Part shown: positions 1 to 64,000 of the stretch, piece by piece | Numbering within the stretch: the stretch's first letter is position 1 | How the letters are laid out: each line of letters begins with the position of its first letter | Source of the DNA: Candidatus Omnitrophota bacterium | Lineage (GTDB): Bacteria > Omnitrophota > Gorgyraeia > Tantalellales > Tantalellaceae | NCBI GenBank assembly: GCA_015231405.1 | Contig: JADGBR010000004.1 | Location: forward strand, 189 to 64,188 | Length of the DNA: 64,000 nucleotides | Direction: 5' to 3' | Made by a program: the position numbers and the translations under genes | Notes under the pieces: model-generated | What the model was told of the DNA's origin: nothing | Seen by the model: only the letters and a program-made list of their open reading frames with translations | Databases searched by the model: none

Positions 1-76
1 TTTTTTTTGGGGAAGGGGCAGTGAGTTATGAAGCTGCTTTATTCTACCCAGATTTGTTCTGGAAGTATTTGTTTTT

Positions 77-310
77 TTAGATGGTTATGGACAGCGTCTT
101 CAGGTCCTGCGGCACGGGCTGGCTACCATGCGTGATACCCGGATTTGTTGCATATCTTATTTCTTCGTATGTAGTTCGATATCGTGTCTGCTTTTTGCTC
201 TCAAGCTTCCTGGCTACTCCCGCTTCGCCGGATAACCAACCGGAAAAATAAATCCTCGATAGGATAAGAATGCAGATAAAAACTAGTACTATCGTTAAAG
301 GGCCAAGCAT
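77..310 (-). CDS. hypothetical small protein with N-terminal TM helix
   Basis: 77-aa ORF. The N-terminal hydrophobic stretch LGPLTIVLVFICILILSRIYF is followed by a charged tail. It is the last minus-strand ORF downstream of the giant gene. No recognisable family. Confidence 0.3.
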   Translation of the reverse strand: MLGPLTIVLVFICILILSRIYFSGWLSGEAGVARKLESKKQTRYRTTYEEIRYATNPGITHGSQPVPQDLKTLSITI

Positions 311-357
311 TGCGATATTGATATTTAATATCCCTACTCCCGGATTTGTTCCTTGTT

Positions 358-747
358 TTACCTCTTTTGCTCCGTTTTATCCGTAAACATAACTTTTGTC
401 TGGTTTCTGGCCAGATAGAAAATAATAAACGCTGATACAGCCAGTCTGAATATGGCTCCTGATAATTCTATCGAATTGAATTGGCCTCTTGCGACAAAGA
501 TCTGGGAAAAGAGGTTTTCAGCGATCGCCAGAGAAAAGATTATGACCGACAGGATCCGCGCCCAGTTCTTGAGCTTAAAAAGGCCTGTGCCTATAACCAG
601 ATATAGCATACCTGCTGCCGTAAAAACAAAAACGAATATTGGATGGACTGACTTGGACATTGAGTAAGTGAAGCCGGCTAAAAGAGCGAAGAGACCTATT
701 AAATAGTGCAGGGCTGCAATTGCAATAAGCATTTTAGATTTCTTCAT
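358..747 (-). CDS. hypothetical polytopic membrane protein (about 4 TM helices)
   Basis: 129-aa ORF with four hydrophobic segments, beginning LIAIAALHYLIGLFALLAGF. It sits 16 nt downstream of the 86-aa ORF on the same strand. Confidence 0.45.
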   Translation of the reverse strand: MKKSKMLIAIAALHYLIGLFALLAGFTYSMSKSVHPIFVFVFTAAGMLYLVIGTGLFKLKNWARILSVIIFSLAIAENLFSQIFVARGQFNSIELSGAIFRLAVSAFIIFYLARNQTKVMFTDKTEQKR

Positions 748-763
748 AAAACACCATTTGAAA

Positions 764-1024
764 TTATTTTTCCCGCAGCCATTTCTTCACCTGTTCACAA
801 TTATCTATAAATGGGCCTCCCCAGGCCGCTGAGGCTTCATTCAACATGGATATAACCCGTTTTTCTCCACCCGGCTCATTAATTGTTTCGACAATGGACT
901 TCCCTTTTAATGCCGGTATTTTTCTACTTACCCGATCTTCATAATAAGCATTGTCTTTACCCGGATATAATTGTTTGAAATGTTCCCTGATACTCGCTGG
1001 AAGATCTTCAAAGTGTTCTATCAT
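764..1024 (-). CDS. hypothetical 86-aa soluble protein; candidate immunity protein for the C-terminal domain of the giant protein
   Basis: Its start overlaps the giant-gene stop by 4 nt (ATGA), implying translational coupling. It is small, acidic and soluble, and lies immediately 3' of a PT-TG-like/C-terminal domain, which is the usual toxin-immunity gene order. It has no recognisable motif, so the call rests on context only. Confidence 0.35.
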   Translation of the reverse strand: MIEHFEDLPASIREHFKQLYPGKDNAYYEDRVSRKIPALKGKSIVETINEPGGEKRVISMLNEASAAWGGPFIDNCEQVKKWLREK

Positions 1025-4000
1025 GTTATTTCCTCCGCGCCTTTTTCAAATAAGTGTATAACCAGCCCCGGGATGTCATCAACACCCTCAAACCGTGCTG
1101 ATGGAGCAATAATGCCATTATAACCCCCGTAATAGGCAAAGTCACCTATTAACCGAGTTATGGTTGTATTTTCCTGTATTAAATCACTATTTTTTATCCC
1201 CAGTTTCGTAAGTATCATCGGATCTGTTAAATCAAGCATATTATTTACCATGACATTTTTCACACCAAAGGCAGTTTCCATAAAATCCCTATCTAAATGC
1301 GCTAGTTCACGCAAAGTTGTTGTTGAATTAGCCCCTGCGGATATAGTACCAATCCCAAATGGAGCATATCGATTTACACCTGAAAATTTATCGTATGTGG
1401 TCACCCGCCATATGTCATTCTTATATTGCTTTGGAACACCTCGAACAATCCTCCCGTCATAAACTACCCCTCCTGGTAAGTCATTTGCAATACCCAGCTG
1501 ATCTAATTTCCAGGCAACTGTACTCGCATCTGATAATTCATCCGAATGAACAAGCGCTTTTTCTGCATAATTAACAACCTTCGTTTCATGGACACCTTTC
1601 ATGAAATCTAAAATGTCATCAGATTTAGTTAATAATGATTTCCCACCATGCCTAACAAGTGCAGACCCCACACATGGCATCATTAGACATGTGCCGGAAA
1701 CAGCTCTTTCAAGCGGGGTAAGAGTTTCTCCGGTAATTATATCTTTACCGAACATCACCTGTATGCCATCGTGGAGCTCACCAACTACCGGCATGAACCC
1801 GGCCGCGATACTTGCGCCTATTTTCCATAACGGTATTCCCTGCACAGCGGGATCTGTTTTGTCGATCATACCGTCAATATCTTTCCCGGACAGGACAACC
1901 CGGATTTTTCCCGACGCGCATGACCCTTCCGCGCCGGCTTGTACATCGATGTAGGAACTCGTCAAGTTTGAACTTTCTCCGTCCGCGAATGCGAGAAGAC
2001 CGTCGTCGTCTTCATCGATAACTGAACCCATCGACATCCTATAACTGTAATTCCCATCGGGTCCGATGGCTGTGTATGTATTTCCGTTCAGGACATCATC
2101 TATCTCCGCGTCGAGATAATTTCTATACGAATCATAGTATAAAGAGCCTCCTTCTTCATTGGGTCTGACCCAGCATAGCGTTTCGCCTGTTATGGTGTCT
2201 ATAATTCTCGCTCCGGACTGTACTCCTCCGTTTATATCAAGCGTTATTCCTAGTCCCGGGATATAGCTACCATCAAGATATCCGTTCAAAAGAGCCATCT
2301 TGCCGTTACCGTCCACACCGATCTCGCCGAAAAGAAGAGTTTCTCCCTCTTTAAGTCCGATTATGTTGCCTTCCGAGTCGAAGAGCAGGATGCTATCGGT
2401 ATTTTCTGCCCTGATTCCATCGACAGTTGTGTCATCTTTGAGTGTGACCTGTTCTTTCTGGCCGGCTTGCCATTTATCGTAGAAATACCGGCCTATGGTC
2501 TTTCCGGAACTCGCTATGGCGTTTACGGCGGTCGTATTGAAGAAGCCGGTGGCATAGGCATTGAGGGCTTCGACTATACCCCTTTCTTTCACGACATCGG
2601 AGAATGTCATGACCGAATCCATGTACGCTATCCTGCCGATAGTGTAGGCAGGTTCGTCAGAGCTTATATTTCCTCCGAAAAAGGCGATGGCATTCGATCT
2701 ATAGCTTTCATACATGAATTTGAATATATCAAAATCTTCATCCCCGCTGAACATTCCACGTAATGTTCCATTGATCGCCGTAGATATCGCTGAGAAGCCG
2801 ATATTGGCAAGCATCGGGTTAATATCAAGCTGGTCGATCGCGTAATCTATCCCGATCTTTGCCACACCCTGCACCAAGCCATCCTGCACCGCCTGCCACA
2901 TATTCTCAGGGTCCTGGCCGTCTGAAAAGCCCACGTTCAGCATATCCCTTACTGCTATCCCTGCAAGATTCGATAGTTCCGCAGGTAGTCCTATAGTTTC
3001 TCCCATCCTGAGTATCCCGTAGTAGCTGATCTCTTCTGCCGCGTATGGGACTATCGTTGAGCCTATTTCTTGTGAAAGAAGATCGTATGCTTTTGACAGA
3101 CTTCCGTCCGGGCCTGACATGCCCGTCAGGAACGCCCCGCCCATGCAGGCCGCACCCGTAGACATCATGTCGGAGAGAAACGGGTCTAGTCCGGTTTCTC
3201 TTCCTACCAGGCTCACGCCGGTTTTTATCGTGCTGGTCAATGCGCCGGTTAGGAAGTCGCTTCCGCCCGAGTAGCCGCCGGTCATGAAGGAGGCGGTAAT
3301 CCTTGAGATGTCATTGTTTACGCCGAGTGTGTCCATAGCATTCGTGATGGCGTAGTTGTAGGTGAACATTTTTATGCCGTCGAGGAGGGTTTTGCCAAAA
3401 TCGCCGAAGAAGGTCATTATGGCGTGAGTGCCGCCCTCGACTAGTTTGCCTAATGCGGTAAATACGCCCCCTACTCCCTGTGTAACGGTCTGTAATCCGC
3501 TGAAAAACCCTCCTATTATATTCGGGAGGTTCGCTATGATACTCGCGGCGCTGAAGACCAGAGTTACTATTCCAAGGATCTTACTTACCAGCTGGCAGAT
3601 GCTGTTGTCTATGAAACTCAAAGCTACCGATATGGCGCTTAGCCAGTAGAATATGGCGGGGAGGGCGAAGAGGAAATTGCCTTTTACAAGAAGTGATTCG
3701 TTAGTGGTGAGTTCGCGGAACGAGTTCGGGGCTTGGTTTGGGTTCGCGGGCGGGGCTCTGTCAGCTAACACATAACCGGTCCAGTTCATGAGGAAGGTTT
3801 TCTCGTCGAGTGTTATGCTTTCGCCGGCTGTGTTTTTGTTCGGTTCATAATAGGTGACGTCCCCATTTTCGGCGATGTCGGTGACAATGACGTAGTGGTT
3901 GCTCGAGAGGTGGACTATAATGTCTCTACCCTCATCTTTGACCAGCCATTTAAGCCCGGCGATATCCGTCTTCGCCGCCTTAAATTCGGCACTCTGTCCC

Positions 4001-7000
4001 CTGTCCTCTCGCCTCTCGCCTCTTAACCAGTTATCCAAATATCTATCCATCGCGAACAATGAAATACTGAGCGTACCTTCGGTAAAAGTATCGATCGACC
4101 CCATGAATACCTCTATAAGGAGAATATCCCGGGCTATATTTTTCATGGCCTGGGTTCTTTCCGCCGGGGTTGCGAATACGGCTCCGTTATTTTCCATAAG
4201 TTTAAGCACCGTCTCGAACGCGCATCGGCCAAGGTTTATCTGGTTAGTCTTCAGCCAGTCGATGATCATGGCGGCGTCCTTACTGCCCCAGCCGGTATTG
4301 TTATGCGCGGTTACCTCCGTTTCCGTGAGGCCCAGGGCCGTAAGAATAGCGGCTCGGCCGGCCTGTGCCGCATCCGGGTCAGTATAACTATTCAAAACGG
4401 TCTCGACATCGGTTATGACCGAGTTATTAAAAGCGACTTTGTCCGTATATTCAGGAAGGCTTTTTAGTTCGCTTTCTAGATCGATCACGTCGAGGAAAGC
4501 TACCCTAAGCACCGGGTTAGCGCATCCGGCGCTCTTTGCCATCGTTATCCAATACGACATCTCATCCGTCCCCCCGTTCGCCGACGTCTCGCCGGGGTTA
4601 CGGCCGAGGATCTTCAAGTAATAAATATTAATTATCTGCCTCACTTCCTGTTCCAGTATATTCCTCTCGGCTGTTTCCTCCTGGGCCCGGACGGCGGCGA
4701 TAGTGGTCGAGTATTCGCTCATTATCATCCCATGGGCATTCGATATGTCGCCGGGGACTTTCATGTACTCGTCGTTTATGTACCGGACAGCCTCGTTCTT
4801 GCTGTCTTTAACATTCTGTATCTGGACCTCGATCTCGTTCCTCATGCTGTTCTTCTTTTTCTTATCGGACGGCCAGAATGGGTTCCAGCTGTTTATTGCC
4901 TGGAGCTGGGCGTATAACTGGTTAAGAGCGTTATCGCATTCGTTTATTATCTGAACTTTCTGATCGTTCAGATAATAGATCGCCGAATCTTTGGCTTTAG
5001 CAAGATCCAGGAGAGCCTGGTCTTTCCTCGACTCGATATCGAGCTTCGTCTTTTCCAGCTCGAAACGGGTGCTTCTACGCATCCCGTCATAATCTATATC
5101 GACGATGTTCTGGTCTTCGTCGTAGCTGTACCTGACGACCGGGTTCCAGTCGGTATCGGTCACTTCTACAAGCAGCCCTCTCGCGTCGTAATGCTCGACG
5201 CGGTTATCTCCTTTATACACGTATTCCAGCCGGCCGAACTTGTCATAGACGCTTTTCATGACCCAGCTCGTATCCTTGAAATAGTTTGGTAGATGTTCTT
5301 TCGCGAGCGTGACCTCGGAGGCAAGGGCCTCTTCAAAACCGAGGTTATAGTTATTCCTCTTCGCGTAATCGGCAAGTGTGCTCATATCCACAAGGCGTTT
5401 AGCGGGTTTCGAGTTAAATACGTTCGGGTTTGTCTCGTTCCGGAAATATATCTTATCCTTGAACGATATGCCCGAATCCGCTCCGCATGAGAATTTGAGG
5501 CCTATATTGACTATCCTTGTCGGGTCGAAACCTTCCGACGTAACGCCCCCCGGTATTTCGCCATAACCCGGTTTCAATGTGACCTCGAACCATTCACCTT
5601 CTCTTGTAATATTTACATAATTCCCGTATTCGTAATTATAGTTCTCGTCTTTCACGAATACCTGCGCCCAGCTTGAATGGATTCCGTCGCCTATAAAACC
5701 GGCCGGGGCTTTAACCCTGAATTTTAGTTCTTTATCAAGCAGGTCCAGCGGCCCTTCGTAAACATATCCGCTGCCGGCAAGGTCGTAACGCAGGTCTATA
5801 TATACTTCGCCGTCATTGTTCGTCTCGCTGCCGGCCGCCATATCGGCGTTGAGCGCCCAGGCGTCGAGAGTGTTATCCAGCGTAACGGCTTTTATCCCCT
5901 GTGAATATTCGATATTCTGGGCGCGCCACGAGCCGTCCTCAAGCACCAGCGGTTTATTCACTACCTCACCCGGTTCCTGCCGGGCCGGGACATTATCCCA
6001 CATCCTGAAATTCGGGTTACCCACCGAAGAGCCATCCCATATTATCCCCACATAAGGTTTAACGGAGTCTTCCGGGACGAGGAAAGGAGCGCTCACATAA
6101 CTACCCCCGGGACATGTACCGTAGTTAGCGTCGACTATGGATATACCCCCGTTATAGTTGAAAGTGCGGTCATAGTCGTCGCGAAGGCGTACGCCTATAA
6201 GCCTCACTTGTTTCGGATCGAAATTAGCGCTTTTTATCCCGAATAATGGTTTATCGTCCGATACGACAAGCTCGACCTTGTACCACCCGTTGTCGTTCGT
6301 GATCGTCACTTCGGTACCGTATAAGTCCCCCCAAACACCGCTGTCCTCGGATTTGGCGAAGATCTGCGCGGTGACGCTTTTACCCGGGGGAAGGGTCCCT
6401 TCGTCGAGTTTTATATAGAAACTGGCCTTCTTGCCGCTAAGGTCGCGGGTGCCCTGGTCGAACGAGTTCGGCTCCGGGTACCGGAGATCGACATAAGCTT
6501 CACGCCAGTCCCTGGACAAAAGATCCGCGTTTATATGCATTGTTTCGGCTGAGCCCCGATAATTATCGCCGGAACCCGGATCCGGATCCCGCCATTGGTT
6601 GCCGCCTCCGGTCAGCCTTTCACCTATCTTTTCCTGTTCGCCTGTTCTGTAAAGGTCGTCTTCACCGGGGATAGCGATATCCATGAATTTAACGAGCTTA
6701 TAGTTCGCGTATATACCGGCAAGGCTGCCGCTTTTGTAGAATAGCCGCGTGCCGTCGTTCGCGGTGACGTTTACCCAATCCCCGTCGATGACTGAGGCTC
6801 TTTGTGCACCGTCAGCCATAACTACCGTGAACTTTTTCAGTCTCGGTAGGCCGTTATTGTCCTCTATCATGCCTATATCCTCGAGGACAACGCCGTTAGG
6901 GCATGTTACATAGTCGACGGCACCTTCCTTATAGTAGACCACGCGCCCGTCATCGTGATGTTCTTCCGCGAGTTCCGCTATCATGCTGCCGTCCGCGTTG

Positions 7001-10000
7001 TATAGGTAGCGGTATGCCCGGCCTTTACCGTCATAAAAGTGAGTGAGCTTGTTATTTGTGTCGAATTCCCTGACCGTGCCGGTATTGTCCGCTAGTGTGA
7101 TCTTCGCGCCGTACGTGTAAGTGAATACGTTCATTCCCTTATCGCCGCGTTTCTGGGTTATCACGCTGATCTTTTGTTCGCCGCCGATCGTTGTGTACTC
7201 GTAATCTGTCTCGAGACCGAGCTCATTCACCTGATAGATAATATTATCATCGCGGTAATGCCTTTCAATTTTGGCGATGGTATCCGTTACGACGACCGTT
7301 TCCGTCCCGTTTGCGTCTTTAACATATTTATAGGTATAGAGCCGCCCGTCGGGGTACCTGGCGCTAATGATCTTATTATCGTCGTCGAGCACATACGCGA
7401 CACCTTCCCCGTCCCTTATCTCGGATAATTTCGTGCCGCTATAGATGTACTCGACGTCTTTCGGATCCTTTATGCTGGTTATATCCCCGGAAGTGCCAAA
7501 ATTGACGACGGTATCATCGGAAGTGATAAGTTTTATTAGAGCCCCGTTTTCGTTATAGATACGGGCTATATCGTCGCGATCGATCTCGAATTTGGCGCGC
7601 GACTCTTGATCCGACGGGTCCAGCGTAATGATCGCCGACAGGGTATTGCTGTCAGTAACGGTTATATTCCCTTCTGAGATATTGATGGTCTCCCCGGCGC
7701 TATTGGTCACCACCGTTATTTCCCCGCCCGGGCCGTAAATAACGCTAACTGGAACCGCGTCGTCGGTTGTTACTCCCGTTAGCGTCGACCTGTTACCCGC
7801 CGGATCGTACGCGTACCTATATTCAACGCCGTTACGGTTCACCCTCAAAATATGCCCGTTCTCGAATTCCGTGTATTCCCCGTTCGGACCGGAGAAAGAA
7901 ACGGGGATACCCGAAGCGTCATAGATACTCGTCCATTCTTCGCCCGTTATCCGCGTTCGTTTTAGCTCTCCCCGGGCGTCCCTGTACAAACTGTACAGAT
8001 TTAAACCAGTCCGGGGTGAATATTCAGCGGAGATGTCGTTACCCCTCGATATCTTTATCGTCCCGTCTCGGGCTATAAGCTCCATAAGTTCCCCGTTGTA
8101 TACGACTCCTATGCCGCCGTCAGGATAACTCACAAGAGCTCTATCGAGTTTGCCCTCCCCGGAAAGGACTATACCGCTTAACCGCGATCCGTTTTCCTTG
8201 AGTATCACCGAATCGAGATCCCCGTTTTTATAACGGATAATATCACCGTTATCGTTCGTTATCGACACAAGACCCTCGCTAACCGGAGGCACGATACCGT
8301 CAACTGCAGGATCCCATACATATATGCTTTTCCCTGACGGGTCGAATACCTCGATATGCCCGTCTTTACATAGATCGCGGTAAGAGATAAGCGCGCCGTT
8401 CGGATCCCTCGAATATTCACGGTAATTGCCGGACGCGTCCAGGCTCCTCGTTAGAGTGCCTGTCACAGAGTCATATTCGTTAAAACCTGAAATTTCTCCG
8501 GTTTTATAGTTTTTCTCAGCCCTCGTTATAATAACATCACCCGATCCGTTCTCCCCGTAACCTAACTCGAATGTCGTGCTTTTATCGCTTATCTTCCCCG
8601 TATCCTCCCACGACGCGCCGATGACCGTGCCGTTAATGCCGTTCACCCGGTCTATAATGCCGGTACCGGTGCCTTCGTCCATGTCCCATGCGGATACGAG
8701 GGACGCTGACGCGCCGGCCCCGCTCGACAATTTTACGTTCTTTATCGCGCCCGCGAGGCTCGCTGTGCCAACCTGGCGGTAGCCGAAGAACATGTCACCG
8801 TCGAAATCCAGGCCTTTACATGCTCCGGCGGGATAGGTCTTACTTATGACTTCACTGCCGTCGACATACACTGTGACTGTTGCGCCATCATACCTCATTT
8901 CGAGGCTATACCATTTGTCGAGCTGGTCGAGGCTTCCGACGCTCCCGGAAACGTCGTCCCCAAACTCGCCGCCGGGCATGCTTATATACACCCGTCCTGC
9001 CCCGCTCTTCCATATCTCGAGCCTGTCGGAATTACTGAGCCGTTTAGTGAATACCGGCACCCAGTTACCCTGGGAGCCGGATGAGAATTTAACGTCCATT
9101 GATATCGTAAAAGCGCCGAGGCTGTGGAGGGCCGAAGACTGTACGGTCACGCCGTCGCCGGTGCCGTCCAGTGCGAGGACGCTTTCACGTTTTATCTCGT
9201 CTACCTTGACAACTCTTCCAGGTCCGTTCCCGGCAGTGTTATCATCATAATGGAATATTATTGTATTACCTATATTAGGCTCGCCTGCGAGATCCTCCGC
9301 TTGGGCGGTTATTCCATCAGGGATATTCTTACTGAATTCTTTTCGCGAGAGGTTACCGCTATCCTCATAATATGTTTCTTTGTATACCAAATCCCCAGCG
9401 GGATGATCTTTCTTTGTCTTCGAAAATAGTTTTGACGCGCCCTCAGCCGTCTCGCCGTAATACTCGAATTCGTATGTTACGCTTTTTTCCGTTATATCGT
9501 CCGTGTTTTCCCATACGGGGCCGATCACCGAGCCGTTATTGGTCCCGACCCTGTCGGTAACACTCCAGCCGCTACCTTCGTTCATGTCCCACGCGGATAC
9601 CAGCCCGGCCGTTATATCCACGCCGGAATTAATGGCCATGACCTCGCCCGTCGTTATCATCCTGTCAAAGAGCCTTACATCCCTAATACTCCCGGGGAGC
9701 GACGAGTTATCAAATTTACGGTAGCCGAGGAACATCTCAGCGCTAAAATCCATGCCTAGGGAGTCCCAGCTCTGGGTTATGACCTCTATCCCGTCCACGT
9801 AAACTTTTATGGTATTCCCGTCATACCCCAGGGCTATGTTGTACCACCTGTTAACTCCCGCCAGGCTGTACCCGATCTCCTTTTTGTCCAGGCCGCCGTT
9901 ACTACCGGGGAAACTTATATAGACCTGTCCTACCCCGTTCTTCCATATCTCGAACCTCTCGTCGACGCTTGTACCCCGTTTCGTGAGTATCGGTACCCAC

Positions 10001-11493
10001 TTGCCGGAGGCGCCGTCGCCGATATTTACGTCCAGCGATATCGTGAATGTTTTAAGATCGTGGCTTGGATCAACGCCGAGGCTTACTCCGTCCATATAGC
10101 CGTCGAATTTGAGAAGCGTTATAGGATCCTCTACCTCGATCCTTTTGATATTCCCGTCACCCGTTCCCGCGGGGTTGTCATCGTAATGTATTATTATGTT
10201 CTTACCTTGGATATCCTCACCGACCATAGCTATAACCACTCCGGCAAGGTCCGGCGTCAGATCTCTGTAATACTCACGCTTCATGATCTTGCCGCTACCT
10301 GAGTAGAAAGCCTCTTTGTAAATCGGTTTACCGTCCGAAAGGCGCGCAATCGTCTTTATCAGGATCTTATCGTTCTCCGGGTCGTTCGGATCCGCGTATA
10401 CTATCGCATGCCGCTCGCTTTCGGGTCCGGGCAATGCCGATAGCGACCACGTCGGACCGGTTATCGTCCCGTCATTTCTTCCGATAGCGTCGTTTATCAC
10501 CGTTCCAGTCCCTTCATCCATTGCCCAATCCGATACTTTCCCTCCCGTAACATCGTTATCGTTACTAACGGCGTTCACTTCACCCGAAGATAGGGCGCGA
10601 TTATAAAGTTTAACGTCTTTAATATCACCCGCGAGCGTCGCGCTATCAACGGCCCGATAACCAAGGAACATCTCCGCGTCGAAATACATGCCGTCAGACA
10701 CCGCGCTCTTCGTTATTATCTCCACGCCGTCGAGATACGCCTTCAGTTCGCCGGCGGTATAAGTAACGGTAATGTTCCGCCAGACGCCTACGGTGTTCAG
10801 GCTGTAATCCGTACCGTTAAATGTCTCGCCTTCTATTCCCCCCGGGATAGTTACACTTAACCTGCCGTTATTTGTTTTCCAGATCTCGAACCTCGTCACC
10901 GCGGAACCGCTTCTTTTAGTGAGGAACGGCACCCACACACCGGACGACCCTTCATCGATCTTCACGTCCATCGATACCGTGAACTCACTCAGCTTATGCG
11001 TTGTATTATTCCCGAGGCTGACTTTGTTGCCGTTCGCCATGAAACCTAGCTCATACTCATCGTCAATGACATCGACCTGGCTCACCCTCCCCTCGCCGTC
11101 CCCGGCGTCTTCGTCAATATAGGTATATATGACGTGCTTACCCTTATATTCTCCTTCGGCGGGCTCATCGAAGACTTCTCTTGTCTTAAGCCTCCCGGAT
11201 CCGTAATGTGTGTCTTTGTCGGGGATAGTTAGCGCCATCATGAGGTTGGTAGTTTCTCCGGAGTCGGCCGCTTCGGCCGACTTGTTATTTCTTATAAGAT
11301 CTTCCGCCGCGTTCCGCGAATCGACCTTCGCCTGGTTAGCTAGACGGGCCGTTATCGACTCTGCGGAAATAATATTCGATCCGTGATCGGGATCCAATTT
11401 ATTAGCGACGCCAAGATCCCCCGCCAGGGCCACCTGTTCTAAAAAATAGATCACCGCGGTTAAAGCTGAAATGGTTTTGAATATGTATTCCAT
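1021..11493 (-). CDS. giant secreted multidomain protein (3,490 aa) with the architecture of a polymorphic toxin: signal peptide, 3 LamG-like modules, YD/RHS-type repeats, 2 CBM-like modules, coiled coil, DUF4214, C39-like peptidase domain, TM block, PT-TG-like motif, C-terminal ~230-aa domain
   Basis: Single uninterrupted ORF with an AGAGGTG Shine-Dalgarno 5 nt before the ATG.
- N-terminus MEYIFKTISALTAVIYFLEQVALA looks like a signal peptide.
- Three ~280-aa modules each carry a YDD/HYDDNxAGxGxG segment and a LamG-like segment (e.g. FTVSMDVKIDEGSSGVWVPFLTKR, FTISLDVNIGDGASGKWVPILTKR, FTISMDVKFSSGSQGNWVPVFTKR, each followed by EIWK...YVDGxEVI...MFLGYR).
- YD-repeat-like motifs (YRYAYDPAGNRS, YTYKYVKDANG, RAYRYLYNADGS) follow.
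- A DUF4214-like motif ILGRNPGETSANGGTDEMSYWI is encoded at ~4556-4640.
- C39 peptidase signatures are a Q/Cys region NQINLGRCAFETVLKLMENNG at ~4213-4270 and a His region NHYVIVTDIAENGDVTYYEP at ~3880-3918.
- Hydrophobic helices FLFALPAIFYWLSAISVALSFI and ILGIVTLVFSAASIIANLP lie at ~3540-3700.
- GKDIITGETL is encoded at ~1700-1750. Confidence 0.85.
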   Translation of the reverse strand: MEYIFKTISALTAVIYFLEQVALAGDLGVANKLDPDHGSNIISAESITARLANQAKVDSRNAAEDLIRNNKSAEAADSGETTNLMMALTIPDKDTHYGSGRLKTREVFDEPAEGEYKGKHVIYTYIDEDAGDGEGRVSQVDVIDDEYELGFMANGNKVSLGNNTTHKLSEFTVSMDVKIDEGSSGVWVPFLTKRSGSAVTRFEIWKTNNGRLSVTIPGGIEGETFNGTDYSLNTVGVWRNITVTYTAGELKAYLDGVEIITKSAVSDGMYFDAEMFLGYRAVDSATLAGDIKDVKLYNRALSSGEVNAVSNDNDVTGGKVSDWAMDEGTGTVINDAIGRNDGTITGPTWSLSALPGPESERHAIVYADPNDPENDKILIKTIARLSDGKPIYKEAFYSGSGKIMKREYYRDLTPDLAGVVIAMVGEDIQGKNIIIHYDDNPAGTGDGNIKRIEVEDPITLLKFDGYMDGVSLGVDPSHDLKTFTISLDVNIGDGASGKWVPILTKRGTSVDERFEIWKNGVGQVYISFPGSNGGLDKKEIGYSLAGVNRWYNIALGYDGNTIKVYVDGIEVITQSWDSLGMDFSAEMFLGYRKFDNSSLPGSIRDVRLFDRMITTGEVMAINSGVDITAGLVSAWDMNEGSGWSVTDRVGTNNGSVIGPVWENTDDITEKSVTYEFEYYGETAEGASKLFSKTKKDHPAGDLVYKETYYEDSGNLSRKEFSKNIPDGITAQAEDLAGEPNIGNTIIFHYDDNTAGNGPGRVVKVDEIKRESVLALDGTGDGVTVQSSALHSLGAFTISMDVKFSSGSQGNWVPVFTKRLSNSDRLEIWKSGAGRVYISMPGGEFGDDVSGSVGSLDQLDKWYSLEMRYDGATVTVYVDGSEVISKTYPAGACKGLDFDGDMFFGYRQVGTASLAGAIKNVKLSSGAGASASLVSAWDMDEGTGTGIIDRVNGINGTVIGASWEDTGKISDKSTTFELGYGENGSGDVIITRAEKNYKTGEISGFNEYDSVTGTLTRSLDASGNYREYSRDPNGALISYRDLCKDGHIEVFDPSGKSIYVWDPAVDGIVPPVSEGLVSITNDNGDIIRYKNGDLDSVILKENGSRLSGIVLSGEGKLDRALVSYPDGGIGVVYNGELMELIARDGTIKISRGNDISAEYSPRTGLNLYSLYRDARGELKRTRITGEEWTSIYDASGIPVSFSGPNGEYTEFENGHILRVNRNGVEYRYAYDPAGNRSTLTGVTTDDAVPVSVIYGPGGEITVVTNSAGETINISEGNITVTDSNTLSAIITLDPSDQESRAKFEIDRDDIARIYNENGALIKLITSDDTVVNFGTSGDITSIKDPKDVEYIYSGTKLSEIRDGEGVAYVLDDDNKIISARYPDGRLYTYKYVKDANGTETVVVTDTIAKIERHYRDDNIIYQVNELGLETDYEYTTIGGEQKISVITQKRGDKGMNVFTYTYGAKITLADNTGTVREFDTNNKLTHFYDGKGRAYRYLYNADGSMIAELAEEHHDDGRVVYYKEGAVDYVTCPNGVVLEDIGMIEDNNGLPRLKKFTVVMADGAQRASVIDGDWVNVTANDGTRLFYKSGSLAGIYANYKLVKFMDIAIPGEDDLYRTGEQEKIGERLTGGGNQWRDPDPGSGDNYRGSAETMHINADLLSRDWREAYVDLRYPEPNSFDQGTRDLSGKKASFYIKLDEGTLPPGKSVTAQIFAKSEDSGVWGDLYGTEVTITNDNGWYKVELVVSDDKPLFGIKSANFDPKQVRLIGVRLRDDYDRTFNYNGGISIVDANYGTCPGGSYVSAPFLVPEDSVKPYVGIIWDGSSVGNPNFRMWDNVPARQEPGEVVNKPLVLEDGSWRAQNIEYSQGIKAVTLDNTLDAWALNADMAAGSETNNDGEVYIDLRYDLAGSGYVYEGPLDLLDKELKFRVKAPAGFIGDGIHSSWAQVFVKDENYNYEYGNYVNITREGEWFEVTLKPGYGEIPGGVTSEGFDPTRIVNIGLKFSCGADSGISFKDKIYFRNETNPNVFNSKPAKRLVDMSTLADYAKRNNYNLGFEEALASEVTLAKEHLPNYFKDTSWVMKSVYDKFGRLEYVYKGDNRVEHYDARGLLVEVTDTDWNPVVRYSYDEDQNIVDIDYDGMRRSTRFELEKTKLDIESRKDQALLDLAKAKDSAIYYLNDQKVQIINECDNALNQLYAQLQAINSWNPFWPSDKKKKNSMRNEIEVQIQNVKDSKNEAVRYINDEYMKVPGDISNAHGMIMSEYSTTIAAVRAQEETAERNILEQEVRQIINIYYLKILGRNPGETSANGGTDEMSYWITMAKSAGCANPVLRVAFLDVIDLESELKSLPEYTDKVAFNNSVITDVETVLNSYTDPDAAQAGRAAILTALGLTETEVTAHNNTGWGSKDAAMIIDWLKTNQINLGRCAFETVLKLMENNGAVFATPAERTQAMKNIARDILLIEVFMGSIDTFTEGTLSISLFAMDRYLDNWLRGERREDRGQSAEFKAAKTDIAGLKWLVKDEGRDIIVHLSSNHYVIVTDIAENGDVTYYEPNKNTAGESITLDEKTFLMNWTGYVLADRAPPANPNQAPNSFRELTTNESLLVKGNFLFALPAIFYWLSAISVALSFIDNSICQLVSKILGIVTLVFSAASIIANLPNIIGGFFSGLQTVTQGVGGVFTALGKLVEGGTHAIMTFFGDFGKTLLDGIKMFTYNYAITNAMDTLGVNNDISRITASFMTGGYSGGSDFLTGALTSTIKTGVSLVGRETGLDPFLSDMMSTGAACMGGAFLTGMSGPDGSLSKAYDLLSQEIGSTIVPYAAEEISYYGILRMGETIGLPAELSNLAGIAVRDMLNVGFSDGQDPENMWQAVQDGLVQGVAKIGIDYAIDQLDINPMLANIGFSAISTAINGTLRGMFSGDEDFDIFKFMYESYRSNAIAFFGGNISSDEPAYTIGRIAYMDSVMTFSDVVKERGIVEALNAYATGFFNTTAVNAIASSGKTIGRYFYDKWQAGQKEQVTLKDDTTVDGIRAENTDSILLFDSEGNIIGLKEGETLLFGEIGVDGNGKMALLNGYLDGSYIPGLGITLDINGGVQSGARIIDTITGETLCWVRPNEEGGSLYYDSYRNYLDAEIDDVLNGNTYTAIGPDGNYSYRMSMGSVIDEDDDGLLAFADGESSNLTSSYIDVQAGAEGSCASGKIRVVLSGKDIDGMIDKTDPAVQGIPLWKIGASIAAGFMPVVGELHDGIQVMFGKDIITGETLTPLERAVSGTCLMMPCVGSALVRHGGKSLLTKSDDILDFMKGVHETKVVNYAEKALVHSDELSDASTVAWKLDQLGIANDLPGGVVYDGRIVRGVPKQYKNDIWRVTTYDKFSGVNRYAPFGIGTISAGANSTTTLRELAHLDRDFMETAFGVKNVMVNNMLDLTDPMILTKLGIKNSDLIQENTTITRLIGDFAYYGGYNGIIAPSARFEGVDDIPGLVIHLFEKGAEEIT

Positions 11494-11699
11494 GTCACAC
11501 CTCTCTTATTTGGTTTACCAGTGATCTGTTTTCATTTTTTTTACCTTCCTTACGTTCAGGCATTGCTTTCTATACTTCTAATTTCTAATACATTATAACA
11601 CTTTAAGTGATACATGTCTTCGGTAAAACTGCCTACTTTTTTATCTCTAATTGTGATTTTTATGCTTAGGAACAGAGGTTTGGCGAGGGGTATTACTCA

Positions 11700-13119
11700 T
11701 TATTTCAGATATTCTTCACGAACATATTCGTTCCACATCGACTCGAACACTGGGAGGGAGAGGTAGAATTCCTCGTCCACTATGTTGGCTATGTGTTCGC
11801 GTCCTTTCATCCTTTCCAGGATCTTCCGAACGGACGACCAGCCCCATCTTTCGGTTATGAAAGCTACGGCGGTATAAGCGCCTTCATAACTTAGGCCAAC
11901 GAGACCAAGGTCCTCCATCTGGGCGAACCCTTTTTCAAGCAGCGCCACGCTGAGCTTGCCGCCCGAATCGGAAAAAGCTTTTACATGCCCCGGAGGGTAG
12001 GGCGCGTACACTTTCTGCTCGAACACGGCCATGGCTTCATTGAACCATGGCGGGCAATTATTGTCGGTCATATAGGAAACAACGGCATGCGTATACTCAT
12101 GCGCGATGACGGCTTTGAACATCGGATCGTTGATATCGGGAATGAATACCATCTTGATGCCGCTACCGTCATAGAAACCCCGGACTATGCCTTTCTGGTC
12201 GAATACTGTCCGGAAATCATCCTCGGTGTAGAACGTTATGGAAGTCCCTTTGGGAAGATAAATGCCGAGATCATTACCCACACGCTTGTATATATCAACA
12301 AGTAAAGAGCTCAAAACATCCTTGTCTATATCGTATTCCTTGAACAGACCAACCTTGAAATAGCCCATCTCGATCTCGTCCATCTTATCTCTCATCGCGA
12401 GTTCTCTAGTGACCTTTTCAAACTCGGATCTTGCGTCGGTATCGTCCGGGGCGGCATGAACGGCCTTCTCCCAATAGAACCTGGCCTTTTCAAGGTCGGA
12501 CTCCTTGTAAAAATGGTACGCCAGCATTTTTATTGTCTCCACCCTCGGCCACAGCGAGTAGGAGATGTTCGCGAAAATGTACACCGTGCGCGGGTCGTTC
12601 TTCGCGTACGCTTCTGCGGCCTTGTTAAACAGGTATATCGACACGTTCTTCCTGGCCTTCTTAGACCGCATAGCTATATCCACGGCTTTTTTCACCCTGT
12701 TCATGGCGAGGACATAATCCTTGTCTTTCGCGAGCCGGGCCGCTTTAGAGATGAGGAGTATCGCGAGGTCGTTCATTACGAGAAGGTCCTTGGGGTCGAG
12801 TGACGACGCTTTCAGAAGGCACTCGATAGCCGCGTCGAGGTCCCCGCTGTCGTTCATTCCCCGGGAGCACTTCACATATTCCTGAAGAAGGACCTTCCTC
12901 ACATTCTCGCCCGACGGCGCCTCCTTAAAAGCTTTAGCTAACACCTGCATGGCGTCTTTGTATTTCTTCGCTTCTATCTGCGCCTCGACCTTGCGGATAT
13001 ACTCGTAGATGCCGATCTCATGCCTGAACCCGTAATGATAGAACGCCCAGCTGAGGATGATGATCACCACCATCGACACGATGAAAATATTTATATTCTC
13101 TTGATATGAATCGCTCATC
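11700..13119 (-). CDS. TPR-repeat protein with C-terminal HExxH zinc-metallopeptidase-like domain (peptidase MA-like), N-terminal TM anchor
   Basis: I chose the start MSDSYQENINIFIVSMVVIIILSWAFYHYG (ATG at 13117-13119, with a GGGGG stretch 8 nt upstream). The longer 11700..13361 ORF in the track would overlap the upstream radical SAM gene by 240 nt across a GC-rich stretch. The protein has a TM helix, then TPR-like helical repeats, then HEYTHAVVSY (HExxH) with downstream FNEAMAVF. Confidence 0.55.
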
Positions 13120-13123
13120 CTAT

Positions 13124-14254
13124 CTACCCCCGCCCCCTGCCTGCCTTGCCGGCAGGCAGGCTCCCTGCACCATGCGCCATGCCTCTTATCTTCCCCTCTA
13201 CCAACTGCCGAACGAACCTGAACTCCGGCCACCATCCCCCACCCACGAACTTCCGCACCTTCGGGAACACGGCGCACTTGAGGCACGGCGAGGCCGGGTC
13301 CGGCTCGATACGCCCCATTAAGACCTGTTTCATACGGACATACTTCTTCCCTTTCACGCACTCGCGAAGCCCGGACTCGAACACATTACCCAGATCCCCC
13401 CACTCGTTCAGACAGCAGCCCAGAAGTTTACCGTCCCAGTTTATCATCGGGGAGAACCAGAGCTGATAACAGGGGAATTTATACATGCTCGAGGTCTTTC
13501 CCTCATACTCCTCGCGGGAGGCATACCCTATCTCTTTCCTGACAAATTCCTTATTTTTAACGGGCGAATATTCCGGGTGGGCGTTCAGCTTAGGCCGGAA
13601 ACTCATGCCAAGGGTTCGGGCCATTTCCCTGGCGAGCGGGATATCATGTTCATTATGCCCATAAACTATGAATTGCCATGTAAGAGCCGGATACTCCGAT
13701 CCGTATTTTTTCTTAAACTCGTTAATTTTCCTGATATTCCCGATGACTTTATCAAAATCGCCGTTCACACGGTATATCTTATACGTGGCCGCGCTTGCCC
13801 CGTCCAAAGAAACATACATCGACCTGAAACGGTACTTGACCAGGGCCTCCAGCATCTCATCCGAAACGGTATTAAGGTTAACCCCGTTCTCTGCCGTAAG
13901 GATCACCCCTTTTTCAAAAGCGTACCGGATGATCTCCAAAAGCTCGGGATTTAGGAATATCTCCCCGTAATTCGACAGCTCTATCCGCTTGAACCCCGGG
14001 AACCTTTCCACAAACCCTTTAAAATCCTTGAACTTCAGGTACCCCTTCCCGATAACCCCCATATCCCCAACCCCTTGAGGACACTCCGGGCACCTGAGCT
14101 GGCAAACAGAAGACGCCTCCAGGCGTACCTTATCCCCCAGCACGCCGTACCTGATATAATTGCTTATAATCGAACTGATCCTCATTATCTTAATATCCCG
14201 GCCTATTCTCCTGGTATATTGTGTAATTTTACCCGCACTTATGGGTGTTGTCAC
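13124..14254 (-). CDS. radical SAM protein with C-terminal SPASM/twitch-like Cys cluster (first of four paralogues)
   Basis: CQLRCPEC (CxxxCxxC) lies near the N-terminus. The C-terminal Cys-rich region reads FPCYQLW...LLGCCLNEWGDLGNVF...PCLKCAVF. It is a paralogue of the ORFs at 26638, 44401 and 48044. The true start may be the internal Met (MRISSIIS, near 14185). Confidence 0.7.
   Translation of the reverse strand: MTTPISAGKITQYTRRIGRDIKIMRISSIISNYIRYGVLGDKVRLEASSVCQLRCPECPQGVGDMGVIGKGYLKFKDFKGFVERFPGFKRIELSNYGEIFLNPELLEIIRYAFEKGVILTAENGVNLNTVSDEMLEALVKYRFRSMYVSLDGASAATYKIYRVNGDFDKVIGNIRKINEFKKKYGSEYPALTWQFIVYGHNEHDIPLAREMARTLGMSFRPKLNAHPEYSPVKNKEFVRKEIGYASREEYEGKTSSMYKFPCYQLWFSPMINWDGKLLGCCLNEWGDLGNVFESGLRECVKGKKYVRMKQVLMGRIEPDPASPCLKCAVFPKVRKFVGGGWWPEFRFVRQLVEGKIRGMAHGAGSLPAGKAGRGRG
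13136..13160. repeat. perfect GC-rich hairpin (10-bp arms CCTGCCTGCC / GGCAGGCAGG, 5-nt loop) at the radical SAM / TPR-peptidase gene junction
   Basis: Read directly from the sequence: cctgcctgcc ttgcc ggcaggcagg. It lies within a locally GC-rich stretch (13120-13340). Confidence 0.85.
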
Positions 14255-14356
14255 TCCAAAAACATCTTAATTAAGAAGATATAGCGTACACACCTGTCCT
14301 GTGATAATATAATTTCGATTCGCGTCGAATCTGTCGAACCGACCCGGGAGACAATA

Positions 14357-15733
14357 TTGAAACTTTCCGTACTCATACCCGTCTATAACGAGGTCAACAC
14401 CCTAATACCTCTCGTTGAGAAAGTGCGCCGGACGCCGTATGAGAAAGAGATCATCGTTATAGACGACGGCTCTACCGACGGCTCTACGGGTTTGATACAT
14501 AAGCTCCCCGCTGACATAAAGAAGGTTTTCCTCGAGAAGAATAGGGGTAAAGGCTTCGCTCTCCGCGCCGGCGCCGCCGAGATAACGGGAGACATCGTTA
14601 TCATACAGGACGCGGACCTCGAGTATTACCCGGATGAATACAACCTCATCATCGCCAAGATAATCGAGGGCAAAGCCGACGTGGTTTACGGCACAAGGTT
14701 CATGGGCGCGAGGCGCGTGTTTTATTACCACCATTATATAGGTAATATAGTCCTGAATACCGCGGCCAATATCCTCTATAACGCCATATTGAGCGACCTC
14801 ATGACAGGTTTCAAAGCGTTCCGGTCGGAATCGTTCAAAAGCCTGACCCTACGGGCGGACGGGTTCTCGGTCGAGGCCGAGATAACCGCGCAGGTCTTCA
14901 AAAGGCGTCTCAGGGTATATGAAGTGCCCATTTCGTATAACGGCCGTTCGTATTATGAGGGCAAGAAAGTTTCCTGGAAGGATTTTTTCACGTCCCTTTA
15001 TGAACTCGTTATTAACAGGTTCAGGAGCTTCAATGTCGGAGAGGATACACTCTACCGTATAAGGCTATTGGATAATAACAACAAGTGGATATTCGACAGG
15101 ATAAAGCCGTATTTAGGCGAGCGTATAATGGAAATAGGCTCGGGGATCGGCAACATCTCCCGATTCTGCATAAAAGAGAACCGAACGCTCGTCTTAAGCG
15201 ACCTGAACGACAAATATCTGGAATACCTGAGAGAATTCTTCGGAGGGAATCCAAGCGTAACCGTCGTCAAATATGATGTCACGCGTCCGGGGTTTACGTC
15301 AGGGAACCCCGCCCCGCGCGGTATCGATACCGTAATATGCGTCAATGTGCTGGAACATATAGAGGACGACTCCCGGGCACTCGCTAACATGCGCGATCTC
15401 CTCTCACCCGGTGGCCGGCTGATACTCTTGGTCCCGGCGATGAAGGAATTATTCGGCAGCCTGGATATCAAATTAGGACATTATCGAAGATATGAAAAGG
15501 ATGAACTGACCAACAAACTCGGTTCCGCCGGTTTCGACACGGAAGATATTTTCCCGCAGAATATATTCTCGACGCCCGGCTGGTACATTAACAGTAGATT
15601 ATTGAAAAAGGGCATCCTTTCCCCGCCGCAGTTGGTCATCGCCAATTTCCTTATACCTCTATTCGCCTTTATCGAGGACCGTATCAAAGTGCCTTTTGGA
15701 CTGTCACTTATCGCCGTCGCGAGAAAAAAATAG
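14357..15733 (+). CDS. polyprenyl-phosphate glycosyltransferase (GT2; GtrB/ArnC/DPM1-like) fused to a C-terminal class I SAM-dependent methyltransferase domain
   Basis: The start is TTG with a GGGAG Shine-Dalgarno 7 nt upstream. The N-terminal domain reads LSVLIPVYNEVNTLIPLVEKV...IIVIDDGSTDGST...IVIIQDADLEYYP, typical of the DPM1/ArnC family. The C-terminal domain has MEIGSGIGNIS (motif I) and VICVNVLEHIEDD (motif II/post-I). Confidence 0.75.
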   Translation: MKLSVLIPVYNEVNTLIPLVEKVRRTPYEKEIIVIDDGSTDGSTGLIHKLPADIKKVFLEKNRGKGFALRAGAAEITGDIVIIQDADLEYYPDEYNLIIAKIIEGKADVVYGTRFMGARRVFYYHHYIGNIVLNTAANILYNAILSDLMTGFKAFRSESFKSLTLRADGFSVEAEITAQVFKRRLRVYEVPISYNGRSYYEGKKVSWKDFFTSLYELVINRFRSFNVGEDTLYRIRLLDNNNKWIFDRIKPYLGERIMEIGSGIGNISRFCIKENRTLVLSDLNDKYLEYLREFFGGNPSVTVVKYDVTRPGFTSGNPAPRGIDTVICVNVLEHIEDDSRALANMRDLLSPGGRLILLVPAMKELFGSLDIKLGHYRRYEKDELTNKLGSAGFDTEDIFPQNIFSTPGWYINSRLLKKGILSPPQLVIANFLIPLFAFIEDRIKVPFGLSLIAVARKK

Positions 15734-17785
15734 GAAAGACGCCAATATAGCCAGGAGAGCCATTAATAGAACAAGCGTGAACCGTGGGTATTTCATCTCT
15801 ATCACAGAGTCCCCGGCGGCCGGAGCGCGGAAACTTATCTCGCCATCATTATTTTCAAGCGGCACAGACTTGCCTTCATAGAACGCCTTCCAGGCCGGAA
15901 AATAATTGGACCGCAAGGTGACCCTCGCCCCCCGCGCGACGCCCGCGAGGGCGACTTTTTTCCCGTAGAAATCGTTATCCGTGACTTCCGCGTTCCCTCC
16001 TCCTTCCACAAAAGCGCTCGCGAGATCAGCCCCGCCGAACATGAATATATTCCACGGACCGTACTCCCCCATCTTTTGATAATATTGCGGATACCCCGAA
16101 AAATAATTTTTCGACTTTTCGTTCCACATCACCAGGTATTTAACGCCCCATTTGCGGAGTATACCGTTCATTTCGTCGATCCCGCACTCGTCGATCAGTT
16201 TCCCCCTGAAATACCCGCCCGTGAACCCGTGCACCCTATAAGGCGAATGATGGAACCCGTCCTGGCCGTTGGAAAAGAAAAGCTTACCGGTCTCCAATTG
16301 AAGAAGAGGTATCCAGTGGAATTCCGGGATAACGACCCTGCCCCAATGCAGGAAATGCTGGTTATTTTCAACCGCTATGAACCGCCCCGGAAGATGTTTT
16401 ATGACTTTTACCAGTTTATTCTCTGAGAATTGCGCGGGATCCAGATAACGCATTTTCTCGGGACCCCAGATGCTTCCGATAAAAGCAAGAGCGAGACATA
16501 TTGTCCCTATAAAAACGGGGATATTCCTTTTTCCGCCGTATGACGCGGCCACAAATGCCCCAAGTATAGCGCTTATAAAGAACGGCATCATAGAGTGTAT
16601 CCTGCTGAAGATAAGCTGATATTCCATAGGGTAAATGATATGGATGACTACAACCGCTACCGCCGAGATCGCCGGAAAAGCGTATCTCCTGGCGAACACA
16701 AACACATAAATGATCAAAGCGATAAAAATGAACAAAAACTGCGCGCCGTTCGAGAATTCCCAATTGCCCGGCCATAAAACACGGACCAATTTCGTTAATG
16801 TCTCTTGCGCCCAATTATAGGCAGTAACGCCACCCGGTATATATTTTTCATTTTCGGAGATAATATATCCGGGATATAGGAACTGGTAGATCGTGAACGG
16901 AAGCGTCGTAAAGAACATCATCGCTCCCATAACCGGAAGTTTTCTTATCACCTTCCATCCCGGACGGACAACCGTATAAACACCCAAAAAGAGCACGGTA
17001 TAAAAGAAAACCCCCAAATGGGCGTAGAATATCAGGGTCAGCGTCAATAGCGTCATCGGGAACGCGAACGCCTTACCGTGCTTAGCCCTCTCGTAAAAAG
17101 CGAAAGCCGCCGGAGCCAGGACTACCCCCAGAAAACACCCCACCATCCCGAAATAAAGCAGGTCCTGGATAAAAACCAGTTCCAGAATACCGGCCAAAGG
17201 CATTACCGGTATGAACTTTTTCGAGTCCTCCAGGGGAAAGGCGCTCTTAAGGTAAAAGAACACTGCGGCCGGAAATAACAGAAAAAAAGAAAAGAGCATC
17301 ATGTGATACGCGACTTTCCACCCGGCAAAAAGAAAGGGCCAAATGAATAATATCAGGTTCGTCCCCATTTCCGTCGCGGTAAAATACCCGCCGACAAGCG
17401 ACGAGTTCCACCCGAAATACCCGCCCTGCTTAAGCGCCTCGAGCCCCTTGACCGTATGGTAATATACGACCGGAAAATCGTCTTCCGCGATATATTTACC
17501 CCAGTCCTTCAAAGGGAACACGCTGATAAACGCCGCCGCCAGGAAAAGCAAGGTCAACCCCGGCAGTATGAACCGGTTTTGTACGATACGGGCGGGTACA
17601 CCGGAAAGGATATTCTCCGGAATAAAATAACTCGCCGCGAAAATAGAGTAAAAACCGCAAATCGCCCACGGGTTCGGATTGTAAGCCACACCCTTAAAAG
17701 CCCCCAACGACATTAGCCCAAAAAAAGCCAGCGTTAGAGCCCAAAACTCTTTCTCAAAAAAGTGGAATTTGAATATCTTTCTCAT
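15704..17785 (-). CDS. large polytopic membrane protein, putative GT-C-type glycosyltransferase (YfhO-like)
   Basis: 693 aa with more than 10 predicted TM helices in the N-terminal 430 aa and a soluble C-terminal domain. It sits divergent to the GtrB-like gene and within a glycan locus. Family assignment is tentative. Confidence 0.45.
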   Translation of the reverse strand: MRKIFKFHFFEKEFWALTLAFFGLMSLGAFKGVAYNPNPWAICGFYSIFAASYFIPENILSGVPARIVQNRFILPGLTLLFLAAAFISVFPLKDWGKYIAEDDFPVVYYHTVKGLEALKQGGYFGWNSSLVGGYFTATEMGTNLILFIWPFLFAGWKVAYHMMLFSFFLLFPAAVFFYLKSAFPLEDSKKFIPVMPLAGILELVFIQDLLYFGMVGCFLGVVLAPAAFAFYERAKHGKAFAFPMTLLTLTLIFYAHLGVFFYTVLFLGVYTVVRPGWKVIRKLPVMGAMMFFTTLPFTIYQFLYPGYIISENEKYIPGGVTAYNWAQETLTKLVRVLWPGNWEFSNGAQFLFIFIALIIYVFVFARRYAFPAISAVAVVVIHIIYPMEYQLIFSRIHSMMPFFISAILGAFVAASYGGKRNIPVFIGTICLALAFIGSIWGPEKMRYLDPAQFSENKLVKVIKHLPGRFIAVENNQHFLHWGRVVIPEFHWIPLLQLETGKLFFSNGQDGFHHSPYRVHGFTGGYFRGKLIDECGIDEMNGILRKWGVKYLVMWNEKSKNYFSGYPQYYQKMGEYGPWNIFMFGGADLASAFVEGGGNAEVTDNDFYGKKVALAGVARGARVTLRSNYFPAWKAFYEGKSVPLENNDGEISFRAPAAGDSVIEMKYPRFTLVLLMALLAILASFLFFSRDGDK

Positions 17786-17951
17786 AATAATATTTGAACA
17801 TTACGTAGTATACTCCAAAGTATTCTAATAATAAAGGTTTACAGCCTGTCTGGCCGTCAATAATTCATGCACAGATCAGCGGATTTATTTGCACAAAATA
17901 ACATGACACCTCCTCTTTACTTCCAGACAAGCTCCATGATAAACTTACCAA

Positions 17952-18851
17952 ATGACGCCAACGTTCATATCTATAATCATTCCCGCGTTCAACGACTCGA
18001 AAGGGCTGAGAGCCACGCTCGACTCGCTCCTGGCTTTGACATATCCCCGCGACCGAACGGAGCTTATCATCATCGACAATAATTCGACAGACGGCACGTT
18101 CGAGGCCGCGGTATCATACAGGGATAAATACTCGTCCCTCATAAAGTCCGAGAAAGAAACCTCGCGCCAAAGCTCTTATGCCGCCCGCAATAAGGGGATA
18201 TCGCTCGCTTCCGGCGAAATAATTGTTTTTCTGGACGCCGACATGACAGTCGCCCCTGACTTCCTTGACAGGATAAACGCGTTCTTCAATACCACCGGCG
18301 CCGAATATGCCGGGTATGATGTCCGGATCCTTACCGGGGATAAACCAAATATCTATGAACTCTACGACAAACTGAACGCCTTCCCCGTAAAAGGATACCT
18401 GGAAGCAAGGCACTTCGCCCCCACATGCGCGCTGGCCGTAAATAAAAGGATATTCGATAAGACAGGATCATTCGACAGCACCCTCGGATCAAGCGGGGAC
18501 TACGAATTCGGCAACAGGGCGCATAATAAAGGCATTAAACAACATTTCGTTCCCGATATAACCGTATATCACCCCGCAAGGGCAACTTTAAGCTCACACT
18601 TCTCAAAAGCCATCCGAATAGGAAAAGGCCGTTCCGTTGTAAGATCTAAAGGCATAAAACTAAGCTATGAACCCGGAAAAGAATATTACCGTTATGGTTT
18701 TATTAAGAAAGAAAAGGACACCTTGGCCCTCTGGGATTCTGTCGGACCCACCAAGAAACTCCTGATGATCATACTTTCAAAGGCCCTATTCATAGTCAAA
18801 TCCCTTAGCTGCATTCTCGATACCGCCAGCAGGTGGTCAGGTGGTCGTTGA
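17952..18851 (+). CDS. glycosyltransferase family 2
   Basis: ISIIIPAFNDSKGLRATLDSLLALTYPRDRTELIIIDNNSTDGT followed by the DxD-like FLDADMTV, a typical GT-A fold signature. Confidence 0.7.
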   Translation: MTPTFISIIIPAFNDSKGLRATLDSLLALTYPRDRTELIIIDNNSTDGTFEAAVSYRDKYSSLIKSEKETSRQSSYAARNKGISLASGEIIVFLDADMTVAPDFLDRINAFFNTTGAEYAGYDVRILTGDKPNIYELYDKLNAFPVKGYLEARHFAPTCALAVNKRIFDKTGSFDSTLGSSGDYEFGNRAHNKGIKQHFVPDITVYHPARATLSSHFSKAIRIGKGRSVVRSKGIKLSYEPGKEYYRYGFIKKEKDTLALWDSVGPTKKLLMIILSKALFIVKSLSCILDTASRWSGGR

Positions 18852-19398
18852 CGAGCCCGGTCGCCTGCATATGAGCGTAAATGATCGTAGACCCGACGAA
18901 TGACATGCCGCGTTTCTTCAGGTCCTTCGACAAAGCGTCGCTTTCCTGACTGGTCACGGGGATATCTTTCATTGTTCGGCGGCGGTTCACGATAGGCTTA
19001 CCGCCCACAAAAGACCAAATATATCCGTCAAAACTCCCGAACTCCTTCTGTATCGCGAGAAAGGCCCGGGCGTTCTTACGCGCGGAAAAGATCTTAAGCC
19101 GGTTCCTGATGATCCCGGGATCGCTCATCAGCTTTTCAAGTTCCCCGTCCGTCATTACGGCGACTTTCCTGGGATCAAAATCCCTGAACGCCTTCCGGTA
19201 GCCTTCCCTCCGGCATAATATCGTATACCAGCTCAATCCCGCCTGCGCGCCCTCAAGTATCAGGAACTCAAAATGCTTCCGGTCATCCCGAACCGGCATT
19301 CCCCACTCGGTATCATGATAACGCGCGTAAACAGGCTTATCCATAACTCCCCAGGGGCAACGGATCCTGTCTTTCGTTTTTTTTGGCATATTTTTCAT
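18805..19398 (-). CDS. tag: DNA-3-methyladenine glycosylase I
   Basis: RCPWGVMDKPVYARYHDTEWGMPVRDDRKHFEFLILEGAQAGLSWYTIL and C-terminal FVGSTIIYAHMQATGLVNDHLTTCW align collinearly with E. coli Tag. It overlaps the upstream brnA-like stop by 4 nt. Confidence 0.85.
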   Translation of the reverse strand: MKNMPKKTKDRIRCPWGVMDKPVYARYHDTEWGMPVRDDRKHFEFLILEGAQAGLSWYTILCRREGYRKAFRDFDPRKVAVMTDGELEKLMSDPGIIRNRLKIFSARKNARAFLAIQKEFGSFDGYIWSFVGGKPIVNRRRTMKDIPVTSQESDALSKDLKKRGMSFVGSTIIYAHMQATGLVNDHLTTCWRYRECS

Positions 19399-19652
19399 TG
19401 CACAGCGACTTTGTGGACGATCTCTGAAATGAATGTCTGATATCCCACACCAAGTTTAGCGGCCTTTTCCTTGATCTTTCTTATATCGCCGCTATTGACC
19501 CGTATCGTCATCACTTTGTCTTTTTTTCTGGCAAGAAGCGCCTGTTCCACTTCCCGCAATTCTTTGCCGCTCACTTTAACATACTCTCCCCGCATCAAAG
19601 CGTTCTCTATGGCTTTTTCTTCTTTGGTTAGTTTTATCTTCTTCATTCGCAC
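19395..19652 (-). CDS. brnA: BrnA-type (CopG-like) antitoxin, no cognate toxin gene adjacent
   Basis: 85 aa. The C-terminus KDKVMTIRVNSGDIRKIKEKAAKLGVGYQTFISEIVHKVAV matches the BrnA pattern (ITIRLDxDxIxxxKxxAxxxGxGYQTxINxxL). A strong AAGGAG Shine-Dalgarno lies ~10 nt upstream. The upstream 130 bp carries no BrnT-like ORF. Confidence 0.65.
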   Translation of the reverse strand: MRMKKIKLTKEEKAIENALMRGEYVKVSGKELREVEQALLARKKDKVMTIRVNSGDIRKIKEKAAKLGVGYQTFISEIVHKVAVQ

Positions 19653-19674
19653 CTACTCCTTTTTTTACATGTTT

Positions 19675-19703
19675 ATTTTATATTAATTTTAGTATATTTA
19701 CAA
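19675..19703 (-). promoter_or_regulatory. candidate sigma70-type promoter for brnA-tag (-35 TTGTAA, 17-nt spacer, -10 TAAAAT)
   Basis: Read on the minus strand: TTGTAA at 19698-19703, then a 17-nt spacer, then TAAAAT at 19675-19680. That places it ~20 nt upstream of the Shine-Dalgarno/ATG of the 19395..19652 gene, in an AT-rich gap. Confidence 0.25.
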
Positions 19704-19780
19704 GTGTAAACACATACTCACCTTACAGATTCTTGCGATCGGTGCAAAATGGTACTAGTTCTGTTATGGTAGAGATAAAA

Positions 19781-19938
19781 GCGCCGCGCCGTCATGCCAC
19801 GCCGTCATTGCGAGGAGGCCAAAGGCCGACGAAGCAATCCCTGTAAAATATTTCCCGATACTTGTATTTTGAAAATTTGGATAATTGATGGGATCGCTTC
19901 GTCGCTTCGCTCCTCGCGATGACGGCGGTATATCTCGC
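19781..19938. repeat. inverted pair of a short palindromic repeat family (CGTCATTGCGAGGAG-N-GACGAAGCAATCC) flanking a 40-bp AT-rich spacer; MITE/REP-like
   Basis: The left copy at 19801-19850 is GCCGTCATTGCGAGGAGGCCAAAGGCCGACGAAGCAATCC. The right copy at 19891-19927 is its reverse complement with small differences (GCCGTCATCGCGAGGAGCGAAGCGACGAAGCGATCC). It lies in a 366-bp intergenic gap. Confidence 0.55.
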
Positions 19939-20018
19939 AACTTAACTTTTACGCAAAATGCGAGTTGACTCCTGGCTTTACAACACCTCACACACCGTGC
20001 TAAACTGAAAGTATTCTT

Positions 20019-21860
20019 ATGGTTATCCTTATCCCTATCTGTTTCCTGTTTCTCTGGGCTGACATTTTCATTCGTAATAGATCGAAGAATGAAGACAGCC
20101 CTCTAAGAGTTTCTTTCCTTTACACCTCTATCTTTCTCGGCACAGCGATAACTTTCATCAATGAAACGTTGAGCCTGTTCGCCCGGCTAACCTTTAATAA
20201 TGTCGCCATATTCTGGCTGGCTACCATAATTTTCGCTATTGTCTGGCTTATAAAACAAAAGCAAGGCTGGAAACACTTTAAAGAGATCATCATCCCGGAG
20301 TTATCCCCCTTCGAAAAATTCATGCTCTCTTCGGTCATAGCCATAGTCGCGCTAATCGGCATAACTGCCGTAGTGGCTCCGCCCAACACCAGCGACGCCA
20401 TGGTCTACCACATGAGCCGCGTAATGCATTGGATCCAGAACAAGTCGGTAAAGTTCTACCCCACAAACATCCTCCGCCAGCTCCACATGAATCCCGGCGC
20501 CGAATACATTATCCTCCACCTGCAGCTACTCGCAGGCGGCGACCGTTTCGCCAACATGGTCCAATGGTTCGCCATGACGGCGAGTCTCATCGGCGTTTCG
20601 CTGATAGCTAAAAAGCTCGGTGCGGATAGAAAAACCCAAATAACCTCGGTTGTGATCGCCGCTACCATCCCGATGGGCATACTCCAGGGCTCAAGCACCC
20701 AGAACGATTATGTGACAACTTATTGGACGGTCTCATTCGTCTATTTCGTCCTATCAGCTCTGAGCCCCGCGAACCCCGCCCGATCTATCCCGTTAGGCCT
20801 TTCCCTGGGCCTGGCCATACTCACCAAAGCCACCGCGTATATTTACAACGCACCGTTCGCTCTATGGTTATTGGTGACAGCCCTGGCAAGAAAACGATCG
20901 GAATTCCTGAAATTGATAACGGTAATTTGTTCGTTAATACTGATATTGAATTCCGGCCACTATATAAGGAATTTTCATTTTTACAATAATCCCATAGGCC
21001 CCATCGAGGAGAGCCCGGCGTCGAAATACACCAACGATATCCTCACCCCGGCGAGCGTATTATCCAATTCCCTTAAGAATATCTCGCTTCACCTGGGAAC
21101 TCCATCCAGAGCGGTCAATAGGCATATAGAGGATGCTCTTCGAAAAATAAACGCCACTACCGGCCTGGATATTAACGACCCCAAAACGACCTGGCCGAAT
21201 TACAAAATAAATAAAATGACGAACCATGAGGATAAAGCCGGTAATCCTGTCCATTTATTACTCATCCTGGCCGCAATTATCTTCATCCCCTTATCGAAGA
21301 AGACCAAGGATAAAACCCAGGCTATGCTATATTGCTCGTCAATTGTTCTTTCTTTCCTGCTATTTTCAGCCATCCTCAAATGGCAACCTTTCCACAGCCG
21401 CCTTCACTTACCGTTCTTTGTTCTTTTCGCGCCGGCTATCGCCATGATAATACCCGGTATAAGATACAAAATACTAACTCCGGTCTTATTGACGCTATCG
21501 ATCCCCTGGGTCCTTTACAACAGCTCCTCCCCCTTAATAGGCAAGCAGAACATATTCTCGAAAGACCGCGCGAGCCAGTATTTTGTCACCCGCACGGAGC
21601 TTGAACTACCATATCGGGCCGCGGGCCGTTACTTTGCTACAGAGTCCGTCGGCATTAAGACTGTAACCCTTAAAACCGGGATCAATTCATGGGAATATCC
21701 GCTCTGGATCATTCTTGAAAAAATGAAGATCGATACCGGCGAGATCAATTACCCCTGGGTATCGGTAGACGACTCTGCCAGAGAACTTAATATCCAGGTT
21801 GATCCTGATAAGAAAATAACCTTTAAATTCGGCCCGGAAAGAAAAATGCTTGATCGGTAA
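20019..21860 (+). CDS. polytopic membrane glycosyltransferase, GT-C fold (GT39/ArnT/PMT-like, dolichyl/undecaprenyl-phosphate-sugar dependent)
   Basis: 613 aa with ~11 TM helices over the N-terminal ~480 aa and a C-terminal soluble domain. The first-loop acidic motif is NTSDAMVYH. It lies next to a GtrB-like gene. Confidence 0.5.
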   Translation: MVILIPICFLFLWADIFIRNRSKNEDSPLRVSFLYTSIFLGTAITFINETLSLFARLTFNNVAIFWLATIIFAIVWLIKQKQGWKHFKEIIIPELSPFEKFMLSSVIAIVALIGITAVVAPPNTSDAMVYHMSRVMHWIQNKSVKFYPTNILRQLHMNPGAEYIILHLQLLAGGDRFANMVQWFAMTASLIGVSLIAKKLGADRKTQITSVVIAATIPMGILQGSSTQNDYVTTYWTVSFVYFVLSALSPANPARSIPLGLSLGLAILTKATAYIYNAPFALWLLVTALARKRSEFLKLITVICSLILILNSGHYIRNFHFYNNPIGPIEESPASKYTNDILTPASVLSNSLKNISLHLGTPSRAVNRHIEDALRKINATTGLDINDPKTTWPNYKINKMTNHEDKAGNPVHLLLILAAIIFIPLSKKTKDKTQAMLYCSSIVLSFLLFSAILKWQPFHSRLHLPFFVLFAPAIAMIIPGIRYKILTPVLLTLSIPWVLYNSSSPLIGKQNIFSKDRASQYFVTRTELELPYRAAGRYFATESVGIKTVTLKTGINSWEYPLWIILEKMKIDTGEINYPWVSVDDSARELNIQVDPDKKITFKFGPERKMLDR

Positions 21861-21866
21861 AGCATA

Positions 21867-22883
21867 TCATTTAATATCCTTGGATAGATACCCCGCTAGC
21901 ACCTGCGCCACGACGTTCTGGCCTTTAGCGTCCCATGAACTGCGCAACCAGACATAACTGCCGTGTTCACCTTCGTATCGGACAGCCTTAGGGACGATCC
22001 CCACGAAAGTGATCCCGTTCTTCTCGGCGGCGGCCTGAATATCCTTAAAGAAAGGATCTTCCTCATCGGACGGAATAATATATATTTTTTTACCTGAGGG
22101 AACGATAGCCTTGATCTTAACTAAAACGGTCTCAAAGTTCCCCCTGGCTCTTTCATAAGACTTGTCTTCACCTTTGCGTATTTTAGCGAATTGTTCTTTT
22201 TGCCTGTTAAGATATAGTTTCCGGTAAATGATATTTCCTATCTCGCTCAAAGCTACCGACCCAAGATCTAACCCCAGAAAGAATAAACCACGATACGAAT
22301 TTTTATAGAAAATTTCACCCTTTTCCGATAAATACGGTCTCGCATGAGTTCTCGCGATAAACCCGGAGGAATAACATTCAGCCTCTAGCATAGGGTCGGC
22401 ATATACGATGTCCGTGAATCTTGTCTGAAAAACTATAATATCCGGATCGATCTTTTTGATCCATTCTTCCAAAACAAGATATTTCTGAAGCATCCCATAC
22501 CCTTCGACGGCATAAACAAATATTTCTATCGCTAAAGAATTCGCGAGAAGCCGCGGATAGGTATACGCGTTTGGCATATATATCGACTGGGTAACTCCGT
22601 CCCCGATAAAGAGGACTTTCTTCTTTCCCTTCGGCTTCAAGCTCCCGAAAGATATGAACCCGTTATCGTCATATTTGATATTCTGCTCATATGAGATCCC
22701 GTAATTGTCCGAAAGAAATCCTTTATATGTGTAGCCCGGCCTGGTTTTCCAACCTAATTTCGCATCCTTAACGATACACCCTCTCCCCGGAACGTCGCTA
22801 AACCAGAATCTGGATCCGGCTTCAATAGCCACCATAGCCACGATGACAAAAACAGCCGTTTTAATTATCTTCACCATTCGCAC
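21867..22883 (-). CDS. membrane-anchored SGNH/GDSL-hydrolase-like protein (putative glycan O-acyl esterase/transferase)
   Basis: N-terminal TM helix IIKTAVFVIVAMVAIEAG. The motif VLFIGDGVTQSIY is GDS(L)-like, and IIVFQTRFTDIV also fits. Weak assignment. Confidence 0.35.
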   Translation of the reverse strand: MRMVKIIKTAVFVIVAMVAIEAGSRFWFSDVPGRGCIVKDAKLGWKTRPGYTYKGFLSDNYGISYEQNIKYDDNGFISFGSLKPKGKKKVLFIGDGVTQSIYMPNAYTYPRLLANSLAIEIFVYAVEGYGMLQKYLVLEEWIKKIDPDIIVFQTRFTDIVYADPMLEAECYSSGFIARTHARPYLSEKGEIFYKNSYRGLFFLGLDLGSVALSEIGNIIYRKLYLNRQKEQFAKIRKGEDKSYERARGNFETVLVKIKAIVPSGKKIYIIPSDEEDPFFKDIQAAAEKNGITFVGIVPKAVRYEGEHGSYVWLRSSWDAKGQNVVAQVLAGYLSKDIK

Positions 22884-23848
22884 CTGCGTTTAATTATTCT
22901 GAGAAACGATACAAGAATAACGTTTTCAATTTTATTTACAAACTGCACGATATGATACAACATTTTGTTTTGCCGTATAAACATTTTTTTCAGGGCCAGC
23001 AGGGATACAGCCTTAATGTTGAGTGGATCCCCCGATAAGGAAAGTTCCATATTATTCCTAGCCGCCTCATCCTGATCTAAAAACAGATAATTAACGGCAT
23101 TATTAAAGAAGACCCTGGATATCATCCTCTTCCTGTCCGGTTCGCGTATCTCGGGATTTCGCTTAAATGTTTTATCCAGAACGTATAGATCTTCGCCCCT
23201 TGCTTTCTCAAGGTCCTTAAGAACTGTTCCCCCGTATTTTCTGTACATGATAAGAGGCTCTTCAACATACCCGGCAGTGAACTTCTCCGCCAGTCTTATC
23301 CAAAGGTCCCAATCCGCCGGGAGAAATATATTTTCATCGTAATAGCCGACATCATCGAAACACTGTTTCCTCACAATAACCGAAGAATTACAGATAAAAT
23401 TGCCAAATAACAGCTCATGCGCCGTTTTTTCCGGCATATAACTTTGGTACTTATTATGTTTTCTTATGATCTTTTTGTCTTCACTCACAATATAAGCCGA
23501 GCTGTACACAAAACCCGTATCCGGATATTTCCCAAAATATTTAACCGTCCTAGCGACCTTTTCCGGCATATAAAGATCATCACTGTCGAGAACCCCGACA
23601 AACTCCCCACCCGCCATTTTTATACCGATATTCCTCGCGACACACGCTCCCTCATTTTTCTTTTTAACATACTTTATCGTGCCTTGAGAAAGATATTTCC
23701 CGAGCGCTCCTTCGGTATTATCAGTCGAACCGTCATCAACCACAATTATCTCGATATCCCCATATGTCTGGGCAATAACGCTTTCGACCGCCTCAGTCAC
23801 TAGATTTGCCCTATTATACGTAGTTATTACGATGGTGACCTTTTTCAT
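22871..23848 (-). CDS. glycosyltransferase family 2
   Basis: VTIVITTYNRANLVTEAVESVIAQTYGDIEIIVVDDGSTDNT, then VLDSDDLYMPEK (DxD). Confidence 0.8.
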   Translation of the reverse strand: MKKVTIVITTYNRANLVTEAVESVIAQTYGDIEIIVVDDGSTDNTEGALGKYLSQGTIKYVKKKNEGACVARNIGIKMAGGEFVGVLDSDDLYMPEKVARTVKYFGKYPDTGFVYSSAYIVSEDKKIIRKHNKYQSYMPEKTAHELLFGNFICNSSVIVRKQCFDDVGYYDENIFLPADWDLWIRLAEKFTAGYVEEPLIMYRKYGGTVLKDLEKARGEDLYVLDKTFKRNPEIREPDRKRMISRVFFNNAVNYLFLDQDEAARNNMELSLSGDPLNIKAVSLLALKKMFIRQNKMLYHIVQFVNKIENVILVSFLRIIKRRCEW

Positions 23849-25218
23849 ATATCGCTACCGGACTTATTCCTAATATCGCAGTATTTTTTCCACAGGACAG
23901 TATTACGCAAACGTTTCTTAAGGAACCTTTTCATATCATACCCGTACACCAGCTTATCCCAATTTTTATGAAAATATCTTATTTTTCGCTTATGCTCTTC
24001 AGGATAGTTCAGCACAGTATCGCGCCTCTCAGAGGAAAAACTGCCGTAAAGTTCTTCATTCACAAGCCCTTCCTCAAAACATTTATCCCCCAGGGCGGTC
24101 CCTTTGTACGGATAAAAGATATTTATCCCGCTCGTTGTCGGCCTTATTCTTCTATTCAGCGCTATCGTATCCCTCATCATTTTTTCAGTCTCACCCGGAA
24201 CTCCGATGATATTAACGGCATTCGTCTCTATCCCATTTTTTCTGACGATCTCAAAAGCGCGAACAATAGTCTCTTCCGACATGTTCCGCCTCATAACGTC
24301 GTTCCTTATATGGTCATTCCCTGACTCAACCCCTATGGTTATACGAAAACACCCGGAATCTTTTAAAAGCCTGACAAATTCCTCATCAATTATATTCGCC
24401 CTCAAAAGACACATGAACTTGATCCCTATCCTTTTCTTATACAATTCGCAGAATTCACGCCTCCACTCCTTATCTATCCCAAATATATCGTCACCTATCA
24501 GAACGCGCGGGATATCCATTTTACTTCTAACTTCCTCTATCTCCCGGATGCTTGACTCGGGACTCCTGTACCTTGGGTTGTTAGACTTTATCCCATACCT
24601 CTTAGCGATAGCGTGATTACTGCAATAAGTACAATTGTAGGGACACCCTCGCGAGAAAAGGAACGGAACATAGTTAGTCTCTCGCAATACATCCTTCATC
24701 GGATATGCGTCTCTATCCGGATATGGGAGAGTGTCCAGATCGCTAATGAGAGGCTTTAACCTGTTCACGACCAGCTCACCCTTCCTCACATATGCAGTGT
24801 TATCGACCTCTCTCGGTTCCTTCCCGTACTCAAGCGCCCCGAGAAATTCGCGAAAAGAGTTCTCGGATTCCCCGACGAAAACCATGTCCAGGTCTCTCGT
24901 CTCAATAACACATTCGGGATACAGGGTAGGATGCACGCCGCCGCAAATATTCAATATCTCTTTGTCAATTGACCGTACTATTCCGGCCATCTCTTTAACA
25001 AAAGAGAATTGTGACGAGACAGAGGAAAACCCGACCAAACGCGGCTTGAATTCGGATACTTCCCGGGCGAACTCGCTGTAATCGTCTTTTGACCGGACGA
25101 CCAAAACCTTAAGCTCCGAACCGCTCTCCCGCGCGACGCTAACTATCGAAGCCAATCCGAAAGAATAGCAATCCACATGATAACCGTTGATATTAGGATA
25201 TACAAATAAACATCTCAC
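23845..25218 (-). CDS. B12-binding-domain radical SAM enzyme (class B radical SAM, probable methyltransferase)
   Basis: The N-terminal Rossmann-like cobalamin-binding region reads RCLFVYPNINGYH...LKVLVVRSKDD. The radical SAM motif is FLFSRGCPYNCTYCSNH. Confidence 0.8.
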   Translation of the reverse strand: MRCLFVYPNINGYHVDCYSFGLASIVSVARESGSELKVLVVRSKDDYSEFAREVSEFKPRLVGFSSVSSQFSFVKEMAGIVRSIDKEILNICGGVHPTLYPECVIETRDLDMVFVGESENSFREFLGALEYGKEPREVDNTAYVRKGELVVNRLKPLISDLDTLPYPDRDAYPMKDVLRETNYVPFLFSRGCPYNCTYCSNHAIAKRYGIKSNNPRYRSPESSIREIEEVRSKMDIPRVLIGDDIFGIDKEWRREFCELYKKRIGIKFMCLLRANIIDEEFVRLLKDSGCFRITIGVESGNDHIRNDVMRRNMSEETIVRAFEIVRKNGIETNAVNIIGVPGETEKMMRDTIALNRRIRPTTSGINIFYPYKGTALGDKCFEEGLVNEELYGSFSSERRDTVLNYPEEHKRKIRYFHKNWDKLVYGYDMKRFLKKRLRNTVLWKKYCDIRNKSGSDI

Positions 25219-25231
25219 AAAATACCGGCTC

Positions 25232-26641
25232 CTATGAGAACAATACCCCGTAATCGACTTCTTTATGGTTAATACCGAGGATCTCCCTCACCTTCGAATA
25301 GTCGACCAATTCTTCGGATAGAGCCCTCAATCCCTCACCAGACAATTTATCATGATCTTTGTATGCTACGCCTATTAAACCCTCAAGATCTATATATCTC
25401 AAATAGTATGGATGTGCCAATTGAACGACCGGCCTATTCATCATCAAGGCCTCCTCTAACACGGTAGATGAAAAACCTATCACCGCACCTGCTCCCTGAA
25501 TATCGTCCGAAAGAGCAACCCCACGGGATATTTCGACTGTTCCTTTTTTATCATACCCATTGACGCGTCGCTTATGTTCCCGGCTCATCTTAGCAAACGG
25601 ATGTAAACGAAGCCTGATCTTACCGGTATTTCCCTTCTCGATCAGCCGGAACATCGCCCCAAGCACAACTTCATTATCGAACCTTGCCAACCCGGTAACA
25701 AAAAGATGATATCCGTCACTCCTTACAGGAACCCGAATATCCTTCCATATGGCGTATCGCGAACTACACCCATATTTGAATAATGTTCCAGGATAATACA
25801 GGGATAAAAGTTCTTTAACCCTTGAGTTAAAGATATACATTACATCCGGCAATACTACCCCCGCTTTTCTCTCCTCTTCATGAGTAAAATACCATGTCTT
25901 AGCCATCGAAATGGAAGCATGCTGAACTGTATATGTCCTTAGCCCGTGCTTCCTCGCGGCATGCCAGACTATCCTGGCCGATGAATGCATTTCCTGCACG
26001 CAACCGGCTTTCTTAATACCCTTTTCTCCAAGAACATGATCGCAAGTCCTCCATACCGCGTCCAACTCGAGCCAGCCTAACCCTAATACCCAGTTTACCC
26101 ATTCGAGAAATAATAAAGCGCTATCACTCAGCTTAGCCCTAGTCCCCGCCAGACATAACGCTTTTAATATCTCCCACTTCTCGATAACACCCAATTCGTT
26201 TATATGGGATACCTCACCCGCTAGACTCTTCCGGGGCCCTATGACAAGACATCGGTCATCTTCTCCTGTTCTCACATATGAGTTTATTAACTTCCCCCCA
26301 TTATCCCAGCGGCAACACATCGCAAAAACCACCAGGATCCTGTCACTGATCTTTCCGGTAATGACGTAACCCCATGATATCCGTTTCTTGAATAAACCCC
26401 ATGGCAGTGAGATCAATCTGACGGCAAATCTGGCCAGATATCTGATCAATATAGCGGCATAATACCTCCGTCTATACGCGTGATGCCATAAACAGGAAGT
26501 ATCCGGACTCCTGGCGCTGAGCGGCGACGCGAACAGCAAATACTCGCGCCCTTTCAAATAACCCGACATTGCCGCGACATATCCCGCCGCGGCTGTTTCA
26601 AAAACATCTGGAATATACATTTTAAGAATTTCGCCCGTCAT
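25232..26641 (-). CDS. hypothetical protein, possible GT-B-like sugar or glycerophosphate transferase
   Basis: 469 aa with no sharp motif. Sits between two radical SAM genes, with the next gene's start overlapping its stop by 4 nt. The C-terminal half (RLHPFAKMSREHKRR...GFSSTVLEEALMMNRPVV) is reminiscent of GT-B C-terminal domains. Confidence 0.35.
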   Translation of the reverse strand: MTGEILKMYIPDVFETAAAGYVAAMSGYLKGREYLLFASPLSARSPDTSCLWHHAYRRRYYAAILIRYLARFAVRLISLPWGLFKKRISWGYVITGKISDRILVVFAMCCRWDNGGKLINSYVRTGEDDRCLVIGPRKSLAGEVSHINELGVIEKWEILKALCLAGTRAKLSDSALLFLEWVNWVLGLGWLELDAVWRTCDHVLGEKGIKKAGCVQEMHSSARIVWHAARKHGLRTYTVQHASISMAKTWYFTHEEERKAGVVLPDVMYIFNSRVKELLSLYYPGTLFKYGCSSRYAIWKDIRVPVRSDGYHLFVTGLARFDNEVVLGAMFRLIEKGNTGKIRLRLHPFAKMSREHKRRVNGYDKKGTVEISRGVALSDDIQGAGAVIGFSSTVLEEALMMNRPVVQLAHPYYLRYIDLEGLIGVAYKDHDKLSGEGLRALSEELVDYSKVREILGINHKEVDYGVLFS

Positions 26642-26676
26642 TGCGAGTCCGCCACAGGAGGACGAAGCAATCTCTC
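26634..26676. repeat. third copy of the short palindromic repeat (GCCCGTCATTGCGAG-TCCGCCACAGGAG-GACGAAGCAATCTC)
   Basis: Shares the CGTCATTGCGAG ... GACGAAGCAATC ends with the 19801-19850 and 19891-19927 copies. It lies at the junction of the 25232..26641 and 26638..27645 ORFs. Confidence 0.45.
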
Positions 26677-27645
26677 TCGCCCGTCAATAACATTGGAATA
26701 CGTAGTAGACACCTGTTTCACTCTTTCCTTAATATCATATTTCGAATTGTAGACCATAACGTCCGATTTATCCTTATTTCGCTGGTCACAATTCTCGCAT
26801 ATCAGCCCGCTCCCTTCATACTCACCTGACTCATGGCAGCTTCTTATCTTAAGATACCTGGGAGACTTAAAGATCTCTTCCAGGGTCATAGTTCTGAGAT
26901 CTCCCAATTCGAGTTGTCCGTTAAAATCAAAACAGCACATATTTACGGTCCCGTCGACCTGGACCTGTAAAGGGGTATTAAACGGCCTGCCGCAAGTCTT
27001 AAGCTTTTCGCTCTGCACCACTCTATACTCCCTGCCGTCTATCCAGTTATGCGGCCTCCACACCTCAAGGAGATCAGTTCTATCTTTCCAGAAAGCTATC
27101 CATTTCTCGACGTCATCATCGTTTATGCCTTTACCTATGTTATAGGATAGTATCAACCTGGTATTCCGCCTGATCCGAGAAACATGACAAAGAACCTTCT
27201 CTATCTTGTCAAAGATATCGGCATTTTTCACATTATGCATTTTTTGATAAGTCTCCCTGCTAGCCCCATAAAAACTTACTCTGAGAGAGCTAACCCCAAG
27301 ATCATCAAGCGTTTTGAACTTTTCGGCGTTTAATAAGGAAGCGTTCGTGAGCATAAGCACTTCCAACCCCTTATTCCTGGCATATTTTATCTTCTCGAAT
27401 ATCCCCTCATCCAAAAAGGGTTCGCCAAAACCTGAAAAAGTACATATTTTATACTGGGAACTTTCCGCAAGTATCTTATCAAGCAGATCAAAAAACAGCT
27501 TGTTGTCCATCGTCCCCTTCCACCGTGTCAACTTCTCGCGTGGACAGATACAACATGAGTAATTGCACAAATTAGTAGTCTCGAACCTGATCTCACTATT
27601 TACGGGTATCATATTCTCCTTCCTGATATCATTAAGCTGAAACAC
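26638..27645 (-). CDS. radical SAM protein with SPASM/twitch-like C-terminal Cys cluster (paralogue 2)
   Basis: CNYSCCICPRE near the N-terminus. C-terminal CGRPF...MCCFDFNGQLELGDL...LICENCDQ. Its extreme C-terminal codons (LLRPPVADSQ) are encoded by the third repeat copy. Confidence 0.75.
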   Translation of the reverse strand: MFQLNDIRKENMIPVNSEIRFETTNLCNYSCCICPREKLTRWKGTMDNKLFFDLLDKILAESSQYKICTFSGFGEPFLDEGIFEKIKYARNKGLEVLMLTNASLLNAEKFKTLDDLGVSSLRVSFYGASRETYQKMHNVKNADIFDKIEKVLCHVSRIRRNTRLILSYNIGKGINDDDVEKWIAFWKDRTDLLEVWRPHNWIDGREYRVVQSEKLKTCGRPFNTPLQVQVDGTVNMCCFDFNGQLELGDLRTMTLEEIFKSPRYLKIRSCHESGEYEGSGLICENCDQRNKDKSDVMVYNSKYDIKERVKQVSTTYSNVIDGRERLLRPPVADSQ

Positions 27646-28816
27646 CCTTCATGCCCTCTATAAACCTTTCGGCATAATGTTCCCAGGTAAAACCCGACAA
27701 TATCCTCATCCTGGCAGATTCACCCATCCCAATGCATTCACTTGGGTTTTCATAATAATAAACGATCTTTTCCTTTAATGCGTCTGCCGATCCTGCCGGG
27801 ACAATAAAGCCATCTATCCCGTTACGGATAACATCTTCGGCACCCGTATTGGGTGTCGCTATTACGGGGATACCGCAGGCCATTGCTTCCATCATTACCT
27901 TAGCTAACCCTTCCTCAATGGAAGGCAGAACAAAAACGGAAGCTTGTGAATAATATTCTCCGAGCTTATTATGGTCAATATGCCCGAACATTTTAAACGT
28001 GCCTTCATATTTTTTAAAAAAAGGAAGCATTTCCCCGGAGTATCCGCCTATAAGCCACAGCTCCGCTCCGGGGATAGAAAGCCCCGAGAAAGCTTCCAAC
28101 AGATAATGCGTCCCCTTCTTAATGCTGGCGCGGCCGCAAAAAACAACTCTGAAGATATTATCTTTCTTTCCCGACTTTTTAAATTTTTCCGCGCTAACAC
28201 CGGAAGGTATTGTTAACAGTTTTTCTTCATTGATATTTTTATCTAAAAATGTCTTCCGCACAAAATTCGACAAGACCGCGATCCGATCCGCGAGTTCATA
28301 TTCCTTAATCCCCTTCTCAATGATCGCCGATGAATTAAGTTCCATATTTATACCGTATTTCACGTATTCTTCCGATATCACAGCGGATTGATATTTGACA
28401 TGAGTGTTCGTCCTGTCCAGTACGCACCGAACTCCTTCTTTGCGCGCAGCCATTATCGTATGAAGAGCGATGTATGATTCCACAAATAATATATCGCAAT
28501 CTGCTTTAAACGCTCCGGCGTTCCGCTTATCTATAAGCTCGTATATCATATATCTTTTATCGTTCTTTTTTATAGCCCCGGAGAGCTTCGAACCGAAAAA
28601 GTATTTTTGCGCCATAGACACGGGGATATCCGTAGTGACCTTCCGTGGATCTATCCTATGCTCATGATTTCTGGTTATCAGTCTCTTTTCAATGAACGGA
28701 TGCTTCCTGCTATAGAAAGGTATATACAATCTCGAAAGAAACCCTTTCCTGTCAAGCTGTTCAGCCAGATACAGCCCCCGAAGTGTTCCTCCGCTCGATA
28801 TTATTGATATTTTCAT
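27632..28816 (-). CDS. glycosyltransferase family 4 (GT-B, retaining)
   Basis: C-terminal EEGLAKVMMEAMACGIPVIATPNTGAEDVIRNGIDGFIV (the E-x7-E motif region). Confidence 0.8.
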   Translation of the reverse strand: MKISIISSGGTLRGLYLAEQLDRKGFLSRLYIPFYSRKHPFIEKRLITRNHEHRIDPRKVTTDIPVSMAQKYFFGSKLSGAIKKNDKRYMIYELIDKRNAGAFKADCDILFVESYIALHTIMAARKEGVRCVLDRTNTHVKYQSAVISEEYVKYGINMELNSSAIIEKGIKEYELADRIAVLSNFVRKTFLDKNINEEKLLTIPSGVSAEKFKKSGKKDNIFRVVFCGRASIKKGTHYLLEAFSGLSIPGAELWLIGGYSGEMLPFFKKYEGTFKMFGHIDHNKLGEYYSQASVFVLPSIEEGLAKVMMEAMACGIPVIATPNTGAEDVIRNGIDGFIVPAGSADALKEKIVYYYENPSECIGMGESARMRILSGFTWEHYAERFIEGMKGVSA

Positions 28817-28818
28817 TA

Positions 28819-29625
28819 TTAAGAGACTTTTTCCGAGACCGCTATTATATACTGGCAGTCCTCTACCCGTCCCGCACCAAGCTTTGTTGCGCCATATTTT
28901 TCAAAGCGTTCATAGACCTTTCTTATGAATCCGGACTTCTTAAACCACGGATATAGCCAAAATGATAGACGCCTTAAAATGCTAAATACTTCCCTTTTTG
29001 GGCCCATCTTCGTATGCCCATTAATACTTTTAATAGTGAAGTACCCCTTTAAAGATTCTCTCAATTTCTCTTCCGTAAAATGTTGATAATGCTTATCAAC
29101 CGGGGGCAATAATATTGATGGGACCGAAAGTATAAGTTTGCCATGATCTTTTAAGAATCCGTACGCTTTTGATACCACCGCCCTAACCTTCTCGAGTGGA
29201 ATATGCTCCAGGACATCCAGCATTACTACAATATCCGCTTTAAAATCCGGATCGACGTCAGCAATATCCCCTTGAATAAACTCAAGACCTGGATTAAACG
29301 CTCTTGCGAAAGCCAGCGCTTTTTCCGAATGGTCTATGCCAACGATCCGCATCGGCATCCCGGCAAACTCATAACAAAATCTCCCGTCGCCGCACCCGGC
29401 ATCAATAAGGGTTTTGCCTTCCGGCTTATCAATGAGTGTTTTTATGAATTTCAGCCTGTTAATATATTCCGCGTGCTCGAAATATCTGTATTCTCCGCTT
29501 ACGAGGGAAAGATAATGATAGGGAAAATAATAACTTTTATCCTGCATGATCTGTTTATTATCCAATGGAATCTCTACCCCATTTCTCGACATACTTCTCA
29601 TTCGCGTACGAAATCGCGGTATCAC
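28819..29625 (-). CDS. class I SAM-dependent methyltransferase
   Basis: LIDAGCGDGRF (motif I) and ADIVVMLDVLEHI (motif II). The start may be an internal Met (MRSMS or MQDKSYY), which would reduce the 68-nt overlap with the upstream gene. Confidence 0.7.
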   Translation of the reverse strand: MIPRFRTRMRSMSRNGVEIPLDNKQIMQDKSYYFPYHYLSLVSGEYRYFEHAEYINRLKFIKTLIDKPEGKTLIDAGCGDGRFCYEFAGMPMRIVGIDHSEKALAFARAFNPGLEFIQGDIADVDPDFKADIVVMLDVLEHIPLEKVRAVVSKAYGFLKDHGKLILSVPSILLPPVDKHYQHFTEEKLRESLKGYFTIKSINGHTKMGPKREVFSILRRLSFWLYPWFKKSGFIRKVYERFEKYGATKLGAGRVEDCQYIIAVSEKVS

Positions 29626-31606
29626 GCGTATTCCCTGAGCTCATTTTTTCATAAAGGTGCCCTATATAACTACCCATCCTCTCCGCGGCTCTCCCGTCGC
29701 GAAAAGGGTCCCTGGAGTCTATATCCTTATAATATTTTATATCACCAATATCCAGGCAATCTTTCCTGCCATTACGCAACCCTTCTACTTTATCCAGCAT
29801 AACATCTATATTATCGAACACGATCACATCCTTGCCCCACAAATATTCCGGATATTCATAGCATCCTTCCAGATCAAGAAATATCGTCCTGTTCCCCGCG
29901 AGCAAATTTTCCAGCCCGACAGTTCCACCTGCCAACAATGTGATCACAATATCTGACGCCTTGCCATATTCTACGGGATATACATTTGGTTTATATCCAC
30001 GTCCGGGATCAAAATAGATCCGACCGCACTCTTTGATCTTTTCAAGCGGCCCACGCAGTCCAGGCAACCTTTCCACAAGCCCGGAAGCATTTTTGGGTGA
30101 ACATATCAACCCTACTTCAGGAGTTTTAAATACATATTCGAACAATTCTTGATAGACTTTAGTCCCAACCAGGCTGGAAGTCATCGAGAACATGCTATCA
30201 GACGCGTGTTCATCAAAATATGATACTATGAACTTCGCTCCCTTTCCCATCATCCTTCTTCGTAAAATACCAGCATTCTCATCAACATGTTGAAATGAAT
30301 AATCCGTCAAATAACCGCAATATAGAATATTCTCACTTAACATCCCGCTGCCAACAAAAGCTTTTTTGTTAGCCGGACCGAAGAGGAACATAACATCCGC
30401 ATTAGTCCCGTAAATAAGCGCGGGAAAAATAGCGTTCGACAACTGGTAACTTATATTAATTCCTCCGCATTCGACCAATGCCAACCTCTCCGCAACCCTC
30501 GAATAGACAACATCCATTCTATCAATATTGATGATTATTTTATTTGTCCTGAAATAATCATGCGCCAGGGAATAGGCCGAAATAAAGTCGATGATCGGAG
30601 CGGTTAATACCCCTGGGTGACCCCCTTGTCTCAAGATGCTTTTCACCATAAATGGAAAAATAGAACCCGCGCAGTTCATTATTTTTCCCAGAAATATTCC
30701 CGAAGCCCGGTATGATGGTATCTTTTTGTCAACAGCCTCATCGTGCAATAGTTTTAAATACCTTATCCCCCTGCTCCTCAGCAGCGCAAGCATTTCCCCT
30801 GTCACAGGAACGTTCTTACGCCTGAAGTAGACCAACACCTTTCCTTCGGGAACATTACACCTCTGCAACCAAGGAAAATCACACCTCCTATCAGGTTCGA
30901 ACGTAATACCAATTCCTGTATAATTTACACCGATAACACCATTAGTTTCGCGTTCACCGTTTGAGGCTTTTCCGAAAGCACTAACGCCGGAATTAAACAG
31001 TGCCCGCGCGACTTTTCCGGCCAGATCGATAATCTTGGAGCAAAAGAACGCAATATTTTTGGCGCACTCGCTTAAAGAAAAAGAATATTCTATATAGACA
31101 TTGAACTTCGTTCTTGAATAATCCCCTAACAACAGTTTATTTATTTTTTTCACTGTCACGAAAAACGTTCTTCCCTCGTATCCCGCCTTATCAAAGAACC
31201 ATTTTATAAAAAGAACCTCAAGAAGCGGGGTTTTTATTAAACCCCCCAGATATTTCTCTAAATATAATTCAAATTCCCGTTGCCCAAATATCCCGCAACA
31301 ACACTTCACTAGAGGATCTTCGCTAAAAACAGCATACCCCTTTTTCGTCAATTCAAGCAGCATAACATCCAATCTTACATAATAACTTCTCCCGTTTTCA
31401 TTCTCCCTTACCTCACTAAGCTTTGGAGTTATTCTCTTCAACCGCCAATTATTCCCAACTATGCCAACTAAAAGATCAAGCACTTTTGAACTGTAGAAAT
31501 AATAGACTCTCCTTTTCTGTCCATGTCTCAATAGCTCAAAGAGATACTCTGCTACCGTTAACCTTTCATATACAATGTTTTCGATATCGTCAGTCATAAA
31601 AAACAT
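29558..31606 (-). CDS. hypothetical 682-aa protein, candidate nonulosonic-acid/sugar transferase (Maf/DUF115-like?)
   Basis: Large soluble protein inside the glycan block with no sharp motif. The Maf-like idea rests only on its position in a CMP-legionaminic-acid-type locus that needs a transferase. Confidence 0.3.
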   Translation of the reverse strand: MFFMTDDIENIVYERLTVAEYLFELLRHGQKRRVYYFYSSKVLDLLVGIVGNNWRLKRITPKLSEVRENENGRSYYVRLDVMLLELTKKGYAVFSEDPLVKCCCGIFGQREFELYLEKYLGGLIKTPLLEVLFIKWFFDKAGYEGRTFFVTVKKINKLLLGDYSRTKFNVYIEYSFSLSECAKNIAFFCSKIIDLAGKVARALFNSGVSAFGKASNGERETNGVIGVNYTGIGITFEPDRRCDFPWLQRCNVPEGKVLVYFRRKNVPVTGEMLALLRSRGIRYLKLLHDEAVDKKIPSYRASGIFLGKIMNCAGSIFPFMVKSILRQGGHPGVLTAPIIDFISAYSLAHDYFRTNKIIINIDRMDVVYSRVAERLALVECGGINISYQLSNAIFPALIYGTNADVMFLFGPANKKAFVGSGMLSENILYCGYLTDYSFQHVDENAGILRRRMMGKGAKFIVSYFDEHASDSMFSMTSSLVGTKVYQELFEYVFKTPEVGLICSPKNASGLVERLPGLRGPLEKIKECGRIYFDPGRGYKPNVYPVEYGKASDIVITLLAGGTVGLENLLAGNRTIFLDLEGCYEYPEYLWGKDVIVFDNIDVMLDKVEGLRNGRKDCLDIGDIKYYKDIDSRDPFRDGRAAERMGSYIGHLYEKMSSGNTRDTAISYANEKYVEKWGRDSIG

Positions 31607-31615
31607 ATTATCAGA

Positions 31616-33184
31616 TCATTTCTGTGCAATATCTTCCAACGTTCTTATCAGATCTTTCTCGTCAGCACGCTCATCCCATAACCCATTATTTTCAAAAACA
31701 TATTTCCTCAGAATATCGTTTAATGCTTCAGTAAGACTCATCCCTACCTTATCGCTTTTTTCAGATCTTCTTATGTATTCATAAAATACGTACGGCAATT
31801 TTACATAGAGCACGAACCTTGCTCCAAGCGCGATCAACTCTTCCCGGGATATTTCGGGAAGAGTTAATGATGGCATTGTGAAATAGTTCATACGGCTCTC
31901 CCCATATTTATAGAACCCGTTCCTTACAGAAATATCCATGCTTTCGGTCCCTTCCAGAGGAAAGAAGAAACCAACATTTGGATACTTAACCCCGCAGGTT
32001 CTATTGAGCTCGACCGTCTCCATTATTGTTTCCCGTGTATCGAAAGGCAACCCTATCATATTAAAAGAAACCGTTTTTATTCCTGCTTCATTGACAAACC
32101 CAAAGGCCCTGATCAATTCCTCTTTGGTTTCTTTTCTTTTAAGTATTTGTGTCCTTAAATAGTCATTCCCGCTTTCTATCGCAAGGGTGAGTGAGACGCA
32201 GTTCATTTCTTTCAACAAAGCGACCTTCTCCCGCGTAACGTTGTACGCGTTGGCCATCGCGGCAAAAGGCACGTTGATCTCTTCTCTATAACGCTTGGCG
32301 AGTCGAGCGAAATATTCATATGGCTTCAGACAAAAATCCGCGTCGTGAAATTTAAAGAATGAAATATCCCATTCGCGAACGAGATATTTGAGTTCATCGA
32401 TAATGCGTTCGACGCTGTAGTATCTGAAATATTTTCCTGTACATGATGAATAGAGCTTACGGTAAGGTTCATGGATACAATATGTACATTTGTTCACACA
32501 GCCCCAGGCTATAATATGATCCGCCCCTTTCTTTATTTCCCCGTCAATAGGCTTCAGCCTATGTCTGTGGTCAAAGATAGAGAAATCCAGAAATGGAAGC
32601 GTGTCCAGGTCCTGGAGAAGAGGACGCATAGGATTTTTAACTATTCTCCCATCTTTTGCCCTATATGCTATATTTCTGACATCCATCGGCGATCTACCTG
32701 CCGAGAAAAGATCAGCGAATTCGATAAAAGCTTCTATCCCCTCCCCTACACATACATAATCCACGTTCTTATCTTCCAATATCGTTCCGCACATAAGCGA
32801 CGGGAACATGTTTCCCCAAATTACCGGGATGTCCCTTTTCCAAGACTTGACGATCTCAGACGCCAGATGTCCGATATCGACCGTATCGAATAATATGGAT
32901 AGTCCTACAATATCAGGCTCGAACTCTTCAAGAATGCTTACCAGTTCTTTCCTGAAATCCAGGCTTTTTCCAGCACCCTCGAATACAGGATAGTCAACTG
33001 GCTTAAAAAAAGGGTTTTTAGCAAAACCCCCGACCGAATCCCCTTCAAGACCGGTATCGATAGTTGTTGTATCAAATAACTTTATTTTATGGCCATTCTT
33101 CTTCAAAGCACCCGAAAGGAGCGCGAGCCCTATCGGCTGAAACCCGAAACTGCCTTTATGCGGCCATATTAAAAGTATGTTCAT
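31616..33184 (-). CDS. B12-binding-domain radical SAM enzyme (class B)
   Basis: N-terminal MNILLIWPHKGSFGFQPIGLALLSGALKKNGHKIKLFD (B12-binding-like). Radical SAM motif GCVNKCTYCIHE. Confidence 0.8.
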   Translation of the reverse strand: MNILLIWPHKGSFGFQPIGLALLSGALKKNGHKIKLFDTTTIDTGLEGDSVGGFAKNPFFKPVDYPVFEGAGKSLDFRKELVSILEEFEPDIVGLSILFDTVDIGHLASEIVKSWKRDIPVIWGNMFPSLMCGTILEDKNVDYVCVGEGIEAFIEFADLFSAGRSPMDVRNIAYRAKDGRIVKNPMRPLLQDLDTLPFLDFSIFDHRHRLKPIDGEIKKGADHIIAWGCVNKCTYCIHEPYRKLYSSCTGKYFRYYSVERIIDELKYLVREWDISFFKFHDADFCLKPYEYFARLAKRYREEINVPFAAMANAYNVTREKVALLKEMNCVSLTLAIESGNDYLRTQILKRKETKEELIRAFGFVNEAGIKTVSFNMIGLPFDTRETIMETVELNRTCGVKYPNVGFFFPLEGTESMDISVRNGFYKYGESRMNYFTMPSLTLPEISREELIALGARFVLYVKLPYVFYEYIRRSEKSDKVGMSLTEALNDILRKYVFENNGLWDERADEKDLIRTLEDIAQK

Positions 33185-33735
33185 TACACTATTTTTTTGA
33201 TCACACGAGCCGGCACCCCCGCAGCCATTACCCTGTCCGGGATATCTTCGGTAACTATGCTCCCCGCTCCCACTACCGAATTCTCCCCTATCACAACTCC
33301 TTTTGTTATCACAGTGTTAGCCCCTACCCAACAGCCCTTTTTCAAGATAGCTTCTCGCGGTTCAGAATACCCCTGGAACAGTATCGGCACATCGGGATCA
33401 TCATAACGATGATTGGCTAAAAATATCTTCACCCCATAAGCAATAGCCACATTATCCTCTATCGTTATGCCTGGCCCGTTTTCACCGGGATGCGCGTGAA
33501 GAATTGTCCCGGGGCGTATCACAACCCCCTTTCCTATCCTGATCTTAGAACATACTATGGCGTATGCGCCCGGCCTAAACTCGGCGCTCTCGTCAAAATA
33601 CGCGAATTTCTCCTTACATAATCTCAACATAGTGGATTTAAAGTAAAGTTTCCAGTGGGTTAGCGGCATGTCCGGACCTATCCTGTCTTCTTTCCGCCAA
33701 AAATCGATCCTTTCTTTCAATTCCTGAATACGCAT
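33184..33735 (-). CDS. hexapeptide-repeat (LbH) sugar acetyltransferase
   Basis: Left-handed beta-helix repeats IGKGVVIRPGTIL, IEDNVAIAYGVKI and IGENSVVGAGSIV. Adjacent to a PtmE-like nucleotidyltransferase, so possibly the GlcN-1-P N-acetyltransferase step. Confidence 0.7.
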   Translation of the reverse strand: MRIQELKERIDFWRKEDRIGPDMPLTHWKLYFKSTMLRLCKEKFAYFDESAEFRPGAYAIVCSKIRIGKGVVIRPGTILHAHPGENGPGITIEDNVAIAYGVKIFLANHRYDDPDVPILFQGYSEPREAILKKGCWVGANTVITKGVVIGENSVVGAGSIVTEDIPDRVMAAGVPARVIKKIV

Positions 33736-33756
33736 TTCAACTCCTACTAAGCTTTA

Positions 33757-34857
33757 TCATAATAATCTTTCAAAATGGCTTATTACCTTCTTATATTCGG
33801 GCCATTGCCCGATATCGGTATAATCGTCTTCCTTCACGGGATAAAACAGAACTTTTTCACCTTTGGCGAGAAGGATACTTATGAGATCGGTCATATCGAA
33901 CTTTTCCCCGTCAGGGATATATTCCAAAACCGACTTATTGGCGACATATACTCCGGTATTTATATTGAACGTGTATTCCGGTTTTTCCTTAAGGCTTTTA
34001 ACGCTCCCTATTTCATCAGACTCTACTACTCCGTAAGGTATTATGTAATCTTTTATGGATGTCAGCATAGTGAGGGCAGCCTTTTTACCGACATGCATAG
34101 CAAGGACCTCCGAGAAATCGGCTTTCACCATAACGTCACAATTGTTCACGATAAAGTTCCCATCTATTTTGTCCCGCAACAGTTTAAGGCTCGCGGCCGT
34201 ACCCATATAACTCACTTCCTTGATGAATTCTATGTCAAAACCATGTTCCACGCCGTTAAAATACGATATCACCATATCGCTCTTATAATTCAATGTCACA
34301 AAGAACTTTTCTACCCCCTGGTCGCTGAATTTATTCATTATAAGCTCAATAATTGGCTGTTCGTTAATTGGTATGAGAGGTTTGGGAAGTATTTTCGTGA
34401 AAGGCGCCATTCTTTCTCCCCGTCCTCCGGCCATAATAACCACCGGGATCGATATAGTCCCATGCTTAAATACTTCCCCGTATTTTTCCTCGAAGAGCAT
34501 ATCCCACGTTATGTAGTCGACAAGCCGTTCTTCGTCATCGACTATCGGCAAAAGCTCCAACCTGTTACCCACTATGATCTCCTTCACCTCGTCAGAGCTG
34601 TACTGCCCTTTTTTCACCCTGGCAGGCGTCCCGCAATAATAGGAGGAGATAGGTCCATTGAGATCCCTGCCATCCAGTATTATTCTCCTGATATCACCGT
34701 CGGACAACGTCCCAAGCAGTTTTTTTCCAGGATCGACAACTAACAATATCCTTTTACCGGTCGAGTTCAGTATTTTGAGCGCCTGTTTAAGGCTGATATT
34801 CTCATTCACCAGAATTTCTTCATCCATTTCTTTTATCCTTTCCTTTTTTGCGGTCAT
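33757..34857 (-). CDS. CBS-domain sugar-phosphate nucleotidyltransferase (PtmE-like, GDP-sugar forming)
   Basis: N-terminal tandem CBS region (LGTLSDGDIRRIIL). The NTP-transferase motif is VVIMAGGRGERMAPFTKILPKPLIPI. Confidence 0.75.
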   Translation of the reverse strand: MTAKKERIKEMDEEILVNENISLKQALKILNSTGKRILLVVDPGKKLLGTLSDGDIRRIILDGRDLNGPISSYYCGTPARVKKGQYSSDEVKEIIVGNRLELLPIVDDEERLVDYITWDMLFEEKYGEVFKHGTISIPVVIMAGGRGERMAPFTKILPKPLIPINEQPIIELIMNKFSDQGVEKFFVTLNYKSDMVISYFNGVEHGFDIEFIKEVSYMGTAASLKLLRDKIDGNFIVNNCDVMVKADFSEVLAMHVGKKAALTMLTSIKDYIIPYGVVESDEIGSVKSLKEKPEYTFNINTGVYVANKSVLEYIPDGEKFDMTDLISILLAKGEKVLFYPVKEDDYTDIGQWPEYKKVISHFERLL

Positions 34858-36001
34858 TAAAGACTTTTTTTATTATGTCCTTAAGCGGCGCCCTTTTAAG
34901 AACACGTAGAACTATTAAAAGCCCGTCTTTGGAGTAATACGGATTAACTGTATTCGCCAGGTTCTCCCTGAACTTTCCGGATAATAGCAATTCTAGGGAC
35001 CTCAAGATAGGCTCGCTTCTAGCTTCACAGTCTATGACGCTTGACCCTTTTTCCCTGCCTTTCTGCCTATTACCGATATTTACGGTCCCTACCTTGAAAC
35101 TCGGCGCTTCTATGATCCCACTTGATGAATTCCCTACCACTCCATCCACGTTTCTCATTGCGGATAAATACCCTATCCGGCCCATAGAGGTAACCGCGAA
35201 GGCTCTTTTCCTATTTGCTTTCACATATCCATCTATCAGGCGGTTAATACTCCTTCCACCGGTATCGGCGTTGGTCTTGGTAAATATGACCGTTATATCT
35301 TTAAATCGGTCCAACGCTTTAATAAGTTCACGCATTTGCCGTTCCTGCGTTCTTTCCTCGAGCGTCACCGGGTGATAGGTTACAAGAAGGTTCTTTGCAC
35401 CGAATTTCACGCCATACTTATTCTCCAGCTCTTTTTTACCCAGAAGATCTTTTGTTTTAATTCCGTCCAGGTGGAACGCCCCGACACGAAAAACCCTTTC
35501 CGGAGCCTCGCCGAGCTGTATCACCCTCTGCCTCGCCCGTTCCGTCAGGGTGAAATGATAATGGCTCATCTTGGTTATGGAATGCCGTATCGCCTCGTCA
35601 ATCGCCCCAACGGTAGTCTCCCCCCCGGCTATGTGAGCTATGGGTATCCTATGGAACATCGCCGCGGAAGCTGCCGCTAATATCTCGTAACGATCCCCCA
35701 GTAAGAGAAGCACATCCGGCCGAAACCTATCGAATATCGCCGAAAAACCCCGAACGCCTTTAGCGAAAGCCGCGGCAATATCCTTTTCCGTATCCCCTTC
35801 AAGACCGATATCCACCCTTTCATTTATGATAAACCCGTCATTCTCTATTTCCCGGACGGTCATCCCGTGATATTTAGAAAGATGCGCCCCGGTCACGAAG
35901 ATATAAAGCTTGAAAGCTTTGTCCTTAGCGATCTTCTCAATGAGCGGCTTCAATATCCCATACTCGGCCCTTGTGCCTGTGACCACAGCGATCTTTTTCA
36001 T
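34820..36001 (-). CDS. legG: UDP/GDP-N-acetylglucosamine 2-epimerase (hydrolysing), NeuC/LegG family
   Basis: MKKIAVVTGTRAEYGILKPLIEKI...HIAGGETTVGAIDEAIRHSITKMSHYHF, the characteristic NeuC N-terminus and HxxGGE core. Confidence 0.8.
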   Translation of the reverse strand: MKKIAVVTGTRAEYGILKPLIEKIAKDKAFKLYIFVTGAHLSKYHGMTVREIENDGFIINERVDIGLEGDTEKDIAAAFAKGVRGFSAIFDRFRPDVLLLLGDRYEILAAASAAMFHRIPIAHIAGGETTVGAIDEAIRHSITKMSHYHFTLTERARQRVIQLGEAPERVFRVGAFHLDGIKTKDLLGKKELENKYGVKFGAKNLLVTYHPVTLEERTQERQMRELIKALDRFKDITVIFTKTNADTGGRSINRLIDGYVKANRKRAFAVTSMGRIGYLSAMRNVDGVVGNSSSGIIEAPSFKVGTVNIGNRQKGREKGSSVIDCEARSEPILRSLELLLSGKFRENLANTVNPYYSKDGLLIVLRVLKRAPLKDIIKKVFNDRKKGKDKRNG

Positions 36002-37044
36002 AATTCTATCTGCTCATCCTTCATGAAATCCCTTTTAGCGCTCTTCCCTATGACCGTATCCCAGGCCACCGGTGATAATCCCGTACCCGGCCGTTTGACC
36101 GTTATATTGGAATTCGCGAATATCTCATTCTTCTTAATATCTTTCGCGGCCACTATGCTTTTCCTGGCATGGGACTTATTAAGAAGTTCTCCCCGTGTAG
36201 ACCGTTTCACGCCATCTCCTATTGCTTTTTCGATATTCCTGATGGATCGGACGAGGGCCCCCAACTCTTTCTGGTCAAGCGAAGCTTTGTGATCGGGCCC
36301 CTTCATTTTTTTATCGAACGTAAAATGCTTTTCTATTACTTCCGCCCCAAGAGCTACTGCGGCTACTGACGCCTCCAGCCCAAGAGTATGGTCGGAAAAC
36401 CCTACTTTGACCCCGAAAACATCCCGCATAGTGAGCATTGCCTTAAGATCAAGCTCGTTAAAAGGAGCGGGATATTCCGTTCGGCAATGCAGCAGTGTTA
36501 TGTCTTTTCTGGCAGTCCCCGCGAATGTGAGGACATCCATAGCGGCTTTTATCTCGCCCATATCCGCCATCCCGGTCGACATTATGATCTTTTTCCCTAA
36601 TTTCCCGACCGCGCGAAGAAGAGGGAGATCGGTTATCTCGCCGGAAGGTATCTTGATAACCTCTAGACCCTGAGAAATAAGCATGGCCAAACTGTCAGTA
36701 TCAAAAGGCGCGGCCAGGAACATGATCTTTTTACGGTCACAATATTTTTTCAGCGCCGCGAACTCCGATCGGCCGAACTCGTACTTTTTGAGCATATCAA
36801 GCTGCGAAATGGCTTTACCGACCGTTTTTGTCTGATACGGCGCCTTGGATGCGGACGATGTTACTATTCTCGAGGCAATGAACGCCTGGAATTTGACCGC
36901 GTCCGCTCCGCTTTCCGCGGCGATATCTATCATACGTTTCGCGAGAGCTAAATCCCCGTTATGGTTTATCCCGGCTTCGGCTATAATAAAGACCTTTTTC
37001 ACCCCGCACCCTCTCCCGTCATCGTACTTTTTCATTATCAGCAA
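35998..37044 (-). CDS. legI: N-acetylneuraminate-synthase-family enzyme (NeuB/LegI-like nonulosonic acid synthase)
   Basis: IIAEAGINHNGDLALAKRMIDIAAESGADAVKFQ. The C-terminal antifreeze-like domain is present (GDGVKRSTRGEL...ITVKRPGTGL). Confidence 0.85.
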   Translation of the reverse strand: MLIMKKYDDGRGCGVKKVFIIAEAGINHNGDLALAKRMIDIAAESGADAVKFQAFIASRIVTSSASKAPYQTKTVGKAISQLDMLKKYEFGRSEFAALKKYCDRKKIMFLAAPFDTDSLAMLISQGLEVIKIPSGEITDLPLLRAVGKLGKKIIMSTGMADMGEIKAAMDVLTFAGTARKDITLLHCRTEYPAPFNELDLKAMLTMRDVFGVKVGFSDHTLGLEASVAAVALGAEVIEKHFTFDKKMKGPDHKASLDQKELGALVRSIRNIEKAIGDGVKRSTRGELLNKSHARKSIVAAKDIKKNEIFANSNITVKRPGTGLSPVAWDTVIGKSAKRDFMKDEQIEL

Positions 37045-37633
37045 CGTTCTTCGACACGATCGCCCCGGCGTTTATGAAACAATCCGTTCCTATTTTCACG
37101 TTCTGCACGATTATTGCCCCCGCCCCGATATGTGTCCTTGCCCCGACATTCACGCCCCCGCATAGTATCGCCCCCGGTGAAACATGGACAAAATCGGCTA
37201 TTACCGAGTCATGGTCTACCGAGGCCGATGTGTTAATTATCGCGTTACGGCCTACTACCGTTCCCGTGACCACCGTGGCCGAAGCGGCTATGAAAGACCC
37301 TTCACCTATACGAGCGTCCGCTGAAACATTGGCTTTAGGATGCATAATGAAGGGGAATCCGTAGCCTATCGCCCTGGCCAATTCATAAAGTTTTATACGT
37401 ATGCCGGGATCTCCTATCGACCCCTTAGTGATAAACGCGTTCCTGACACCGCTGGCATACACTTCTTTTAAAATATCATCGTTCCCAAGCACGGATATCC
37501 CTTTTATACTGACCCCGGCGGCAATCCCGGGATCAATTATGCCGAATATCTCGAATTCTCCCGACGTGGCAATCGCGTCTATCACCACACCCGCATGTCC
37601 GCCTCCGCCTATCAGAACTATTTTTTTACTCAT
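37019..37633 (-). CDS. legH: PglD/NeuD-family sugar N-acetyltransferase (LegH-like)
   Basis: MSKKIVLIGGGGHAGVVIDAI (N-terminal Rossmann-like) followed by hexapeptide repeats. Confidence 0.75.
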   Translation of the reverse strand: MSKKIVLIGGGGHAGVVIDAIATSGEFEIFGIIDPGIAAGVSIKGISVLGNDDILKEVYASGVRNAFITKGSIGDPGIRIKLYELARAIGYGFPFIMHPKANVSADARIGEGSFIAASATVVTGTVVGRNAIINTSASVDHDSVIADFVHVSPGAILCGGVNVGARTHIGAGAIIVQNVKIGTDCFINAGAIVSKNVADNEKVR

Positions 37634-37637
37634 AAGT

Positions 37638-38726
37638 TCACCCTACGATCTCTTTTAATTTGTGACATACTGCCATTATATCTTTCTCGGTGTTCAAAGT
37701 TGATCCCGGGAGACATATTCCGCTATCGAATATCATGTAAGCGTTACTGTAACAGCTTTTATCCTCTTCTTTGTATGGCGGGAATTCGATGAGCGGCGTG
37801 AACACCCTCCTCGTCGGGATATTTGACCGTTTCAGCTCATCTATTACGCCTGTAACATCTATCCCCTCACCGAATGAAATACAGCTAAGCCAATATGAAC
37901 TTCTCGCGCCTTTATATTGTTCCTGGAAAGAGATCCCGTCTACCCCGGAGAGCTCCGCACGATAGATATCGTTAAACCGCCTTTTAAGGGCAAGGAATTC
38001 CCCGACCCGTTCTAGTTGCGCGAGGCCCAGCGAAGCCGCGATATTACTAAGCCTCAAATTATATCCGACCTCTGAATGGAAATAAAAAGCCCCCTCTTCC
38101 CTAGCCTGGTTAACAAGAAAACGTATATGTCCTATCTTATTGGGATCTTTCCCTGATATCATACCTCCGTTCCCGGTTGTGATGAGTTTATTCCCGTTAA
38201 AACTAAAACACCCAAATTCGCCTAAAGTTCCGGTCAGCTTCCCTTTATATTCGGCGCCAAGGCTTTCCGAAGCGTCTTCGATCACCGGAACACCGTGTTT
38301 TTCGCCAATATCAAGCAACTTGTCCATATCGCAGGGGTTCCCATAAAGATGGACAGGGATGATCGCCTTTGTCCTTGCCGTTATCTTAGAAGCGACAAGC
38401 TCAGGTATCATGTTCCAGGTCTTTTCGTCGATATCGACAAAAACCGGTTTAGCCCCGACATAACTGACGGGATATACCGTCCCCACAAAGGTTATGACAG
38501 GAACGATGACCTCATCGCCTTTCGATACCCCGAGCTCGTGAAGGGCCATATGCAAGGCTGACGTCCCGCTCTGACATGAAACACAGGGACCCGCTGCCAG
38601 AAAAGAAGCGAACCTTTTCTCGAACTCGTTCACAAAAGGGCCTATCGACGAAACATATCCCTCGTCTATGGCCTTACACAGATATTCTTTCTCAACGCCT
38701 TTCAAATTCGGAGCGTCCAGGAACAA
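37638..38726 (-). CDS. legC: DegT/DnrJ/EryC1-family PLP aminotransferase (LegC/PseC-like)
   Basis: N-terminal FLDAPNLKGVEKEYLCKAIDEGYVSSIGPFVNEFEKRFA, with the typical fold-type I aminotransferase length and motifs. Confidence 0.85.
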   Translation of the reverse strand: MFLDAPNLKGVEKEYLCKAIDEGYVSSIGPFVNEFEKRFASFLAAGPCVSCQSGTSALHMALHELGVSKGDEVIVPVITFVGTVYPVSYVGAKPVFVDIDEKTWNMIPELVASKITARTKAIIPVHLYGNPCDMDKLLDIGEKHGVPVIEDASESLGAEYKGKLTGTLGEFGCFSFNGNKLITTGNGGMISGKDPNKIGHIRFLVNQAREEGAFYFHSEVGYNLRLSNIAASLGLAQLERVGEFLALKRRFNDIYRAELSGVDGISFQEQYKGARSSYWLSCISFGEGIDVTGVIDELKRSNIPTRRVFTPLIEFPPYKEEDKSCYSNAYMIFDSGICLPGSTLNTEKDIMAVCHKLKEIVG

Positions 38727-38738
38727 TTTACCCCTCCC

Positions 38739-39713
38739 CTAAAGAACAAAACAACTTTTCTTGAAGTCGACTATCTTTTTAAGCAGATCCCTCGAATCCC
38801 CTAAATTCAAAGTACTTTTAACACCTTTGACGCCTATATGATCGAAAAAGTATTTGAGCTGGTCCAGATACATATTGTTTACCCCAGGATCGACGACCGA
38901 GACATTCTTCCCTTTCCCCGAACACACTGTCACCTTGTTATTAAAGAAATCGCCAATGATATACCCGTCTTCATGATCGACTATAAGCTTCCGCTCTTTA
39001 AAATGGCTCAGATAATTCAGATGCATGATCCCCTTAACCCCGTTCTCGAGGGAGAACACTATATCCGCGTAATCCTCCGTATCGACGGTGATATCCGCCA
39101 TCCGGCCGCAAGAGCCGGACAAACATTTTATCGGTGAAAAGAGATACTCCAGATAATCCAGCTCATGAGAAAGATCAAGGATAACTCCACCACCCATATT
39201 CCTATTAGAAGAATAACTCCTGCGCCAATCGCTCATCGATCTCCATTCAGGGAGATAAGAAGACGAGACCGACCTGACATGCAATACTTTAACCCCGTTC
39301 AATAATCCCTTAAGTTTATCCATTACGGGATGGAACCTCATGCAATAAGCTACATAAGCCGTCAGACCTTTCTTGTCGCATATCTTTTCAAGTTCTTCCA
39401 CTCCTTCCATTGAATTCGACAAAGGTTTTTCAATAAAAAGATGCATCCCGCGCTTGGCGCACTCCAAAGCCGTTCCCATATGCATCCCCGTGGGATTTGT
39501 TATAAAAGCGATATCCGGCCTTATCTTTTCGACACTATTCCAGTCAAATATCTCTTGAATATCAAGATCGTTCTTTTCGCGGTCCGAAGAGCTCCGGAAA
39601 GCGAAAAGCTGATGCCCATAATTATCCGCGATGAGTTTCGCGTGCCTGGCCCCTATGGCCCCCAACCCAAAAAATATGATCTTCATCCGTTCACCATGCG
39701 GTATATCCCCCAT
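38739..39713 (-). CDS. Gfo/Idh/MocA-family NAD(P)-dependent oxidoreductase
   Basis: MKIIFFGLGAIGARHAKLI (GxGxxG Rossmann) plus the C-terminal alpha/beta domain. Confidence 0.75.
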   Translation of the reverse strand: MGDIPHGERMKIIFFGLGAIGARHAKLIADNYGHQLFAFRSSSDREKNDLDIQEIFDWNSVEKIRPDIAFITNPTGMHMGTALECAKRGMHLFIEKPLSNSMEGVEELEKICDKKGLTAYVAYCMRFHPVMDKLKGLLNGVKVLHVRSVSSSYLPEWRSMSDWRRSYSSNRNMGGGVILDLSHELDYLEYLFSPIKCLSGSCGRMADITVDTEDYADIVFSLENGVKGIMHLNYLSHFKERKLIVDHEDGYIIGDFFNNKVTVCSGKGKNVSVVDPGVNNMYLDQLKYFFDHIGVKGVKSTLNLGDSRDLLKKIVDFKKSCFVL

Positions 39714-40497
39714 CTACAACTATCTGGGTGCCTGTGACATACGCTGACAGGTCACTTGCCAGATAAGCTACGGCGCCTTTAAGGTCTTCCTCGACGGCCA
39801 TTCTCCCGAGCGGAGTTCTTTCATTATATCTCTCGTGAAATCTCACGTCCTGCCCGCGCCATACGCCTCCGGAAACTATCGAATTCACCCTTACTTCCGG
39901 TGCCAGCGTAGTAGCGAGATATCGCGCCAATTGCGTAAGTCCGGCCTTGGACACGCCATAAGCCGCCGGGCTTGTCATCCTGGTCCCTTCGTATAATCTA
40001 TTATCAGGAGCGATAGCTCCGTGTATCGATGAGATCAGAATTACCGAACTCTTCTTTGACTTTTTTAAAAACGGCTCCGCTTCCTGAGCGATAATAAAAG
40101 CCGAGCTCAGATTGACCTTCATGGCTTTATCCCACGCCACCAAAGTCTGCTCCTTGAACGGCACACCCCATCCGGGAAGGTCCGTAGTCCCTACCAAAGC
40201 GGCCGAGTGGACTATGATATCTATCCCTCCCAACGTTTCGGCCGTTCTCCTCACCCCAAGCCTTACCGCGCTCTCATCCTCTAGATCTACGGCGAACGGA
40301 CAAGCCCTGGCGCCATATCCGCTGGAATTAAGATCCTCGCATCTGGCGCGGCACACCCCGTCCGCGATGTCCCAAACAACCGTCTTCGCCCCGAGTTCCA
40401 TGAGCGCTTCCAGAACAGCCAGCCCGATATGCCCCGCGCCTCCCGTAACAAGCGCCGTTCTGCCGGAAAGATCCATCAGCTCTTTGATCTTCTTCAT
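39691..40497 (-). CDS. short-chain dehydrogenase/reductase (PtmA-like)
   Basis: TALVTGGAGHIGLAV (TGxxxGxG) and the YxxxK region YGVSKAGL. Confidence 0.8.
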   Translation of the reverse strand: MKKIKELMDLSGRTALVTGGAGHIGLAVLEALMELGAKTVVWDIADGVCRARCEDLNSSGYGARACPFAVDLEDESAVRLGVRRTAETLGGIDIIVHSAALVGTTDLPGWGVPFKEQTLVAWDKAMKVNLSSAFIIAQEAEPFLKKSKKSSVILISSIHGAIAPDNRLYEGTRMTSPAAYGVSKAGLTQLARYLATTLAPEVRVNSIVSGGVWRGQDVRFHERYNERTPLGRMAVEEDLKGAVAYLASDLSAYVTGTQIVVDGGYTAW

Positions 40498-40498
40498 A

Positions 40499-41212
40499 TC
40501 AACCGTTCCTTTTTTTGAAAAGATATTCGGCTATCCCTAGGTCTTCTTCCGTATCGATATCCATAGCCCTCTCTTCGGGAACCTCGACCGTCTTCACCTT
40601 CAGGTCAAACAACGACGTCATTCTGAACATCCGTTCGGTGACGCGCACAGCGTAAGCGACCGTCGTAATATCAAAGACCTCTGGAGACTCCTGCCGCCTC
40701 AACACTTTCCCGGCTGGCGGGATCACGAGCGTCGCGTCCCCGTTATCAACGATCTTAACCATATTGAAGAACGGACTTTTCTTTGATCTTGTTACGGTTA
40801 TCACTATATCCGCGTCACTCGCAAGAAGTCTTTCGACACAATTCTCAATATCCACAGGTTTCCGTAGCGGCGAAGTGGCCGGGATCGAGACCAGAATATC
40901 GACATCCCTACCGGTTATTTCCTTCATCGCCGTGACTGCGTGTTTCCAGGATAGCACTTCCGGAGAATCGTCCGAAGCGAGATATGCCGGCCTCATGAAA
41001 GGCACATCAGCCCCGGCCTTACGGGAGATCTCCGCTATCCTTTCATCATCCGTAGATACGATCACACGGTCCAGAAGATCGACCTTCTTCGCGCACTCTA
41101 TAGCGTGGGCTATTAGCGGTTTACCTGCAAAATCCCGGATATTCTTACCCGGCACGGTCTTGGACCCGCCCCTGGCGAAGATCGCGCCTAATATGTACGG
41201 CTTAGTCGTCAT
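40499..41212 (-). CDS. legF: CMP-nonulosonic acid synthetase (acylneuraminate cytidylyltransferase family, LegF/NeuA-like)
   Basis: ILGAIFARGGSKTVPGKNIRDFAGKPLIAHAIE. Family length ~235 aa. Confidence 0.8.
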   Translation of the reverse strand: MTTKPYILGAIFARGGSKTVPGKNIRDFAGKPLIAHAIECAKKVDLLDRVIVSTDDERIAEISRKAGADVPFMRPAYLASDDSPEVLSWKHAVTAMKEITGRDVDILVSIPATSPLRKPVDIENCVERLLASDADIVITVTRSKKSPFFNMVKIVDNGDATLVIPPAGKVLRRQESPEVFDITTVAYAVRVTERMFRMTSLFDLKVKTVEVPEERAMDIDTEEDLGIAEYLFKKRNG

Positions 41213-41979
41213 AAAGACCCTGTCAATCGGATATATTCCTTTGCCGATTCGTAGACCATAGCGGATATAAAATTAATGAACGGTTTATCATCCTTCTCAT
41301 GGCTTTGCGCTTTTTTAATGGCGTCGATATAGTCATTTCTCAGGATAGGCGGGATAATAGTTACAACATATCCTGTCTGCAAAAGCGCGAGATTCATAAG
41401 AAGCCGCGCCGTCCTCCCATTACCATCGACAAAAGGATGTATCGCTACAAGCTCTTTATGCAGACGCGCCGAAAATTCCACGGGATGATATTTTTTGCGC
41501 ATAGAAGCGATACTGCCGGTGAATTTTTTCATAAGAGCGGGGACTTCCGCGTGACTTGGCGGGATATAACTTGATCCTGTTATGAGTACGTTAACATTAC
41601 GGTATTTTCCGGCTTCCTTCTCATCCACGCGATAATAAAACAGATGATGAAGCCTCAAAACATCGTCTTCCGTTATTTCGCTGTTTTTCGCCAGGTCATA
41701 CAAAAAAGAGAACGCCTCACTATGACCCATCGCCTCGTAATGGTCTTTTAACGGCTTACCACCCACGGTTATCCCGTCCTCAATAACGATCTTTGTCTCA
41801 GTTTCGGTAAGCGAGTTCCCCTCGATAGCGTTCGAGGAATATGTCAGTCCTATACGGTAATACTCTTTAAGCTGTTTTAACGCGTTCAGAGACAATGGCC
41901 TCTCAGCATCGATCTTCGTTTTAAGCCCGTCTATCTCACTGATCCGATTTTCGTATTTGATCATACTATCCCCTTTCAC
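41209..41979 (-). CDS. fic: Fic-family protein (AMPylase), class II with N-terminal inhibitory helix motif
   Basis: Canonical HPFVDGNGRTARLLMNLAL (HPFx[D/E]GNGRxxR). The N-terminal SSNAIEGN matches the (S/T)xxxE(G/N) inhibitory motif. Its stop overlaps the legF start by 4 nt. Confidence 0.85.
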   Translation of the reverse strand: MKGDSMIKYENRISEIDGLKTKIDAERPLSLNALKQLKEYYRIGLTYSSNAIEGNSLTETETKIVIEDGITVGGKPLKDHYEAMGHSEAFSFLYDLAKNSEITEDDVLRLHHLFYYRVDEKEAGKYRNVNVLITGSSYIPPSHAEVPALMKKFTGSIASMRKKYHPVEFSARLHKELVAIHPFVDGNGRTARLLMNLALLQTGYVVTIIPPILRNDYIDAIKKAQSHEKDDKPFINFISAMVYESAKEYIRLTGSL

Positions 41980-41988
41980 TTAGGCCAC

Positions 41989-43356
41989 TTAGTCACCAGA
42001 CAACGCCTCCCAATACCCGCCTTTATCAGGGCCAACCCTCTTAATACGTCCCGAATACTTTAACTTCCTCAGATTCCACTCGACTCCGCGGCGCGTAAGA
42101 CCTGTCTTATCCATGATACGCTTTTGTGTGATACGTGGATCATCCTTAATAAGATCGAATATTATCTCCACAGTTTTCTCCACAGTTTTCTCCACAGCCT
42201 TATTTATTCCTATTCCCGGTCCCGCGTCATCTTCCCATTTTGGACGGTAGAAAACCACGACAAAGCCCGTCTTAAGGCGTTTGAACTCTACCTTGATCCC
42301 GGCAGAGACACATTCATCATGGATACGTTTTATACCGCTCCCCCAACGCTCTATATCCTTGGATTTATACATCGTTTCGGCGATCAAAGGATTGCGTAAG
42401 ATTGAATGTTCATTACCGAAAAAGAAATCCTCCGGATCGATCTCATCCGGAAAAAGACCGGGATTATAGATCTCAATACGGTCCCTGAAGATCGCCACCT
42501 CATTCCCCTTAGGGTTGGAATAATCCCGATGGCACAAAGAATTCCCGATAGCTTCACGGACAGCCTCAACAGGGATCTCAGGAATTTCCTTGCGTGGCCC
42601 TGTTTTTATTTCAGCCCGCCACTTCATATTCCCGTTAACGTAGACCTCGGCTTGCTGACGCAAACTAAAGAGATTCCCTTTGAACGATTTGATATCCAAA
42701 AACGTTACTTTGTCTGTCCCGGCAAAGATCGCGGCCTGAACTTCCAGTGTATTGTCGTCACAAAATAAAGTTTCAGCAGCATGCAACAAACGATTCCCAT
42801 TCAACAAATGCAATTTATGCAATGTCGTTTTTACATCAACGAAATCGAAATCTACACGCTTGGCCGTCTTTGCTTTACGCATAAACTCCTTAACGGCTTC
42901 TTCGTTAACATCGTTAATCGTCTTTTCGGATATCTCCCTCTCCCAAAGCAACTTCTTCTTGCCTAAAAAGAGCTTCTCGATCTCGCGAACGCTCAAAGCC
43001 TTATCCGACTCACCGACACGAATATATGCCCTGCCGTATGCAAAATACGGGTTATCGGTGCCATGGGCCTCGACCACGACGCACTCTTTGCCATCAATAT
43101 TACGATGGTCGACCTTAGGGAAAACCCTTGGCTCTGTATTATCGACGACCGCCTGCGTTACGTCCTTGATCGTATTGCGCCCGACCATCTGCCCCAGGAC
43201 CGTGCCATCGTCCGCGATCCCAAAATATACCTCCGCCCGTCCGCGCTTATTAAGCATCGCAACGACAGATATAACCGCTTCTTTAAGTTCCGAGGTCGAT
43301 TTTTTAAATTCTATTGTTTCCGATTCTTTAAAGATCATTATATTCGTCTCCAGCAA
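41989..43356 (-). CDS. AlbA_2 (Schlafen-like) domain + ATPase-like + C-terminal wHTH transcriptional regulator (COG2865-type)
   Basis: N-terminal ESETIEFKKSTSELKEAVISVVAMLNKRGRAEVYFGIADDGTVLG is the AlbA_2 signature. C-terminal HTH ITQKRIMDKTGLTRRGVEWNLRKLKYSGRIKRVG. Confidence 0.7.
   Translation of the reverse strand: MLETNIMIFKESETIEFKKSTSELKEAVISVVAMLNKRGRAEVYFGIADDGTVLGQMVGRNTIKDVTQAVVDNTEPRVFPKVDHRNIDGKECVVVEAHGTDNPYFAYGRAYIRVGESDKALSVREIEKLFLGKKKLLWEREISEKTINDVNEEAVKEFMRKAKTAKRVDFDFVDVKTTLHKLHLLNGNRLLHAAETLFCDDNTLEVQAAIFAGTDKVTFLDIKSFKGNLFSLRQQAEVYVNGNMKWRAEIKTGPRKEIPEIPVEAVREAIGNSLCHRDYSNPKGNEVAIFRDRIEIYNPGLFPDEIDPEDFFFGNEHSILRNPLIAETMYKSKDIERWGSGIKRIHDECVSAGIKVEFKRLKTGFVVVFYRPKWEDDAGPGIGINKAVEKTVEKTVEIIFDLIKDDPRITQKRIMDKTGLTRRGVEWNLRKLKYSGRIKRVGPDKGGYWEALSGD
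42165..42198. repeat. in-frame 12-nt tandem repeat (TCTCCACAGTTT, ~2.8 copies) inside the regulator CDS
   Basis: tctccacagttt tctccacagttt tctccacagc, which encodes VEKTVEKTVE on the minus strand. Confidence 0.8.
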
Positions 43357-43411
43357 TATTGCTTCGTGCTTTTCCGTTTAATAAATATCTGCTCTCCGGA
43401 AGAGTTAACTT

Positions 43412-44404
43412 TTATATGACATAGTTCCGGGATCCATATATATTCGGGCATTTCTTCTGATCCCTCTTAAACCAATCTACCGTTATCCTCAGCCCTTCGT
43501 CTATTGACGTCCCAGGGCGCCATCCGGTCAATTTATACAATTTATCGTTCGATCCCACGAGTCTTTCGACTTCGCTCCCTTCCGGTCTAACCCTAACAGG
43601 ATCTTTATTAATGGTTATTTTTCTGCCGATAATCCCCGATATTTTTTCTGCGACCTCTTTTACCGAGTATTCCGACCCGGTGGCTATATTAATAGCTTCA
43701 CCGATGACATTATCGGATGACGCTATCCGGACGAACCCCTCCACTACATCGGCGACGAACACAAGGTCACGCGTAGGCGTAATATTCCCCAGGGATATTT
43801 TATCCGCGCCCGAGAGCGCCTGCGTAATTATAGCGGGTATAACGGCTCTCGCCGACTGCCTCGGCCCGTATGTGTTAAAAGGCCGAACGGTGACGACCGG
43901 CAGGTTAAATGACTTGAAAAAAGCCTCAGACATGGCGTCAGCGGCTATTTTCGTGGCGGAATAGGGTGATTGTCCCTGTTTTGGATGACCCTCATCTATA
44001 GGAACTCGCAACGCGGTCCCGTACACCTCGGAAGTCGAAGTTACGAGGACCCTTTTCACCGACAGCTCACGGGCGGCCTGTAAAACATTGAGCGTACCTT
44101 TAATATTCGTATCCACATAGCTGTCCGTGGCATGATACGAATACGGGATACCTATAAGCGCCGCCAGGTGGAATACCGTATCAATGCCCTTAACTATCTG
44201 CCTCACATGTACTGGATCCCTCACGTCACCCAAAAAGATCTCAATATTATCCTTAATTTCGGTATCGAGAGTATCCAGCCACCCGTTGCTGTTGAAAGAA
44301 TTATAGCAACATAACGCTCGGACTTTCATCCCATCAAGGACCAGCCTTTCCGCTAAATGACTGCCTATAAAACCGTCGGCTCCTGTGACCAATACTTTCC
44401 TCAT
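43412..44404 (-). CDS. legB: NAD-dependent sugar-nucleotide 4,6-dehydratase/epimerase (LegB-like)
   Basis: MRKVLVTGADGFIGSHLAERL (GxxGxxG) and SPYSATKIAAD (YxxxK). The extended SDR fold is present. Confidence 0.75.
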   Translation of the reverse strand: MRKVLVTGADGFIGSHLAERLVLDGMKVRALCCYNSFNSNGWLDTLDTEIKDNIEIFLGDVRDPVHVRQIVKGIDTVFHLAALIGIPYSYHATDSYVDTNIKGTLNVLQAARELSVKRVLVTSTSEVYGTALRVPIDEGHPKQGQSPYSATKIAADAMSEAFFKSFNLPVVTVRPFNTYGPRQSARAVIPAIITQALSGADKISLGNITPTRDLVFVADVVEGFVRIASSDNVIGEAINIATGSEYSVKEVAEKISGIIGRKITINKDPVRVRPEGSEVERLVGSNDKLYKLTGWRPGTSIDEGLRITVDWFKRDQKKCPNIYGSRNYVI

Positions 44405-45420
44405 ACCCCTTCCTTCTTTTGTATCCCGGACAACTTGCCGTTAAAATCATCCCTAGACCTATCGTCCATTTCATAGAAGATCACACAATCTTTACAGGTA
44501 TCAATAGATCCGCGCATGAACTCATTCTGAAGCGCCCTTCTCGCCGGAGACCTGATTATCTCCTTTAACCCAGTCTTCTTGATATCCCCGAGAACAATAC
44601 GGCCATTAAAGTCCTGGCAACATATCACCGCTTTCCCTGAAGGGGAGAAAGTTATCGTTTCAAATATATTAGCGCAATAATCGACGTTTTTTCGAAGCTG
44701 GAACGAATACATATTGGCCCTGCACCGTTCATCCTTAAAATCTCTGTAACGTATCCGCCCTTCTTCCCAGTCAAATACTCCCATGGTTTTACCATAATCG
44801 ACCCGGTCGACATATTTTGACCACAAGCCATTAAATTTCTCGATATCGGTCTCCCTATTAACCATTACTGAGATCGAAATATATGGTTTAATTTTCTGCC
44901 CCGACAGGTATTCCTTAAAAGCTCTGATATTACTGAGTACGACGTCATAGCTGCAGTTCTTTCTGTAATACTCATAGCTTTTTCTATCCCACCCCTCAAT
45001 GGAATATTTTATCCAATCCACCTTTGATAAGGCTTCAAAATGCCGATCAAGGAATTGTGCGTTCGTAGAGATGATCACATGGAACTTTTTGTCTTTTAGA
45101 TAACGTATGTATTTATCGATATTCGGATGGAGCAATGATTCTCCGCTCGCGTACAACCTCGTCTCCTTTATTCCCAGATGATCCGCCTGATCGACCAGAT
45201 CGTAAAAAACCTGATCTTCCATATTAACTCCAGGGCCGGAAGACACCAAAGTCCTGGGGCAAAAAGGGCATTCGGCGTTACATATACTTGTTACGTCTAT
45301 CACTATAGTACTAGGAAAAAACAAACCGCCGAAAAGGCGCTTCTTTATACGATCCCTCACTCCGGCATTCCCGATCTTTTTAACTCTTCTAAGCAAAAAA
45401 TTCTTTAAATATTTTCGCAT
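44401..45420 (-). CDS. radical SAM protein with SPASM/twitch-like C-terminal Cys cluster (paralogue 3)
   Basis: CNAECPFCPR. C-terminal CANIFETITFSPSGKAVICCQDFNGRIVLGDI...CKDCVIF. Confidence 0.75.
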   Translation of the reverse strand: MRKYLKNFLLRRVKKIGNAGVRDRIKKRLFGGLFFPSTIVIDVTSICNAECPFCPRTLVSSGPGVNMEDQVFYDLVDQADHLGIKETRLYASGESLLHPNIDKYIRYLKDKKFHVIISTNAQFLDRHFEALSKVDWIKYSIEGWDRKSYEYYRKNCSYDVVLSNIRAFKEYLSGQKIKPYISISVMVNRETDIEKFNGLWSKYVDRVDYGKTMGVFDWEEGRIRYRDFKDERCRANMYSFQLRKNVDYCANIFETITFSPSGKAVICCQDFNGRIVLGDIKKTGLKEIIRSPARRALQNEFMRGSIDTCKDCVIFYEMDDRSRDDFNGKLSGIQKKEGV

Positions 45421-45424
45421 AATT

Positions 45425-46591
45425 TTACGGTCTACTGGGCTTATTCCATAGACTGTTCTCGGTCTTTTTGGAAGTTATCACATTTACTCGCGCCGAAACA
45501 ACAATGCTCTCTATCTGCTTATAGATATGATGATATTTCCCGTCATTAATGATCATATCCATTGCAGCTTCCCGCTTATTCTTTCTTTCCCGACCTTTTT
45601 TGTCAAAGTATTTGAAATTAATCGTCTTAAGTTTTCTTGCCAATGGATCTGGCAAGCATTTATCTATTATCATAGCCGGCAAATAACTACGCTTATTGCT
45701 TTTCCTTCGCCCGCCCGCTATCGATCTTTCAAGATATTTCCGGAAGAAATCATTTGCGACCTCGATGTCAACATTGTCATATTGAGCAAGATATCTAGCC
45801 AAACAACACGATGCCTTATCGAGCCGCTGAGCATAATCCGCCCTATCCCTCACTGGGATATATGCATCACCTTCCCTTAGTGTATTTTTCGATATCGGTA
45901 TTACCTCACGAAACATATAGGGTTCATTAAAGACCTTCAGCTTGCCAAATATTATACTTAACCCCTGAGGGATCAATTCGCCAAAATACGGATCCGACGT
46001 GTTGTCGACCACTTCTTTCCACATCTTTCGCATATGCTCCGTCCGATGAACACCGTAAAAGCTGCTCCCCCTGTATTCATTATACAGGCTCTTTATCCTC
46101 TCGAATGGGCTATCCTGGTCGATTGACTTCGTAGTATAGTACAAAAGATTGTTCTTGAACTCCAACACCCTGTTCTCGTTTTCCTCTATATAGTGCGAGT
46201 AATATATACCGTGAGCGACCGAGTAACTCCTATTTTCCTCCAAATATGATATACACTTTTCCACCGTCTCAGGAATAATAAAATCATCATCCGCGCAAAT
46301 AACTACGTACGGCGTCTCAATTTCGTCAAGCGCATATTTAATTTTCGCCATGTAGAGTTCTTCGGACTTTACTTTTCTATATTTAATTTGCCTTATATTG
46401 AAATATTTCTCGACAACCTCGAACCCGTCATAACGGTCGCTGGTATCCATAACTATTATTTGCATAGGATACGCATAAGATTCATAGAAACGGAACAATC
46501 TTGACAGAAATAGGTACCTGTTCATCGTTGGAATGATCATCGTAATTTTGTCAAAAAGCCCGGTATTCATTTTTTCAGTTTTCATACACAT
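45425..46591 (-). CDS. GT-A-fold glycosyltransferase-like protein
   Basis: ITMIIPTMNRYLFLSRLFRFYESY...IIVMDTSD with DxD-like ICADDDFIIPE. The family is uncertain. Confidence 0.45.
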   Translation of the reverse strand: MCMKTEKMNTGLFDKITMIIPTMNRYLFLSRLFRFYESYAYPMQIIVMDTSDRYDGFEVVEKYFNIRQIKYRKVKSEELYMAKIKYALDEIETPYVVICADDDFIIPETVEKCISYLEENRSYSVAHGIYYSHYIEENENRVLEFKNNLLYYTTKSIDQDSPFERIKSLYNEYRGSSFYGVHRTEHMRKMWKEVVDNTSDPYFGELIPQGLSIIFGKLKVFNEPYMFREVIPISKNTLREGDAYIPVRDRADYAQRLDKASCCLARYLAQYDNVDIEVANDFFRKYLERSIAGGRRKSNKRSYLPAMIIDKCLPDPLARKLKTINFKYFDKKGRERKNKREAAMDMIINDGKYHHIYKQIESIVVSARVNVITSKKTENSLWNKPSRP

Positions 46592-46636
46592 TCATTTCCC
46601 GGAAGGCAGCTAACTTACTAGTACCATTTCAAGCCA

Positions 46637-48016
46637 TCAACCTTTCAAAATATTTAAATATTGCGGAGATACCGGTACTCCTATCGGCTTCTTCAATAGA
46701 TCATTCATGACACAAAAATAATACTCCAAAACATCATCAGGCAAATTAGTAAGATTGATCTCTTTTTCGTAGAAAAGATTCCCCAGGCTACTGACAAATT
46801 TCCATTGGTCCTTAACCACCCCTGCGTTTATACAATCCCTCCACAAACGTGTACCCGGCAATGGGGTCAAGTATGAAACTTTTCCCTTATTCTCTAATCC
46901 GTTCCTCCTTATAAAGCTTATCATCTCCTTTAGATCGTTCTCAGTGTCCTCGGGAAACCCTATTATGAAGTTAACCGCCACATCTATACCGTATTTTCTT
47001 AAAAGCCCTATTTTTTCTTCCATAATGTTCACATCGATATTCTTATTAACTTTATTAAGGGTCTGCTGGTTGACTGATTCGATCCCGATGGATATCACCC
47101 TCAATCCGCTATCCCTTCCCCATCCGCAGATATCCGGGTCGATCGCGTCGACCCTGCATTGGCCAATATAACTAAAATCCATTTTTCTTTCAGTTTTCCG
47201 CCTAACAAAGTCTTTAAAGTTGCTCTTTATGTCCAGAAAGTTTTCGTCGACAAAATAATATTTATTGTAGTCATACCTCGTCCTGACATAGCTTATCTCA
47301 TCCAGGACCGAATCGACGTCCCTTAGCCCTAAACCTTTTACTATTTTACTACAAAAAGAACAGTTTCCCTTACAGCCCCTTGAAGCCATGATCTCAAAAG
47401 ATTGCCCTGTTTCCCGCAGATAATTTATATAAAATTCCATATGCAACACGCTGTAATCAGGCTGAGATAGGTCCGATAACTTATATAGACCCCCGCTCTT
47501 TTTTCCCGCCAGTATCCTATAGCCTCTCTCGCCAACGACCCCATTCTTATTTCTCGCGTAACAGTCCAATGGCATCCCGGCTTTTTCACTGCCCCCGTTT
47601 ATATAATTAATTAATTCAGGGAACCTGGCTTCTCCTTCCCCGCAGACTATATAATCGCAAACACAATTATTCAATATCAGTTCAGGATCCGAAGTCGGAA
47701 GCGCCCCGCCATAGACTATTACGTTCCCGGGATCGATCGCTTTTGCGAGTCTCGCGAAGTGTTCTACCTGGTTAATATGGTCGTTACCGGCAAGAACGCT
47801 GAAGCCGACTATGGAGCCGGAGCCCGACAACCCAGCCCGGAAATGGTCATCCCGTTTTTCCGGATCAACGGGCACAAGATCGATCACTCTTGGTTCGATC
47901 CCGTTCTTTTTAAGCGCGTTAGCCAGCACAGCCAGCCATATCGGCAACTGGACCGCGACGCATTTCCTGGTCACATTCACTAAAATTACTTCTTTGCTTT
48001 TGCCAATATTTATCAT
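46637..48016 (-). CDS. B12-binding-domain radical SAM enzyme (class B)
   Basis: N-terminal VILVNVTRKCVAVQLPIWLAVLANALKKNGIEPRVIDL (B12-binding-like). Radical SAM motif MASRGCKGNCSFCSK. Confidence 0.8.
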   Translation of the reverse strand: MINIGKSKEVILVNVTRKCVAVQLPIWLAVLANALKKNGIEPRVIDLVPVDPEKRDDHFRAGLSGSGSIVGFSVLAGNDHINQVEHFARLAKAIDPGNVIVYGGALPTSDPELILNNCVCDYIVCGEGEARFPELINYINGGSEKAGMPLDCYARNKNGVVGERGYRILAGKKSGGLYKLSDLSQPDYSVLHMEFYINYLRETGQSFEIMASRGCKGNCSFCSKIVKGLGLRDVDSVLDEISYVRTRYDYNKYYFVDENFLDIKSNFKDFVRRKTERKMDFSYIGQCRVDAIDPDICGWGRDSGLRVISIGIESVNQQTLNKVNKNIDVNIMEEKIGLLRKYGIDVAVNFIIGFPEDTENDLKEMISFIRRNGLENKGKVSYLTPLPGTRLWRDCINAGVVKDQWKFVSSLGNLFYEKEINLTNLPDDVLEYYFCVMNDLLKKPIGVPVSPQYLNILKG

Positions 48017-48043
48017 ATCTTCACCAGGCTTCCCGCCGGAAGT

Positions 48044-48955
48044 TCAGGCAATTATTTCCTGCTTCTTTTCGCTTGAAAGGATATTGCATTCACGGCATAT
48101 TTTAATGCTGTTCTTATTCCCCGAGGAATGTATTTCCCTTAAACCCGTTATTTTACGGCCGTTAAATATCTGTATCGGGGAGTGATCATTGACATCTCCC
48201 AAAACATATTGACCATGATGAAGGTCTGAACAGCATAAAGGGACCCTGCCATCCCAGAATACCATAAACCTATCCCACAAGTGGTGACAGGCTATATCAC
48301 TTATATCATCCTGTCCCTCCCCCCCGGGATTTCCATCTCCCCTTATTTCTCCTCCCCATGAGTGCATATCATAGCCGATGATCATATCTTTTTTGCCCCT
48401 ATCGATCACGTTCTCCCAATAATTTTTAAACGCTTTCCATTCGTCAATATTGTTTTTCTGCCGTATGAATCTCATGACAAAACGGGTTTTATACCCCGCC
48501 CTGTCCCTTTTATGGATAATATCCCGGGCGTTGTCTGTTACTCTATCGAAATCGACACCCCCTCTAATGGCTTCATGCGTTTCTTTATTCACGCCGTCAA
48601 TGCTAAAAATTACCGTATCTAATCCCGAATCCAGGATCTTGTCCTGCCTTTGAGCATCCAAAAGGTCCCCATTTGTAGCGATAGCGATATTCCTATAGCC
48701 TTTGGCTTTTAAATAACTTATCTTATCAAAGATAGTTCTATCCAATAACGGTTCCCCCAAACCCCATAGATCAACCTTCTCGATTTGCTCATTATAAGGC
48801 GCCAGATCATCGGCGACCTTCCTGAAAAGCTCCATTGCCATTGTCCCTTTTTTCCTGTCCGTAGGCATGTCTATCGGGCACATACAGCAATGGGCGTTAC
48901 ACCCAAAAACCACCTCTATCTGTATCCTTTTTGGAACAATAATATCACTGCTCAT
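48044..48955 (-). CDS. radical SAM protein with SPASM/twitch-like C-terminal Cys cluster (paralogue 4)
   Basis: CNAHCCMCPID. C-terminal CHHLWDRFMVFWDGRVPLCCSDLHHGQYVLGDV...CRECNIL. Confidence 0.75.
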   Translation of the reverse strand: MSSDIIVPKRIQIEVVFGCNAHCCMCPIDMPTDRKKGTMAMELFRKVADDLAPYNEQIEKVDLWGLGEPLLDRTIFDKISYLKAKGYRNIAIATNGDLLDAQRQDKILDSGLDTVIFSIDGVNKETHEAIRGGVDFDRVTDNARDIIHKRDRAGYKTRFVMRFIRQKNNIDEWKAFKNYWENVIDRGKKDMIIGYDMHSWGGEIRGDGNPGGEGQDDISDIACHHLWDRFMVFWDGRVPLCCSDLHHGQYVLGDVNDHSPIQIFNGRKITGLREIHSSGNKNSIKICRECNILSSEKKQEIIA

Positions 48956-50111
48956 TTTTCTTACTCCTCAGCAATTCCTTGGGCTTTTCTATTTCGATCA
49001 AGGTCTTGTAAACCTGCCCGCCCCTGTGAACAAGAATATCGGGATATTTGGACAAGAATTCCAGAGCCCCATACAGTCTCTTATTTATTTCTTCCTGCGG
49101 ATAGAACTGGACACCGATCTTTTCGATCTTGGCATGAGGAAACCTCTCAAACGCGTGGACAGCGACCTCATCGAATATCTCAACGACATATTCTAATGTT
49201 TCTTTTTCATCAGATCCAGAAGCCGTCGGAAAGCCCACCATTATGTCCGTCCGCAATACAATATCAGGCCTCATTCTTTTAAGCTTTTTCAGATCGTCAT
49301 ACAGTCCAAGAACTACCGGCCGACGCTTCATCATGGACAACAAACGATCGCTTGTTGTCTGGATCAATACCTGAAAATCCTTTATTTTATTTTCACGCGT
49401 TAATAACCCGAACAGAACATCCTTATATTCATACGCCCAATCAGCGTTCACCTGGGTAAGATGAACAGCGGGAGCTATCTCCAAAACCTTTTTTATTAAA
49501 TCAGGGAAATATGGTCCGCCCAGATCCGTACCATAAGAACCCGTGTCATTGCCATGCAAAATAATGGTATGAGCGCCCGTCAGAACAGAGTTCCGCACAT
49601 CCTCGATTATTTGGGCAAAGGGCCGGCTTTTCAACTCACCGATCCCAAGTTTATGAGGACAATACGGACAATCAGACGAACATCCAGTCTGTATCAGGAT
49701 GAATCTTTTCCCGGGATCATAAAGTCTGTATTCCTCCTTGGCGGCGAATACATCCGGGTAAGGTACAGCCTCCAGAGATACCGAAGGATCGCTGACAATA
49801 TCCCCAAGCCTCTCCCACTCACCGGCGCCGATGGCCTGATCAGGGGCCAGTGTTCCAACCTCCTCGGGAAAAACCTTTGTCAAACACCCGAAAACGATCA
49901 CTTTAGCGCCTGTCCCCTTCGCCTCTTTGATCAAGCCCAAAGCTTCGTATCCGAGACTTTTAAACGCCCCGCAACAACCGACAATATGAACATCGGCGCA
50001 TTCCTTATCCGAAACCTTCTCCCATCCGTTAATATCAAGGAATCTGCCTACCCTGTTAAGTATAAGCTTGTACGGAGTGCAGACATTATCTTTTATTATA
50101 TATTTTTTCAA
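48945..50111 (-). CDS. MiaB/RimO-like radical SAM enzyme (methylthiotransferase N-terminal domain + radical SAM core, no obvious TRAM domain)
   Basis: The N-terminal MTTase-like Cys region reads VHIVGCCGAFKS...VIVFGCLT. Radical SAM motif GCSSDCPYCPH. Confidence 0.6.
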   Translation of the reverse strand: MKKYIIKDNVCTPYKLILNRVGRFLDINGWEKVSDKECADVHIVGCCGAFKSLGYEALGLIKEAKGTGAKVIVFGCLTKVFPEEVGTLAPDQAIGAGEWERLGDIVSDPSVSLEAVPYPDVFAAKEEYRLYDPGKRFILIQTGCSSDCPYCPHKLGIGELKSRPFAQIIEDVRNSVLTGAHTIILHGNDTGSYGTDLGGPYFPDLIKKVLEIAPAVHLTQVNADWAYEYKDVLFGLLTRENKIKDFQVLIQTTSDRLLSMMKRRPVVLGLYDDLKKLKRMRPDIVLRTDIMVGFPTASGSDEKETLEYVVEIFDEVAVHAFERFPHAKIEKIGVQFYPQEEINKRLYGALEFLSKYPDILVHRGGQVYKTLIEIEKPKELLRSKKNEQ

Positions 50112-51268
50112 CGCAATTCTCCCCAGGCAATTACATCCGCGTTCGCTCCGATCTCGCTCAGCTTTCGTATTATCTCGCTTTTATAGACTCCATTCATTAC
50201 TAATATCTTTTTTTTGACGCACCCTCTCAAGACATCAGGGGAAAAGATCTTCTTCGCCACCCTGGGCAAATATTTTTCCTGCTTATTCGGGTTTATATCT
50301 ATTACGTATTCTATATTTTTAAGTATCTCATCCGGCAGATTATTCAGAAAAACAACCCCCTTACCGGAAGCTCCCCATACGGATAGTTTTCCTGAGTCCC
50401 TAACAAATGAAATGTCACGCACCCTGGCGCTGTCAATGCGAGCACTGTCATATTGACGCCGCCCGAGATGTCCCTTCCCCGCCTCATAATCCTTGCCGGT
50501 ACGTCCATAATACGCTGACAATAGGATATATTGCCCGCCGTAAACGTTCCTGACATTCTCTATGCCGAAACCCAGATCAGCCAACATCGTAGCCAGCGAA
50601 GCTTTGGTGAAATAATTACAATGTTCATATGTAATGTCAATGTAAGCGCCATTTTCCATTATCCATTCAAGGTCAGGCACCTCCGCTATCAATAAAGTCC
50701 CTTGCTTAATGGCGGGGCTTTTCGTCAACCTCCGGAGAAAAGATACCGGCTCGCCCAAATGCTCCAAAACATGTCTGAGTATTACCGCGTCAAAACACTG
50801 TTTTTCATTTTCAGGGGCAAAATACTCTTTGGCAATATCAACCCCGCCGGTCCCAGGCGAATTACCTTTGTAAGCATTATCGTAACCTTTACCCTTGGCA
50901 CCTGTTTTTTCGCACAGTTTTTTTAAAAACTCACCTTGTCCGCATCCGATCTCAAGGATTTGCCAGGTTTTGTCAATGAATGAACTCAGCTGGCCGACTA
51001 CTTCATCGATATACGCGTTGTAAACGCCCGAATATTCCCTTGAACTCTCATAATTATCATCATAATCAAAATCTGAGACGTTAAAATCAACGTTAAAAAC
51101 CAACCCGCAACTGTCACATTCCACTAGCCCTATCTCTCCATTTTTACATCTGGAAGCTTCGTCCTGTATGTCGTACACCACATTATTCAAAACAGGGCAT
51201 CTCCCATTCCTGTATATGACATCACGTGTGATATCTTTTTCACAACCGGTACATTTACATTGCCCCAT
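50108..51268 (-). CDS. sugar C-methyltransferase (Zn-ribbon N-terminus + class I SAM MTase; TylC3/NovU-like)
   Basis: N-terminal Cys4 ribbon CKCTGC...CDSCG. MTase motif ILEIGCGQGEF. C-terminal C-methyltransferase-like domain. Confidence 0.7.
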   Translation of the reverse strand: MGQCKCTGCEKDITRDVIYRNGRCPVLNNVVYDIQDEASRCKNGEIGLVECDSCGLVFNVDFNVSDFDYDDNYESSREYSGVYNAYIDEVVGQLSSFIDKTWQILEIGCGQGEFLKKLCEKTGAKGKGYDNAYKGNSPGTGGVDIAKEYFAPENEKQCFDAVILRHVLEHLGEPVSFLRRLTKSPAIKQGTLLIAEVPDLEWIMENGAYIDITYEHCNYFTKASLATMLADLGFGIENVRNVYGGQYILLSAYYGRTGKDYEAGKGHLGRRQYDSARIDSARVRDISFVRDSGKLSVWGASGKGVVFLNNLPDEILKNIEYVIDINPNKQEKYLPRVAKKIFSPDVLRGCVKKKILVMNGVYKSEIIRKLSEIGANADVIAWGELR

Positions 51269-51279
51269 TGCGCCCTTTA

Positions 51280-51999
51280 TTACGTTATTCTTCTCAGGAA
51301 ACCGTTCGGGCTATATGTAACACCCATACGGTTGTAATAATTATCGATCGCCCAGTTTGGATATTTCCCGACAAACTCCTCGATGGCGCGCAACGGATTA
51401 TCATGGGACCATTCAGGCTTACCCGTCGGGACGTCACTCAACATTTTCTGCACACCGTCCATAACTACCATGTAACTCCCTGGGGTAACGACACTTGAAT
51501 ACAGCATGATCTCCTTACGAACGTGATCATAAGTATGATTTGAATCCAGGACAACCAGCACTTTCTCGTCCTCCCTGATCAATTTTTTGGCCTCTAGAAA
51601 GACCTCTTCACTGGTGGAACTCCCCTCTATCAGAGTGATCCATTTCGCCATAGGGTGGTTAATTATGTTATTTCTATTATGATCCCTAATCTCAATATCT
51701 ATCCCTATTACTCTGCCCCCGCCTAGCAATTGCAGGATCGACGCGTAAAAAATAGCCGAACCGCCGTGAGCGACGCCTGTTTCCACTATCACATCCGGTT
51801 TAATTTGCCATATCAGTTCCTGCATCATGACTATGTCAAAGGGCAGCTGGATTATCGGTATACCCAGCCATTTGGGATGATAAACTATCCGATGAAGAAA
51901 AGACGCTTTCAGCCATAACTCATTCAGTAATTCCATGCCTTTATCACTGTAAACATCTACTTCCTCTAAATACCCGTCTTTGTCAGTTCTTATCTTCAT
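51280..51999 (-). CDS. CmcI-family (cephalosporin hydroxylase-like) O-methyltransferase, rhamnosyl/sugar O-methyltransferase type
   Basis: GIPIIQLPFDIVMMQELIWQIKPDVIVETGVAHGGS, the characteristic CmcI-family core. Confidence 0.7.
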   Translation of the reverse strand: MKIRTDKDGYLEEVDVYSDKGMELLNELWLKASFLHRIVYHPKWLGIPIIQLPFDIVMMQELIWQIKPDVIVETGVAHGGSAIFYASILQLLGGGRVIGIDIEIRDHNRNNIINHPMAKWITLIEGSSTSEEVFLEAKKLIREDEKVLVVLDSNHTYDHVRKEIMLYSSVVTPGSYMVVMDGVQKMLSDVPTGKPEWSHDNPLRAIEEFVGKYPNWAIDNYYNRMGVTYSPNGFLRRIT

Positions 52000-52045
52000 G
52001 ATCCCTTCCCGGTTAGAAACAACTTACCGCTGCTCAGTTATTAAA

Positions 52046-52879
52046 TCATGGCTTGATCATCAACCCTTGCCCTGTGGGAAGAGTCAGTATTTCCACCCCT
52101 AAGGATAAAGCGACTTTATCGATAGCTTCTTTCTGCTTCTCATGCCCGCCCCATCCGTAATCGTCAAATACGACAATTGCCCCCGGGACAAGTTTTGGCC
52201 AAAAATACTTAATGGATTCTACTTCCGGAATAACACAATTCATATCTATCGACAAATAAGCGACTTCACCGATCTCCACAGTTTGTAAAGTCCGTGGCAC
52301 AGGGCCCCTTACTATTATCACATTTGAATACTTCTTAAAACTATCGCGGACGTAATCGTAAAGATCCTCTTCATAGACTTTAGCCAAACGGTCATACTCC
52401 CACGTTGTCGAAAAATCTTTGTCCAATCCTTTAAATGTATCGAATAAGTAAAATTTTCTATCAGGCATACCCGCAAAATCCAGATATTGAATGATCGACA
52501 TGGCATTACTGCCTTTCCAGACGCCGCATTCGACGAAATCTCCCCTGAGATTCCTGGCATGATATGCCGCCCATAAGTTTACATGCCGCGGCCAACCTTC
52601 AAAATTATCATCATGCGCGCCTATCTGTCTCATACCAATTTCACACGATTTAATAAAATTAGGATTTTTCATGAAATCACAGTTCTTAAAAGACATCAAC
52701 CCGCTTTTATAATATTTGGGCCTTCCGATAACTATGGCCCTTTGTCCATTGAGCAGCTGAACGACCCTTGCCCCTAAAGGTGTTTTCCTTAACATGTTTT
52801 TTACAGCGATAACAGCCGCAGTGGCTAAACGCGACAGGCCCGGATATTTCCTCTTAAGATAACTTCTGATCTGTCGCAT
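52046..52879 (-). CDS. TylF/MycF-family sugar O-methyltransferase
   Basis: GDFVECGVWKGSNAMSII and the VFDDYGW region are typical of the macrocin-O-MTase family. Confidence 0.7.
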   Translation of the reverse strand: MRQIRSYLKRKYPGLSRLATAAVIAVKNMLRKTPLGARVVQLLNGQRAIVIGRPKYYKSGLMSFKNCDFMKNPNFIKSCEIGMRQIGAHDDNFEGWPRHVNLWAAYHARNLRGDFVECGVWKGSNAMSIIQYLDFAGMPDRKFYLFDTFKGLDKDFSTTWEYDRLAKVYEEDLYDYVRDSFKKYSNVIIVRGPVPRTLQTVEIGEVAYLSIDMNCVIPEVESIKYFWPKLVPGAIVVFDDYGWGGHEKQKEAIDKVALSLGVEILTLPTGQGLMIKP

Positions 52880-52897
52880 TCTTTCTCCTCCAGGCCT

Positions 52898-53914
52898 CTA
52901 GACTTTAACTTCGGACCTTTTCCATGACACATCGCAATCGCTGATGTATATTATTTTGCTCCCTTGAGACTCAAAATTGAAACGGCTTTCCTTAAATCCG
53001 GCAAATGTCAGCCTTAAGTTATCCTGGTATTTTTCCTCGCAATAAAGCAGCAAAAACCCCCCCCCGCCGGCACCGAGAAGTTTTCCGCCGCGCGCGCCGG
53101 CTTTCAAAGCTTTCTTATACATGGTATCGATCTCGTCGTTGGTGATACCATCGGCGAGCTGGACCTTATTCTTCCAGCATTCGTTAAGGATATCCGCGAA
53201 AGCGTCAAGATCATTATTGACGATCGCCATTCTTAACTCTTTTGCCAGAGCTACCAGCCTGTCCAGGTATCTTGTCTTTTCGGGTATATTTTTATTCTGT
53301 TTTTCCAGGATGGTAGATGAGACCCTTGTCACTCCGGTATAAAAAAGCATTAGCCTGTTATTTAACGTCTCTTTTAGCTCGCGGGGGCAGATCACCGGAT
53401 CCACAAAAATACTGTCGTCGTGGTTGAACTGTATGTAATTGAATCCTCCGTACGCCGCGGCATATTGGTCCTGTTTACCTATAGGATGCCCGAGGATATC
53501 GATCTCTATCCTGCAAGCGTCTTCGGCCAGCTTTTGAGGAGAGGCATATCTGCCCGTATACGCGTAGAGGGCGTTCAATACCCCTACAGCCAGGCTGCTG
53601 GATGAGCCCAAACCGACGCCTGCGGAGCCTAAAGGGACATCCCCCATGTAAACTATGTCGATCCCCTTGTCTATCCCTACGAGCTTCAGCGATTCCCGTA
53701 TTATATTGTGCTCGATCTTATCTACGCTGTCTACGATCTCGGTACTCGAATAACTGACTCTGATAAGATCGTCAAATTTTTTATTGACCGTTATGTAGAT
53801 ATATTTGTCGACCGCCGTGCTTACGACGGCTCCTGATCCGTTGCGGTAATAATTCTCGAAATCAGTCCCCCCCCCGGCGAAACTGACCCTCATCGGCGTT
53901 CTTGAAATGATCAT
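52898..53914 (-). CDS. hddA: GHMP sugar kinase (D-glycero-D-manno-heptose 7-phosphate kinase HddA-like)
   Basis: MIISRTPMRVSFAGGGTDF and the GHMP motif PLGSAGVGLGSSSS. Confidence 0.8.
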   Translation of the reverse strand: MIISRTPMRVSFAGGGTDFENYYRNGSGAVVSTAVDKYIYITVNKKFDDLIRVSYSSTEIVDSVDKIEHNIIRESLKLVGIDKGIDIVYMGDVPLGSAGVGLGSSSSLAVGVLNALYAYTGRYASPQKLAEDACRIEIDILGHPIGKQDQYAAAYGGFNYIQFNHDDSIFVDPVICPRELKETLNNRLMLFYTGVTRVSSTILEKQNKNIPEKTRYLDRLVALAKELRMAIVNNDLDAFADILNECWKNKVQLADGITNDEIDTMYKKALKAGARGGKLLGAGGGGFLLLYCEEKYQDNLRLTFAGFKESRFNFESQGSKIIYISDCDVSWKRSEVKV

Positions 53915-53936
53915 TTCCCTCCTATTAGGATCGTAC

Positions 53937-54812
53937 TCATGCCCACCCCGCGATCGTTTCCCTGATACCTTCCCCTATGCCGTATCGAGGTTCCCAGCCT
54001 GTTTTATTTTTGATACGCGTTATATCAGCCCAGTAATCGTGATCAGTTGTATCATGGCCCATCCCCGGTCTACCCAGGGCCATCCCGAATTCCGAGGCTA
54101 TGATATCCGCTATTTCAGACACACGTGTAGAGTACCCGGACCCGACATTATAGATCCCTGGCTGTTCGCCTTTCTCGAGAATATCGCACATAGCGGAGGC
54201 CGCGTCTTTCGCGAAGATAAAATCATTTTTCACTAAAGGAGTTTTAATAGCGGGTTCTTCACCCTTGATCAAACGATCTATCATGCAGGGTATCAGCGAT
54301 CCTTTTTTCTGTCCGGGTCCATACGCGTAGAATACTCTAGCCCAGAAAAAGTTAAACCCCTTATCCTCCGCCAATTTCTGTCCAAACTCTCTTATCCGCC
54401 TCTTCGCCCGGGCAAAATCATTTATAGCCTTCTCCTCCATTCCTTCACTCAAGGCCCCGTAATAGGCCCCATACTCCCAGCAGCTCCCCGCGCAAAGTAT
54501 TTTCCCGCATTTAATACCGGAAAGGAAGGAGAGAAGCCCCTCACCCATCTCGGCGTTTTTCGCTGAGATATCGGAAGAATAATCAGGCAGTCCCTCCCAA
54601 GCCATATGTATCGCGGCTTCCGGCAGAAAAGCGGCCACTTCCTTGCTCCAACCCGACATATACGAAAGGTCTCCCCTGATATAGCCCGCCGTCAGGTCCG
54701 AACTCCCGGGGATGCTCCGTGACAACACCAGTACTTCGTGTTTTCTATTTAATAGTTCGCGAACAACATATTTGCCGATAAAACCTGTCCCACCGGTTAC
54801 GAACACGCGCAT
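53937..54812 (-). CDS. NAD(P)-dependent sugar epimerase/reductase (extended SDR)
   Basis: MRVFVTGGTGFIGKYVVREL. ~290 aa. Confidence 0.75.
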   Translation of the reverse strand: MRVFVTGGTGFIGKYVVRELLNRKHEVLVLSRSIPGSSDLTAGYIRGDLSYMSGWSKEVAAFLPEAAIHMAWEGLPDYSSDISAKNAEMGEGLLSFLSGIKCGKILCAGSCWEYGAYYGALSEGMEEKAINDFARAKRRIREFGQKLAEDKGFNFFWARVFYAYGPGQKKGSLIPCMIDRLIKGEEPAIKTPLVKNDFIFAKDAASAMCDILEKGEQPGIYNVGSGYSTRVSEIADIIASEFGMALGRPGMGHDTTDHDYWADITRIKNKTGWEPRYGIGEGIRETIAGWA

Positions 54813-55378
54813 TATCCTTCCAACCCCCCAAATTTATCGTTAAACTCTTTAAAACTCCACGCCCCCAGATCCCTATCGGAAATTACCGGATCATTGACCG
54901 GCCAGTCGATCCCGATGTCAGGGTCGTTCCATTTAATGGCCCCCTGTTTATCAGGAGCATAATAGTTATCCATTTTATACTGGAGCGCGCATTTATCGGT
55001 GAGCGAGCAAATCCCCATCGCGAAGCCCCTTCCTACATAGAGCATTTTTTCTCCATTCCCTTTAAGCATCTCGCTACCCCACTCACCAAAAGTCTCTGAA
55101 CCTTTCCTCAAGTCCAGGAAAACGACATAGATATCACCGTAGAGGGCCCTGATTAGTTTTGTTTCCGCAAAAGGCTGGAACTGAAAATGCAGTCCCCTTA
55201 CAGTTCCCTTTTTTTCCGAATACGAATGGTTTTCGTTTACCCATTCCCGGTGCAGCCCTTTTTCCCTGAACGCCCGGTCATCATAAGTTCTCATAAAATA
55301 GCCCCTTTCATCCCAGAGCGGGGCAAGTTTTACGACAAAAACGCCCTTAAGACCCTTTTCAACTATTTCCATGAGCAT
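54812..55378 (-). CDS. sugar-nucleotide 3,5-epimerase (RmlC-like cupin)
   Basis: GVFVVKLAPLWDERGYFMRTY...VRGLHFQ...QYKMDNYYAPDKQGAIKWNDPDIGIDWP matches the RmlC signature throughout. Confidence 0.85.
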   Translation of the reverse strand: MLMEIVEKGLKGVFVVKLAPLWDERGYFMRTYDDRAFREKGLHREWVNENHSYSEKKGTVRGLHFQFQPFAETKLIRALYGDIYVVFLDLRKGSETFGEWGSEMLKGNGEKMLYVGRGFAMGICSLTDKCALQYKMDNYYAPDKQGAIKWNDPDIGIDWPVNDPVISDRDLGAWSFKEFNDKFGGLEG

Positions 55379-56621
55379 AACACCGTCCCTCTACAACATC
55401 GATGGAAGGTAATGGCACGATAAAACCCCCGGAATAACCGTAGTTTTTCCTGAGATCATCAATGATCTCGTCCTTAAAATTCCAGGCGAGTATCAACACA
55501 TGATCGGGATCATTTTCCATTAGCTCGGCAGGTGATACTATCCTGATATGTGTCCCCGGTGTATATTTCTTTTGTTTCATAACATTCTTATCGGCTATAT
55601 CGGTTAATAATTCAGGTCCGATCCCGCAGAAATTCAATAAAGTCGAACTCCTGGCCGAAGCCCCATACCCGGCAATAATGTTCCCGTCATCTCTTATTCT
55701 CCGCAAAACAGCCAAAAGTTCCTTTCTATGATTATCGGCCCTGACGGCGAAAGTTTTCCACACGGAAAGCTCATTTATTCCGGAAACCTCTTCTTTGTTC
55801 CTGTACGAGCAAACAATGTCGTTTCCAGAAGCTTCTCCTTTCCGGATGAACAATATGATATTCCCAGCGTTTATCGGGCTTCTTTCTATGTCCTGCACGA
55901 ACAACCCATAGCGGTTGAACAATAATTCGGCGCTTTTCAAAGTATAATAAAATAAATGTTCGTGATATATCGAATCGTAATGCAGATCTTCAAGAATGGC
56001 CCCCGCATAGTGAAATTCAACGACCAGTAAACCAGCGTCCGACACGACAATGCTGAGCCCTTTAACAAAATCGGTCAAATTAGCGACGTGCGGTAAAACA
56101 TTCCTCGCGATGACGATCCCGGCCTCCCCATATTTCTCTACTACCTTACGGGCGGCGTCTTCGCCAAAGAAACCGCATTCCGTCCTTACTCCGTTTTGAT
56201 CGGCCAATTCAACGATATTGGCGGCCGGGTCCATCCCAAGAACTTTGAATCCATTCTCTAAAAATGGCTTTAAAAATGTTCCGTCATTACTGGCCGCTTC
56301 AAATATATACCCCGGATCAAGGCCGCGCTTACGCTCATCGACCATATCGAAGAATCTTTTCGAATACCCTATAGTCGTCGGAGATGTACCGCTTACCCAG
56401 ACATACTTTGAGAAGAGCTTCCCGGGATCGACGGTATGGTCCAGCTGGATAAGAGCGCAATCGGGGCATCTGACCAGGGAAAGCGGATAAGTGATCTCGT
56501 CCTCTACCCGCGAATCGGTGAAAGAATTGGCGCATGGATGCTTCCCAAGATCGAAAAACCGTTCCAAACGGCGGCCGCCGCATGATCTGCAAAGGTCCAC
56601 ATGGCCTTCCATTTTATCCAT
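55359..56621 (-). CDS. sugar C-methyltransferase (Zn-ribbon + SAM MTase + C-methyltransferase C-terminal domain; TylC3-like), second copy
   Basis: CRSCGG...CPDCALIQ ribbon. MTase GMDPAANIV. Same architecture as the 50108..51268 gene. Confidence 0.7.
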   Translation of the reverse strand: MDKMEGHVDLCRSCGGRRLERFFDLGKHPCANSFTDSRVEDEITYPLSLVRCPDCALIQLDHTVDPGKLFSKYVWVSGTSPTTIGYSKRFFDMVDERKRGLDPGYIFEAASNDGTFLKPFLENGFKVLGMDPAANIVELADQNGVRTECGFFGEDAARKVVEKYGEAGIVIARNVLPHVANLTDFVKGLSIVVSDAGLLVVEFHYAGAILEDLHYDSIYHEHLFYYTLKSAELLFNRYGLFVQDIERSPINAGNIILFIRKGEASGNDIVCSYRNKEEVSGINELSVWKTFAVRADNHRKELLAVLRRIRDDGNIIAGYGASARSSTLLNFCGIGPELLTDIADKNVMKQKKYTPGTHIRIVSPAELMENDPDHVLILAWNFKDEIIDDLRKNYGYSGGFIVPLPSIDVVEGRCYAHGNS

Positions 56622-57654
56622 TTGAATTAACCCTCAACCCTTTGTCCAGCTTACCGAGACCCATCAACTCTTTAAGCTTTATGAGCCTGTTAAATTTACT
56701 ACCCCTGAAATCATATTCTTTCAGATCGGCTTTCTCGAACATACCAACAAGTTCCTTTCCGCCTTTACGGAGGTCCCACTCAGGCTTATAGAAATCTTTC
56801 AATTTAGTCAGTATTTTTTCAAAACTGACCCTGTAAGTTCTGGAATCCGATCCATGCTCCCCCGTAAATGTCAATTCGCTGCCGGGCACAGAATCTCTGG
56901 CGGCTTCAGCCAGTTCCCTGACGGTATAATTACCGTTCTCTATGCCAACGTTAAAAGATTCGCCGTTCACCAGTTCAGCCGGTGCTTTTACTCCGGCTAA
57001 AAAAGCGCTGGAAACGTCCCTCACATGCACCACCGGCCTCCAAGGAGTCCCGTCGCTCTTTATCTCTACCTTCTTCGTAGTATAAGCGCTGGCGACCAGA
57101 TTATTAAAAACGATATCGCACCTTAGCTTCGGGCTTACCCCGAAAACCGTGGACGGGCGAAAACAAACCACTTCAAAGTGATCGGAAGATAGTTCTTTAA
57201 TAGCGCATTCGGCTTCCCACTTTGTTCGGGCATAAGAGGTAAGCGGAGCTTTTTTGCTATTATCCTCGTCAAGTTCACCCGCAGTATCGGAAACACCGTA
57301 CATGCTTTGCGATGACGCGTAAATAAAACGCCTTACCCCGGCGAGCTTGGCTAACTTCGCGGCTCTGACCGTTCCATGGAGGTTGATATCTTCAGTCAGG
57401 TGCGGCATCAGTTCACCTAAAGGATCATTGGAAAGGGCCGCGAGATGGATAACACAGTCGATACCCTCAAGGTCCGCGGCATCGATATCCCTAATATCTT
57501 TTTTTATCTGCCTGATATTCAACGGGTTGTCATACAGAAAACAATCGGAATAATAATCGATATCGAACCCGGTAACATTATACCCGTTCTCTAAAAGCAC
57601 TTCGGTCAGGATCGACCCTATATATCCCATATTACCGGTTACCATTATATTCAC
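56614..57654 (-). CDS. NAD-dependent sugar-nucleotide epimerase/dehydratase (extended SDR)
   Basis: MNIMVTGNMGYIGSIL and YARTKWEAE (YxxxK). Confidence 0.8.
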   Translation of the reverse strand: MNIMVTGNMGYIGSILTEVLLENGYNVTGFDIDYYSDCFLYDNPLNIRQIKKDIRDIDAADLEGIDCVIHLAALSNDPLGELMPHLTEDINLHGTVRAAKLAKLAGVRRFIYASSQSMYGVSDTAGELDEDNSKKAPLTSYARTKWEAECAIKELSSDHFEVVCFRPSTVFGVSPKLRCDIVFNNLVASAYTTKKVEIKSDGTPWRPVVHVRDVSSAFLAGVKAPAELVNGESFNVGIENGNYTVRELAEAARDSVPGSELTFTGEHGSDSRTYRVSFEKILTKLKDFYKPEWDLRKGGKELVGMFEKADLKEYDFRGSKFNRLIKLKELMGLGKLDKGLRVNSNG

Positions 57655-57664
57655 AATGTTCCCC

Positions 57665-58387
57665 TTATTTTGTGGTTATATCCATCGTCGATAAAAATTC
57701 AGCCGTTACGGTAAGATCCCGTTCGGTCGTTATGTAGTAATACCCCGCGTCTGTCCTATAAGCGGCAAGCAGCCTCTTCGCCGCTATGACAGGCAGAACA
57801 TCCTTCTCAAACGAAATATTCCCGTCCGGTATGAACTCGAGGATCTTTTTATCGAGGACAAAGAACCCTATATCGACCCCGTTAAGGCCTTTCTCCCGCC
57901 TTTGCTTATCGTATTTCACGACAAAGCCTTCTTTGTCCAGCATAATATTATTTTCATACCCGTATTCCCCTCGGCCGTCGGTATTATTGTAAACGGTCGT
58001 CATGAATAAAGCGCCGGAACGGTCGTAAAACTCTGTCATCCTATCAAGATCCAAAGGCCAGTAATTATCGCAATACAACAATAGGAACTTATCTTCCAAT
58101 AACTCCGCCGCGTTTTTAAGCCTTGTTCCCGTTTCCATATCTACCGCGCCCGAAGAGTACCTTATCGTGAGCCCCAGCGTTGATCCATCAGAAAAATATT
58201 CCATGATCTTTCCCCCTAAATATCCGACCAAAATAACAATATCGGATATCCCGCGATCCTTCAGCATCAGAATAAGATGACGCAAAAAGGGATAACCGTT
58301 GACCATTACCATCGGCTTGGGGCAGAGATCCGTCAACGCACCCAACCGGCTCCCCCTCCCTCCCGCGAGTATAACTGCCTGTTTCAT
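57665..58387 (-). CDS. hddC: sugar-1-phosphate nucleotidyltransferase (HddC/RmlA-like)
   Basis: MKQAVILAGGRGSRLGALTDLCPKPMVMVNG. Confidence 0.8.
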   Translation of the reverse strand: MKQAVILAGGRGSRLGALTDLCPKPMVMVNGYPFLRHLILMLKDRGISDIVILVGYLGGKIMEYFSDGSTLGLTIRYSSGAVDMETGTRLKNAAELLEDKFLLLYCDNYWPLDLDRMTEFYDRSGALFMTTVYNNTDGRGEYGYENNIMLDKEGFVVKYDKQRREKGLNGVDIGFFVLDKKILEFIPDGNISFEKDVLPVIAAKRLLAAYRTDAGYYYITTERDLTVTAEFLSTMDITTK

Positions 58388-58402
58388 TTTATGCCCTTTC
58401 TC

Positions 58403-60220
58403 CTATATTTTCGCGAGTTTGGTGTATAACCCGTTATTCCTAAGCAGCTCCTCCGGAGTTCCTCTTTCCAAAATGCCGCCCTTTCCCAAAACTATTATAT
58501 CGTCAAAGTCCCGGAGGAACGAAAGCCTGTGAGCGACGCTTATAATTGTCTTTTCTTTACCAAATTCTTCCAAAGCCGATTTGATCGCGCGTTCAGATTC
58601 CGCGTCCAAGTCCGAAGTTGCCTCGTCAAAGATCAGAATATGAGGATTCACGAGTATCGCCCTCGCGATAGCTATCCTTTGCCTCTGGCCACCCGACAAC
58701 AAAACCCCCCTATCCCCGACTATCGTATCGAACCCCTTAGGCAAACTGAGTATAAAATCATTGATATGCGCTTTTTTACACGCTGAAACCAGCTCCTCCT
58801 CACTGGCGGTCCCTCTCGCGAACAGGATATTGTTCCGCACAGTGTCCTGGAACAAAAACACATCCTGGTCCACAACCCCGATGGCCCTTCTCCATATCCT
58901 CACGTCAAACTCTTTCAAATTCAAGCCATCGATAGATATATCTCCAGAGCAGGGATCGTAAAATCTCAATAACAAGTTCAATATCGTTGTCTTGCCGCAG
59001 CCTGAAACTCCGACGATACCCAGCCTTTTCCCGGCACGGATATCAAAAGAAACATTGTGAAGCGCGCTCCCCCTTCCTTCGTAATTGAACGTCACATTAT
59101 TAAAACATATCCTGTTGAAAGACCCGGTAAAAACCCTTTCCCCGCCTATAACGTAGGGTTTATTCTTCCTGTCAAGGAAATCGATGACCCGACGGTACGC
59201 CGGCATATTAGTTGCGGTTATGTTCTTTACATAATTAAACTCATTTATCGGAGACATCATCCTGTAGAATATTATGATGAACATGAAAATCAGCGATAGG
59301 TCACCTGCTTCGCCTTCCTTAACTAGAACGAATGAACTTACCGCGAGTATCAGCGCCAGGCTGATTGCCCCGTAAAACTCAAGAGCCGGCTTCAGGGATC
59401 CTCTTAACATCAATAATTTGTAAGATGTGCCGTTGACCATATCAACTTCATTTTCGAATCTTTTCGTAGAACTTTTTTCCCTGTCAAACAAGCGAACGAC
59501 CCTGACACCATGCAAAGCCTCTAGAAAAAGGTTGTTCAGCTCCATAATTTTCGTATAGTACAGCCTTGCGGTGCTGGCGGATATTTTCTGCAGCATGCCG
59601 ATAAGCATCGCCCCGGCACCCATTATCAGGAAAGCGAAAAGGGTTAATTTCCAGGACAAAGAAATGAGCAACGCTACGCAAACTAACATTATGCAGAATT
59701 TGGAGATATATTTCCCTATGCCCCCTATCATGATCCCGATCGAGCTTGTAAAATCTACGGCCATGGTCTGCAAATGACCCTTTTTCTGATCATCAAGATA
59801 CGCTACCCCGACATCCATGACTTGTTCGAATATCTTCATCCTAAATTTTTTGGTTATAAGGTTCTGAAATTTGATCGTCAGATTATTATTTAAAAAGAAG
59901 GAATAAGATTTAAGGAGCGTAAAAAACACAAGCAAACCGGATATCCAGCGTAAACGGCTCGCGATCGTATGATCTTTGAACACGTCCAAGATCCTGCCAA
60001 AAGGAAAAGGCAACTCGGCGGTTGATACTGGATGCACCCCTTCCAATAGCGGCATGATAAGACCCAAAGTTACGCCCTCAAACACCGCACATAAAATACC
60101 CGTAACTACTATAAAAAATACCAGGGATCTAAATTCTCTTACAACCTCAAGGATAGGAGAAAGCATCCTCTTAGCGTCTTCGACCCTCAATTTGATTTCT
60201 GACATCACAACGGTCTTCAT
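58403..60220 (-). CDS. ABC exporter, fused permease-ATPase (MsbA/PglK-like, candidate lipid-linked glycan flippase)
   Basis: The N-terminal 6-TM domain is followed by the Walker A GVSGCGKTT, the signature LSGGQRQRIAIAR and the Walker B ILIFDEATSDLD. Confidence 0.85.
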   Translation of the reverse strand: MKTVVMSEIKLRVEDAKRMLSPILEVVREFRSLVFFIVVTGILCAVFEGVTLGLIMPLLEGVHPVSTAELPFPFGRILDVFKDHTIASRLRWISGLLVFFTLLKSYSFFLNNNLTIKFQNLITKKFRMKIFEQVMDVGVAYLDDQKKGHLQTMAVDFTSSIGIMIGGIGKYISKFCIMLVCVALLISLSWKLTLFAFLIMGAGAMLIGMLQKISASTARLYYTKIMELNNLFLEALHGVRVVRLFDREKSSTKRFENEVDMVNGTSYKLLMLRGSLKPALEFYGAISLALILAVSSFVLVKEGEAGDLSLIFMFIIIFYRMMSPINEFNYVKNITATNMPAYRRVIDFLDRKNKPYVIGGERVFTGSFNRICFNNVTFNYEGRGSALHNVSFDIRAGKRLGIVGVSGCGKTTILNLLLRFYDPCSGDISIDGLNLKEFDVRIWRRAIGVVDQDVFLFQDTVRNNILFARGTASEEELVSACKKAHINDFILSLPKGFDTIVGDRGVLLSGGQRQRIAIARAILVNPHILIFDEATSDLDAESERAIKSALEEFGKEKTIISVAHRLSFLRDFDDIIVLGKGGILERGTPEELLRNNGLYTKLAKI

Positions 60221-60241
60221 TTTTCTTGTTTTAACTGCGTA

Positions 60242-60751
60242 TTATTTCAAAAATTGTTCCAGCAACTGCAAATTATTCGTCAACCCCTTCATCTTTGTGA
60301 GCATCTTATCCATTTCCTCTATTTTTGTCCTGTGTTTTCTTATTTCAGATTGCTGTACCTCGTCCATTTTAGAGATATCAACTGAACTGATCTTGTTTAA
60401 TGACCTACTGACCAATGCTTCCCCTCTATTTAAGATACTCGCAAATATCTCTTTTCCCCTTGTCATGACAAACCCCATGATATTGCTATTGGCTACGTAG
60501 TAATCCTTACGGCTCCCGTTACTGAATGTTTTTGTAACTGCGTTCCAACGTTCAAGATGCCTTATATTTATGCTCGCGTTTCCCTTACTCATACGGCACT
60601 TTTTGGCAAGCTCATCTAATGAAACAGGATTCTCGCTAAAATAAAGCGCGGCATATAATTGCCCCATCGACTTATTCAACCGCATTTTCATCGCGATCTG
60701 TCCCGCATTGAAGATCACATCGTCAATTATATCCTGATAGTCTTTGGCCAT
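60242..60751 (-). CDS. HTH transcriptional regulator (GbsR/MarR-like)
   Basis: LDELAKKCRMSKGNASINIRHLERWNAV (winged helix) with a C-terminal coiled coil. Confidence 0.6.
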   Translation of the reverse strand: MAKDYQDIIDDVIFNAGQIAMKMRLNKSMGQLYAALYFSENPVSLDELAKKCRMSKGNASINIRHLERWNAVTKTFSNGSRKDYYVANSNIMGFVMTRGKEIFASILNRGEALVSRSLNKISSVDISKMDEVQQSEIRKHRTKIEEMDKMLTKMKGLTNNLQLLEQFLK

Positions 60752-60871
60752 TATTTCCTCCGTTTAATGCATTCTAAATGATTTAAATTCTATATCAACC
60801 AGCCACAGTTGTCAACATAAGGTATGGTAAATCGCGATTTGGGTATTATGATCTGTTATTCGCGGAAGGGG

Positions 60872-62248
60872 CTATTTCCCGGGGAATTTATCCTGCTTTC
60901 TAATCTTCTTAAATCTTTTATTGAACTGTTGTTCTTCGGTTATCGTTATCCCAACCGGGACCTTATAGTCATCCAGTCTACCAGAGCAATGGCTCTTAAC
61001 GCGTAAGGTCAAATTCTTCAGGTCTTCCTGAACTAATAATTTAATTTTCGCGCAAACGATATTTCCTACTATGGGATTTTTCTCCCCGTAAACAACGGCA
61101 TCTTCAATGTTTTCCAATTCCTTAATAACGCTCTCAACCTCAGCGGGATAAACTTTTTCGCCGCCAACGTTAATAATTTCAGAATCTCTCCCAAGTATCT
61201 TTAGATATTTCCCGTCCACATCCACAATATCCCCCGTATTAAACCAACCGTCTTCACTGAAGGGGTTTTCCGCGTTAAGATACCCCAACATCGCGGAATC
61301 AGTTCTTATGTGTAAAACACCGTCAACGATCCTTGTCTCGTAGCCCTCTCCGCCGATCTCCATCCAAAGCGAATCCGGCCCCTTAGATCTTGAGTGAAGT
61401 ATCCCCAACTCCGACAAACCGTAGGTCTGCTTAAGTTTAATAGCCGGAAAATACTCGTTAAACCTTCTAAGTGTACTCTCAAGCATGGGCTCCGTTCCAT
61501 AGGTAATAAGTTTCAGGGAACTCAGATCATGCCGCTTATATGCCTCACTTATCAAAACAAGGTTAAGAAATGTCGGTGTAGTTGGTAACAATTCCACTTT
61601 ATTTTTCTCGACGGCCGCCAAAACATCATCGGGCGTCAGTGACTGAGGGACTACGATAGTCCCTTCGTTATGAAGTGTATATAAAAGGGTATTTATCCCT
61701 CCGATGTGATCAAATAACAAAAATACCAGAGTCCGGTAGGCGTTATTGGAGATATTGAACTTGCTCATAAAAAGGGAAAGATCGTGGATGGCGGCCTTAC
61801 TTTCCCCCGTAGAACCTGACGAAAAAAAGATCATCCCCGGATGTCTTCTCTCCCTTAAGCGGTCATAATAATTATTTGAAGAGATCACGCCGGCATCAAT
61901 GACTTCAACTTTATCTTCCGCTTCAAACCTGACCGTTACTTCAGGCCGCGCTATTGCCATATACTTATTCCTTAATTCGTCCCGAACACGGGTAAGAGGA
62001 ACTATTATGTTATTCAGCTTTATAAGCGAAAGCAATAACGCTATAGAGTTAGGCGAAAAATCACCTTCAAGAAAAACAACCTTTCCATCTTTATGGCCCA
62101 GACTCGCCAGATAGTTAGTCCAATAATTTATACGCTCCACCAGCCATCCATACTTAAAAGATACGGACCCGCGAATAATAAGCTCTTTTTCCTTTATCCG
62201 CTCAAATTTTCTCTCTAAACGCTCTATCATTTCGTTCATGCCTGACAA
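60872..62248 (-). CDS. AMP-dependent synthetase/ligase (acyl-CoA / acyl-ACP ligase)
   Basis: FFSSGSTGESKAA (AMP-binding motif I), YGLSELG and GDIVDVDGKYLKILGRDSE (hinge/A8 region). Confidence 0.8.
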   Translation of the reverse strand: MSGMNEMIERLERKFERIKEKELIIRGSVSFKYGWLVERINYWTNYLASLGHKDGKVVFLEGDFSPNSIALLLSLIKLNNIIVPLTRVRDELRNKYMAIARPEVTVRFEAEDKVEVIDAGVISSNNYYDRLRERRHPGMIFFSSGSTGESKAAIHDLSLFMSKFNISNNAYRTLVFLLFDHIGGINTLLYTLHNEGTIVVPQSLTPDDVLAAVEKNKVELLPTTPTFLNLVLISEAYKRHDLSSLKLITYGTEPMLESTLRRFNEYFPAIKLKQTYGLSELGILHSRSKGPDSLWMEIGGEGYETRIVDGVLHIRTDSAMLGYLNAENPFSEDGWFNTGDIVDVDGKYLKILGRDSEIINVGGEKVYPAEVESVIKELENIEDAVVYGEKNPIVGNIVCAKIKLLVQEDLKNLTLRVKSHCSGRLDDYKVPVGITITEEQQFNKRFKKIRKQDKFPGK

Positions 62249-62556
62249 TTCCCGTTTTTTTGCTCTTCCACAAGCAATACGACAAAATCAATGAATCTCC
62301 CCAAAGTGCTAAACGGGCTTATTTGCTCCAATATCGCCCTTTCGCTCCCGATAACTATTTCGACGCCATATTCGCCGGCAACTTCGTTTTGAACAGCCGC
62401 TATCAGATGGACAAGGCCAAGAGAATCAATGTTACCCCTTTTACCATAAAGAACTCCGTCAAGATCTTTAGGGATACTCCTTTTCCTGGGAAACGCCTTA
62501 TGTATTTCATCGACGGCATTCATCACTATCTTTGTTATTGTACTTTTATAGTCCAT
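62236..62556 (-). CDS. acyl carrier protein
   Basis: 106 aa with GNIDSLGLVHLI (a DSL phosphopantetheine attachment site). Its stop overlaps the ligase start by 13 nt. Confidence 0.65.
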   Translation of the reverse strand: MDYKSTITKIVMNAVDEIHKAFPRKRSIPKDLDGVLYGKRGNIDSLGLVHLIAAVQNEVAGEYGVEIVIGSERAILEQISPFSTLGRFIDFVVLLVEEQKNGNCQA

Positions 62557-62573
62557 TTCCTCTTCCTTTTAAC

Positions 62574-63764
62574 TCATGAAACAAGATATTTTAAAATCCA
62601 TTTTCCGTATTCTTTCTCCCAAACATTGGATCTCTCACGATACAGGTCCATTACCTGCCAGAAAAACTCTTCCGTGATGGCAAGATACCCAAGGAACCAT
62701 TCAAAATTCTTTTTGGGAAATTCGTGATCATATCTCCTGACAAGGGCAACCCCTTCTTCACGCGTTATGTGGTTCCTTCTAATATCCTGCTGCGCGTCGC
62801 GGGAGGCTCTCCCTAAACCAAATTTCATATACCCCAGATAAAAATGATATCCGTCGGCTCTATCGTCCAAGCTCGCGTATTTTGTATAGGTACTCTCGGT
62901 ACGGCCTTTGTCGTTAAGCCTGAAACCGGTATTTTTTAAAGCGTAGTAGAAATTCTCCTGGGGCGTCCATTTGACATAGTAAGAATACCAGTGCATCTCT
63001 ACCTTCTTTTTTTCTATGATCTCCGGAGCCGGCGCTTTATACCACTGGAACGTCTTTTCTTCGACATCTTTTTTATTGAGTATCCCTTTTTCGATCCCGA
63101 ACCTGACGAGTTCATCTACCGAAGAACCTTTGTAGTACTGGCGGGCCCATTCCTCCGGGCCTTCTTTTGCCATATTCTTGTATTTATCCGTCCCTCCGTA
63201 TTCCAATTCACCGTTTTCCCCGTACATAATGAAATTGATCCCGAATTTTTCGGCGATGTGAAAAGCCCAGGCTTTTTGTCCATACGCGAAAGGCTCCCAC
63301 GCGTCCCCGAGCAGCTCGAAAGCGAGCCTCGCAAGCTTCCGGTGGATCAAACCGTTCGGCTGGCCGATGATGTTGTTATAACCTGCGGCTACAAAGTTCC
63401 TGAGATTCTGCCAGCCTATATCGGTCCATTCGAAAGGGGCCCACGTAACGCATAGAGGGTGCATCCCGAATCTGTATTTAAGCTGATGGGCGACAAATCC
63501 GCTGTCTTTCCCTCCGCTTCCCGGGACAACGACGTCAAAACTGCCGTCTTTACTTCTATACCGGCCGCATAATTCCTCCAATTCCCCGAGGCGGGAATCC
63601 CAATCCACAACATGGTCTTTTTCATAAGCCCACTGGCAGGCGGAACATACTCCCTGTTCGTTGAACAGGGTCCTCGGCCTCTGGTTCGAAACGACGCAAT
63701 TGCGGCAGAACCGGATTTCTTCCGGCAGATCATTAAACTGTCTATCAAGAGACAAAAGCGCCAT
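62574..63764 (-). CDS. N-acetyl sugar amidotransferase (WbuX/PseA/PtmG family, PP-loop ATPase)
   Basis: N-terminal Cys4 CRNC...CSAC. PP-loop VVPGSGGKDSGF. Confidence 0.85.
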   Translation of the reverse strand: MALLSLDRQFNDLPEEIRFCRNCVVSNQRPRTLFNEQGVCSACQWAYEKDHVVDWDSRLGELEELCGRYRSKDGSFDVVVPGSGGKDSGFVAHQLKYRFGMHPLCVTWAPFEWTDIGWQNLRNFVAAGYNNIIGQPNGLIHRKLARLAFELLGDAWEPFAYGQKAWAFHIAEKFGINFIMYGENGELEYGGTDKYKNMAKEGPEEWARQYYKGSSVDELVRFGIEKGILNKKDVEEKTFQWYKAPAPEIIEKKKVEMHWYSYYVKWTPQENFYYALKNTGFRLNDKGRTESTYTKYASLDDRADGYHFYLGYMKFGLGRASRDAQQDIRRNHITREEGVALVRRYDHEFPKKNFEWFLGYLAITEEFFWQVMDLYRERSNVWEKEYGKWILKYLVS

Positions 63765-63778
63765 CCTTTCTTATTCTC

Positions 63779-64000
63779 CTACAGTTCCGCGAAGTTCTTA
63801 AGTATCTTTAATCCGGCTTCACCGCTTCGCTCCGGATGGAACTGGCAGCCGGTAATGTTATTTTTTTTGATAATGGAAGAGAACCTGTTCCTTCCGTAGA
63901 TCGTTTCCGCCAGGATATCGCGGGTGTCGGAAGCTATAACATAATAAGAATGCAAAAAGTACATGTAAGCCTTTTCATCGACCCCATCCAGAACAGTGCC
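63779..64000 (-). CDS. hisH: imidazole glycerol phosphate synthase HisH-like glutamine amidotransferase subunit (WbuY-like), 5'-truncated by the window end
   Basis: C-terminal ...GVDEKAYMYFLHSYY...ITGCQFHPERSGEAGLKIL (the HisH catalytic His/Glu region). The reading frame stays open to the window edge. Confidence 0.7.
   Translation of the reverse strand, partial: GTVLDGVDEKAYMYFLHSYYVIASDTRDILAETIYGRNRFSSIIKKNNITGCQFHPERSGEAGLKILKNFAEL

Follow-up and report, generated by a model that had tools for sequence, protein, structure and literature searches.

A modular giant protein of an Omnitrophota bacterium, predicted to be a Sec-exported polymorphic toxin with an internal C39-like peptidase domain

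The template of Sec-pathway polymorphic toxins was catalogued by Zhang et al. 2012 (PMC3482391), whose list of polymorphic-toxin domains already includes RES, with DUF2384-type antitoxins as its partners, and who class the C39-like domains of these proteins as toxin domains (Tox-PL-C39), not as releasing peptidases. For this reason the precedent on which the original prediction for the present locus had drawn, i.e. C39-like peptidases among the catalogued releasing domains, is wrong. RES toxins degrade NAD(P)+, ParT instead ADP-ribosylating a target (PMC6436930, PMC11535050). A precedent for self-cleavage is StbD-CT, in which the C39 domain cuts its own chain in cis behind a neighbouring Gly-Gly (bioRxiv 10.64898/2026.05.07.723447). 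For Omnitrophota giants with PF03412, a signal peptide and TM segments it was suggested that C39 cleaves them into smaller polypeptides (West-Roberts et al. 2023 and Nielsen & Lui 2026, both preprints). These proteins come from the same phylum as the one described here but have at least 10,000 aa, and neither preprint reports a cleavage motif, a Ser nucleophile, polymorphic tails or toxin-immunity cassettes, the word 'polymorphic' occurring 0 times in both.

The gene described here lies at 1021..11493 on the minus strand, as do all features below, of a 64,000-nucleotide stretch of DNA (the window) from a Candidatus Omnitrophota MAG. As originally predicted, these 10.5 kb hold one giant-protein gene, a single unbroken ORF with an ATG start encoding 3,490 aa; this protein and the adjacent 86-aa one are both annotated 'hypothetical'. 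The proposed polymorphic-toxin architecture is upheld: a signal peptide and YD repeats are followed by PT-TG and a variable toxin at the C-terminus, with the immunity gene next to the giant gene. The three tests meant to refute this proposal all left it standing. RHS/YD + PT-TG + RES toxins (e.g. P0126 in locus L010 of our dataset) share with the giant the signal peptide, the YD repeats, PT-TG and the C-terminal RES domain; they too exchange cassettes and have a small immunity gene beside them. Unlike those, the giant has neither an Rhs core nor the DPxGL aspartyl autoprotease. More than 1,000 aa separate its YD repeats from the toxin downstream, and this interval contains the C39-like peptidase, the TM helices with the leader-like motif before them and a conserved region of ~530 aa, all of them missing from the catalogued Sec-pathway template (Zhang et al. 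2012). We consider the best explanation, at a probability of roughly 55% for the whole including autocleavage and delivery, to be that the gene product is a Sec-exported modular giant polymorphic toxin.

The conserved scaffold and its N-terminal modules

An exhaustive search returned 398 metagenomic relatives, 84 of them below 1e-30 and many of 2.5-4.6 kaa in length, and every relative for which a source is named comes from Omnitrophota. Computation shows the scaffold to be shared by several hundred metagenomic giants that form one family with a common core, in which the domain order is conserved from YD repeats, coiled coil, C39-like domain and leader-like motif to TM helices, Gly-rich region, beta region and variable tail. 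The original view that this is not a described family stands insofar as the Omnitrophota papers contain no toxin interpretation; it has to be given up in view of these relatives, some of which carry the NCBI name 'cysteine peptidase family C39 domain-containing protein'.

Reading of the sequence suggests a signal-peptide-like segment at aa 1-25 (11419..11493; cut VALA|GD), and a hydrophobic N-terminus ending AWAG|D is conserved in full-length family members; we infer that the giant protein is exported. Three tandem modules of ~285 aa follow (aa 117-400, 429-712 and 735-1001; 8491..11145), each LamG/ConA-like (3x Pfam Laminin_G_3, E 2.4e-47, whole protein) and mutually ~40% identical (E 1e-51 to 5e-70). 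This region finds no match among the other 150 family representatives and is variable and probably target-binding. The divergent YD/RHS-repeat region (aa 1002-1560; 6814..8490) contains an RHS_repeat at aa 1212-1239 (28.2 bits, cutoff 22, Pfam, whole protein); it is matched in 41/150 relatives and from aa 1251 on shows 45% identity to the giant of locus L001. The protein as a whole scores 31.5 bits for the NCBIfam YD_repeat_2x (cutoff 15.8). Next comes a duplicated domain of unknown function (aa 1561-2030; 5404..6813), in which residues 1665-1770 are repeated at 1896-2001 (E 8e-11) and which is kept in 12 relatives, with no Pfam or PDB match. A further YD repeat (TIGR01643, aa 2102-2131) together with a long coiled-coil-like helical region (aa 2031-2290; 4624..5403) is kept in 53 relatives and aligns to P0001, and a DUF4214-like segment (aa 2291-2395; 4309..4623) is kept in 35, relative P0022 giving a weak DUF4214 match under the cutoff (E 7e-4).

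Toxin cassette, immunity gene and tail polymorphism

The last family-shared part of the giant is a conserved beta-rich region (aa 2991-3140; 2074..2523) matched in 61 relatives, the homology to L001, P0005 and P0006 stopping at aa ~3119-3140. It is followed by a linker unique to the giant (aa 3141-3208; 1870..2073), with no match in relatives and a host-like GC3 of 0.54. Computation shows that the last ~280 aa correspond to a predicted PT-TG + RES-domain toxin cassette. The cassette starts with the PT-TG pre-toxin domain (aa 3209-3285; 1639..1869), matched by Pfam PF14449 at aa 3227-3279 with 36.3 bits (cutoff 23.5) and including GKDIITGETL from aa 3249 on; homology to the PT-TG+RES toxins P0103 and P0126 begins at this domain. 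The variable C-terminal domain, which the original prediction had posited without assigning it, is a toxin domain confined to the C-terminal ~155 aa and attributable to RES (aa 3336-3490; 1024..1488). As for the C39 and 86-aa immunity assignments, the own score is marginal and the assignment rests on homologues: the giant's tail reaches 18 bits, below the cutoff of 23.2, and five tail homologues (<=53% identical, best E 9.5e-35) score 34-53 bits for RES PF08808 exactly where they are aligned to it. R3375, E3396 and S3465 are invariant among the RES tail and its homologues, and the tail profile matches MbcT (6FKG, E 1.9e-6).

The 86-aa gene (764..1024) starts with an ATG that overlaps the TGA stop of the giant gene as ATGA, indicating translational coupling of the two. 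That it recurs at homologous loci was borne out, homologues lying directly downstream of RES-tailed genes at three other loci, i.e. as two copies in L011 (E 2e-13 and 2e-10, blastp), in L012 (E 2e-11, blastp) and as a matching frame in L013; it is absent at L001 and L014, which have other tails. PF09722, the MbcA/ParS antitoxin domain, matches 3/6 members of the 86-aa family (best E 5.6e-6). By computation the gene is identified as encoding the putative cognate immunity protein, related to the C-terminal toxin-binding domain of MbcA/ParS but standing alone. The RES-Xre systems MbcT-MbcA, NatT-NatR and ParT-ParS share the RES Arg, Glu and Ser as well as an MbcA/ParS-related partner with this locus. 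In contrast to their ~180-aa cytoplasmic toxins, the toxin here is the C-terminal module of an exported protein, and the immunity protein, encoded downstream of the toxin, has no direct Pfam match and no detected HTH/Xre domain. Possibly, albeit uncertain, a 129-aa small multi-TM protein (358..747) with a weak DUF7144 match represents a third cassette gene; it resembles (E 7e-6, 37% over 52 aa) a 99-aa TM ORF that comes after the immunity-like ORF in the RHS+PT-TG+RES locus L010.

GC3 amounts to 0.34 in the cassette (PT-TG 0.38, RES 0.32) and 0.36 in the immunity gene, both below the minimum of 0.43 of the 46 other window genes, and to 0.60 in the rest of the giant gene. The break falls where homology to two other toxins sets in, one of them RHS+PT-TG+RES and the other M48+PT-TG+RES, and within our dataset PT-TG occurs on this scaffold only in this giant. 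Computation shows that the cassette was joined to the conserved scaffold by recombination at the PT-TG boundary. The sharpness of the break at nt ~1,870 and the giant's tail being a singleton among core-bearing proteins could also be explained by a chimeric MAG contig, an unrelated toxin-antitoxin locus having been joined to the giant gene at this position. Such an artefact is highly improbable: the frame runs on for 282 codons without a stop and opens with PT-TG, by definition preceding toxin domains in long secreted proteins, the PT-TG+RES+immunity unit sits on other scaffolds in L010 and L011, and the exact 3,490-aa protein is on deposit (MBF0215990.1, 130-kb contig).

Across the family, 51 tails fall into 22 clusters, those that can be identified including C92 amidase-type and lipase-like tails. 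The predicted variation of the tail on a conserved remainder applies to this extent; ~40% of tails are one conserved 'default' domain diverging about as fast as the core, and therefore the family is not uniformly cassette-like. The commonest tail being this non-cassette domain, followed by a TM+TPR protein, would suit a protein that mainly serves episymbiotic or predatory Omnitrophota for surface adhesion or prey attachment, its hydrophobic hairpin anchored in the producer's own membrane, with a C39 cut shedding or maturing the large ectodomain and the RES cassette added secondarily in this one lineage. The LamG, YD and CBM-like modules at the N-terminus fit an adhesin as well, as does the Omnitrophota literature, which takes long TM-bearing proteins as surface/predation factors with C39 processing, and the neighbours of the giant gene encode no machinery for secretion or for export across the outer membrane. 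However, a RES toxin depends on NAD+ or targets in the cytoplasm, and at this locus it comes with a dedicated immunity gene; amidase-type and lipase-like tails are typical effectors, and the tails are polymorphic, making an adhesin unlikely in our view and a toxin the preferred reading.

The C39-like domain and the leader-like motif

The C39-like papain-fold peptidase domain was originally placed at aa 2150-2400; the domain passes profile and fold tests but its position is aa ~2396-2580 (3754..4308). The giant's own C39 score is 22.4 bits against a cutoff of 22, the match spanning only the His-containing half. The putative triad is Cys2424/His2533/Glu2550. Conservation of the catalytic residues in homologues, as had been expected, holds for the His, present in every member and lined up with the catalytic His101 of LahT150, but not for the Cys, replaced by Ser in 71/77 members (92%); no residue other than Ser or Cys occurs at the nucleophile position, and an acidic residue (Asp/Glu) is kept in 100%. 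Compared to the PCAT/AMS exporters ComA, LahT and PCAT1, the domain is unfused to ABC transmembrane or ATPase domains, has an extra helical insertion and, in most of the family, the Ser nucleophile, and substrate and enzyme are placed in one chain with the 'leader' after the protease. As it comes after the signal peptide, the domain is predicted to be extracytoplasmic.

Between the C39-like domain and the first TM helix we identified a double-glycine-leader-like motif, LTTNESLLVKGN (aa 2595-2606; 3676..3711), by column conservation in 92 members: L/I/V at -12 (90/92), S/T/N at -11 (86/92), E/Q at -8 (73/92), I/V/L at -4 (92/92), R/K at -3 (83/92), Gly at -2 (92/92) and S/A/N at -1 (92/92). This register agrees with the published C39 consensus Leu(-12)/Glu(-8)/hydrophobic(-4)/Gly(-2)/Gly-Ala-Ser(-1). 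The motif regex matches the junction in 69/93 proteins and 2 sites elsewhere at a chance expectation of ~1; the linker from the C39-like domain is constrained in length (mode 25 aa), and the motif is always in cis. The giant's own motif has Asn at -1 and Ser at -7, neither being a documented C39 P1 or P7 residue. From these sequence features we predict autocleavage by the C39-like domain after Gly2605-Asn2606, and the fragment freed by the predicted cut would be 884 aa of TM helices, Gly-rich region and toxin, not the toxin alone. The proposal of an embedded C39 'release' peptidase is thus upheld as to the domain, and as to release it has to be modified, the only conserved candidate site lying ~600 aa upstream of PT-TG and ~730 aa upstream of RES, directly before the TM helices.

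A doubtful alternative to cutting is that the C39-like domain serves, HlyB-like, as a non-catalytic leader-binding latch or chaperone for the hydrophobic hairpin, with toxin release taking place elsewhere, e.g. at PT-TG via another protease. The C39-like domain of HlyB has Tyr at the nucleophile position. In the giants the restriction to Ser or Cys, the invariant His and the fully kept acidic residue point to retained catalysis, and the invariant Gly(-2) and the small -1 residue are features of a scissile site beyond mere binding. A role in trans, either as an effector protease on target-cell proteins (Tox-PL-C39) or as a processor of other exported proteins, the neighbouring motif then being a pseudo-substrate or inhibitor, would agree with the classification by Zhang et al. 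and with one of the top structural matches being StbD-CT, a C39 toxin that cuts GyrB and ParE at Gly-Gly. It is very unlikely given that the domain is internal, ~900 aa before the C-terminus, belongs to the conserved core and not the variable tail, has no associated immunity gene and is accompanied by the motif in cis at a constrained distance. In the CdiA-like StbD-CT, C39 lies at the C-terminus and is itself the toxin; it is paired with an immunity protein and has its cleavage site N-terminal to the domain, whereas the giant has the site on the C-terminal side and a separate RES payload.

Membrane region and proposed mode of action

Two TM helices had been predicted after the peptidase, and two strongly hydrophobic 19-aa segments are indeed found at aa 2607-2625 and 2635-2653 (Kyte-Doolittle peaks 2.03 and 2.16) within a hydrophobic stretch at aa 2607-2681 (3451..3675). 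The family-mean hydropathy peak spans 2603-2681, and a segment with KD>1.6 occurs <=30 aa after the motif in 92% of members. The adjoining Gly-rich region (aa 2682-2990; 2524..3450) with recurring G-L-D-P motifs is matched in more relatives than any other segment (126/150) and is a candidate membrane-insertion or translocation module. Its sole outside likeness is a weak match to the tape-measure protein FtbJ (E 6e-4), which by profile positions maps to aa ~2620-2699, i.e. to the TM helices and the start of the Gly-rich region.

We propose a model according to which the variable N-terminal LamG/YD part would bind the target-cell surface after export and the C39-like domain would cut its own chain after Gly2605-Asn2606, using Cys2424-His2533-Glu2550 (Ser-His-Asp/Glu in most relatives), the cut site being provided by the cis-encoded leader-like motif ~25-32 residues beyond the end of the fold. 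The C-terminal fragment would be freed with the hydrophobic hairpin as its new N-terminus, the Gly-rich module may help it to insert into or cross a membrane, and the RES domain would enter the target cytoplasm and collapse the NAD+ pool, producer and kin being shielded by the 86-aa protein. If the TM hairpin inserts into the inner membrane of the producer during Sec export, the C-terminal fragment would be anchored rather than released. The conserved leader-like motif beside the C39-like domain is new here, and the predicted self-cutting release step would be one undescribed for this class of toxins.

Giant gene, probable RES tail and adjoining probable immunity gene

The gene at 1021..11493 (-) is a single unbroken open reading frame of 3,490 codons with an ATG start. 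Its product and the 86-aa protein encoded next to it are publicly deposited as MBF0215990.1 and MBF0215989.1, respectively, both annotated as "hypothetical protein" on a 130-kb contig of a Candidatus Omnitrophota MAG. Pfam searches with the whole giant identified three Laminin_G_3 domains (E 2.4e-47), the central repeats (RHS_repeat, 28.2 bits, cutoff 22) and the pre-toxin domain PT-TG at aa 3227-3279 (36.3 bits, cutoff 23.5), to which NCBIfam added YD_repeat_2x (TIGR01643; 31.5 bits, cutoff 15.8). These domains and two strong hydrophobic 19-aa segments at aa 2607-2625 and 2635-2653 confirm the polymorphic-toxin gene observed in the original prediction. For the whole giant there is no sequence match in the PDB, and PADLOC returned nothing meaningful. 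Its first 1,000 aa are made up of three LamG-containing modules of ~285 aa each, with a mutual identity of ~40%, and the protein starts with a signal-peptide-like N-terminus (aa 1-25, VALA/GD), which is kept in full-length relatives. This hydrophobic segment (11419-11493) is highly conserved across the N-termini of relatives P0004-P0027, with the consensus ...IFLWQQVAWAG/D; as its conservation goes beyond that of usual Sec signal peptides, it might be a dedicated sorting signal.

The toxin itself, which the original prediction had not named, is very probably a RES domain. Analysed alone, the last 232 aa reach only 18.0 bits for RES (PF08808; cutoff 23.2, E 0.003) and give a weak PDB match to MbcT. 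An exhaustive HMMER search returned five proteins matching the tail only (P0073, P0103, P0126, P0140 and P0143), the closest, P0073, being 53% identical to the window tail (E 9.5e-35), and PF08808 is found in 5/5 of these at 33.9-52.8 bits precisely where they align to the window. The PT-TG plus RES unit (in the window giant, PT-TG aa 3209-3285 and RES aa 3336-3490) follows RHS repeats in P0126 and a Peptidase_M48 domain in P0103. In the six-sequence alignment R3375, E3396, S3465 and R3467 are invariant, R, E and S being the residues that name the domain, and the six-sequence profile retrieves MbcT (6FKG) with an E-value of 1.9e-6. A single-sequence AF2 model of the tail was unusable (pLDDT 33). 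Known RES toxins act as NAD+ phosphorylases or deplete NAD(P)+ (PMC6436930, PMC11535050), and by analogy to MbcT and NatT we infer that the RES domain of the giant degrades NAD(P)+ or acts by ADP-ribosylation. Searching genome contigs with the tail alignment yielded weak partial Firmicutes matches and a 681-aa protein of another Candidatus Omnitrophota MAG (JAQTPE010000053.1; locus L002, 4450-6495), which carries two PLD-like domains and a RES domain 50% identical to that of the window, without PT-TG.

The 86-aa ORF (764..1024 (-)) overlaps with its start the stop codon of the giant as ATGA (...GAA ATA ACA TGA / ATG ATA GAA...). The prediction of an adjacent immunity gene travelling with the toxin domain is borne out by the homologous loci: directly downstream of RES-tailed genes, homologues are present as two tandem copies in L011 (E 2e-13 and 2e-10) and as a single copy in L012 (E 2e-11), and in L013 a reading frame downstream of the RES-tailed gene matches the 86-aa ORF. 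No homologue is found in L001 or L014, whose giants bear other tails, nor adjoining or downstream of the two-PLD RES protein in L002. While the 86-aa ORF alone has no Pfam match, 3/6 members of its family contain PF09722, the Xre/MbcA/ParS toxin-binding domain (best E 5.6e-6); the family profile has no PDB relative, and an HTH (Xre) DNA-binding domain is not matched in the 86-aa protein. With only 86 aa it resembles a stand-alone binding domain. Zhang et al. 2012 (PMC3482391) had already recorded RES among the polymorphic-toxin domains, with DUF2384-type antitoxins as its partners. As judged from these homologies, the PT-TG and RES tail and the 86-aa gene very probably constitute a toxin-immunity cassette. 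Just downstream of the immunity gene, in the 763 nt that remain of the window, a 129-aa multi-TM ORF (358-747 (-)) is similar to a 99-aa TM ORF (5484..5783; E 7e-6, 37% over 52 aa) which comes after an immunity-like ORF in L010, the locus of P0126 with RHS, PT-TG and RES, and it may be a third cassette gene.

Homology of the giant to its family stops at aa ~3119-3140, and homology to other PT-TG plus RES toxins starts at aa ~3209-3222. GC3 is ~0.60 over aa 1-3208, compared to 0.34 in the cassette and 0.36 in the immunity gene, the latter two values both lying under the minimum of 46 other window genes (mean 0.52, SD 0.057, min 0.43). Both patterns point to a cassette grafted onto the scaffold. 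A joining of the two parts by chimeric assembly is unlikely, since the frame stays open for 282 codons from the pre-toxin domain onward and the PT-TG plus RES unit recurs on other scaffolds. Two of the toxin loci are followed, at a distance of at most ~1.5 kb, by a Y1 (IS200-like) transposase gene (L010 5835-6620, L014 14467-15054), which is consistent with mobile, recombining neighbourhoods.

A giant scaffold with variable tails

The cassette is a standard polymorphic-toxin unit, whereas the scaffold is not. A word-indexed search was too insensitive here, returning one match for aa 2290-3490, none for the tail and four with a 17-sequence profile, so that the family was revealed by exhaustive HMMER only: with aa 2291-3490 as query it returned 398 relatives at E<=1e-3, of which 202 passed 1e-10 and 84 passed 1e-30, and lengths of 2,500-4,600 aa are frequent among the 398. 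A core-alignment search of genome contigs found nothing. Mapping window segments onto the best 150 of the 398 relatives resulted in a common domain order, i.e. YD repeats, in some relatives an unknown domain in duplicate, YD repeats with a coiled coil, a DUF4214-like segment, the C39-like domain, a TM/Gly-rich region, a beta region and the tail. The C39-like domain was matched in 92, the TM/Gly-rich region in 126 and the beta region in 61 of these 150, among which the N-terminal 1,000-aa LamG region has no match; as the tail varies too, both ends of the scaffold are variable. The sole homologue from the indexed search, P0001, is the 3' part of a 3,458-aa ORF shortened by the gene caller. This ORF shares 45% identity with window aa 1251-2021 and 36% with aa 2113-3119, and it has no counterpart of the N-terminal 1,250 aa or of the tail. 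All members with a named source are from Candidatus Omnitrophota, labelled either "hypothetical" or "cysteine peptidase family C39 domain-containing protein". By these similarities the scaffold represents a conserved family, so far named only from Omnitrophota.

Tail variation on one scaffold, as expected for toxin polymorphism, is observed: 51 tails past the beta region were grouped by similarity into 22 clusters, the window tail being a singleton, and the closest relatives bear other tails. Identifiable alternatives are of a Peptidase_C92 amidase type and a DUF676/DUF900 lipase-like type. As the largest cluster comprises 19/51 tails, plus that of L001, the family is polymorphic at its C-terminus but has one dominant default tail. 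This ~300-aa domain (e.g. P0001 aa ~1000-1363, P0054, P0006) contains an invariant Ser-Gly in a G-F-x-H-S-G context, diverges at roughly the rate of the core and has no Pfam or PDB relative, leaving the assignment as a lipase, a guess from the HSG motif, unsupported.

TPR proteins with an N-terminal TM segment follow giants with non-RES tails in L001 (10745-11257), L014 (13617-14246) and L015 (17161-18465), and in L001 and L014 this small protein comes after the default tail, overlapping the stop codon of the giant. We rejected a role as universal accessory: the three versions are at best marginally similar to each other and none lies downstream in the window. In L001 the giant and its TPR partner are closely followed by a Gp49-family toxin/HTH antitoxin pair (11328-11999).

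C39-like domain and leader-like motif

The original prediction placed a C39-like peptidase at aa 2150-2400; its actual position is aa ~2396-2580, with Cys2424, His2533 and Glu2550 as a putative catalytic triad. The assignment to C39 holds in profile searches. The giant scores 22.4 bits against PF03412 (cutoff 22), the match covering only the His-containing C-terminal half, and PF03412 is matched by 23/23 sampled members with a best E-value of 3.5e-12. With the C39 profile of the family, the best PDB match is LahT150 (E 5.6e-5), the invariant His aligning with its catalytic His101, and the papain-like fold is nearest to ComA/PCAT peptidase domains. The domain thus almost certainly adopts a C39 fold.

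Conservation of the catalytic Cys/His pair applies to the His only. Among 77 members His2533 is invariant and the residue 17 positions after it is always acidic (E45/D32), while position 2424, that of the nucleophile, holds Ser in 71 members and Cys in six, namely the window giant, P0001, P0003, P0004, P0023 and P0082. The residue at -4 changes in step with it, being His with Ser and Asn with Cys. The strict restriction to Ser or Cys argues for a nucleophile that is probably kept. Against this, papain-fold proteins with an inactive Ser and C39-like domains that do not cleave are known. Since neither ABC_membrane nor ABC_tran is found in the giant by Pfam, its architecture is not that of a PCAT.

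A leader-like motif, common to 92 members, lies right after the C39 fold and right before the first TM helix; in the window it is LTTNESLLVKGN (aa 2595-2606). Counting back from the residue preceding the hydrophobic segment, position -12 is L/I/V in 90/92 members, -11 S/T/N in 86/92, -8 E/Q in 73/92, -7 mostly Ala (54/92), -4 I/V/L in 92/92, -3 R/K in 83/92, -2 Gly in 92/92 and -1 Ser (46), Ala (41) or Asn (5), together 92/92. C39 leaders end with Gly-Gly, Gly-Ala or Gly-Ser and follow the consensus Leu(-12)-X3-Glu(-8)-Leu(-7), residues -4, -7 and -12 packing into a groove of the protease (PMC6363468). On this comparison the register of the motif corresponds to that of C39 substrates such as bacteriocin leaders. 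When 93 proteins were scanned with a regular expression of the motif, 69 had it at the junction and only two matches fell elsewhere, both in fragments starting at the same junction; ~1 match would arise by chance in 284,263 residues. The window giant is matched once. Between the WxG at the end of the fold and Gly(-2) there are most often 25 residues (range 23-41), and a strongly hydrophobic segment follows within <=30 residues past the motif in 92% of members. The C39 domain of StbD-CT, a CdiA-like toxin, cuts itself in cis after an adjacent Gly-Gly, which is needed for intoxication (bioRxiv 10.64898/2026.05.07.723447), and is thus a direct precedent: a delivered toxin whose C39 domain processes its own chain. 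Motif and register slightly favour autocleavage after Gly2605-Asn2606. The putative cleavage motif is new here, as is the RES identity of the toxin.

The family profile of the TM/early Gly-rich region (aa ~2620-2699, nt ~3397-3636) weakly matches FtbJ, the tape-measure protein of the Listeria monocin tail-like bacteriocin (E 6e-4). This could be a spurious hydrophobic similarity or a hint at membrane insertion; as chance matches are common for hydrophobic segments, we treat it as no more than a lead.

No secretion machinery is encoded near the giant, its neighbours being glycosyltransferases, radical-SAM enzymes and methyltransferases, and the sole ABC exporter within the window lies 47 kb away inside a glycan-biosynthesis cluster. 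Over ~40 kb (21867-64000 (-)) nearly all genes are on the minus strand with a strongly negative GC skew throughout. They encode B12-binding radical-SAM proteins, GT2 glycosyltransferases, C-methyltransferases, a nucleotidyltransferase, an AMP-binding enzyme and the ABC exporter (58403-60220), and the region resembles a large gene cluster for the modification of glycans or glycolipids. A Schlafen AlbA_2, HATPase_c_4 and wHTH protein is encoded within it (41989-43356 (-)). Directly upstream of the giant, a TPR and Peptidase_MA_2 ORF (11700-13361 (-)) overlaps a radical-SAM/SPASM ORF (13124-14254 (-)) by ~240 nt from its GTG start, so that its true start is probably further downstream; this ORF is not conserved upstream of the giants in L014 or L015.

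Proposed delivery and its meaning

These data suggest a model according to which the giant would be exported via Sec by its conserved N-terminal signal and would bind its target by the variable LamG/YD region. Autocleavage after Gly2605-Asn2606 would then generate a 2,606-aa N-terminal part and an 884-aa fragment comprising the hydrophobic hairpin, the Gly-rich and beta regions, PT-TG and RES. This fragment might insert into or cross a membrane, depleting the NAD(P)+ of the target cell, with the producer being guarded by the 86-aa protein. What the analysis shows directly is which domains are present, how they are conserved and that cassette and immunity gene are linked; the complete delivery route is doubtful, its weakest points being the predicted peptidase activity, the fate of the hairpin in the producer or the target membrane and the role of aa 2682-3140.

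Classical Rhs/Tc-type encapsulated toxins combine an Rhs core with a PxxxxDPxGL aspartyl autoprotease right before the toxin, whereas the giant has neither: Rhs-core models gave no NCBIfam match at E<=0.1, and the motif DPxG[LWIMF] occurs nowhere in the protein. Release by an Rhs aspartyl autoprotease is therefore rejected. The original prediction proposed release by the C39-like peptidase, referring to comparative analyses that catalogue such domains as releasing proteases. Zhang et al. 2012 (PMC3482391), however, class C39-like domains as toxin domains, outside their processing proteases of Sec-dependent toxins. The place of release also needs correction, since the sole predicted cut, at the motif, would yield the 884-aa fragment. 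Toxin architecture and C39 fold of that interpretation stand, while its literature basis, the conservation of the Cys and the release place are to be corrected. Papers on Omnitrophota giant proteins (West-Roberts et al. 2023; Nielsen & Lui 2026) mention C39 domains and speculate on cleavage, but describe no motif, Ser nucleophile or toxin-immunity logic.

We tentatively propose, with a probability of roughly 0.35, that Omnitrophota hold an unrecognised class of Sec-exported giant toxins, in which an extracytoplasmic C39-fold peptidase with a mostly Ser nucleophile cuts a downstream leader in cis, freeing a self-contained hairpin, Gly-rich and beta module which takes interchangeable toxin tails into prey or competitors. 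If true, this would be a new solution to autoprocessing and translocation of polymorphic toxins and the first serine-nucleophile branch of C39. Confirmed autocleavage would establish a new release mechanism for polymorphic toxins and a Cys-to-Ser switch in a papain-fold peptidase family, which, speculatively, might be tied to the non-reducing extracytoplasmic setting, and it would provide an annotation rule for the "C39 domain-containing" and "hypothetical" giants of Omnitrophota. These uncultured, ultra-small bacteria are thought to live on or prey upon other cells, as episymbionts or as predators. For such a lifestyle the locus offers a concrete, testable candidate weapon, the known chemistry of RES toxins (NAD+ depletion) with its antidote on a scaffold of hundreds of metagenomic proteins.

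Follow-up and report, generated by a model that had tools for sequence, protein, structure and literature searches.

Does the giant gene at 1021..11493 (minus strand) end in a toxin domain, and does the small open reading frame (ORF) that follows it encode the cognate immunity protein? Such a pair had been proposed by a first-pass annotation, which pointed to a PT-TG-like motif, a C-terminal tip of 232 residues and an overlapping ORF of 86 aa. All positions given here refer to the window, i.e. the whole stretch of 64,000 nucleotides that was analyzed. On computational grounds, the pair of an enzymatic tip behind PT-TG and a coupled ORF is supported by the homology and fold of the tip, a break in GC3 and the gene order in relatives. 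We consider it likely that the region constitutes a polymorphic toxin system consisting of a LamG/RHS carrier, a PT-TG junction, an NAD+-attacking RES tip and a coupled immunity ORF.

The carrier gene and the junction with its tip

The giant gene was delimited as an ORF and translated into a protein of 3490 aa; its NCBI entry comes from a Candidatus Omnitrophica MAG and reads hypothetical protein HQL30_03235. From the N- to the C-terminus, this carrier comprises a hydrophobic leader, three Laminin_G_3 modules, RHS/YD repeats, PT-TG and the C-terminal RES toxin tip. The leader corresponds to a hydrophobic stretch, MEYIFKTISALTAVIYFLEQVALAG, that is directly visible in the N-terminal sequence. 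Laminin_G_3 (2.4e-47) and RHS_repeat were matched in Pfam and a YD repeat in NCBIfam, and two hydrophobic segments near residues 2607-2655 were recognized by hydropathy. Judged from these sequence features, the carrier has the make-up characteristic of polymorphic toxins: it is large and multidomain, with a putative leader for secretion and with repeat or adhesion domains in its central part. No PAAR/VgrG or TpsA domain was detected by Pfam in the carrier or in nearby genes, no secretion-system genes were found within 10 kb upstream of the giant gene, and no second copy (paralogue) of the gene or its body occurs elsewhere in the window. Inside the proposed toxin-immunity module, neither terminators nor notable promoters were found. 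A papain/C39-like releasing peptidase, suggested by the pattern LGRCAF...SNHYVIV...YYEPN (residues ~2420-2560), was also considered for the carrier, and this candidate was dropped as Pfam and PDB sequence searches gave no support.

The PT-TG pre-toxin domain is located at 1657..1815 (minus strand, residues 3227-3279) and matches PF14449 in Pfam with 36.3 bits (E = 5.7e-9), above the gathering score of 23.5 bits; the proposed motif is therefore confirmed as a family match. The peptide that had been singled out previously (GIPLWKIG...GETL) corresponds to residues 3219-3258 (window 1720-1839), overlaps the PF14449 match and is followed by exactly 232 residues up to the C-terminus. As judged by these matches, a pre-toxin domain lies directly ahead of the toxin tip, which is the arrangement expected of polymorphic toxins.

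The same junction is marked by a change in composition. A GC3 change point was detected at about residue 3249 (window ~1749), i.e. within PT-TG, with values of 0.56 upstream and 0.30 downstream. By part, the carrier body has a GC3 of 0.60, the tip of 0.31 and the 86-aa ORF of 0.36. With the break falling within PT-TG and the values remaining low throughout the 86-aa ORF, this pattern shows the tip and the gene behind it to be one cassette, acquired jointly from a source of lower GC. The linker between PT-TG and the RES core (1489..1656, minus strand, residues 3280-3335) also has low GC3, like the tip. It can be aligned with a few relatives only in part, from about residue 3310 onwards; correspondingly, the ranges matched in an exhaustive search mostly begin at about tip residue 45-55, and a few at residue 5-30.

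The C-terminal tip

We identified the tip, i.e. the last ~200 residues of the carrier, as a divergent RES domain (Tox-RES). Its core extends over 1072..1488 (minus strand, residues 3336-3474), as delimited by homology, alignment, an AF2 model and Foldseek. A word-indexed homology search with the tip returned no matches, and relatives were recovered only by an exhaustive HMMER search, which yielded 192 at E ≤ 1e-3. Among them, P0002 and the L001 protein are 50-53% identical to the tip (best relative 53%, E = 2e-36). Neither PADLOC nor NCBIfam matched the tip or any of the three small ORFs behind it. Searched alone against Pfam, the tip reaches 19.2 bits (E = 1.3e-3) with the RES family, which is under the gathering score of 23.2; the L001 protein clears this score with 33.8 bits, and all 42 aligned relatives that were compared match PF08808 (RES; best E = 4.2e-19). 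The family profile searched against the PDB detected MbcT (6fkg_A, E = 2.7e-7), followed by the RES protein 8gug_A (E = 0.066). Homology of the tip to RES domains is thus established transitively, through its close RES-matching relatives, the 42 of 42 family matches and the profile match to MbcT.

In 91% of 150 matches, the domain ends 25 residues or fewer from the C-terminus, and the proteins that bear it range from 69 to 5121 aa. Carriers of related tips contain RHS, RHS plus PT-TG, DUF6531 plus RHS, or PLD-PLD; one of them, P0016, has the architecture RHS, PT-TG and RES and hence the same as the giant protein described here. The C-terminal position on unrelated carriers, together with the compositional break at the junction, characterizes the tip as a mobile cassette.

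AlphaFold applied to the single sequence of the tip gave an unusable model (pLDDT 33), and an alignment-based AF2 model (pLDDT 91.5, pTM 0.86) was used instead. In Foldseek comparisons with the PDB, ranks 1-12 were all occupied by RES toxins (MbcT, NatT, P. putida RES, ParT and VPA0770), with MbcT at the top (E = 6.5e-8, TM 0.65) and diphtheria-toxin-type ARTs next in the ranking. The model thus predicts a RES (ART-like) fold. Remote homology and structure agree in relating the tip to the RES-domain NAD+-consuming toxins, and the alternative that it is a structural, non-enzymatic domain was not borne out, as the predicted fold is that of an enzyme.

The tip had initially been described as having no recognizable motif, which does not hold: the R...R...E...S set of RES domains is present. 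The conserved polar set reported for Tox-RES is R, R, E, S (Zhang et al. 2012, PMC3482391). Invariant positions of our alignment are R24, R48, E69 and S138 (alignment numbering), and the conserved polar residues R3351 (1441-1443), R3375 (1369-1371), E3396 (1306-1308) and S3465 (1099-1101, all on the minus strand) stand at columns that are invariant or nearly so in 107 sequences.

One position deviates. Ser3385 (codon TCC, 1339-1341, minus strand) occupies a column in which 104 of 107 relatives have Tyr, and it is the equivalent of Tyr58 of MbcT. In MbcT, R27, R47 and Y58 are essential for toxicity, and the Y58A mutant is non-toxic (PMC6436930). The essential set is therefore only partly present in the tip, with both Arg residues kept and the Tyr replaced, so that the tip may have a reduced or changed activity; an erroneous base call is another possibility. 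A more far-reaching reading is that the tip is a relic, decaying or inactive, in which exchange of the nicotinamide-stacking Tyr for Ser has killed the enzyme, or else that the Ser is a consensus error of the MAG; the loss of toxicity in the MbcT mutant and the fact that TCC is a single base away from TAC speak for it. We regard this as quite unlikely, given that the other invariants (R, R, G, E, LD, G and PSAR) are intact, the frame is open to its natural stop, the coupled downstream ORF is intact as well, and Tyr is also missing in two other relatives, which have Cys or His.

A further reading concerns the chemistry, namely that the tip is a mono-ADP-ribosyltransferase that modifies a specific protein, like ParT, and does not deplete NAD+. 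ParT is among the structural neighbors (6d0h/6d0i, E about 7e-4 to 1e-3), and the diphtheria-toxin-type ARTs rank right after the RES toxins, both of which fit such an activity. The best match in sequence and in fold is MbcT, however, with TM 0.65 as compared to about 0.5 for ParT, a difference that does not by itself discriminate between the two chemistries. We consider transferase activity of this kind unlikely and favor an enzyme that attacks NAD+.

The genes behind the tip

The ORF directly behind the tip (764..1024, minus strand; hypothetical protein HQL30_03230 at NCBI) encodes 86 aa. Its ATG lies within ...ACATGATAG... and, as had been noted in the first pass, overlaps the TGA of the giant gene by four nucleotides (ATGA, 1021-1024). 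A Shine-Dalgarno-like GGAGG is located at 1032-1036 (minus strand), 7 nt upstream of this ATG and still within the 3' end of the toxin gene. The protein was described as small and acidic; it is indeed small, but neutral, with 14 D/E versus 14 K/R residues and a calculated pI of 6.7.

Standard searches with the 86-aa protein remained negative. No Pfam family matched even at E ≤ 10, no HTH domain was found by Pfam, a word-indexed search among 5.8 billion proteins returned only the protein itself, and a PDB sequence search gave matches at chance level only. Residues 28-62 (window 839-943) contain a motif resembling DUF2384/MbcA/ParS, ...RKIPALKGKSIVETINEPGGEKRVISML. Profile alignment with hhalign to the toxin-binding core of DUF2384-like immunity families resulted in P = 1.6e-4 (probability 50%) and P = 3.4e-4 (probability 38%), and the score of 26.1 lies about 7 sd above that of 400 shuffled sequences (mean 10.8, sd 2.2, maximum 19.5). 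In Smith-Waterman alignments with the PF09722-matching part of the ORF downstream of the L019 tip, 4 of 2000 shuffles reached the observed score (p ~0.002); BLASTP against the same ORF gave no significant match and left the motif region unaligned. With HMMER, a profile built from 91 sequences of the HTH-less immunity family described below detected neither the 86-aa ORF nor any other match in the window. Taken together, the comparisons hint at a weak resemblance of the predicted protein to the DUF2384/MbcA/ParS-like family.

The gene order around related tips provides a context for this resemblance. In the related loci surveyed, the genes immediately behind the RES tips encode 33 distinct proteins, 20 of which fall into a single HTH-less, DUF2384-like family of ~88-116 aa; the HTH domain is absent also from the relatives of ~88 aa that follow other RES tips. 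Many members of the family have precomputed PF09722 matches or DUF2384 names, and its best PDB matches were Xre (6gw6_B, E = 0.0076), ParS (6d0h_B, E = 0.024) and 8gug_B (E = 0.84), all of which are RES-cognate antitoxins. Three or four or more other, unrelated families also occur downstream of related tips, and the closest relatives of the tip, the PLD-PLD-RES proteins L001 and L017, have no adjacent small ORF. For Tox-RES polymorphic toxins, Imm51 (PF15595) has been listed as immunity family (Zhang et al. 2012, PMC3482391), and none of the three ORFs downstream of the tip described here matched it in Pfam. That short DUF2384-like proteins lacking the HTH part, and not Imm51, are commonest after RES tips of this clade in the loci surveyed is a small addition to knowledge.

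The 86-aa ORF adjoins a RES gene, as expected of inhibitors of the Xre/MbcA/ParS type, and it probably encodes the immunity protein of the RES tip. It might instead have nothing to do with immunity, if protection came from a membrane protein or a distant gene, or were not needed at all because the targets are non-kin or eukaryotic. The missing family match and homologues, the closest tip relatives that have no small ORF beside them, and the pairing of related tips with four or more unrelated families downstream are in line with such a view. It is, nevertheless, an unlikely one in light of the ATGA overlap and the GGAGG site, the DUF2384-like motif at the expected place with a score above that of shuffled sequences, and a GC3 of 0.36 that is near that of the tip and differs from the 0.47-0.49 of the neighboring membrane ORFs. 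Moreover, since RES toxins act in the cytoplasm, a soluble binder would fit better than a membrane protein.

These two membrane ORFs had been suggested as further immunity or orphan modules. Their hydrophobic nature was evident, with four hydropathy peaks for the ORF at 358..747 and one for that at 77..310. The suggested role was set aside: no family matched above threshold (only a sub-threshold DUF7144 match was obtained), their intermediate GC3 is unlike that of the cassette, and the window contains no second RES or DUF2384-like sequence.

Proposed working and comparison with known systems

We propose that the 3490-aa carrier is exported via its N-terminal hydrophobic leader and that its C-terminal RES toxin attacks NAD+ in the target cell. 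Going by the solved relatives MbcT, P. putida Res and NatT, the reaction would be NAD+ phosphorolysis or hydrolysis; protein ADP-ribosylation, as in ParT, seems less likely. PT-TG would form the boundary of the tip exchange and is probably also the site of tip processing, and both the tip and the gene behind it came in jointly from their lower-GC source. Through the ATGA overlap and its own GGAGG, the 86-aa ORF is presumably translationally coupled to the toxin gene. Its product appears to be a very divergent toxin-binding domain without the HTH part, which most likely binds the active-site cleft of the RES domain and would thereby protect the producer, similar to the C-terminal domain of the MbcA, ParS and Xre antitoxins.

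A more unusual scenario can be drawn up, in which the 86-aa protein is the founder of a RES-inhibitor branch that is new and extremely divergent, or else a structurally unrelated binder, the Tyr-to-Ser tip has a changed chemistry or substrate, and the LamG-rich carrier of 3490 aa is used by ultra-small Omnitrophota against neighbors or hosts without a recognizable dedicated secretion system. We deem this very unlikely; the locus of tip and probable immunity gene adds one more ordinary case to a toxin class that has been catalogued since 2012, and it leaves the general understanding of polymorphic toxins unchanged. It does offer a concrete function for three annotations that had read 'hypothetical', in a candidate phylum that has received little study. 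The predicted activity would equip Omnitrophota with contact-type or secreted weaponry that targets NAD+, in a modular design as in Proteobacteria and Firmicutes, and the Tyr-to-Ser change represents a natural experiment on a residue essential in MbcT.

With the Tox-RES polymorphic toxins (PMC3482391), the locus shares a C-terminal RES domain with R, R, E, S on an RHS-repeat carrier and a probable immunity gene directly downstream. Examples of this class are P0016 and Tfe2/Tfi2 of Pseudomonas fluorescens F113, a predicted T6SS effector with the order PAAR-Rhs-RES (PMC7970981). The carrier described here is, in contrast, much larger (3490 aa), with three dominant LamG modules and few detectable RHS repeats; PAAR/VgrG/TpsA and nearby secretion genes are lacking, and the host is an Omnitrophota MAG. 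The tip itself is a sequence outlier, which lacks the conserved Tyr and is sub-threshold alone in Pfam. Imm51 (PF15595) holds the same genomic position as the 86-aa ORF, i.e. that of the gene after the RES tip, but the latter does not match it.

Several type II toxin-antitoxin modules with autoregulating antitoxins have the fold of the tip in common, namely Res-Xre of P. putida (6gw6, 9r35), ParT-ParS (6d0h), NatT-NatR (8qnq) and VPA0770-VPA0769 (8gug), with Foldseek E-values from 9e-5 to 1.3e-3. The activities reported for these modules vary and include NADase activity, NAD(P) depletion and ADP-ribosylation of Prs.

The best match of the tip in both sequence and fold is the toxin of MbcT-MbcA (Rv1989c-Rv1990c) from Mycobacterium tuberculosis (PDB 6fkg). 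MbcT is an NAD+ phosphorylase, and the C-terminus of MbcA blocks its cleft (PMC6436930). MbcT is a free-standing intracellular toxin of 186 aa, whereas the RES domain described here forms the tip of a giant, predicted exported protein; furthermore, the equivalent of Tyr58 is Ser and an Xre HTH is absent from the putative inhibitor. R27, R47 and E69 of MbcT have counterparts in the tip, and the family of its cognate inhibitor has the toxin-binding motif of the DUF2384 type, which the putative inhibitor resembles weakly.

Gene arrangement and cassette boundary

Four consecutive minus-strand ORFs were found within positions 1..11493 of the window. The giant gene (1021..11493) encodes a carrier protein of 3490 aa. 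It is followed by an 86-aa ORF (ORF86, 764..1024), whose ATG overlaps the TGA of the giant gene (ATGA at 1021-1024) and lies 7 nt downstream of a GGAGG, and by two hydrophobic ORFs of 129 aa (358..747, four hydropathy peaks) and 77 aa (77..310, one peak). Pfam PT-TG matched carrier residues 3227-3279 (window 1657-1815, minus strand; 36.3 bits, E 5.7e-9, gathering score 23.5). The first-pass annotation, a model's reading of the sequence, had correctly recognised a PT-TG-like motif, a C-terminal domain of ~230 aa and the 4-nt overlap: the peptide that it quoted (residues 3219-3258, window 1720-1839) falls within the PT-TG match, and exactly 232 residues follow to the end of the protein. The ORF86 product had been described as acidic but is neutral (14 acidic and 14 basic residues, calculated pI 6.7). 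In an exact-sequence look-up, the window proteins were identified as HQL30_03235, _03230, and _03225 from a Candidatus Omnitrophica MAG; all are named "hypothetical protein" and form singleton clusters in the protein collection.

GC content at third codon positions (GC3) was calculated per segment. It amounted to 0.60 in the giant gene body, 0.41 in PT-TG, 0.31 in the tip (the C-terminal part of the carrier behind PT-TG), 0.36 in ORF86, and 0.47 and 0.49 in the 129-aa and 77-aa ORFs, respectively. A likelihood change-point search placed the switch within PT-TG, at residue ~3249 (window ~1749), with GC3 of 0.56 before and 0.30 after this point. The low GC3 of tip and ORF86 therefore marks a foreign composition common to both, starting at the pre-toxin motif. 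This pattern is the expected product of recombinational tip replacement in polymorphic toxins. Neither membrane ORF shares the foreign composition; their hydrophobic character was confirmed, but the proposal that they are further immunity or orphan modules was not upheld. The singleton 129-aa protein, with its four hydrophobic segments, showed a sub-threshold DUF7144 match (22 bits vs. a cut-off of 27), and no tie to the toxin module was found. The window contains other stretches with a GC content as low as that of the toxin cassette (~30800-31600, ~45900-46600, and ~60100-60400; GC 0.37-0.40, mean of the window 0.46), which may also have been acquired.

A RES domain at the tip

In the Pfam scan of the whole giant protein, the tip gave a faint RES (PF08808) signal (12.4 bits); by itself, the segment reached 19.2 bits (E 1.3e-3), below the gathering score of 23.2. 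MbcT was its sole sequence match in the PDB (weak, E 0.052), and no relatives turned up among 5.8 billion proteins in a word-indexed search. When 1.84 billion cluster representatives were searched exhaustively with HMMER, 192 relatives were detected at E<=1e-3 and 45 at E<=1e-10, the best with 53% identity (E 2e-36). The matched region comprises tip residues ~48-186 (carrier residues ~3336-3474). Among the 150 matches listed, host proteins were 69 to 5121 aa long, and the RES region ended <=25 residues from the C-terminus in 91%.

Columns R24, R48, G53, E69, L93, D94, G123, and S138 were invariant in a 42-sequence alignment and still invariant or nearly so across 107 sequences. They include the R, R, E, S signature of Tox-RES (Zhang et al. 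2012, PMC3482391), which the tip carries, although no motif had been recognised in its 232 residues at first. All 42 aligned segments matched Pfam RES (best E 4.2e-19), and from the PDB the family profile retrieved MbcT (6fkg_A, E 2.7e-7) and 8gug_A, likewise a RES protein (E 0.066). AlphaFold2 with the alignment yielded a confident model (pLDDT 91.5, pTM 0.86; single-sequence pLDDT 33). Foldseek ranked only RES toxins at positions 1-12 in the PDB, namely MbcT (E 6.5e-8, TM 0.65), NatT, P. putida RES, ParT, and VPA0770, followed by diphtheria-toxin-type ADP-ribosyltransferases. Because of the signature, the Pfam and MbcT profile matches and the predicted fold, the tip is almost certainly a divergent RES domain. 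Remote-homology and structure checks, as the first-pass annotation had proposed, thus speak against a structural, non-enzymatic tip.

MbcT is an NAD+ phosphorylase, the established biochemistry of a free-standing RES toxin; its toxicity requires each of R27, R47, and Y58 and, in part, E69, but not S126 (PMC6436930). The tip has kept the two arginines as well as the glutamate and the serine (R3351, R3375, E3396, and S3465). The column of MbcT Tyr58, occupied by Tyr in 104 of 107 relatives, holds Ser3385, whose codon (TCC, 1339-1341) is a single base away from TAC. The substitution may mean that activity is weakened or changed, or it may stem from an error in the assembly.

ORF86 and the genes following related RES tips

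Word-indexed search revealed no homologues of ORF86; Pfam, NCBIfam and PADLOC gave no match, and PDB sequence search no meaningful one. Therefore, the genes following related RES tips were surveyed at 16 genomic and 52 metagenomic loci, counting ORFs of >=45 aa that start -40 to +200 nt from the RES gene stop. Such ORFs occurred at 48 of these loci and represented 33 distinct proteins, 20 of which belong to a single family, mostly ~88-116 aa long and without an HTH domain. PF09722 (Xre_MbcA_ParS_C) matched this family sub-threshold; its best PDB matches were RES-cognate antitoxins (Xre 6gw6_B, E 0.0076; ParS 6d0h_B, E 0.024; 8gug_B, E 0.84), and among its 98 relatives in the database, many have a precomputed PF09722 match or are named DUF2384. 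Judged by these matches, the family is DUF2384-like. Two paralogous members (L003:4435-4785 and L003:5172-5519; 115-116 aa) follow one RES toxin (1478-aa-plus) in Reinekea sp. G2M2-21, which looks like immunity duplication or an orphan-cassette remnant.

By hhalign, ORF86 residues 28-62 (YEDRVSRKIPALKGKSIVETINEPGGEKRVISMLN) aligned with the core of this family (P 1.6e-4, probability 50%); against its 91-sequence profile, P was 3.4e-4 (probability 38%). The score of 26.1 compares with a mean of 10.8 (sd 2.2, maximum 19.5) for 400 shuffles and 11.7 for the reversed sequence. The RES gene of locus L019 is followed by a 174-aa ORF with a PF09722 match (residues 33-64, E 1.4e-4); this ORF aligns with ORF86 at the same motif (Smith-Waterman score 45, equalled or exceeded by 4 of 2000 shuffles). 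Since plain HMMER with the family profile misses ORF86 and BLASTP against the L019 ORF was not significant, we did not assign it to PF09722. Probably, ORF86 is a very divergent relative of the DUF2384-like family. By analogy with MbcA, whose C-terminus blocks the RES cleft (PMC6436930), it would most likely act by occluding that cleft. Independently of this homology, position, coupling and shared composition support an immunity role. Together with the RES tip, they favour the toxin/immunity pair proposed initially, and PT-TG, RES tip and ORF86 quite probably form a functional module working as described.

Other proteins also directly follow related RES tips. At some loci (L006:4408-4818, L007:4487-4921, L008:2417-2809, L046, and L053), the DUF2384-like protein is replaced by a second candidate immunity family; its members (~130-165 aa) have Cys-x2-Cys pairs at both ends, with weak zinc-ribbon matches, and share an FxxFRK motif. 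Further unrelated small proteins, none with a Pfam match, are (i) those of ~154 aa (IDGQIRKIE...GFQAFLK; L049, L052, and L054) and (ii) those of ~135-167 aa (L041, L055, and L056). Hence, at least four or five different immunity families seem to serve this RES toxin clade as alternatives. On two high-GC metagenome contigs (L019:400-1122 and L018:35-877), the RES gene is in two frames, running up to ...NIGANH and then restarting, which reflects either a frameshift or an error of assembly; the L018 gene is also fused in frame with the tail of the downstream ORF.

The carrier and known systems

The carrier has a hydrophobic N-terminal leader, three Laminin_G_3 modules and few detectable RHS/YD repeats. 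Two strongly hydrophobic segments near residues 2607-2655 are followed by a long Gly/Ala/Ser-rich stretch before PT-TG (residues ~2590-2660, window 3600-3900 and on to ~2900). No family matched this region between repeat body and PT-TG, which may serve in membrane insertion or translocation. A by-eye likeness to a papain/C39-type Cys-His peptidase (window ~3900-4250, residues ~2420-2560; ...LGRCAFETVL...HLSSNHYVIVTDIAENGDVTYYEPN...) was not supported by Pfam and PDB searches; such a peptidase could release the tip. Upstream of the giant gene lie genes for a TPR/peptidase-MA protein, a radical-SAM/SPASM protein, glycosyltransferases and a methyladenine glycosylase. The adjoining TPR + Peptidase_MA_2 and radical-SAM/SPASM genes (window 11700-14254, minus strand) overlap at 13124-13361. 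No T5SS, T6SS or T7SS components were found among the genes in the 10 kb upstream, and we therefore infer export of the carrier by the general pathway.

The nearest tip relatives (50-53% identity; L001:2450-4495 from Omnitrophota MAG JAQTPE010000053.1 and L017:165-1988) are not RHS toxins: these 607-681-aa proteins combine two PLD-like (HKD) domains with a C-terminal RES. Neither gene is followed by a small ORF within 200 nt; the next L001 gene, encoding 300 aa, starts 250 nt away. The long relatives are RHS proteins, e.g. P0016 (1663 aa), which consists of RHS, PT-TG and RES.

Tox-RES was already listed as a polymorphic-toxin tip by Zhang et al. (2012), who linked it to RHS and FilH repeats, to export by T2SS, T5SS and T6SS, and to Imm51 for immunity, and who listed DUF2384 as the antitoxin in TA systems (PMC3482391). 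In Pseudomonas fluorescens F113, a T6SS effector of PAAR-Rhs-RES type, followed by an immunity gene, has been predicted (PMC7970981). To these systems the locus makes modest additions: an Omnitrophota host, a very large LamG-rich carrier, an outlier tip with Tyr replaced by Ser, and a clade of RES tips in which the following position is dominated by short DUF2384-like proteins.

What the first reader, a model, noticed from the sequence alone, without database searches (positions are those of the whole stretch)
13124..50111. Eight radical SAM enzymes (4 small SPASM paralogues, 3 B12-binding class B, 1 MiaB-like) embedded in one glycan locus
Glycan loci rarely contain even one radical SAM. Here there are eight: 13124..14254, 23845..25218, 26638..27645, 31616..33184, 44401..45420, 46637..48016, 48044..48955 and 48945..50111. 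Four form a paralogous family of ~300-340 aa with an N-terminal CxxxCxxC and a conserved C-terminal CC...C...C cluster. Class B (B12) radical SAMs typically methylate unactivated carbons. The MTTase-like enzyme lacks a TRAM domain. Together with two C-methyltransferases this predicts a glycan with multiple C-branched or otherwise radical-modified sugars, a pathway with no characterised precedent.
Basis: partly seen in the sequence, partly recalled or inferred. Interest (0 to 1): 0.8.

Follow-up and report, generated by a model that had tools for sequence, protein, structure and literature searches.

The report
Radical SAM enzymes tailoring surface sugars
A long surface-sugar gene cluster in an uncultured Omnitrophota bacterium carries seven to eight intact radical SAM enzymes from uncharacterised families that sit in sugar pathways in many phyla, which points to untested radical chemistry on cell-surface sugars.

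Summary
All eight ORFs are intact radical SAM (rSAM) genes with the stated domains. Seven lie in one minus-strand glycan operon (63.8 to 21.9 kb). That operon combines a legionaminic-acid-type pathway, an NDP-heptose/6-deoxyhexose tailoring cassette, glycosyltransferases and an ABC exporter.

- **"SPASM" paralogues:** they conserve only 4-5 C-terminal Cys, enough for one auxiliary cluster. They align to BtrN, a sugar-acting Twitch enzyme, by sequence profile and by fold. Relatives occur as natural fusions to RmlC epimerase, GT2, GNAT and methyltransferase domains. There is no room for precursor peptides next to S2-S4.
- **MiaB-like enzyme:** it belongs to a discrete TRAM-less clade that keeps both Fe-S Cys triads. 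All five neighbourhoods examined are sugar clusters.
- **Class-B-like enzymes:** B3 is closest to the B12 C-methyltransferase QCMT. B1 and B2 are closest among solved structures to AprD4, a cobalamin-free sugar diol dehydratase, so "class B means methylation" is unsafe for them.
- **Conservation:** the RmlC, B12-rSAM, Twitch, GT module recurs across more than 10 phyla, including cultured Pseudodesulfovibrio piezophilus and Magnetospirillum.
- **Eighth gene:** S1 is translationally coupled to a TPR-peptidase gene, so its place in the glycan pathway is doubtful.

No paper found characterises any of these families. I read this as a new variant of rSAM sugar tailoring. The chemistry is inferred, not shown.

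The parts
48044..48955 (-). S4: BtrN-like Twitch rSAM, 303 aa. It is the central member of the conserved cassette.
   Evidence: Pfam Radical_SAM + SPASM. The family has invariant C19/C23/C26 plus only C223, C241, C287 and C290. The family profile aligns to BtrN in both the core and the Twitch domain (E 1.5e-14). The AF2 model has pLDDT 88; Foldseek top hits are BtrN (5e-14) and BlsE (1e-11). Orthologues at 41-60% identity occur in 22 GTDB loci from many phyla. An RmlC-S4 fusion exists, P0247.
48945..50111 (-). TRAM-less MiaB/RimO-like rSAM (methylthiotransferase architecture), 388 aa. It overlaps S4 by 11 nt.
   Evidence: UPF0004 + Radical_SAM with no TRAM. TIGR00089 scores 145 bits against a cut-off of 251. 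The family has invariant C11, C47, C76 and C144, C148, C151. It forms a discrete clade of 382-430 aa (two shorter, apparently truncated), separated from TRAM-bearing RimO at about 30% identity. The AF2 model has pLDDT 94.7; Foldseek hits are MtaB/RimO/MiaB at 1e-23 to 1e-20; the C-terminus is helical, not a beta-barrel. Five of five neighbourhoods are sugar clusters.
46637..48016 (-). B3: B12-binding rSAM, 459 aa, probable cobalamin-dependent C-methyltransferase type.
   Evidence: Pfam B12-binding at 56 bits + Radical_SAM. The nearest solved structure is QCMT 9ccb (4.8e-14); its identity comes from PMC12931638. Orthologues at 40-53% identity lie next to S4 orthologues in 8 of 22 GTDB loci and in M. 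magnetotacticum.
44401..45420 (-). S3: Twitch-like rSAM, 339 aa, between the TIGR04440 glycosyltransferase and LegB.
   Evidence: Pfam. This is a rare family, 13 clusters found. Orthologues lie in NeuB / CTP_transf_3 / His_biosynth + GATase (WbuY/Z-like) / ABC-exporter loci L051 and L052.
31616..33184 (-). B2: B12-binding-domain rSAM, 522 aa.
   Evidence: Pfam B12-binding at 43 bits + Radical_SAM. The only PDB relative is AprD4 6fd2 (1.1e-11). No NCBIfam cut-off is met. No orthologue was found in the loci examined; best tblastn matches are 20-32%.
26638..27645 (-). S2: Twitch-like rSAM, 335 aa.
   Evidence: Pfam. At least 98 metagenome relatives at 38-69% identity. In 68 orthologues C27/31/34 and C218, C237, C238, C283, C286 are invariant, and C270 is variable. 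Neighbours include a B1 orthologue (52-53%), an orthologue of the 25232 protein (28-41%), GT2 and NulO genes.
23845..25218 (-). B1: B12-binding rSAM, 457 aa.
   Evidence: Pfam B12-binding at 61 bits + Radical_SAM. The nearest solved structure is AprD4 (5.6e-20), then QCMT. NCBIfam best hits are ApyD/HpnJ/BchE/PhpK, all far below their cut-offs. A 52% orthologue lies directly beside the S2 orthologue in L089 and L090.
13124..14254 (-). S1: distant Twitch/SPASM-type rSAM (376-aa ORF, probable start at M24). It heads a separate operon, so membership in the glycan pathway is doubtful.
   Evidence: Pfam Radical_SAM at 35 bits + SPASM at 33 bits. E about 1e-9 to S2-S4. Its stop overlaps the probable start of the TPR/Peptidase_MA gene. 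It lies divergent from the GT2-methyltransferase fusion at 14357-15733.
50108..58387 (-). NDP-sugar tailoring cassette. It holds a nucleotidyltransferase (57665), SDR (56614), C-methyltransferase (55359), RmlC 3,5-epimerase (54812), SDR reductase (53937), HddA-like GHMP kinase (52898), TylF O-MT (52046), CmcI-type MT (51280) and an MT_23/MT_14 methyltransferase (50108).
   Evidence: Pfam. NCBIfam: RmlC scores 173.6 against cut-off 155.75; the GHMP kinase is best matched by HddA at 162 bits against 600. The same gene set and order occur in L003, L049, L050 and L133, where SIS (GmhA) or HAD (GmhB) domains are also present.
33757..44404 (-). Legionaminic-acid-type nonulosonic acid pathway. It holds LegB (43412), a CMP-NulO synthetase (40499), PtmA-like SDR (39691), GFO oxidoreductase (38739), LegC (37638), NeuD/LegH (37019), NeuB/LegI (35998), NeuC/LegG (34820) and a CBS-nucleotidyltransferase (33757). 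A Fic gene and a Schlafen/AlbA_2 gene (41209-43356) interrupt it.
   Evidence: NCBIfam scores against cut-offs: LegB 473.9/475, LegC 385.9/420, NeuD 175.7/160.8, NeuB 469.7/399.65, NeuC 462.9/235.9. Pfam.
45425..46591 (-). Glycosyltransferase (TIGR04440 type). It recurs just downstream of S4 orthologues.
   Evidence: TIGR04440 scores 171 bits against cut-off 70. Relatives at 25-35% identity lie downstream of S4 orthologues in L004, L006, L013, L017, L024 and L025.
21867..33735 (-). Distal glycan block. It holds a hexapeptide acetyltransferase (33184), a 682-aa unknown (29558), a methyltransferase (28819), GT4 (27632), a 469-aa unknown linked to S2 (25232), GT2 (22871) and a 338-aa unknown (21867), interleaved with B2, S2 and B1.
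   Evidence: Pfam. Four ORFs in the window match no family even at E <= 1. Relatives of the 25232 protein lie within 20 kb of S2 relatives in 7 loci (28-41% identity).
58403..63764 (-). Head of the operon. It holds a WbuX N-acetyl-sugar amidotransferase (62574), a 106-aa ORF with a DSL motif (62236), an AMP-binding ligase (60872), MarR (60242) and a HepA/MsbA-like ABC exporter (58403).
   Evidence: WbuX scores 328.5 bits against cut-off 203.2; the exporter is best matched by HepA. Pfam. The carrier-protein reading of the 106-aa ORF is not confirmed.

Best explanation
The region is a surface-glycan biosynthesis operon of a Candidatus Omnitrophota MAG. It makes a legionaminic-acid-type nonulosonic acid and a heavily tailored NDP-heptose or 6-deoxyhexose. 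It then assembles and exports a glycan using GT2, GT4 and TIGR04440 transferases and a HepA/MsbA-like ABC exporter.

Seven rSAM enzymes in this operon are sugar-tailoring enzymes, not peptide or RNA modifiers.

1. The three Twitch-type enzymes (S2, S3, S4) resemble BtrN. Each has one rSAM cluster and one auxiliary [4Fe-4S] cluster. I infer that each abstracts a hydrogen from a sugar carbon and then oxidises, dehydrates or epimerises that centre. For S4 the likely substrate is the NDP-4-keto sugar handled by RmlC-type epimerases, or the epimerase/reductase product.
2. B3 is paired with S4 in many genomes. I infer that it is a cobalamin-dependent C-methyltransferase acting on an unactivated sugar carbon.
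3. B1 and B2 have the same two-domain architecture, but they may be methylases or AprD4-like dehydratases.
4. The TRAM-less MiaB-like enzyme keeps both Fe-S clusters of methylthiotransferases. It always follows an MT_23-family methyltransferase (a weak MT_14 C-terminal match in 3 of the 5 relatives). I infer that it inserts sulfur (methylthio) at a sugar C-H.

Shown: gene integrity, domains, conserved Cys ligands, fold similarity, conserved synteny and domain fusions. Inferred: every substrate and reaction.
For: - **Integrity and domains:**
- **Glycan context:**
- **S4 family:** four invariant auxiliary Cys match those of BtrN column for column. Foldseek ranks BtrN then BlsE first. There are 499 clusters at E <= 1e-30, including fusions to RmlC, GT2, GNAT and methyltransferase domains.
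- **Conserved synteny:** RmlC-like genes occur in 18 of 22 GTDB loci, GHMP kinase in 16 of 22, B3 orthologues in 8 of 22, and tandem S4 copies in 8.
- **Same cassette elsewhere:** Omnitrophota, Chloroflexota, Xenobiia and cultured P. piezophilus. A B12-rSAM + S4 pair sits inside a NeuB / CTP_transf_3 cluster in M. magnetotacticum MS-1.
- **S3 and S2:** S3 orthologues lie in NulO loci. S2 orthologues lie beside B1 orthologues, GTs and NulO genes.
- **MiaB-like enzyme:** both Cys triads are invariant. The fold is MtaB/RimO/MiaB without a beta-barrel C-terminus. It forms a discrete TRAM-less clade.
- **No room for precursors:** gaps around S2-S4 are at most 55 bp.
Against: - No enzyme of any of these families has been assayed. 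No NCBIfam equivalog cut-off is reached by any of the eight.
- Peptide maturases (SuiB, CteB, anSME) follow closely behind BtrN and BlsE in the fold search.
- GmhA and GmhB, needed for a heptose precursor, are absent from the window. HddA and HddC score far below their cut-offs, so the precursor sugar is uncertain.
- GT2-rSAM fusions could mean action after glycosyl transfer rather than on NDP-sugars.
- B1 and B2 are nearest to a cobalamin-free dehydratase.
- B2 has no orthologue in the loci examined, so it has no independent context evidence.
- S1 is coupled to a TPR-peptidase gene.
Confidence: 0.72

Rival explanations
1. The small SPASM-type enzymes are RiPP or protein maturases (sactipeptide, anSME or ranthipeptide type). 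They would act on a peptide or on an enzyme of the locus, and their position among glycan genes would be incidental.
For: Pfam labels the C-terminal domain SPASM. NCBIfam gives weak N-terminal matches to several maturases. SuiB, CteB and anSME are fold matches at E about 1e-10. Some JGI records call relatives 'AslB'. S1 is coupled to a TPR/Peptidase_MA gene.
Against: Gaps beside S2, S3 and S4 are 0-55 bp, with no small ORF. The proteins are 303-339 aa with no leader-recognition domain and only 4-5 conserved C-terminal Cys. The best sequence and fold matches are BtrN and BlsE. No sulfatase gene is present in the locus. Orthologues lie consistently in sugar clusters, and relatives are fused to RmlC, GT2, GNAT and MT domains.
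Confidence: 0.04
2. The rSAM enzymes act late. Their substrate would be the lipid- or protein-linked glycan, or non-sugar substituents such as N-acyl groups of the nonulosonic acid, rather than soluble NDP-sugar intermediates.
For: GT2-rSAM fusions P0258, P0287 and P0325, and a GNAT-rSAM fusion P0330. S2, B1 and B2 are interleaved with glycosyltransferases and unknown proteins, not with NDP-sugar enzymes. An AMP-binding ligase and WbuX in the operon indicate N-acyl or amidino decoration. In M. magnetotacticum the B12 + S4 pair lies in a NulO cluster without heptose genes.
Against: The closest fusion to S4 (P0247, 43% identity) is to RmlC, an NDP-4-keto-sugar enzyme. S4 orthologues sit directly after RmlC and SDR genes in most loci. 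BtrN, BlsE, DesII and AprD4 all use small soluble substrates (established knowledge).
Confidence: 0.2
3. B1 and B2 are not methyltransferases. They would be cobalamin-independent AprD4-like radical dehydratases, or other rearranging enzymes, that deoxygenate a sugar together with a reductase.
For: AprD4 is the best solved relative of B1 (5.6e-20) and the only one of B2 (1.1e-11). AprD4 does not bind cobalamin although it clusters with class B enzymes (PMC12931638). NCBIfam AprD4 matches are 76.7 and 47.4 bits.
Against: The AprD4 match covers only the rSAM core and C-terminus. The N-terminal domains of B1 and B2 pass the Pfam B12-binding gathering score (60.7 and 43.4 against 32.1). For B1, methylase or cyclase families (ApyD, HpnJ, BchE, PhpK) score higher than AprD4 in NCBIfam.
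Confidence: 0.3
4. S1 (13124-14254) is unrelated to the glycan pathway. It would serve the downstream TPR/Peptidase_MA protein or the giant LamG/RHS toxin, so the glycan locus holds seven rSAM enzymes rather than eight.
For: The S1 stop overlaps the probable start of the TPR-peptidase gene, and the giant RHS gene follows on the same strand. S1 is the most divergent paralogue. No S1 orthologue appeared in any of the 130 related loci.
Against: S1 shares the Twitch-like Cys pattern with S2-S4. It lies 102 bp from a divergently transcribed GT2-methyltransferase fusion and among other GT genes.
Confidence: 0.5

Closest known systems
BtrN (butirosin 2-deoxy-scyllo-inosamine dehydrogenase), the founding Twitch-domain rSAM; PDB 4m7t
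   Same: It is the best sequence and fold match of S4. Both are short enzymes with an rSAM core and a C-terminal domain. Four Cys ligands for one auxiliary [4Fe-4S] cluster align column by column. BtrN uses a carbohydrate-like substrate.
   Different: Identity is only about 18%. S2-S4 are 30-70 residues longer. They sit in cell-surface glycan operons, not an aminoglycoside cluster. The likely substrate is an NDP-sugar. Dehydrogenase activity is untested.
Other sugar-acting rSAM enzymes of antibiotic pathways: BlsE (7vob), DesII (8hzv), AprD4 (6fd2)
   Same: All perform radical chemistry on sugar rings (decarboxylation, deamination/dehydration, 1,2-diol dehydration). BlsE ranks second and DesII ranks 23rd in the S4 fold search. 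AprD4 is the closest solved relative of B1 and B2.
   Different: All scores are far below the NCBIfam family cut-offs. These enzymes come from secondary-metabolite pathways of actinomycetes. Here the setting is a primary surface glycan, with several such enzymes in one operon.
Class B (cobalamin-dependent) rSAM methyltransferases: QCMT/MgmA (9ccb), TokK, and, from my own knowledge, the sugar C-methylases GenK and GenD1
   Same: All share an N-terminal B12-binding Rossmann domain plus an rSAM core. QCMT is the nearest solved structure to B3.
   Different: No equivalog cut-off is met. Cobalamin binding is not testable here. The substrate would be a nucleotide-sugar or glycan rather than a peptide, carbapenem or aminoglycoside.
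MiaB/RimO/MtaB methylthiotransferases
   Same: The N-terminal UPF0004 domain has three invariant Cys, and the rSAM triad is present. The fold match has TM about 0.75 at E 1e-23 to 1e-20.
   Different: There is no TRAM domain; the C-terminus is helical. It is a discrete clade about 30% identical to RimO. It is always found in sugar clusters after an MT_23-family methyltransferase. The substrate is therefore unlikely to be tRNA or ribosomal protein S12.
Campylobacter-type legionaminic acid (Leg/Ptm) and GDP-heptose modification pathways
   Same: LegB, LegC, NeuD, NeuB, NeuC, a CMP-NulO synthetase and a CBS-nucleotidyltransferase are present. The HddA-like kinase, nucleotidyltransferase, SDR, cupin 3,5-epimerase, SDR reductase and O-methyltransferases mirror heptose tailoring. 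Relatives add GmhA and GmhB domains.
   Different: The characterised pathways contain no rSAM enzyme, as far as I know and as far as the literature searches show. Here three rSAM enzymes and two C-methyltransferases are embedded in the cassette.

Membership tests
Radical SAM superfamily | CxxxCxxC cluster motif and a PF04055 match above gathering score | tested here: met
   All eight have one CxxxCxxC motif. PF04055 scores 33.7-97.5 bits against a cut-off of 29.5.
SPASM-domain rSAM (two auxiliary clusters) | A 7-8 Cys C-terminal motif that ligates two auxiliary [4Fe-4S] clusters | tested here: not met
   PF13186 matches, but only C223, C241, C287 and C290 are invariant in the S4 family. Only five Cys are invariant in 68 S2 orthologues.
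Twitch-domain rSAM (BtrN type) | A truncated SPASM-like domain with four Cys ligating one auxiliary cluster | tested here: met
   The profile alignment places the four invariant Cys of the S4 family on the four Twitch-domain Cys of BtrN. BtrN is the top Foldseek hit, with target-normalised TM 0.76.
Twitch-domain rSAM (BtrN type) | Dehydrogenase activity on a carbinol carbon of a sugar or cyclitol | not testable with these tools
   This needs anaerobic enzymology.
RiPP / peptide-modifying rSAM maturases | An adjacent precursor peptide gene and/or a leader-recognition (RRE) domain | tested here: not met
   Gaps beside S2-S4 are at most 55 bp. No extra N-terminal domain is present. The only small ORF in the 620-bp gap is CopG-antitoxin-like and lies about 4 kb from the nearest rSAM gene.
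Class B (B12-dependent) rSAM | An N-terminal B12-binding Rossmann domain followed by an rSAM core | tested here: met
   PF02310 scores 60.7, 43.4 and 56.2 bits against a cut-off of 32.1 for B1, B2 and B3.
Class B (B12-dependent) rSAM | Actual cobalamin binding and methyl transfer | not testable with these tools
   AprD4, the nearest solved structure to B1 and B2, has a related domain but binds no cobalamin.
MiaB/RimO/MtaB methylthiotransferases | An N-terminal UPF0004 domain with three Cys for the auxiliary cluster, plus the rSAM triad | tested here: met
   C11, C47, C76 and C144, C148, C151 are invariant in 20 family members. PF00919 scores 26.5 bits against a cut-off of 27.
MiaB/RimO/MtaB methylthiotransferases | A C-terminal TRAM (RNA/protein substrate-binding) domain, and family score cut-offs | tested here: not met
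   No TRAM match. The C-terminal 60 residues are modelled as helices. TIGR00089 scores 145.5 bits against 251. TRAM_2 appears only in the distant RimO-like hits.
Legionaminic acid biosynthesis (Leg/Ptm) | LegB, LegC, LegH, LegG, LegI and LegF enzymes encoded together | tested here: met
   NeuB 469.7/399.65, NeuC 462.9/235.9 and NeuD 175.7/160.8 are above their cut-offs. LegB 473.9/475 and LegC 385.9/420 are just below. The cytidylyltransferase is best matched by PseF at 153.6/205.7.
GDP-D-glycero-D-manno-heptose pathway (GmhA, HddA, GmhB, HddC) | All four enzymes present and matching their equivalogs | tested here: inconclusive
   The kinase is best matched by HddA but scores 162/600. The nucleotidyltransferase scores 82/300 against HddC. 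No SIS or HAD gene is in the window. SIS and/or HAD domains are present in the syntenic cassettes L003, L049 and L050.

The most novel reading that the evidence does not exclude
The TRAM-less MiaB-like enzyme, together with its invariably adjacent methyltransferase and Twitch partner, installs a methylthio (or thiol) group on an unactivated carbon of a nucleotide-sugar. This would be the first radical C-S bond formation in glycan biosynthesis. The cassette as a whole would yield a C-methylated, thio-substituted heptose or 6-deoxyhexose on the cell surface of anaerobes from many phyla.
Probability: 0.25. Interest if true: 0.85.

Novelty: new variant of a known kind. Interest (0 to 1): 0.66.

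Why it matters
Radical SAM tailoring of sugars is known only from a handful of antibiotic pathways. Here whole families of such enzymes are built into cell-surface glycan operons. They comprise a Twitch family with about 500 clusters at 50% identity, a TRAM-less methylthiotransferase clade, and associated B12-domain enzymes. These operons occur in bacteria and archaea from more than ten phyla.

If the inferred chemistry is real, anaerobes decorate their surfaces or flagella with sugar structures that no current glycan database contains, such as C-methyl, deoxy or thio sugars. That would open new enzyme reactions for rSAM enzymology and new sugar building blocks for glycoengineering. The question is directly testable because cultured organisms carry the cassette: Pseudodesulfovibrio piezophilus, Paramagnetospirillum magnetotacticum MS-1 and Magnetospirillum sp. 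SS-4.

Tried and rejected
- **Peptide-maturase reading of S2-S4:** rejected. There is no room for precursor genes, the only small ORF in the large gap is antitoxin-like, and the best matches are BtrN and BlsE.
- **Anaerobic sulfatase maturase (the JGI 'AslB' label):** rejected. No sulfatase gene is in the locus, and the enzymes bind one auxiliary cluster, not two.
- **Pseudogenes or frameshifts:** rejected.
- **Riboswitch or other RNA control, such as a cobalamin riboswitch:** no Rfam match in the window.
- **Retrieving the source contig beyond the window:** failed. The exact-sequence look-ups found no record.
- **Assigning any rSAM to a named NCBIfam equivalog:** none reaches a cut-off.
- **Naming the four family-less ORFs (29558, 25232, 21867, 15704) and the 106-aa ORF:** no significant family match even at E <= 1.
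- **Literature:** eight topical searches (plus one that only resolved the identity of PDB 9CCB) found nothing on rSAM enzymes in nonulosonic-acid, flagellin-glycosylation, O-antigen or nucleotide-sugar contexts. The only related item is an uncharacterised rSAM gene in the C. jejuni HS:19 capsule locus (PMC8743553).

Full report
**Observation.** The window carries a nearly gap-free minus-strand operon from about 63.8 kb down to 21.9 kb, with strongly negative GC skew throughout. Pfam puts four of them as Radical_SAM + SPASM: S1 13124-14254, S2 26638-27645, S3 44401-45420 and S4 48044-48955. Three are B12-binding + Radical_SAM: B1 23845-25218, B2 31616-33184 and B3 46637-48016. One is UPF0004 + Radical_SAM with no TRAM, at 48945-50111. 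None reaches the curated cut-off of any NCBIfam equivalog. S2, S3 and S4 are 25-27% identical over their full length, and S1 is more remote. B1/B2/B3 are 21-30% identical.

**Locus.** A 100%-identical database entry shows that the source is a Candidatus Omnitrophica MAG. The operon has four parts.

- **Head (58.4-63.8 kb).** It holds a WbuX amidotransferase, an AMP-binding ligase, MarR and a HepA/MsbA-like ABC exporter.
- **NDP-sugar cassette (50.1-58.4 kb).** It holds a nucleotidyltransferase, an SDR, a C-methyltransferase, RmlC (above its cut-off), an SDR, an HddA-like GHMP kinase, TylF and CmcI methyltransferases, and a second MT_23/MT_14 methyltransferase.
- **Legionaminic-acid-type pathway (33.8-44.4 kb).** NeuB, NeuC and NeuD are above their cut-offs. 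LegB and LegC are just below.
- **Distal block (21.9-33.7 kb).** It holds GT2, GT4, a methyltransferase, an acetyltransferase and family-less proteins.

The MiaB-like gene, S4, B3, a TIGR04440 glycosyltransferase and S3 lie between the cassette and LegB. B2, S2 and B1 are interleaved with the distal block.

**The small enzymes are Twitch-like and sugar-associated.** In a 15-member alignment of S4 orthologues, only four C-terminal Cys are invariant. In 68 S2 orthologues, five are invariant. That is enough for one auxiliary cluster, not the two of a full SPASM domain.

- The S4 family profile matches BtrN in both the rSAM core and the Twitch domain, and the four Cys fall in the same columns (E 1.5e-14).
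- A confident model (pLDDT 88) finds BtrN and then BlsE as its best solved structures. Peptide maturases follow.
- The wider family has 499 clusters (at 50% identity) with E <= 1e-30. It includes natural fusions to an RmlC 3,5-epimerase (P0247, 43% identical to S4), to GT2 (three proteins), to a GNAT and to a SAM methyltransferase.
- Gaps next to S2, S3 and S4 are 0-55 bp, which leaves no room for precursor peptides.

**Conserved cassette.** S4 orthologues (41-60% identity) occur in 22 GTDB species representatives. These span Omnitrophota, Nitrospirae, Magnetococcales, Magnetospirillum, Lentisphaerae, Victivallis, Verrucomicrobia, Desulfobacteraceae, Saccharibacteria, Pelagibacteraceae, DPANN archaea and Methanosarcinales.

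- Within 10 kb of S4, 18 of 22 loci carry an RmlC-like gene and 16 of 22 carry the GHMP kinase (up to 66% identity across phyla).
- Eight carry a B3 orthologue, usually directly upstream of S4. Eight have tandem S4 copies. Several have the TIGR04440-type transferase directly downstream.
- The full gene order of the window's cassette recurs in another Omnitrophota MAG, a Chloroflexota MAG, a Xenobiia MAG and the cultured Pseudodesulfovibrio piezophilus. In those loci SIS (GmhA) and/or HAD (GmhB) domains complete a GDP-heptose route. In P. piezophilus a Maf/MptE-like gene lies nearby.
- In Paramagnetospirillum magnetotacticum MS-1 a B12-rSAM + S4 pair sits inside a NeuB / NeuC / CTP_transf_3 cluster.
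- S3 orthologues are rare but lie in NulO / His_biosynth + GATase (WbuY/Z-like) / ABC-exporter loci.
- S2 orthologues are common in metagenomes. They lie beside B1 orthologues (52-53%), relatives of the unknown 25232 protein, GT2 and NulO genes.
- Each in-locus paralogue is far closer to orthologues in other phyla (45-63%) than to its neighbours (about 25%). The paralogues are therefore old, functionally distinct lineages and not recent duplicates.
- Among 36 related loci of 15 kb or more, the number of rSAM genes per roughly 20 kb is 1 in 13 loci, 2 in 13, 3 in 5, 4 in 4 and 6 in one. The window therefore sits at the dense end of a recurrent pattern.

**The MiaB-like enzyme.** Its homologues form a discrete clade, typically 382-430 aa (two members look truncated) and 34-63% identical, without TRAM. 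The next hits are TRAM_2-bearing RimO proteins at about 30% identity. Both the N-terminal Cys triad (C11, C47, C76) and the rSAM triad are invariant. The model (pLDDT 94.7) superposes on MtaB, RimO and MiaB, but its C-terminus is helical rather than a TRAM barrel. All five neighbourhoods examined are sugar clusters. In each, the gene directly follows an MT_23-family methyltransferase (a weak MT_14 C-terminal match in 3 of 5). In three of them it directly precedes an S4 orthologue. More than 20 further contigs appear to carry both families, judging by shared contig lengths.

**The B12-domain enzymes.** All three pass the Pfam B12-binding gathering score. B3's nearest solved structure is 9ccb, which a 2026 review identifies as the B12-dependent glutamine C-methyltransferase QCMT. 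The nearest solved relative of B1 and B2 is AprD4. AprD4 is a 1,2-diol dehydratase acting on an aminoglycoside sugar, and it does not bind cobalamin. C-methylation is therefore the best guess for B3 and only one of two live options for B1 and B2. No orthologue of B2 turned up in the loci examined, so its assignment rests on its place in the operon.

**Mechanism (inferred).** The cassette activates a sugar-1-phosphate, probably a heptose by analogy with the syntenic loci. It then oxidises or dehydrates the sugar to a 4-keto intermediate, C-methylates it, epimerises it and reduces it, as in known heptose and deoxyhexose pathways. On top of this, three steps are proposed.

1. S4 abstracts a hydrogen from a sugar carbon, followed by oxidation, dehydration or epimerisation.
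2. B3 methylates an unactivated carbon.
3. The MiaB-like enzyme may install sulfur.

S3 is probably tied to the nonulosonic-acid branch. S2 and B1 (with B2 by position) are probably tied to the distal glycosyltransferase block. The alternative that some of them act after glycosyl transfer is open, given the GT2 fusions.

**S1.** Its stop codon overlaps the probable start of a membrane-anchored TPR/Peptidase_MA gene, which is followed by a 3490-aa LamG/RHS/PT-TG protein. No orthologue appeared in any related locus. I count it as an intact rSAM gene of uncertain affiliation.

**Novelty and verdict.** Eight topical full-text searches found no study of rSAM enzymes in nonulosonic-acid, flagellin-glycan, O-antigen or nucleotide-sugar contexts. 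The only related item is an unstudied rSAM gene in a C. jejuni capsule locus. Radical sugar tailoring itself is established in antibiotic pathways (BtrN, BlsE, DesII, AprD4). I therefore class this as a new variant of a known kind. It is real, widespread, uncharacterised and testable in cultured carriers, but its chemistry rests on inference.

Noticed in passing
window 1021-11493 (-), with 358-747 (-): A giant 3490-aa ORF has three Laminin_G_3 domains, an RHS repeat and a PT-TG pre-toxin domain at residues 3227-3279. This is a polymorphic-toxin architecture. The small four-TM ORF downstream (a weak DUF7144 match) could be its immunity protein.
   Followed up: partly
window 41209-43356 (-): A Fic gene and a Schlafen/AlbA_2-HATPase_c_4-HTH gene are inserted between the CMP-NulO synthetase and LegB inside the legionaminic-acid pathway. 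In PADLOC the Fic gene matches candidate defence families PDC-S04 (1.7e-30) and SoFic (4e-28). The Schlafen gene gives weak matches to Argonaute-associated modules. Together they look like a defence or toxin module nested in a glycan operon.
   Followed up: partly
window 19395-19652 (-): An 85-aa ORF in the only large intergenic gap gives weak CopG-antitoxin and NikA-like matches (about 2e-4). It lies immediately upstream of a 3-methyladenine glycosylase (Tag) gene at 18805-19398, and no toxin partner is evident.
   Followed up: partly
window 29558-31606, 25232-26641, 21867-22883, 15704-17785 (all -): Four sizeable ORFs (682, 469, 338 and 693 aa) match no Pfam or NCBIfam family even at lax thresholds. 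Relatives of the 469-aa protein (28-41% identity) lie near S2 relatives in 7 loci. The 693-aa protein has about 10 predicted TM segments plus a large C-terminal domain.
   Followed up: partly
window 60872-62556 (-): An AMP-binding ligase is followed by a 106-aa ORF with a 'GNIDSLGL' motif that recalls a carrier-protein phosphopantetheine site. No PP-binding match was found. It may relate to acyl decoration of the glycan.
   Followed up: partly
window 56614-58387 compared with L003 1596-2144, L050 2407-2976 and L049 2904-4160: The syntenic cassettes in relatives carry a SIS (GmhA-like) gene and/or a HAD domain fused to the nucleotidyltransferase. The window has neither: only 10 bp separate the nucleotidyltransferase and SDR genes. 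The first steps of the pathway must be encoded elsewhere, or the precursor differs.
   Followed up: no
L005, L007-L010, L013, L015, L017 (about 9-12 kb in each locus); P0247: S4 orthologues often occur as tandem pairs that are 45-54% identical to the window's S4. One representative is a single polypeptide fusing RmlC to the S4-type enzyme.
   Followed up: partly
window 62574-63764 (-), at the end of the window: WbuX (N-acetyl-sugar amidotransferase) is the last complete gene before the window ends. Its usual HisH/HisF-like partners (seen in L051 and L052) are not in view, so the operon probably continues beyond 64 kb.
   Followed up: no
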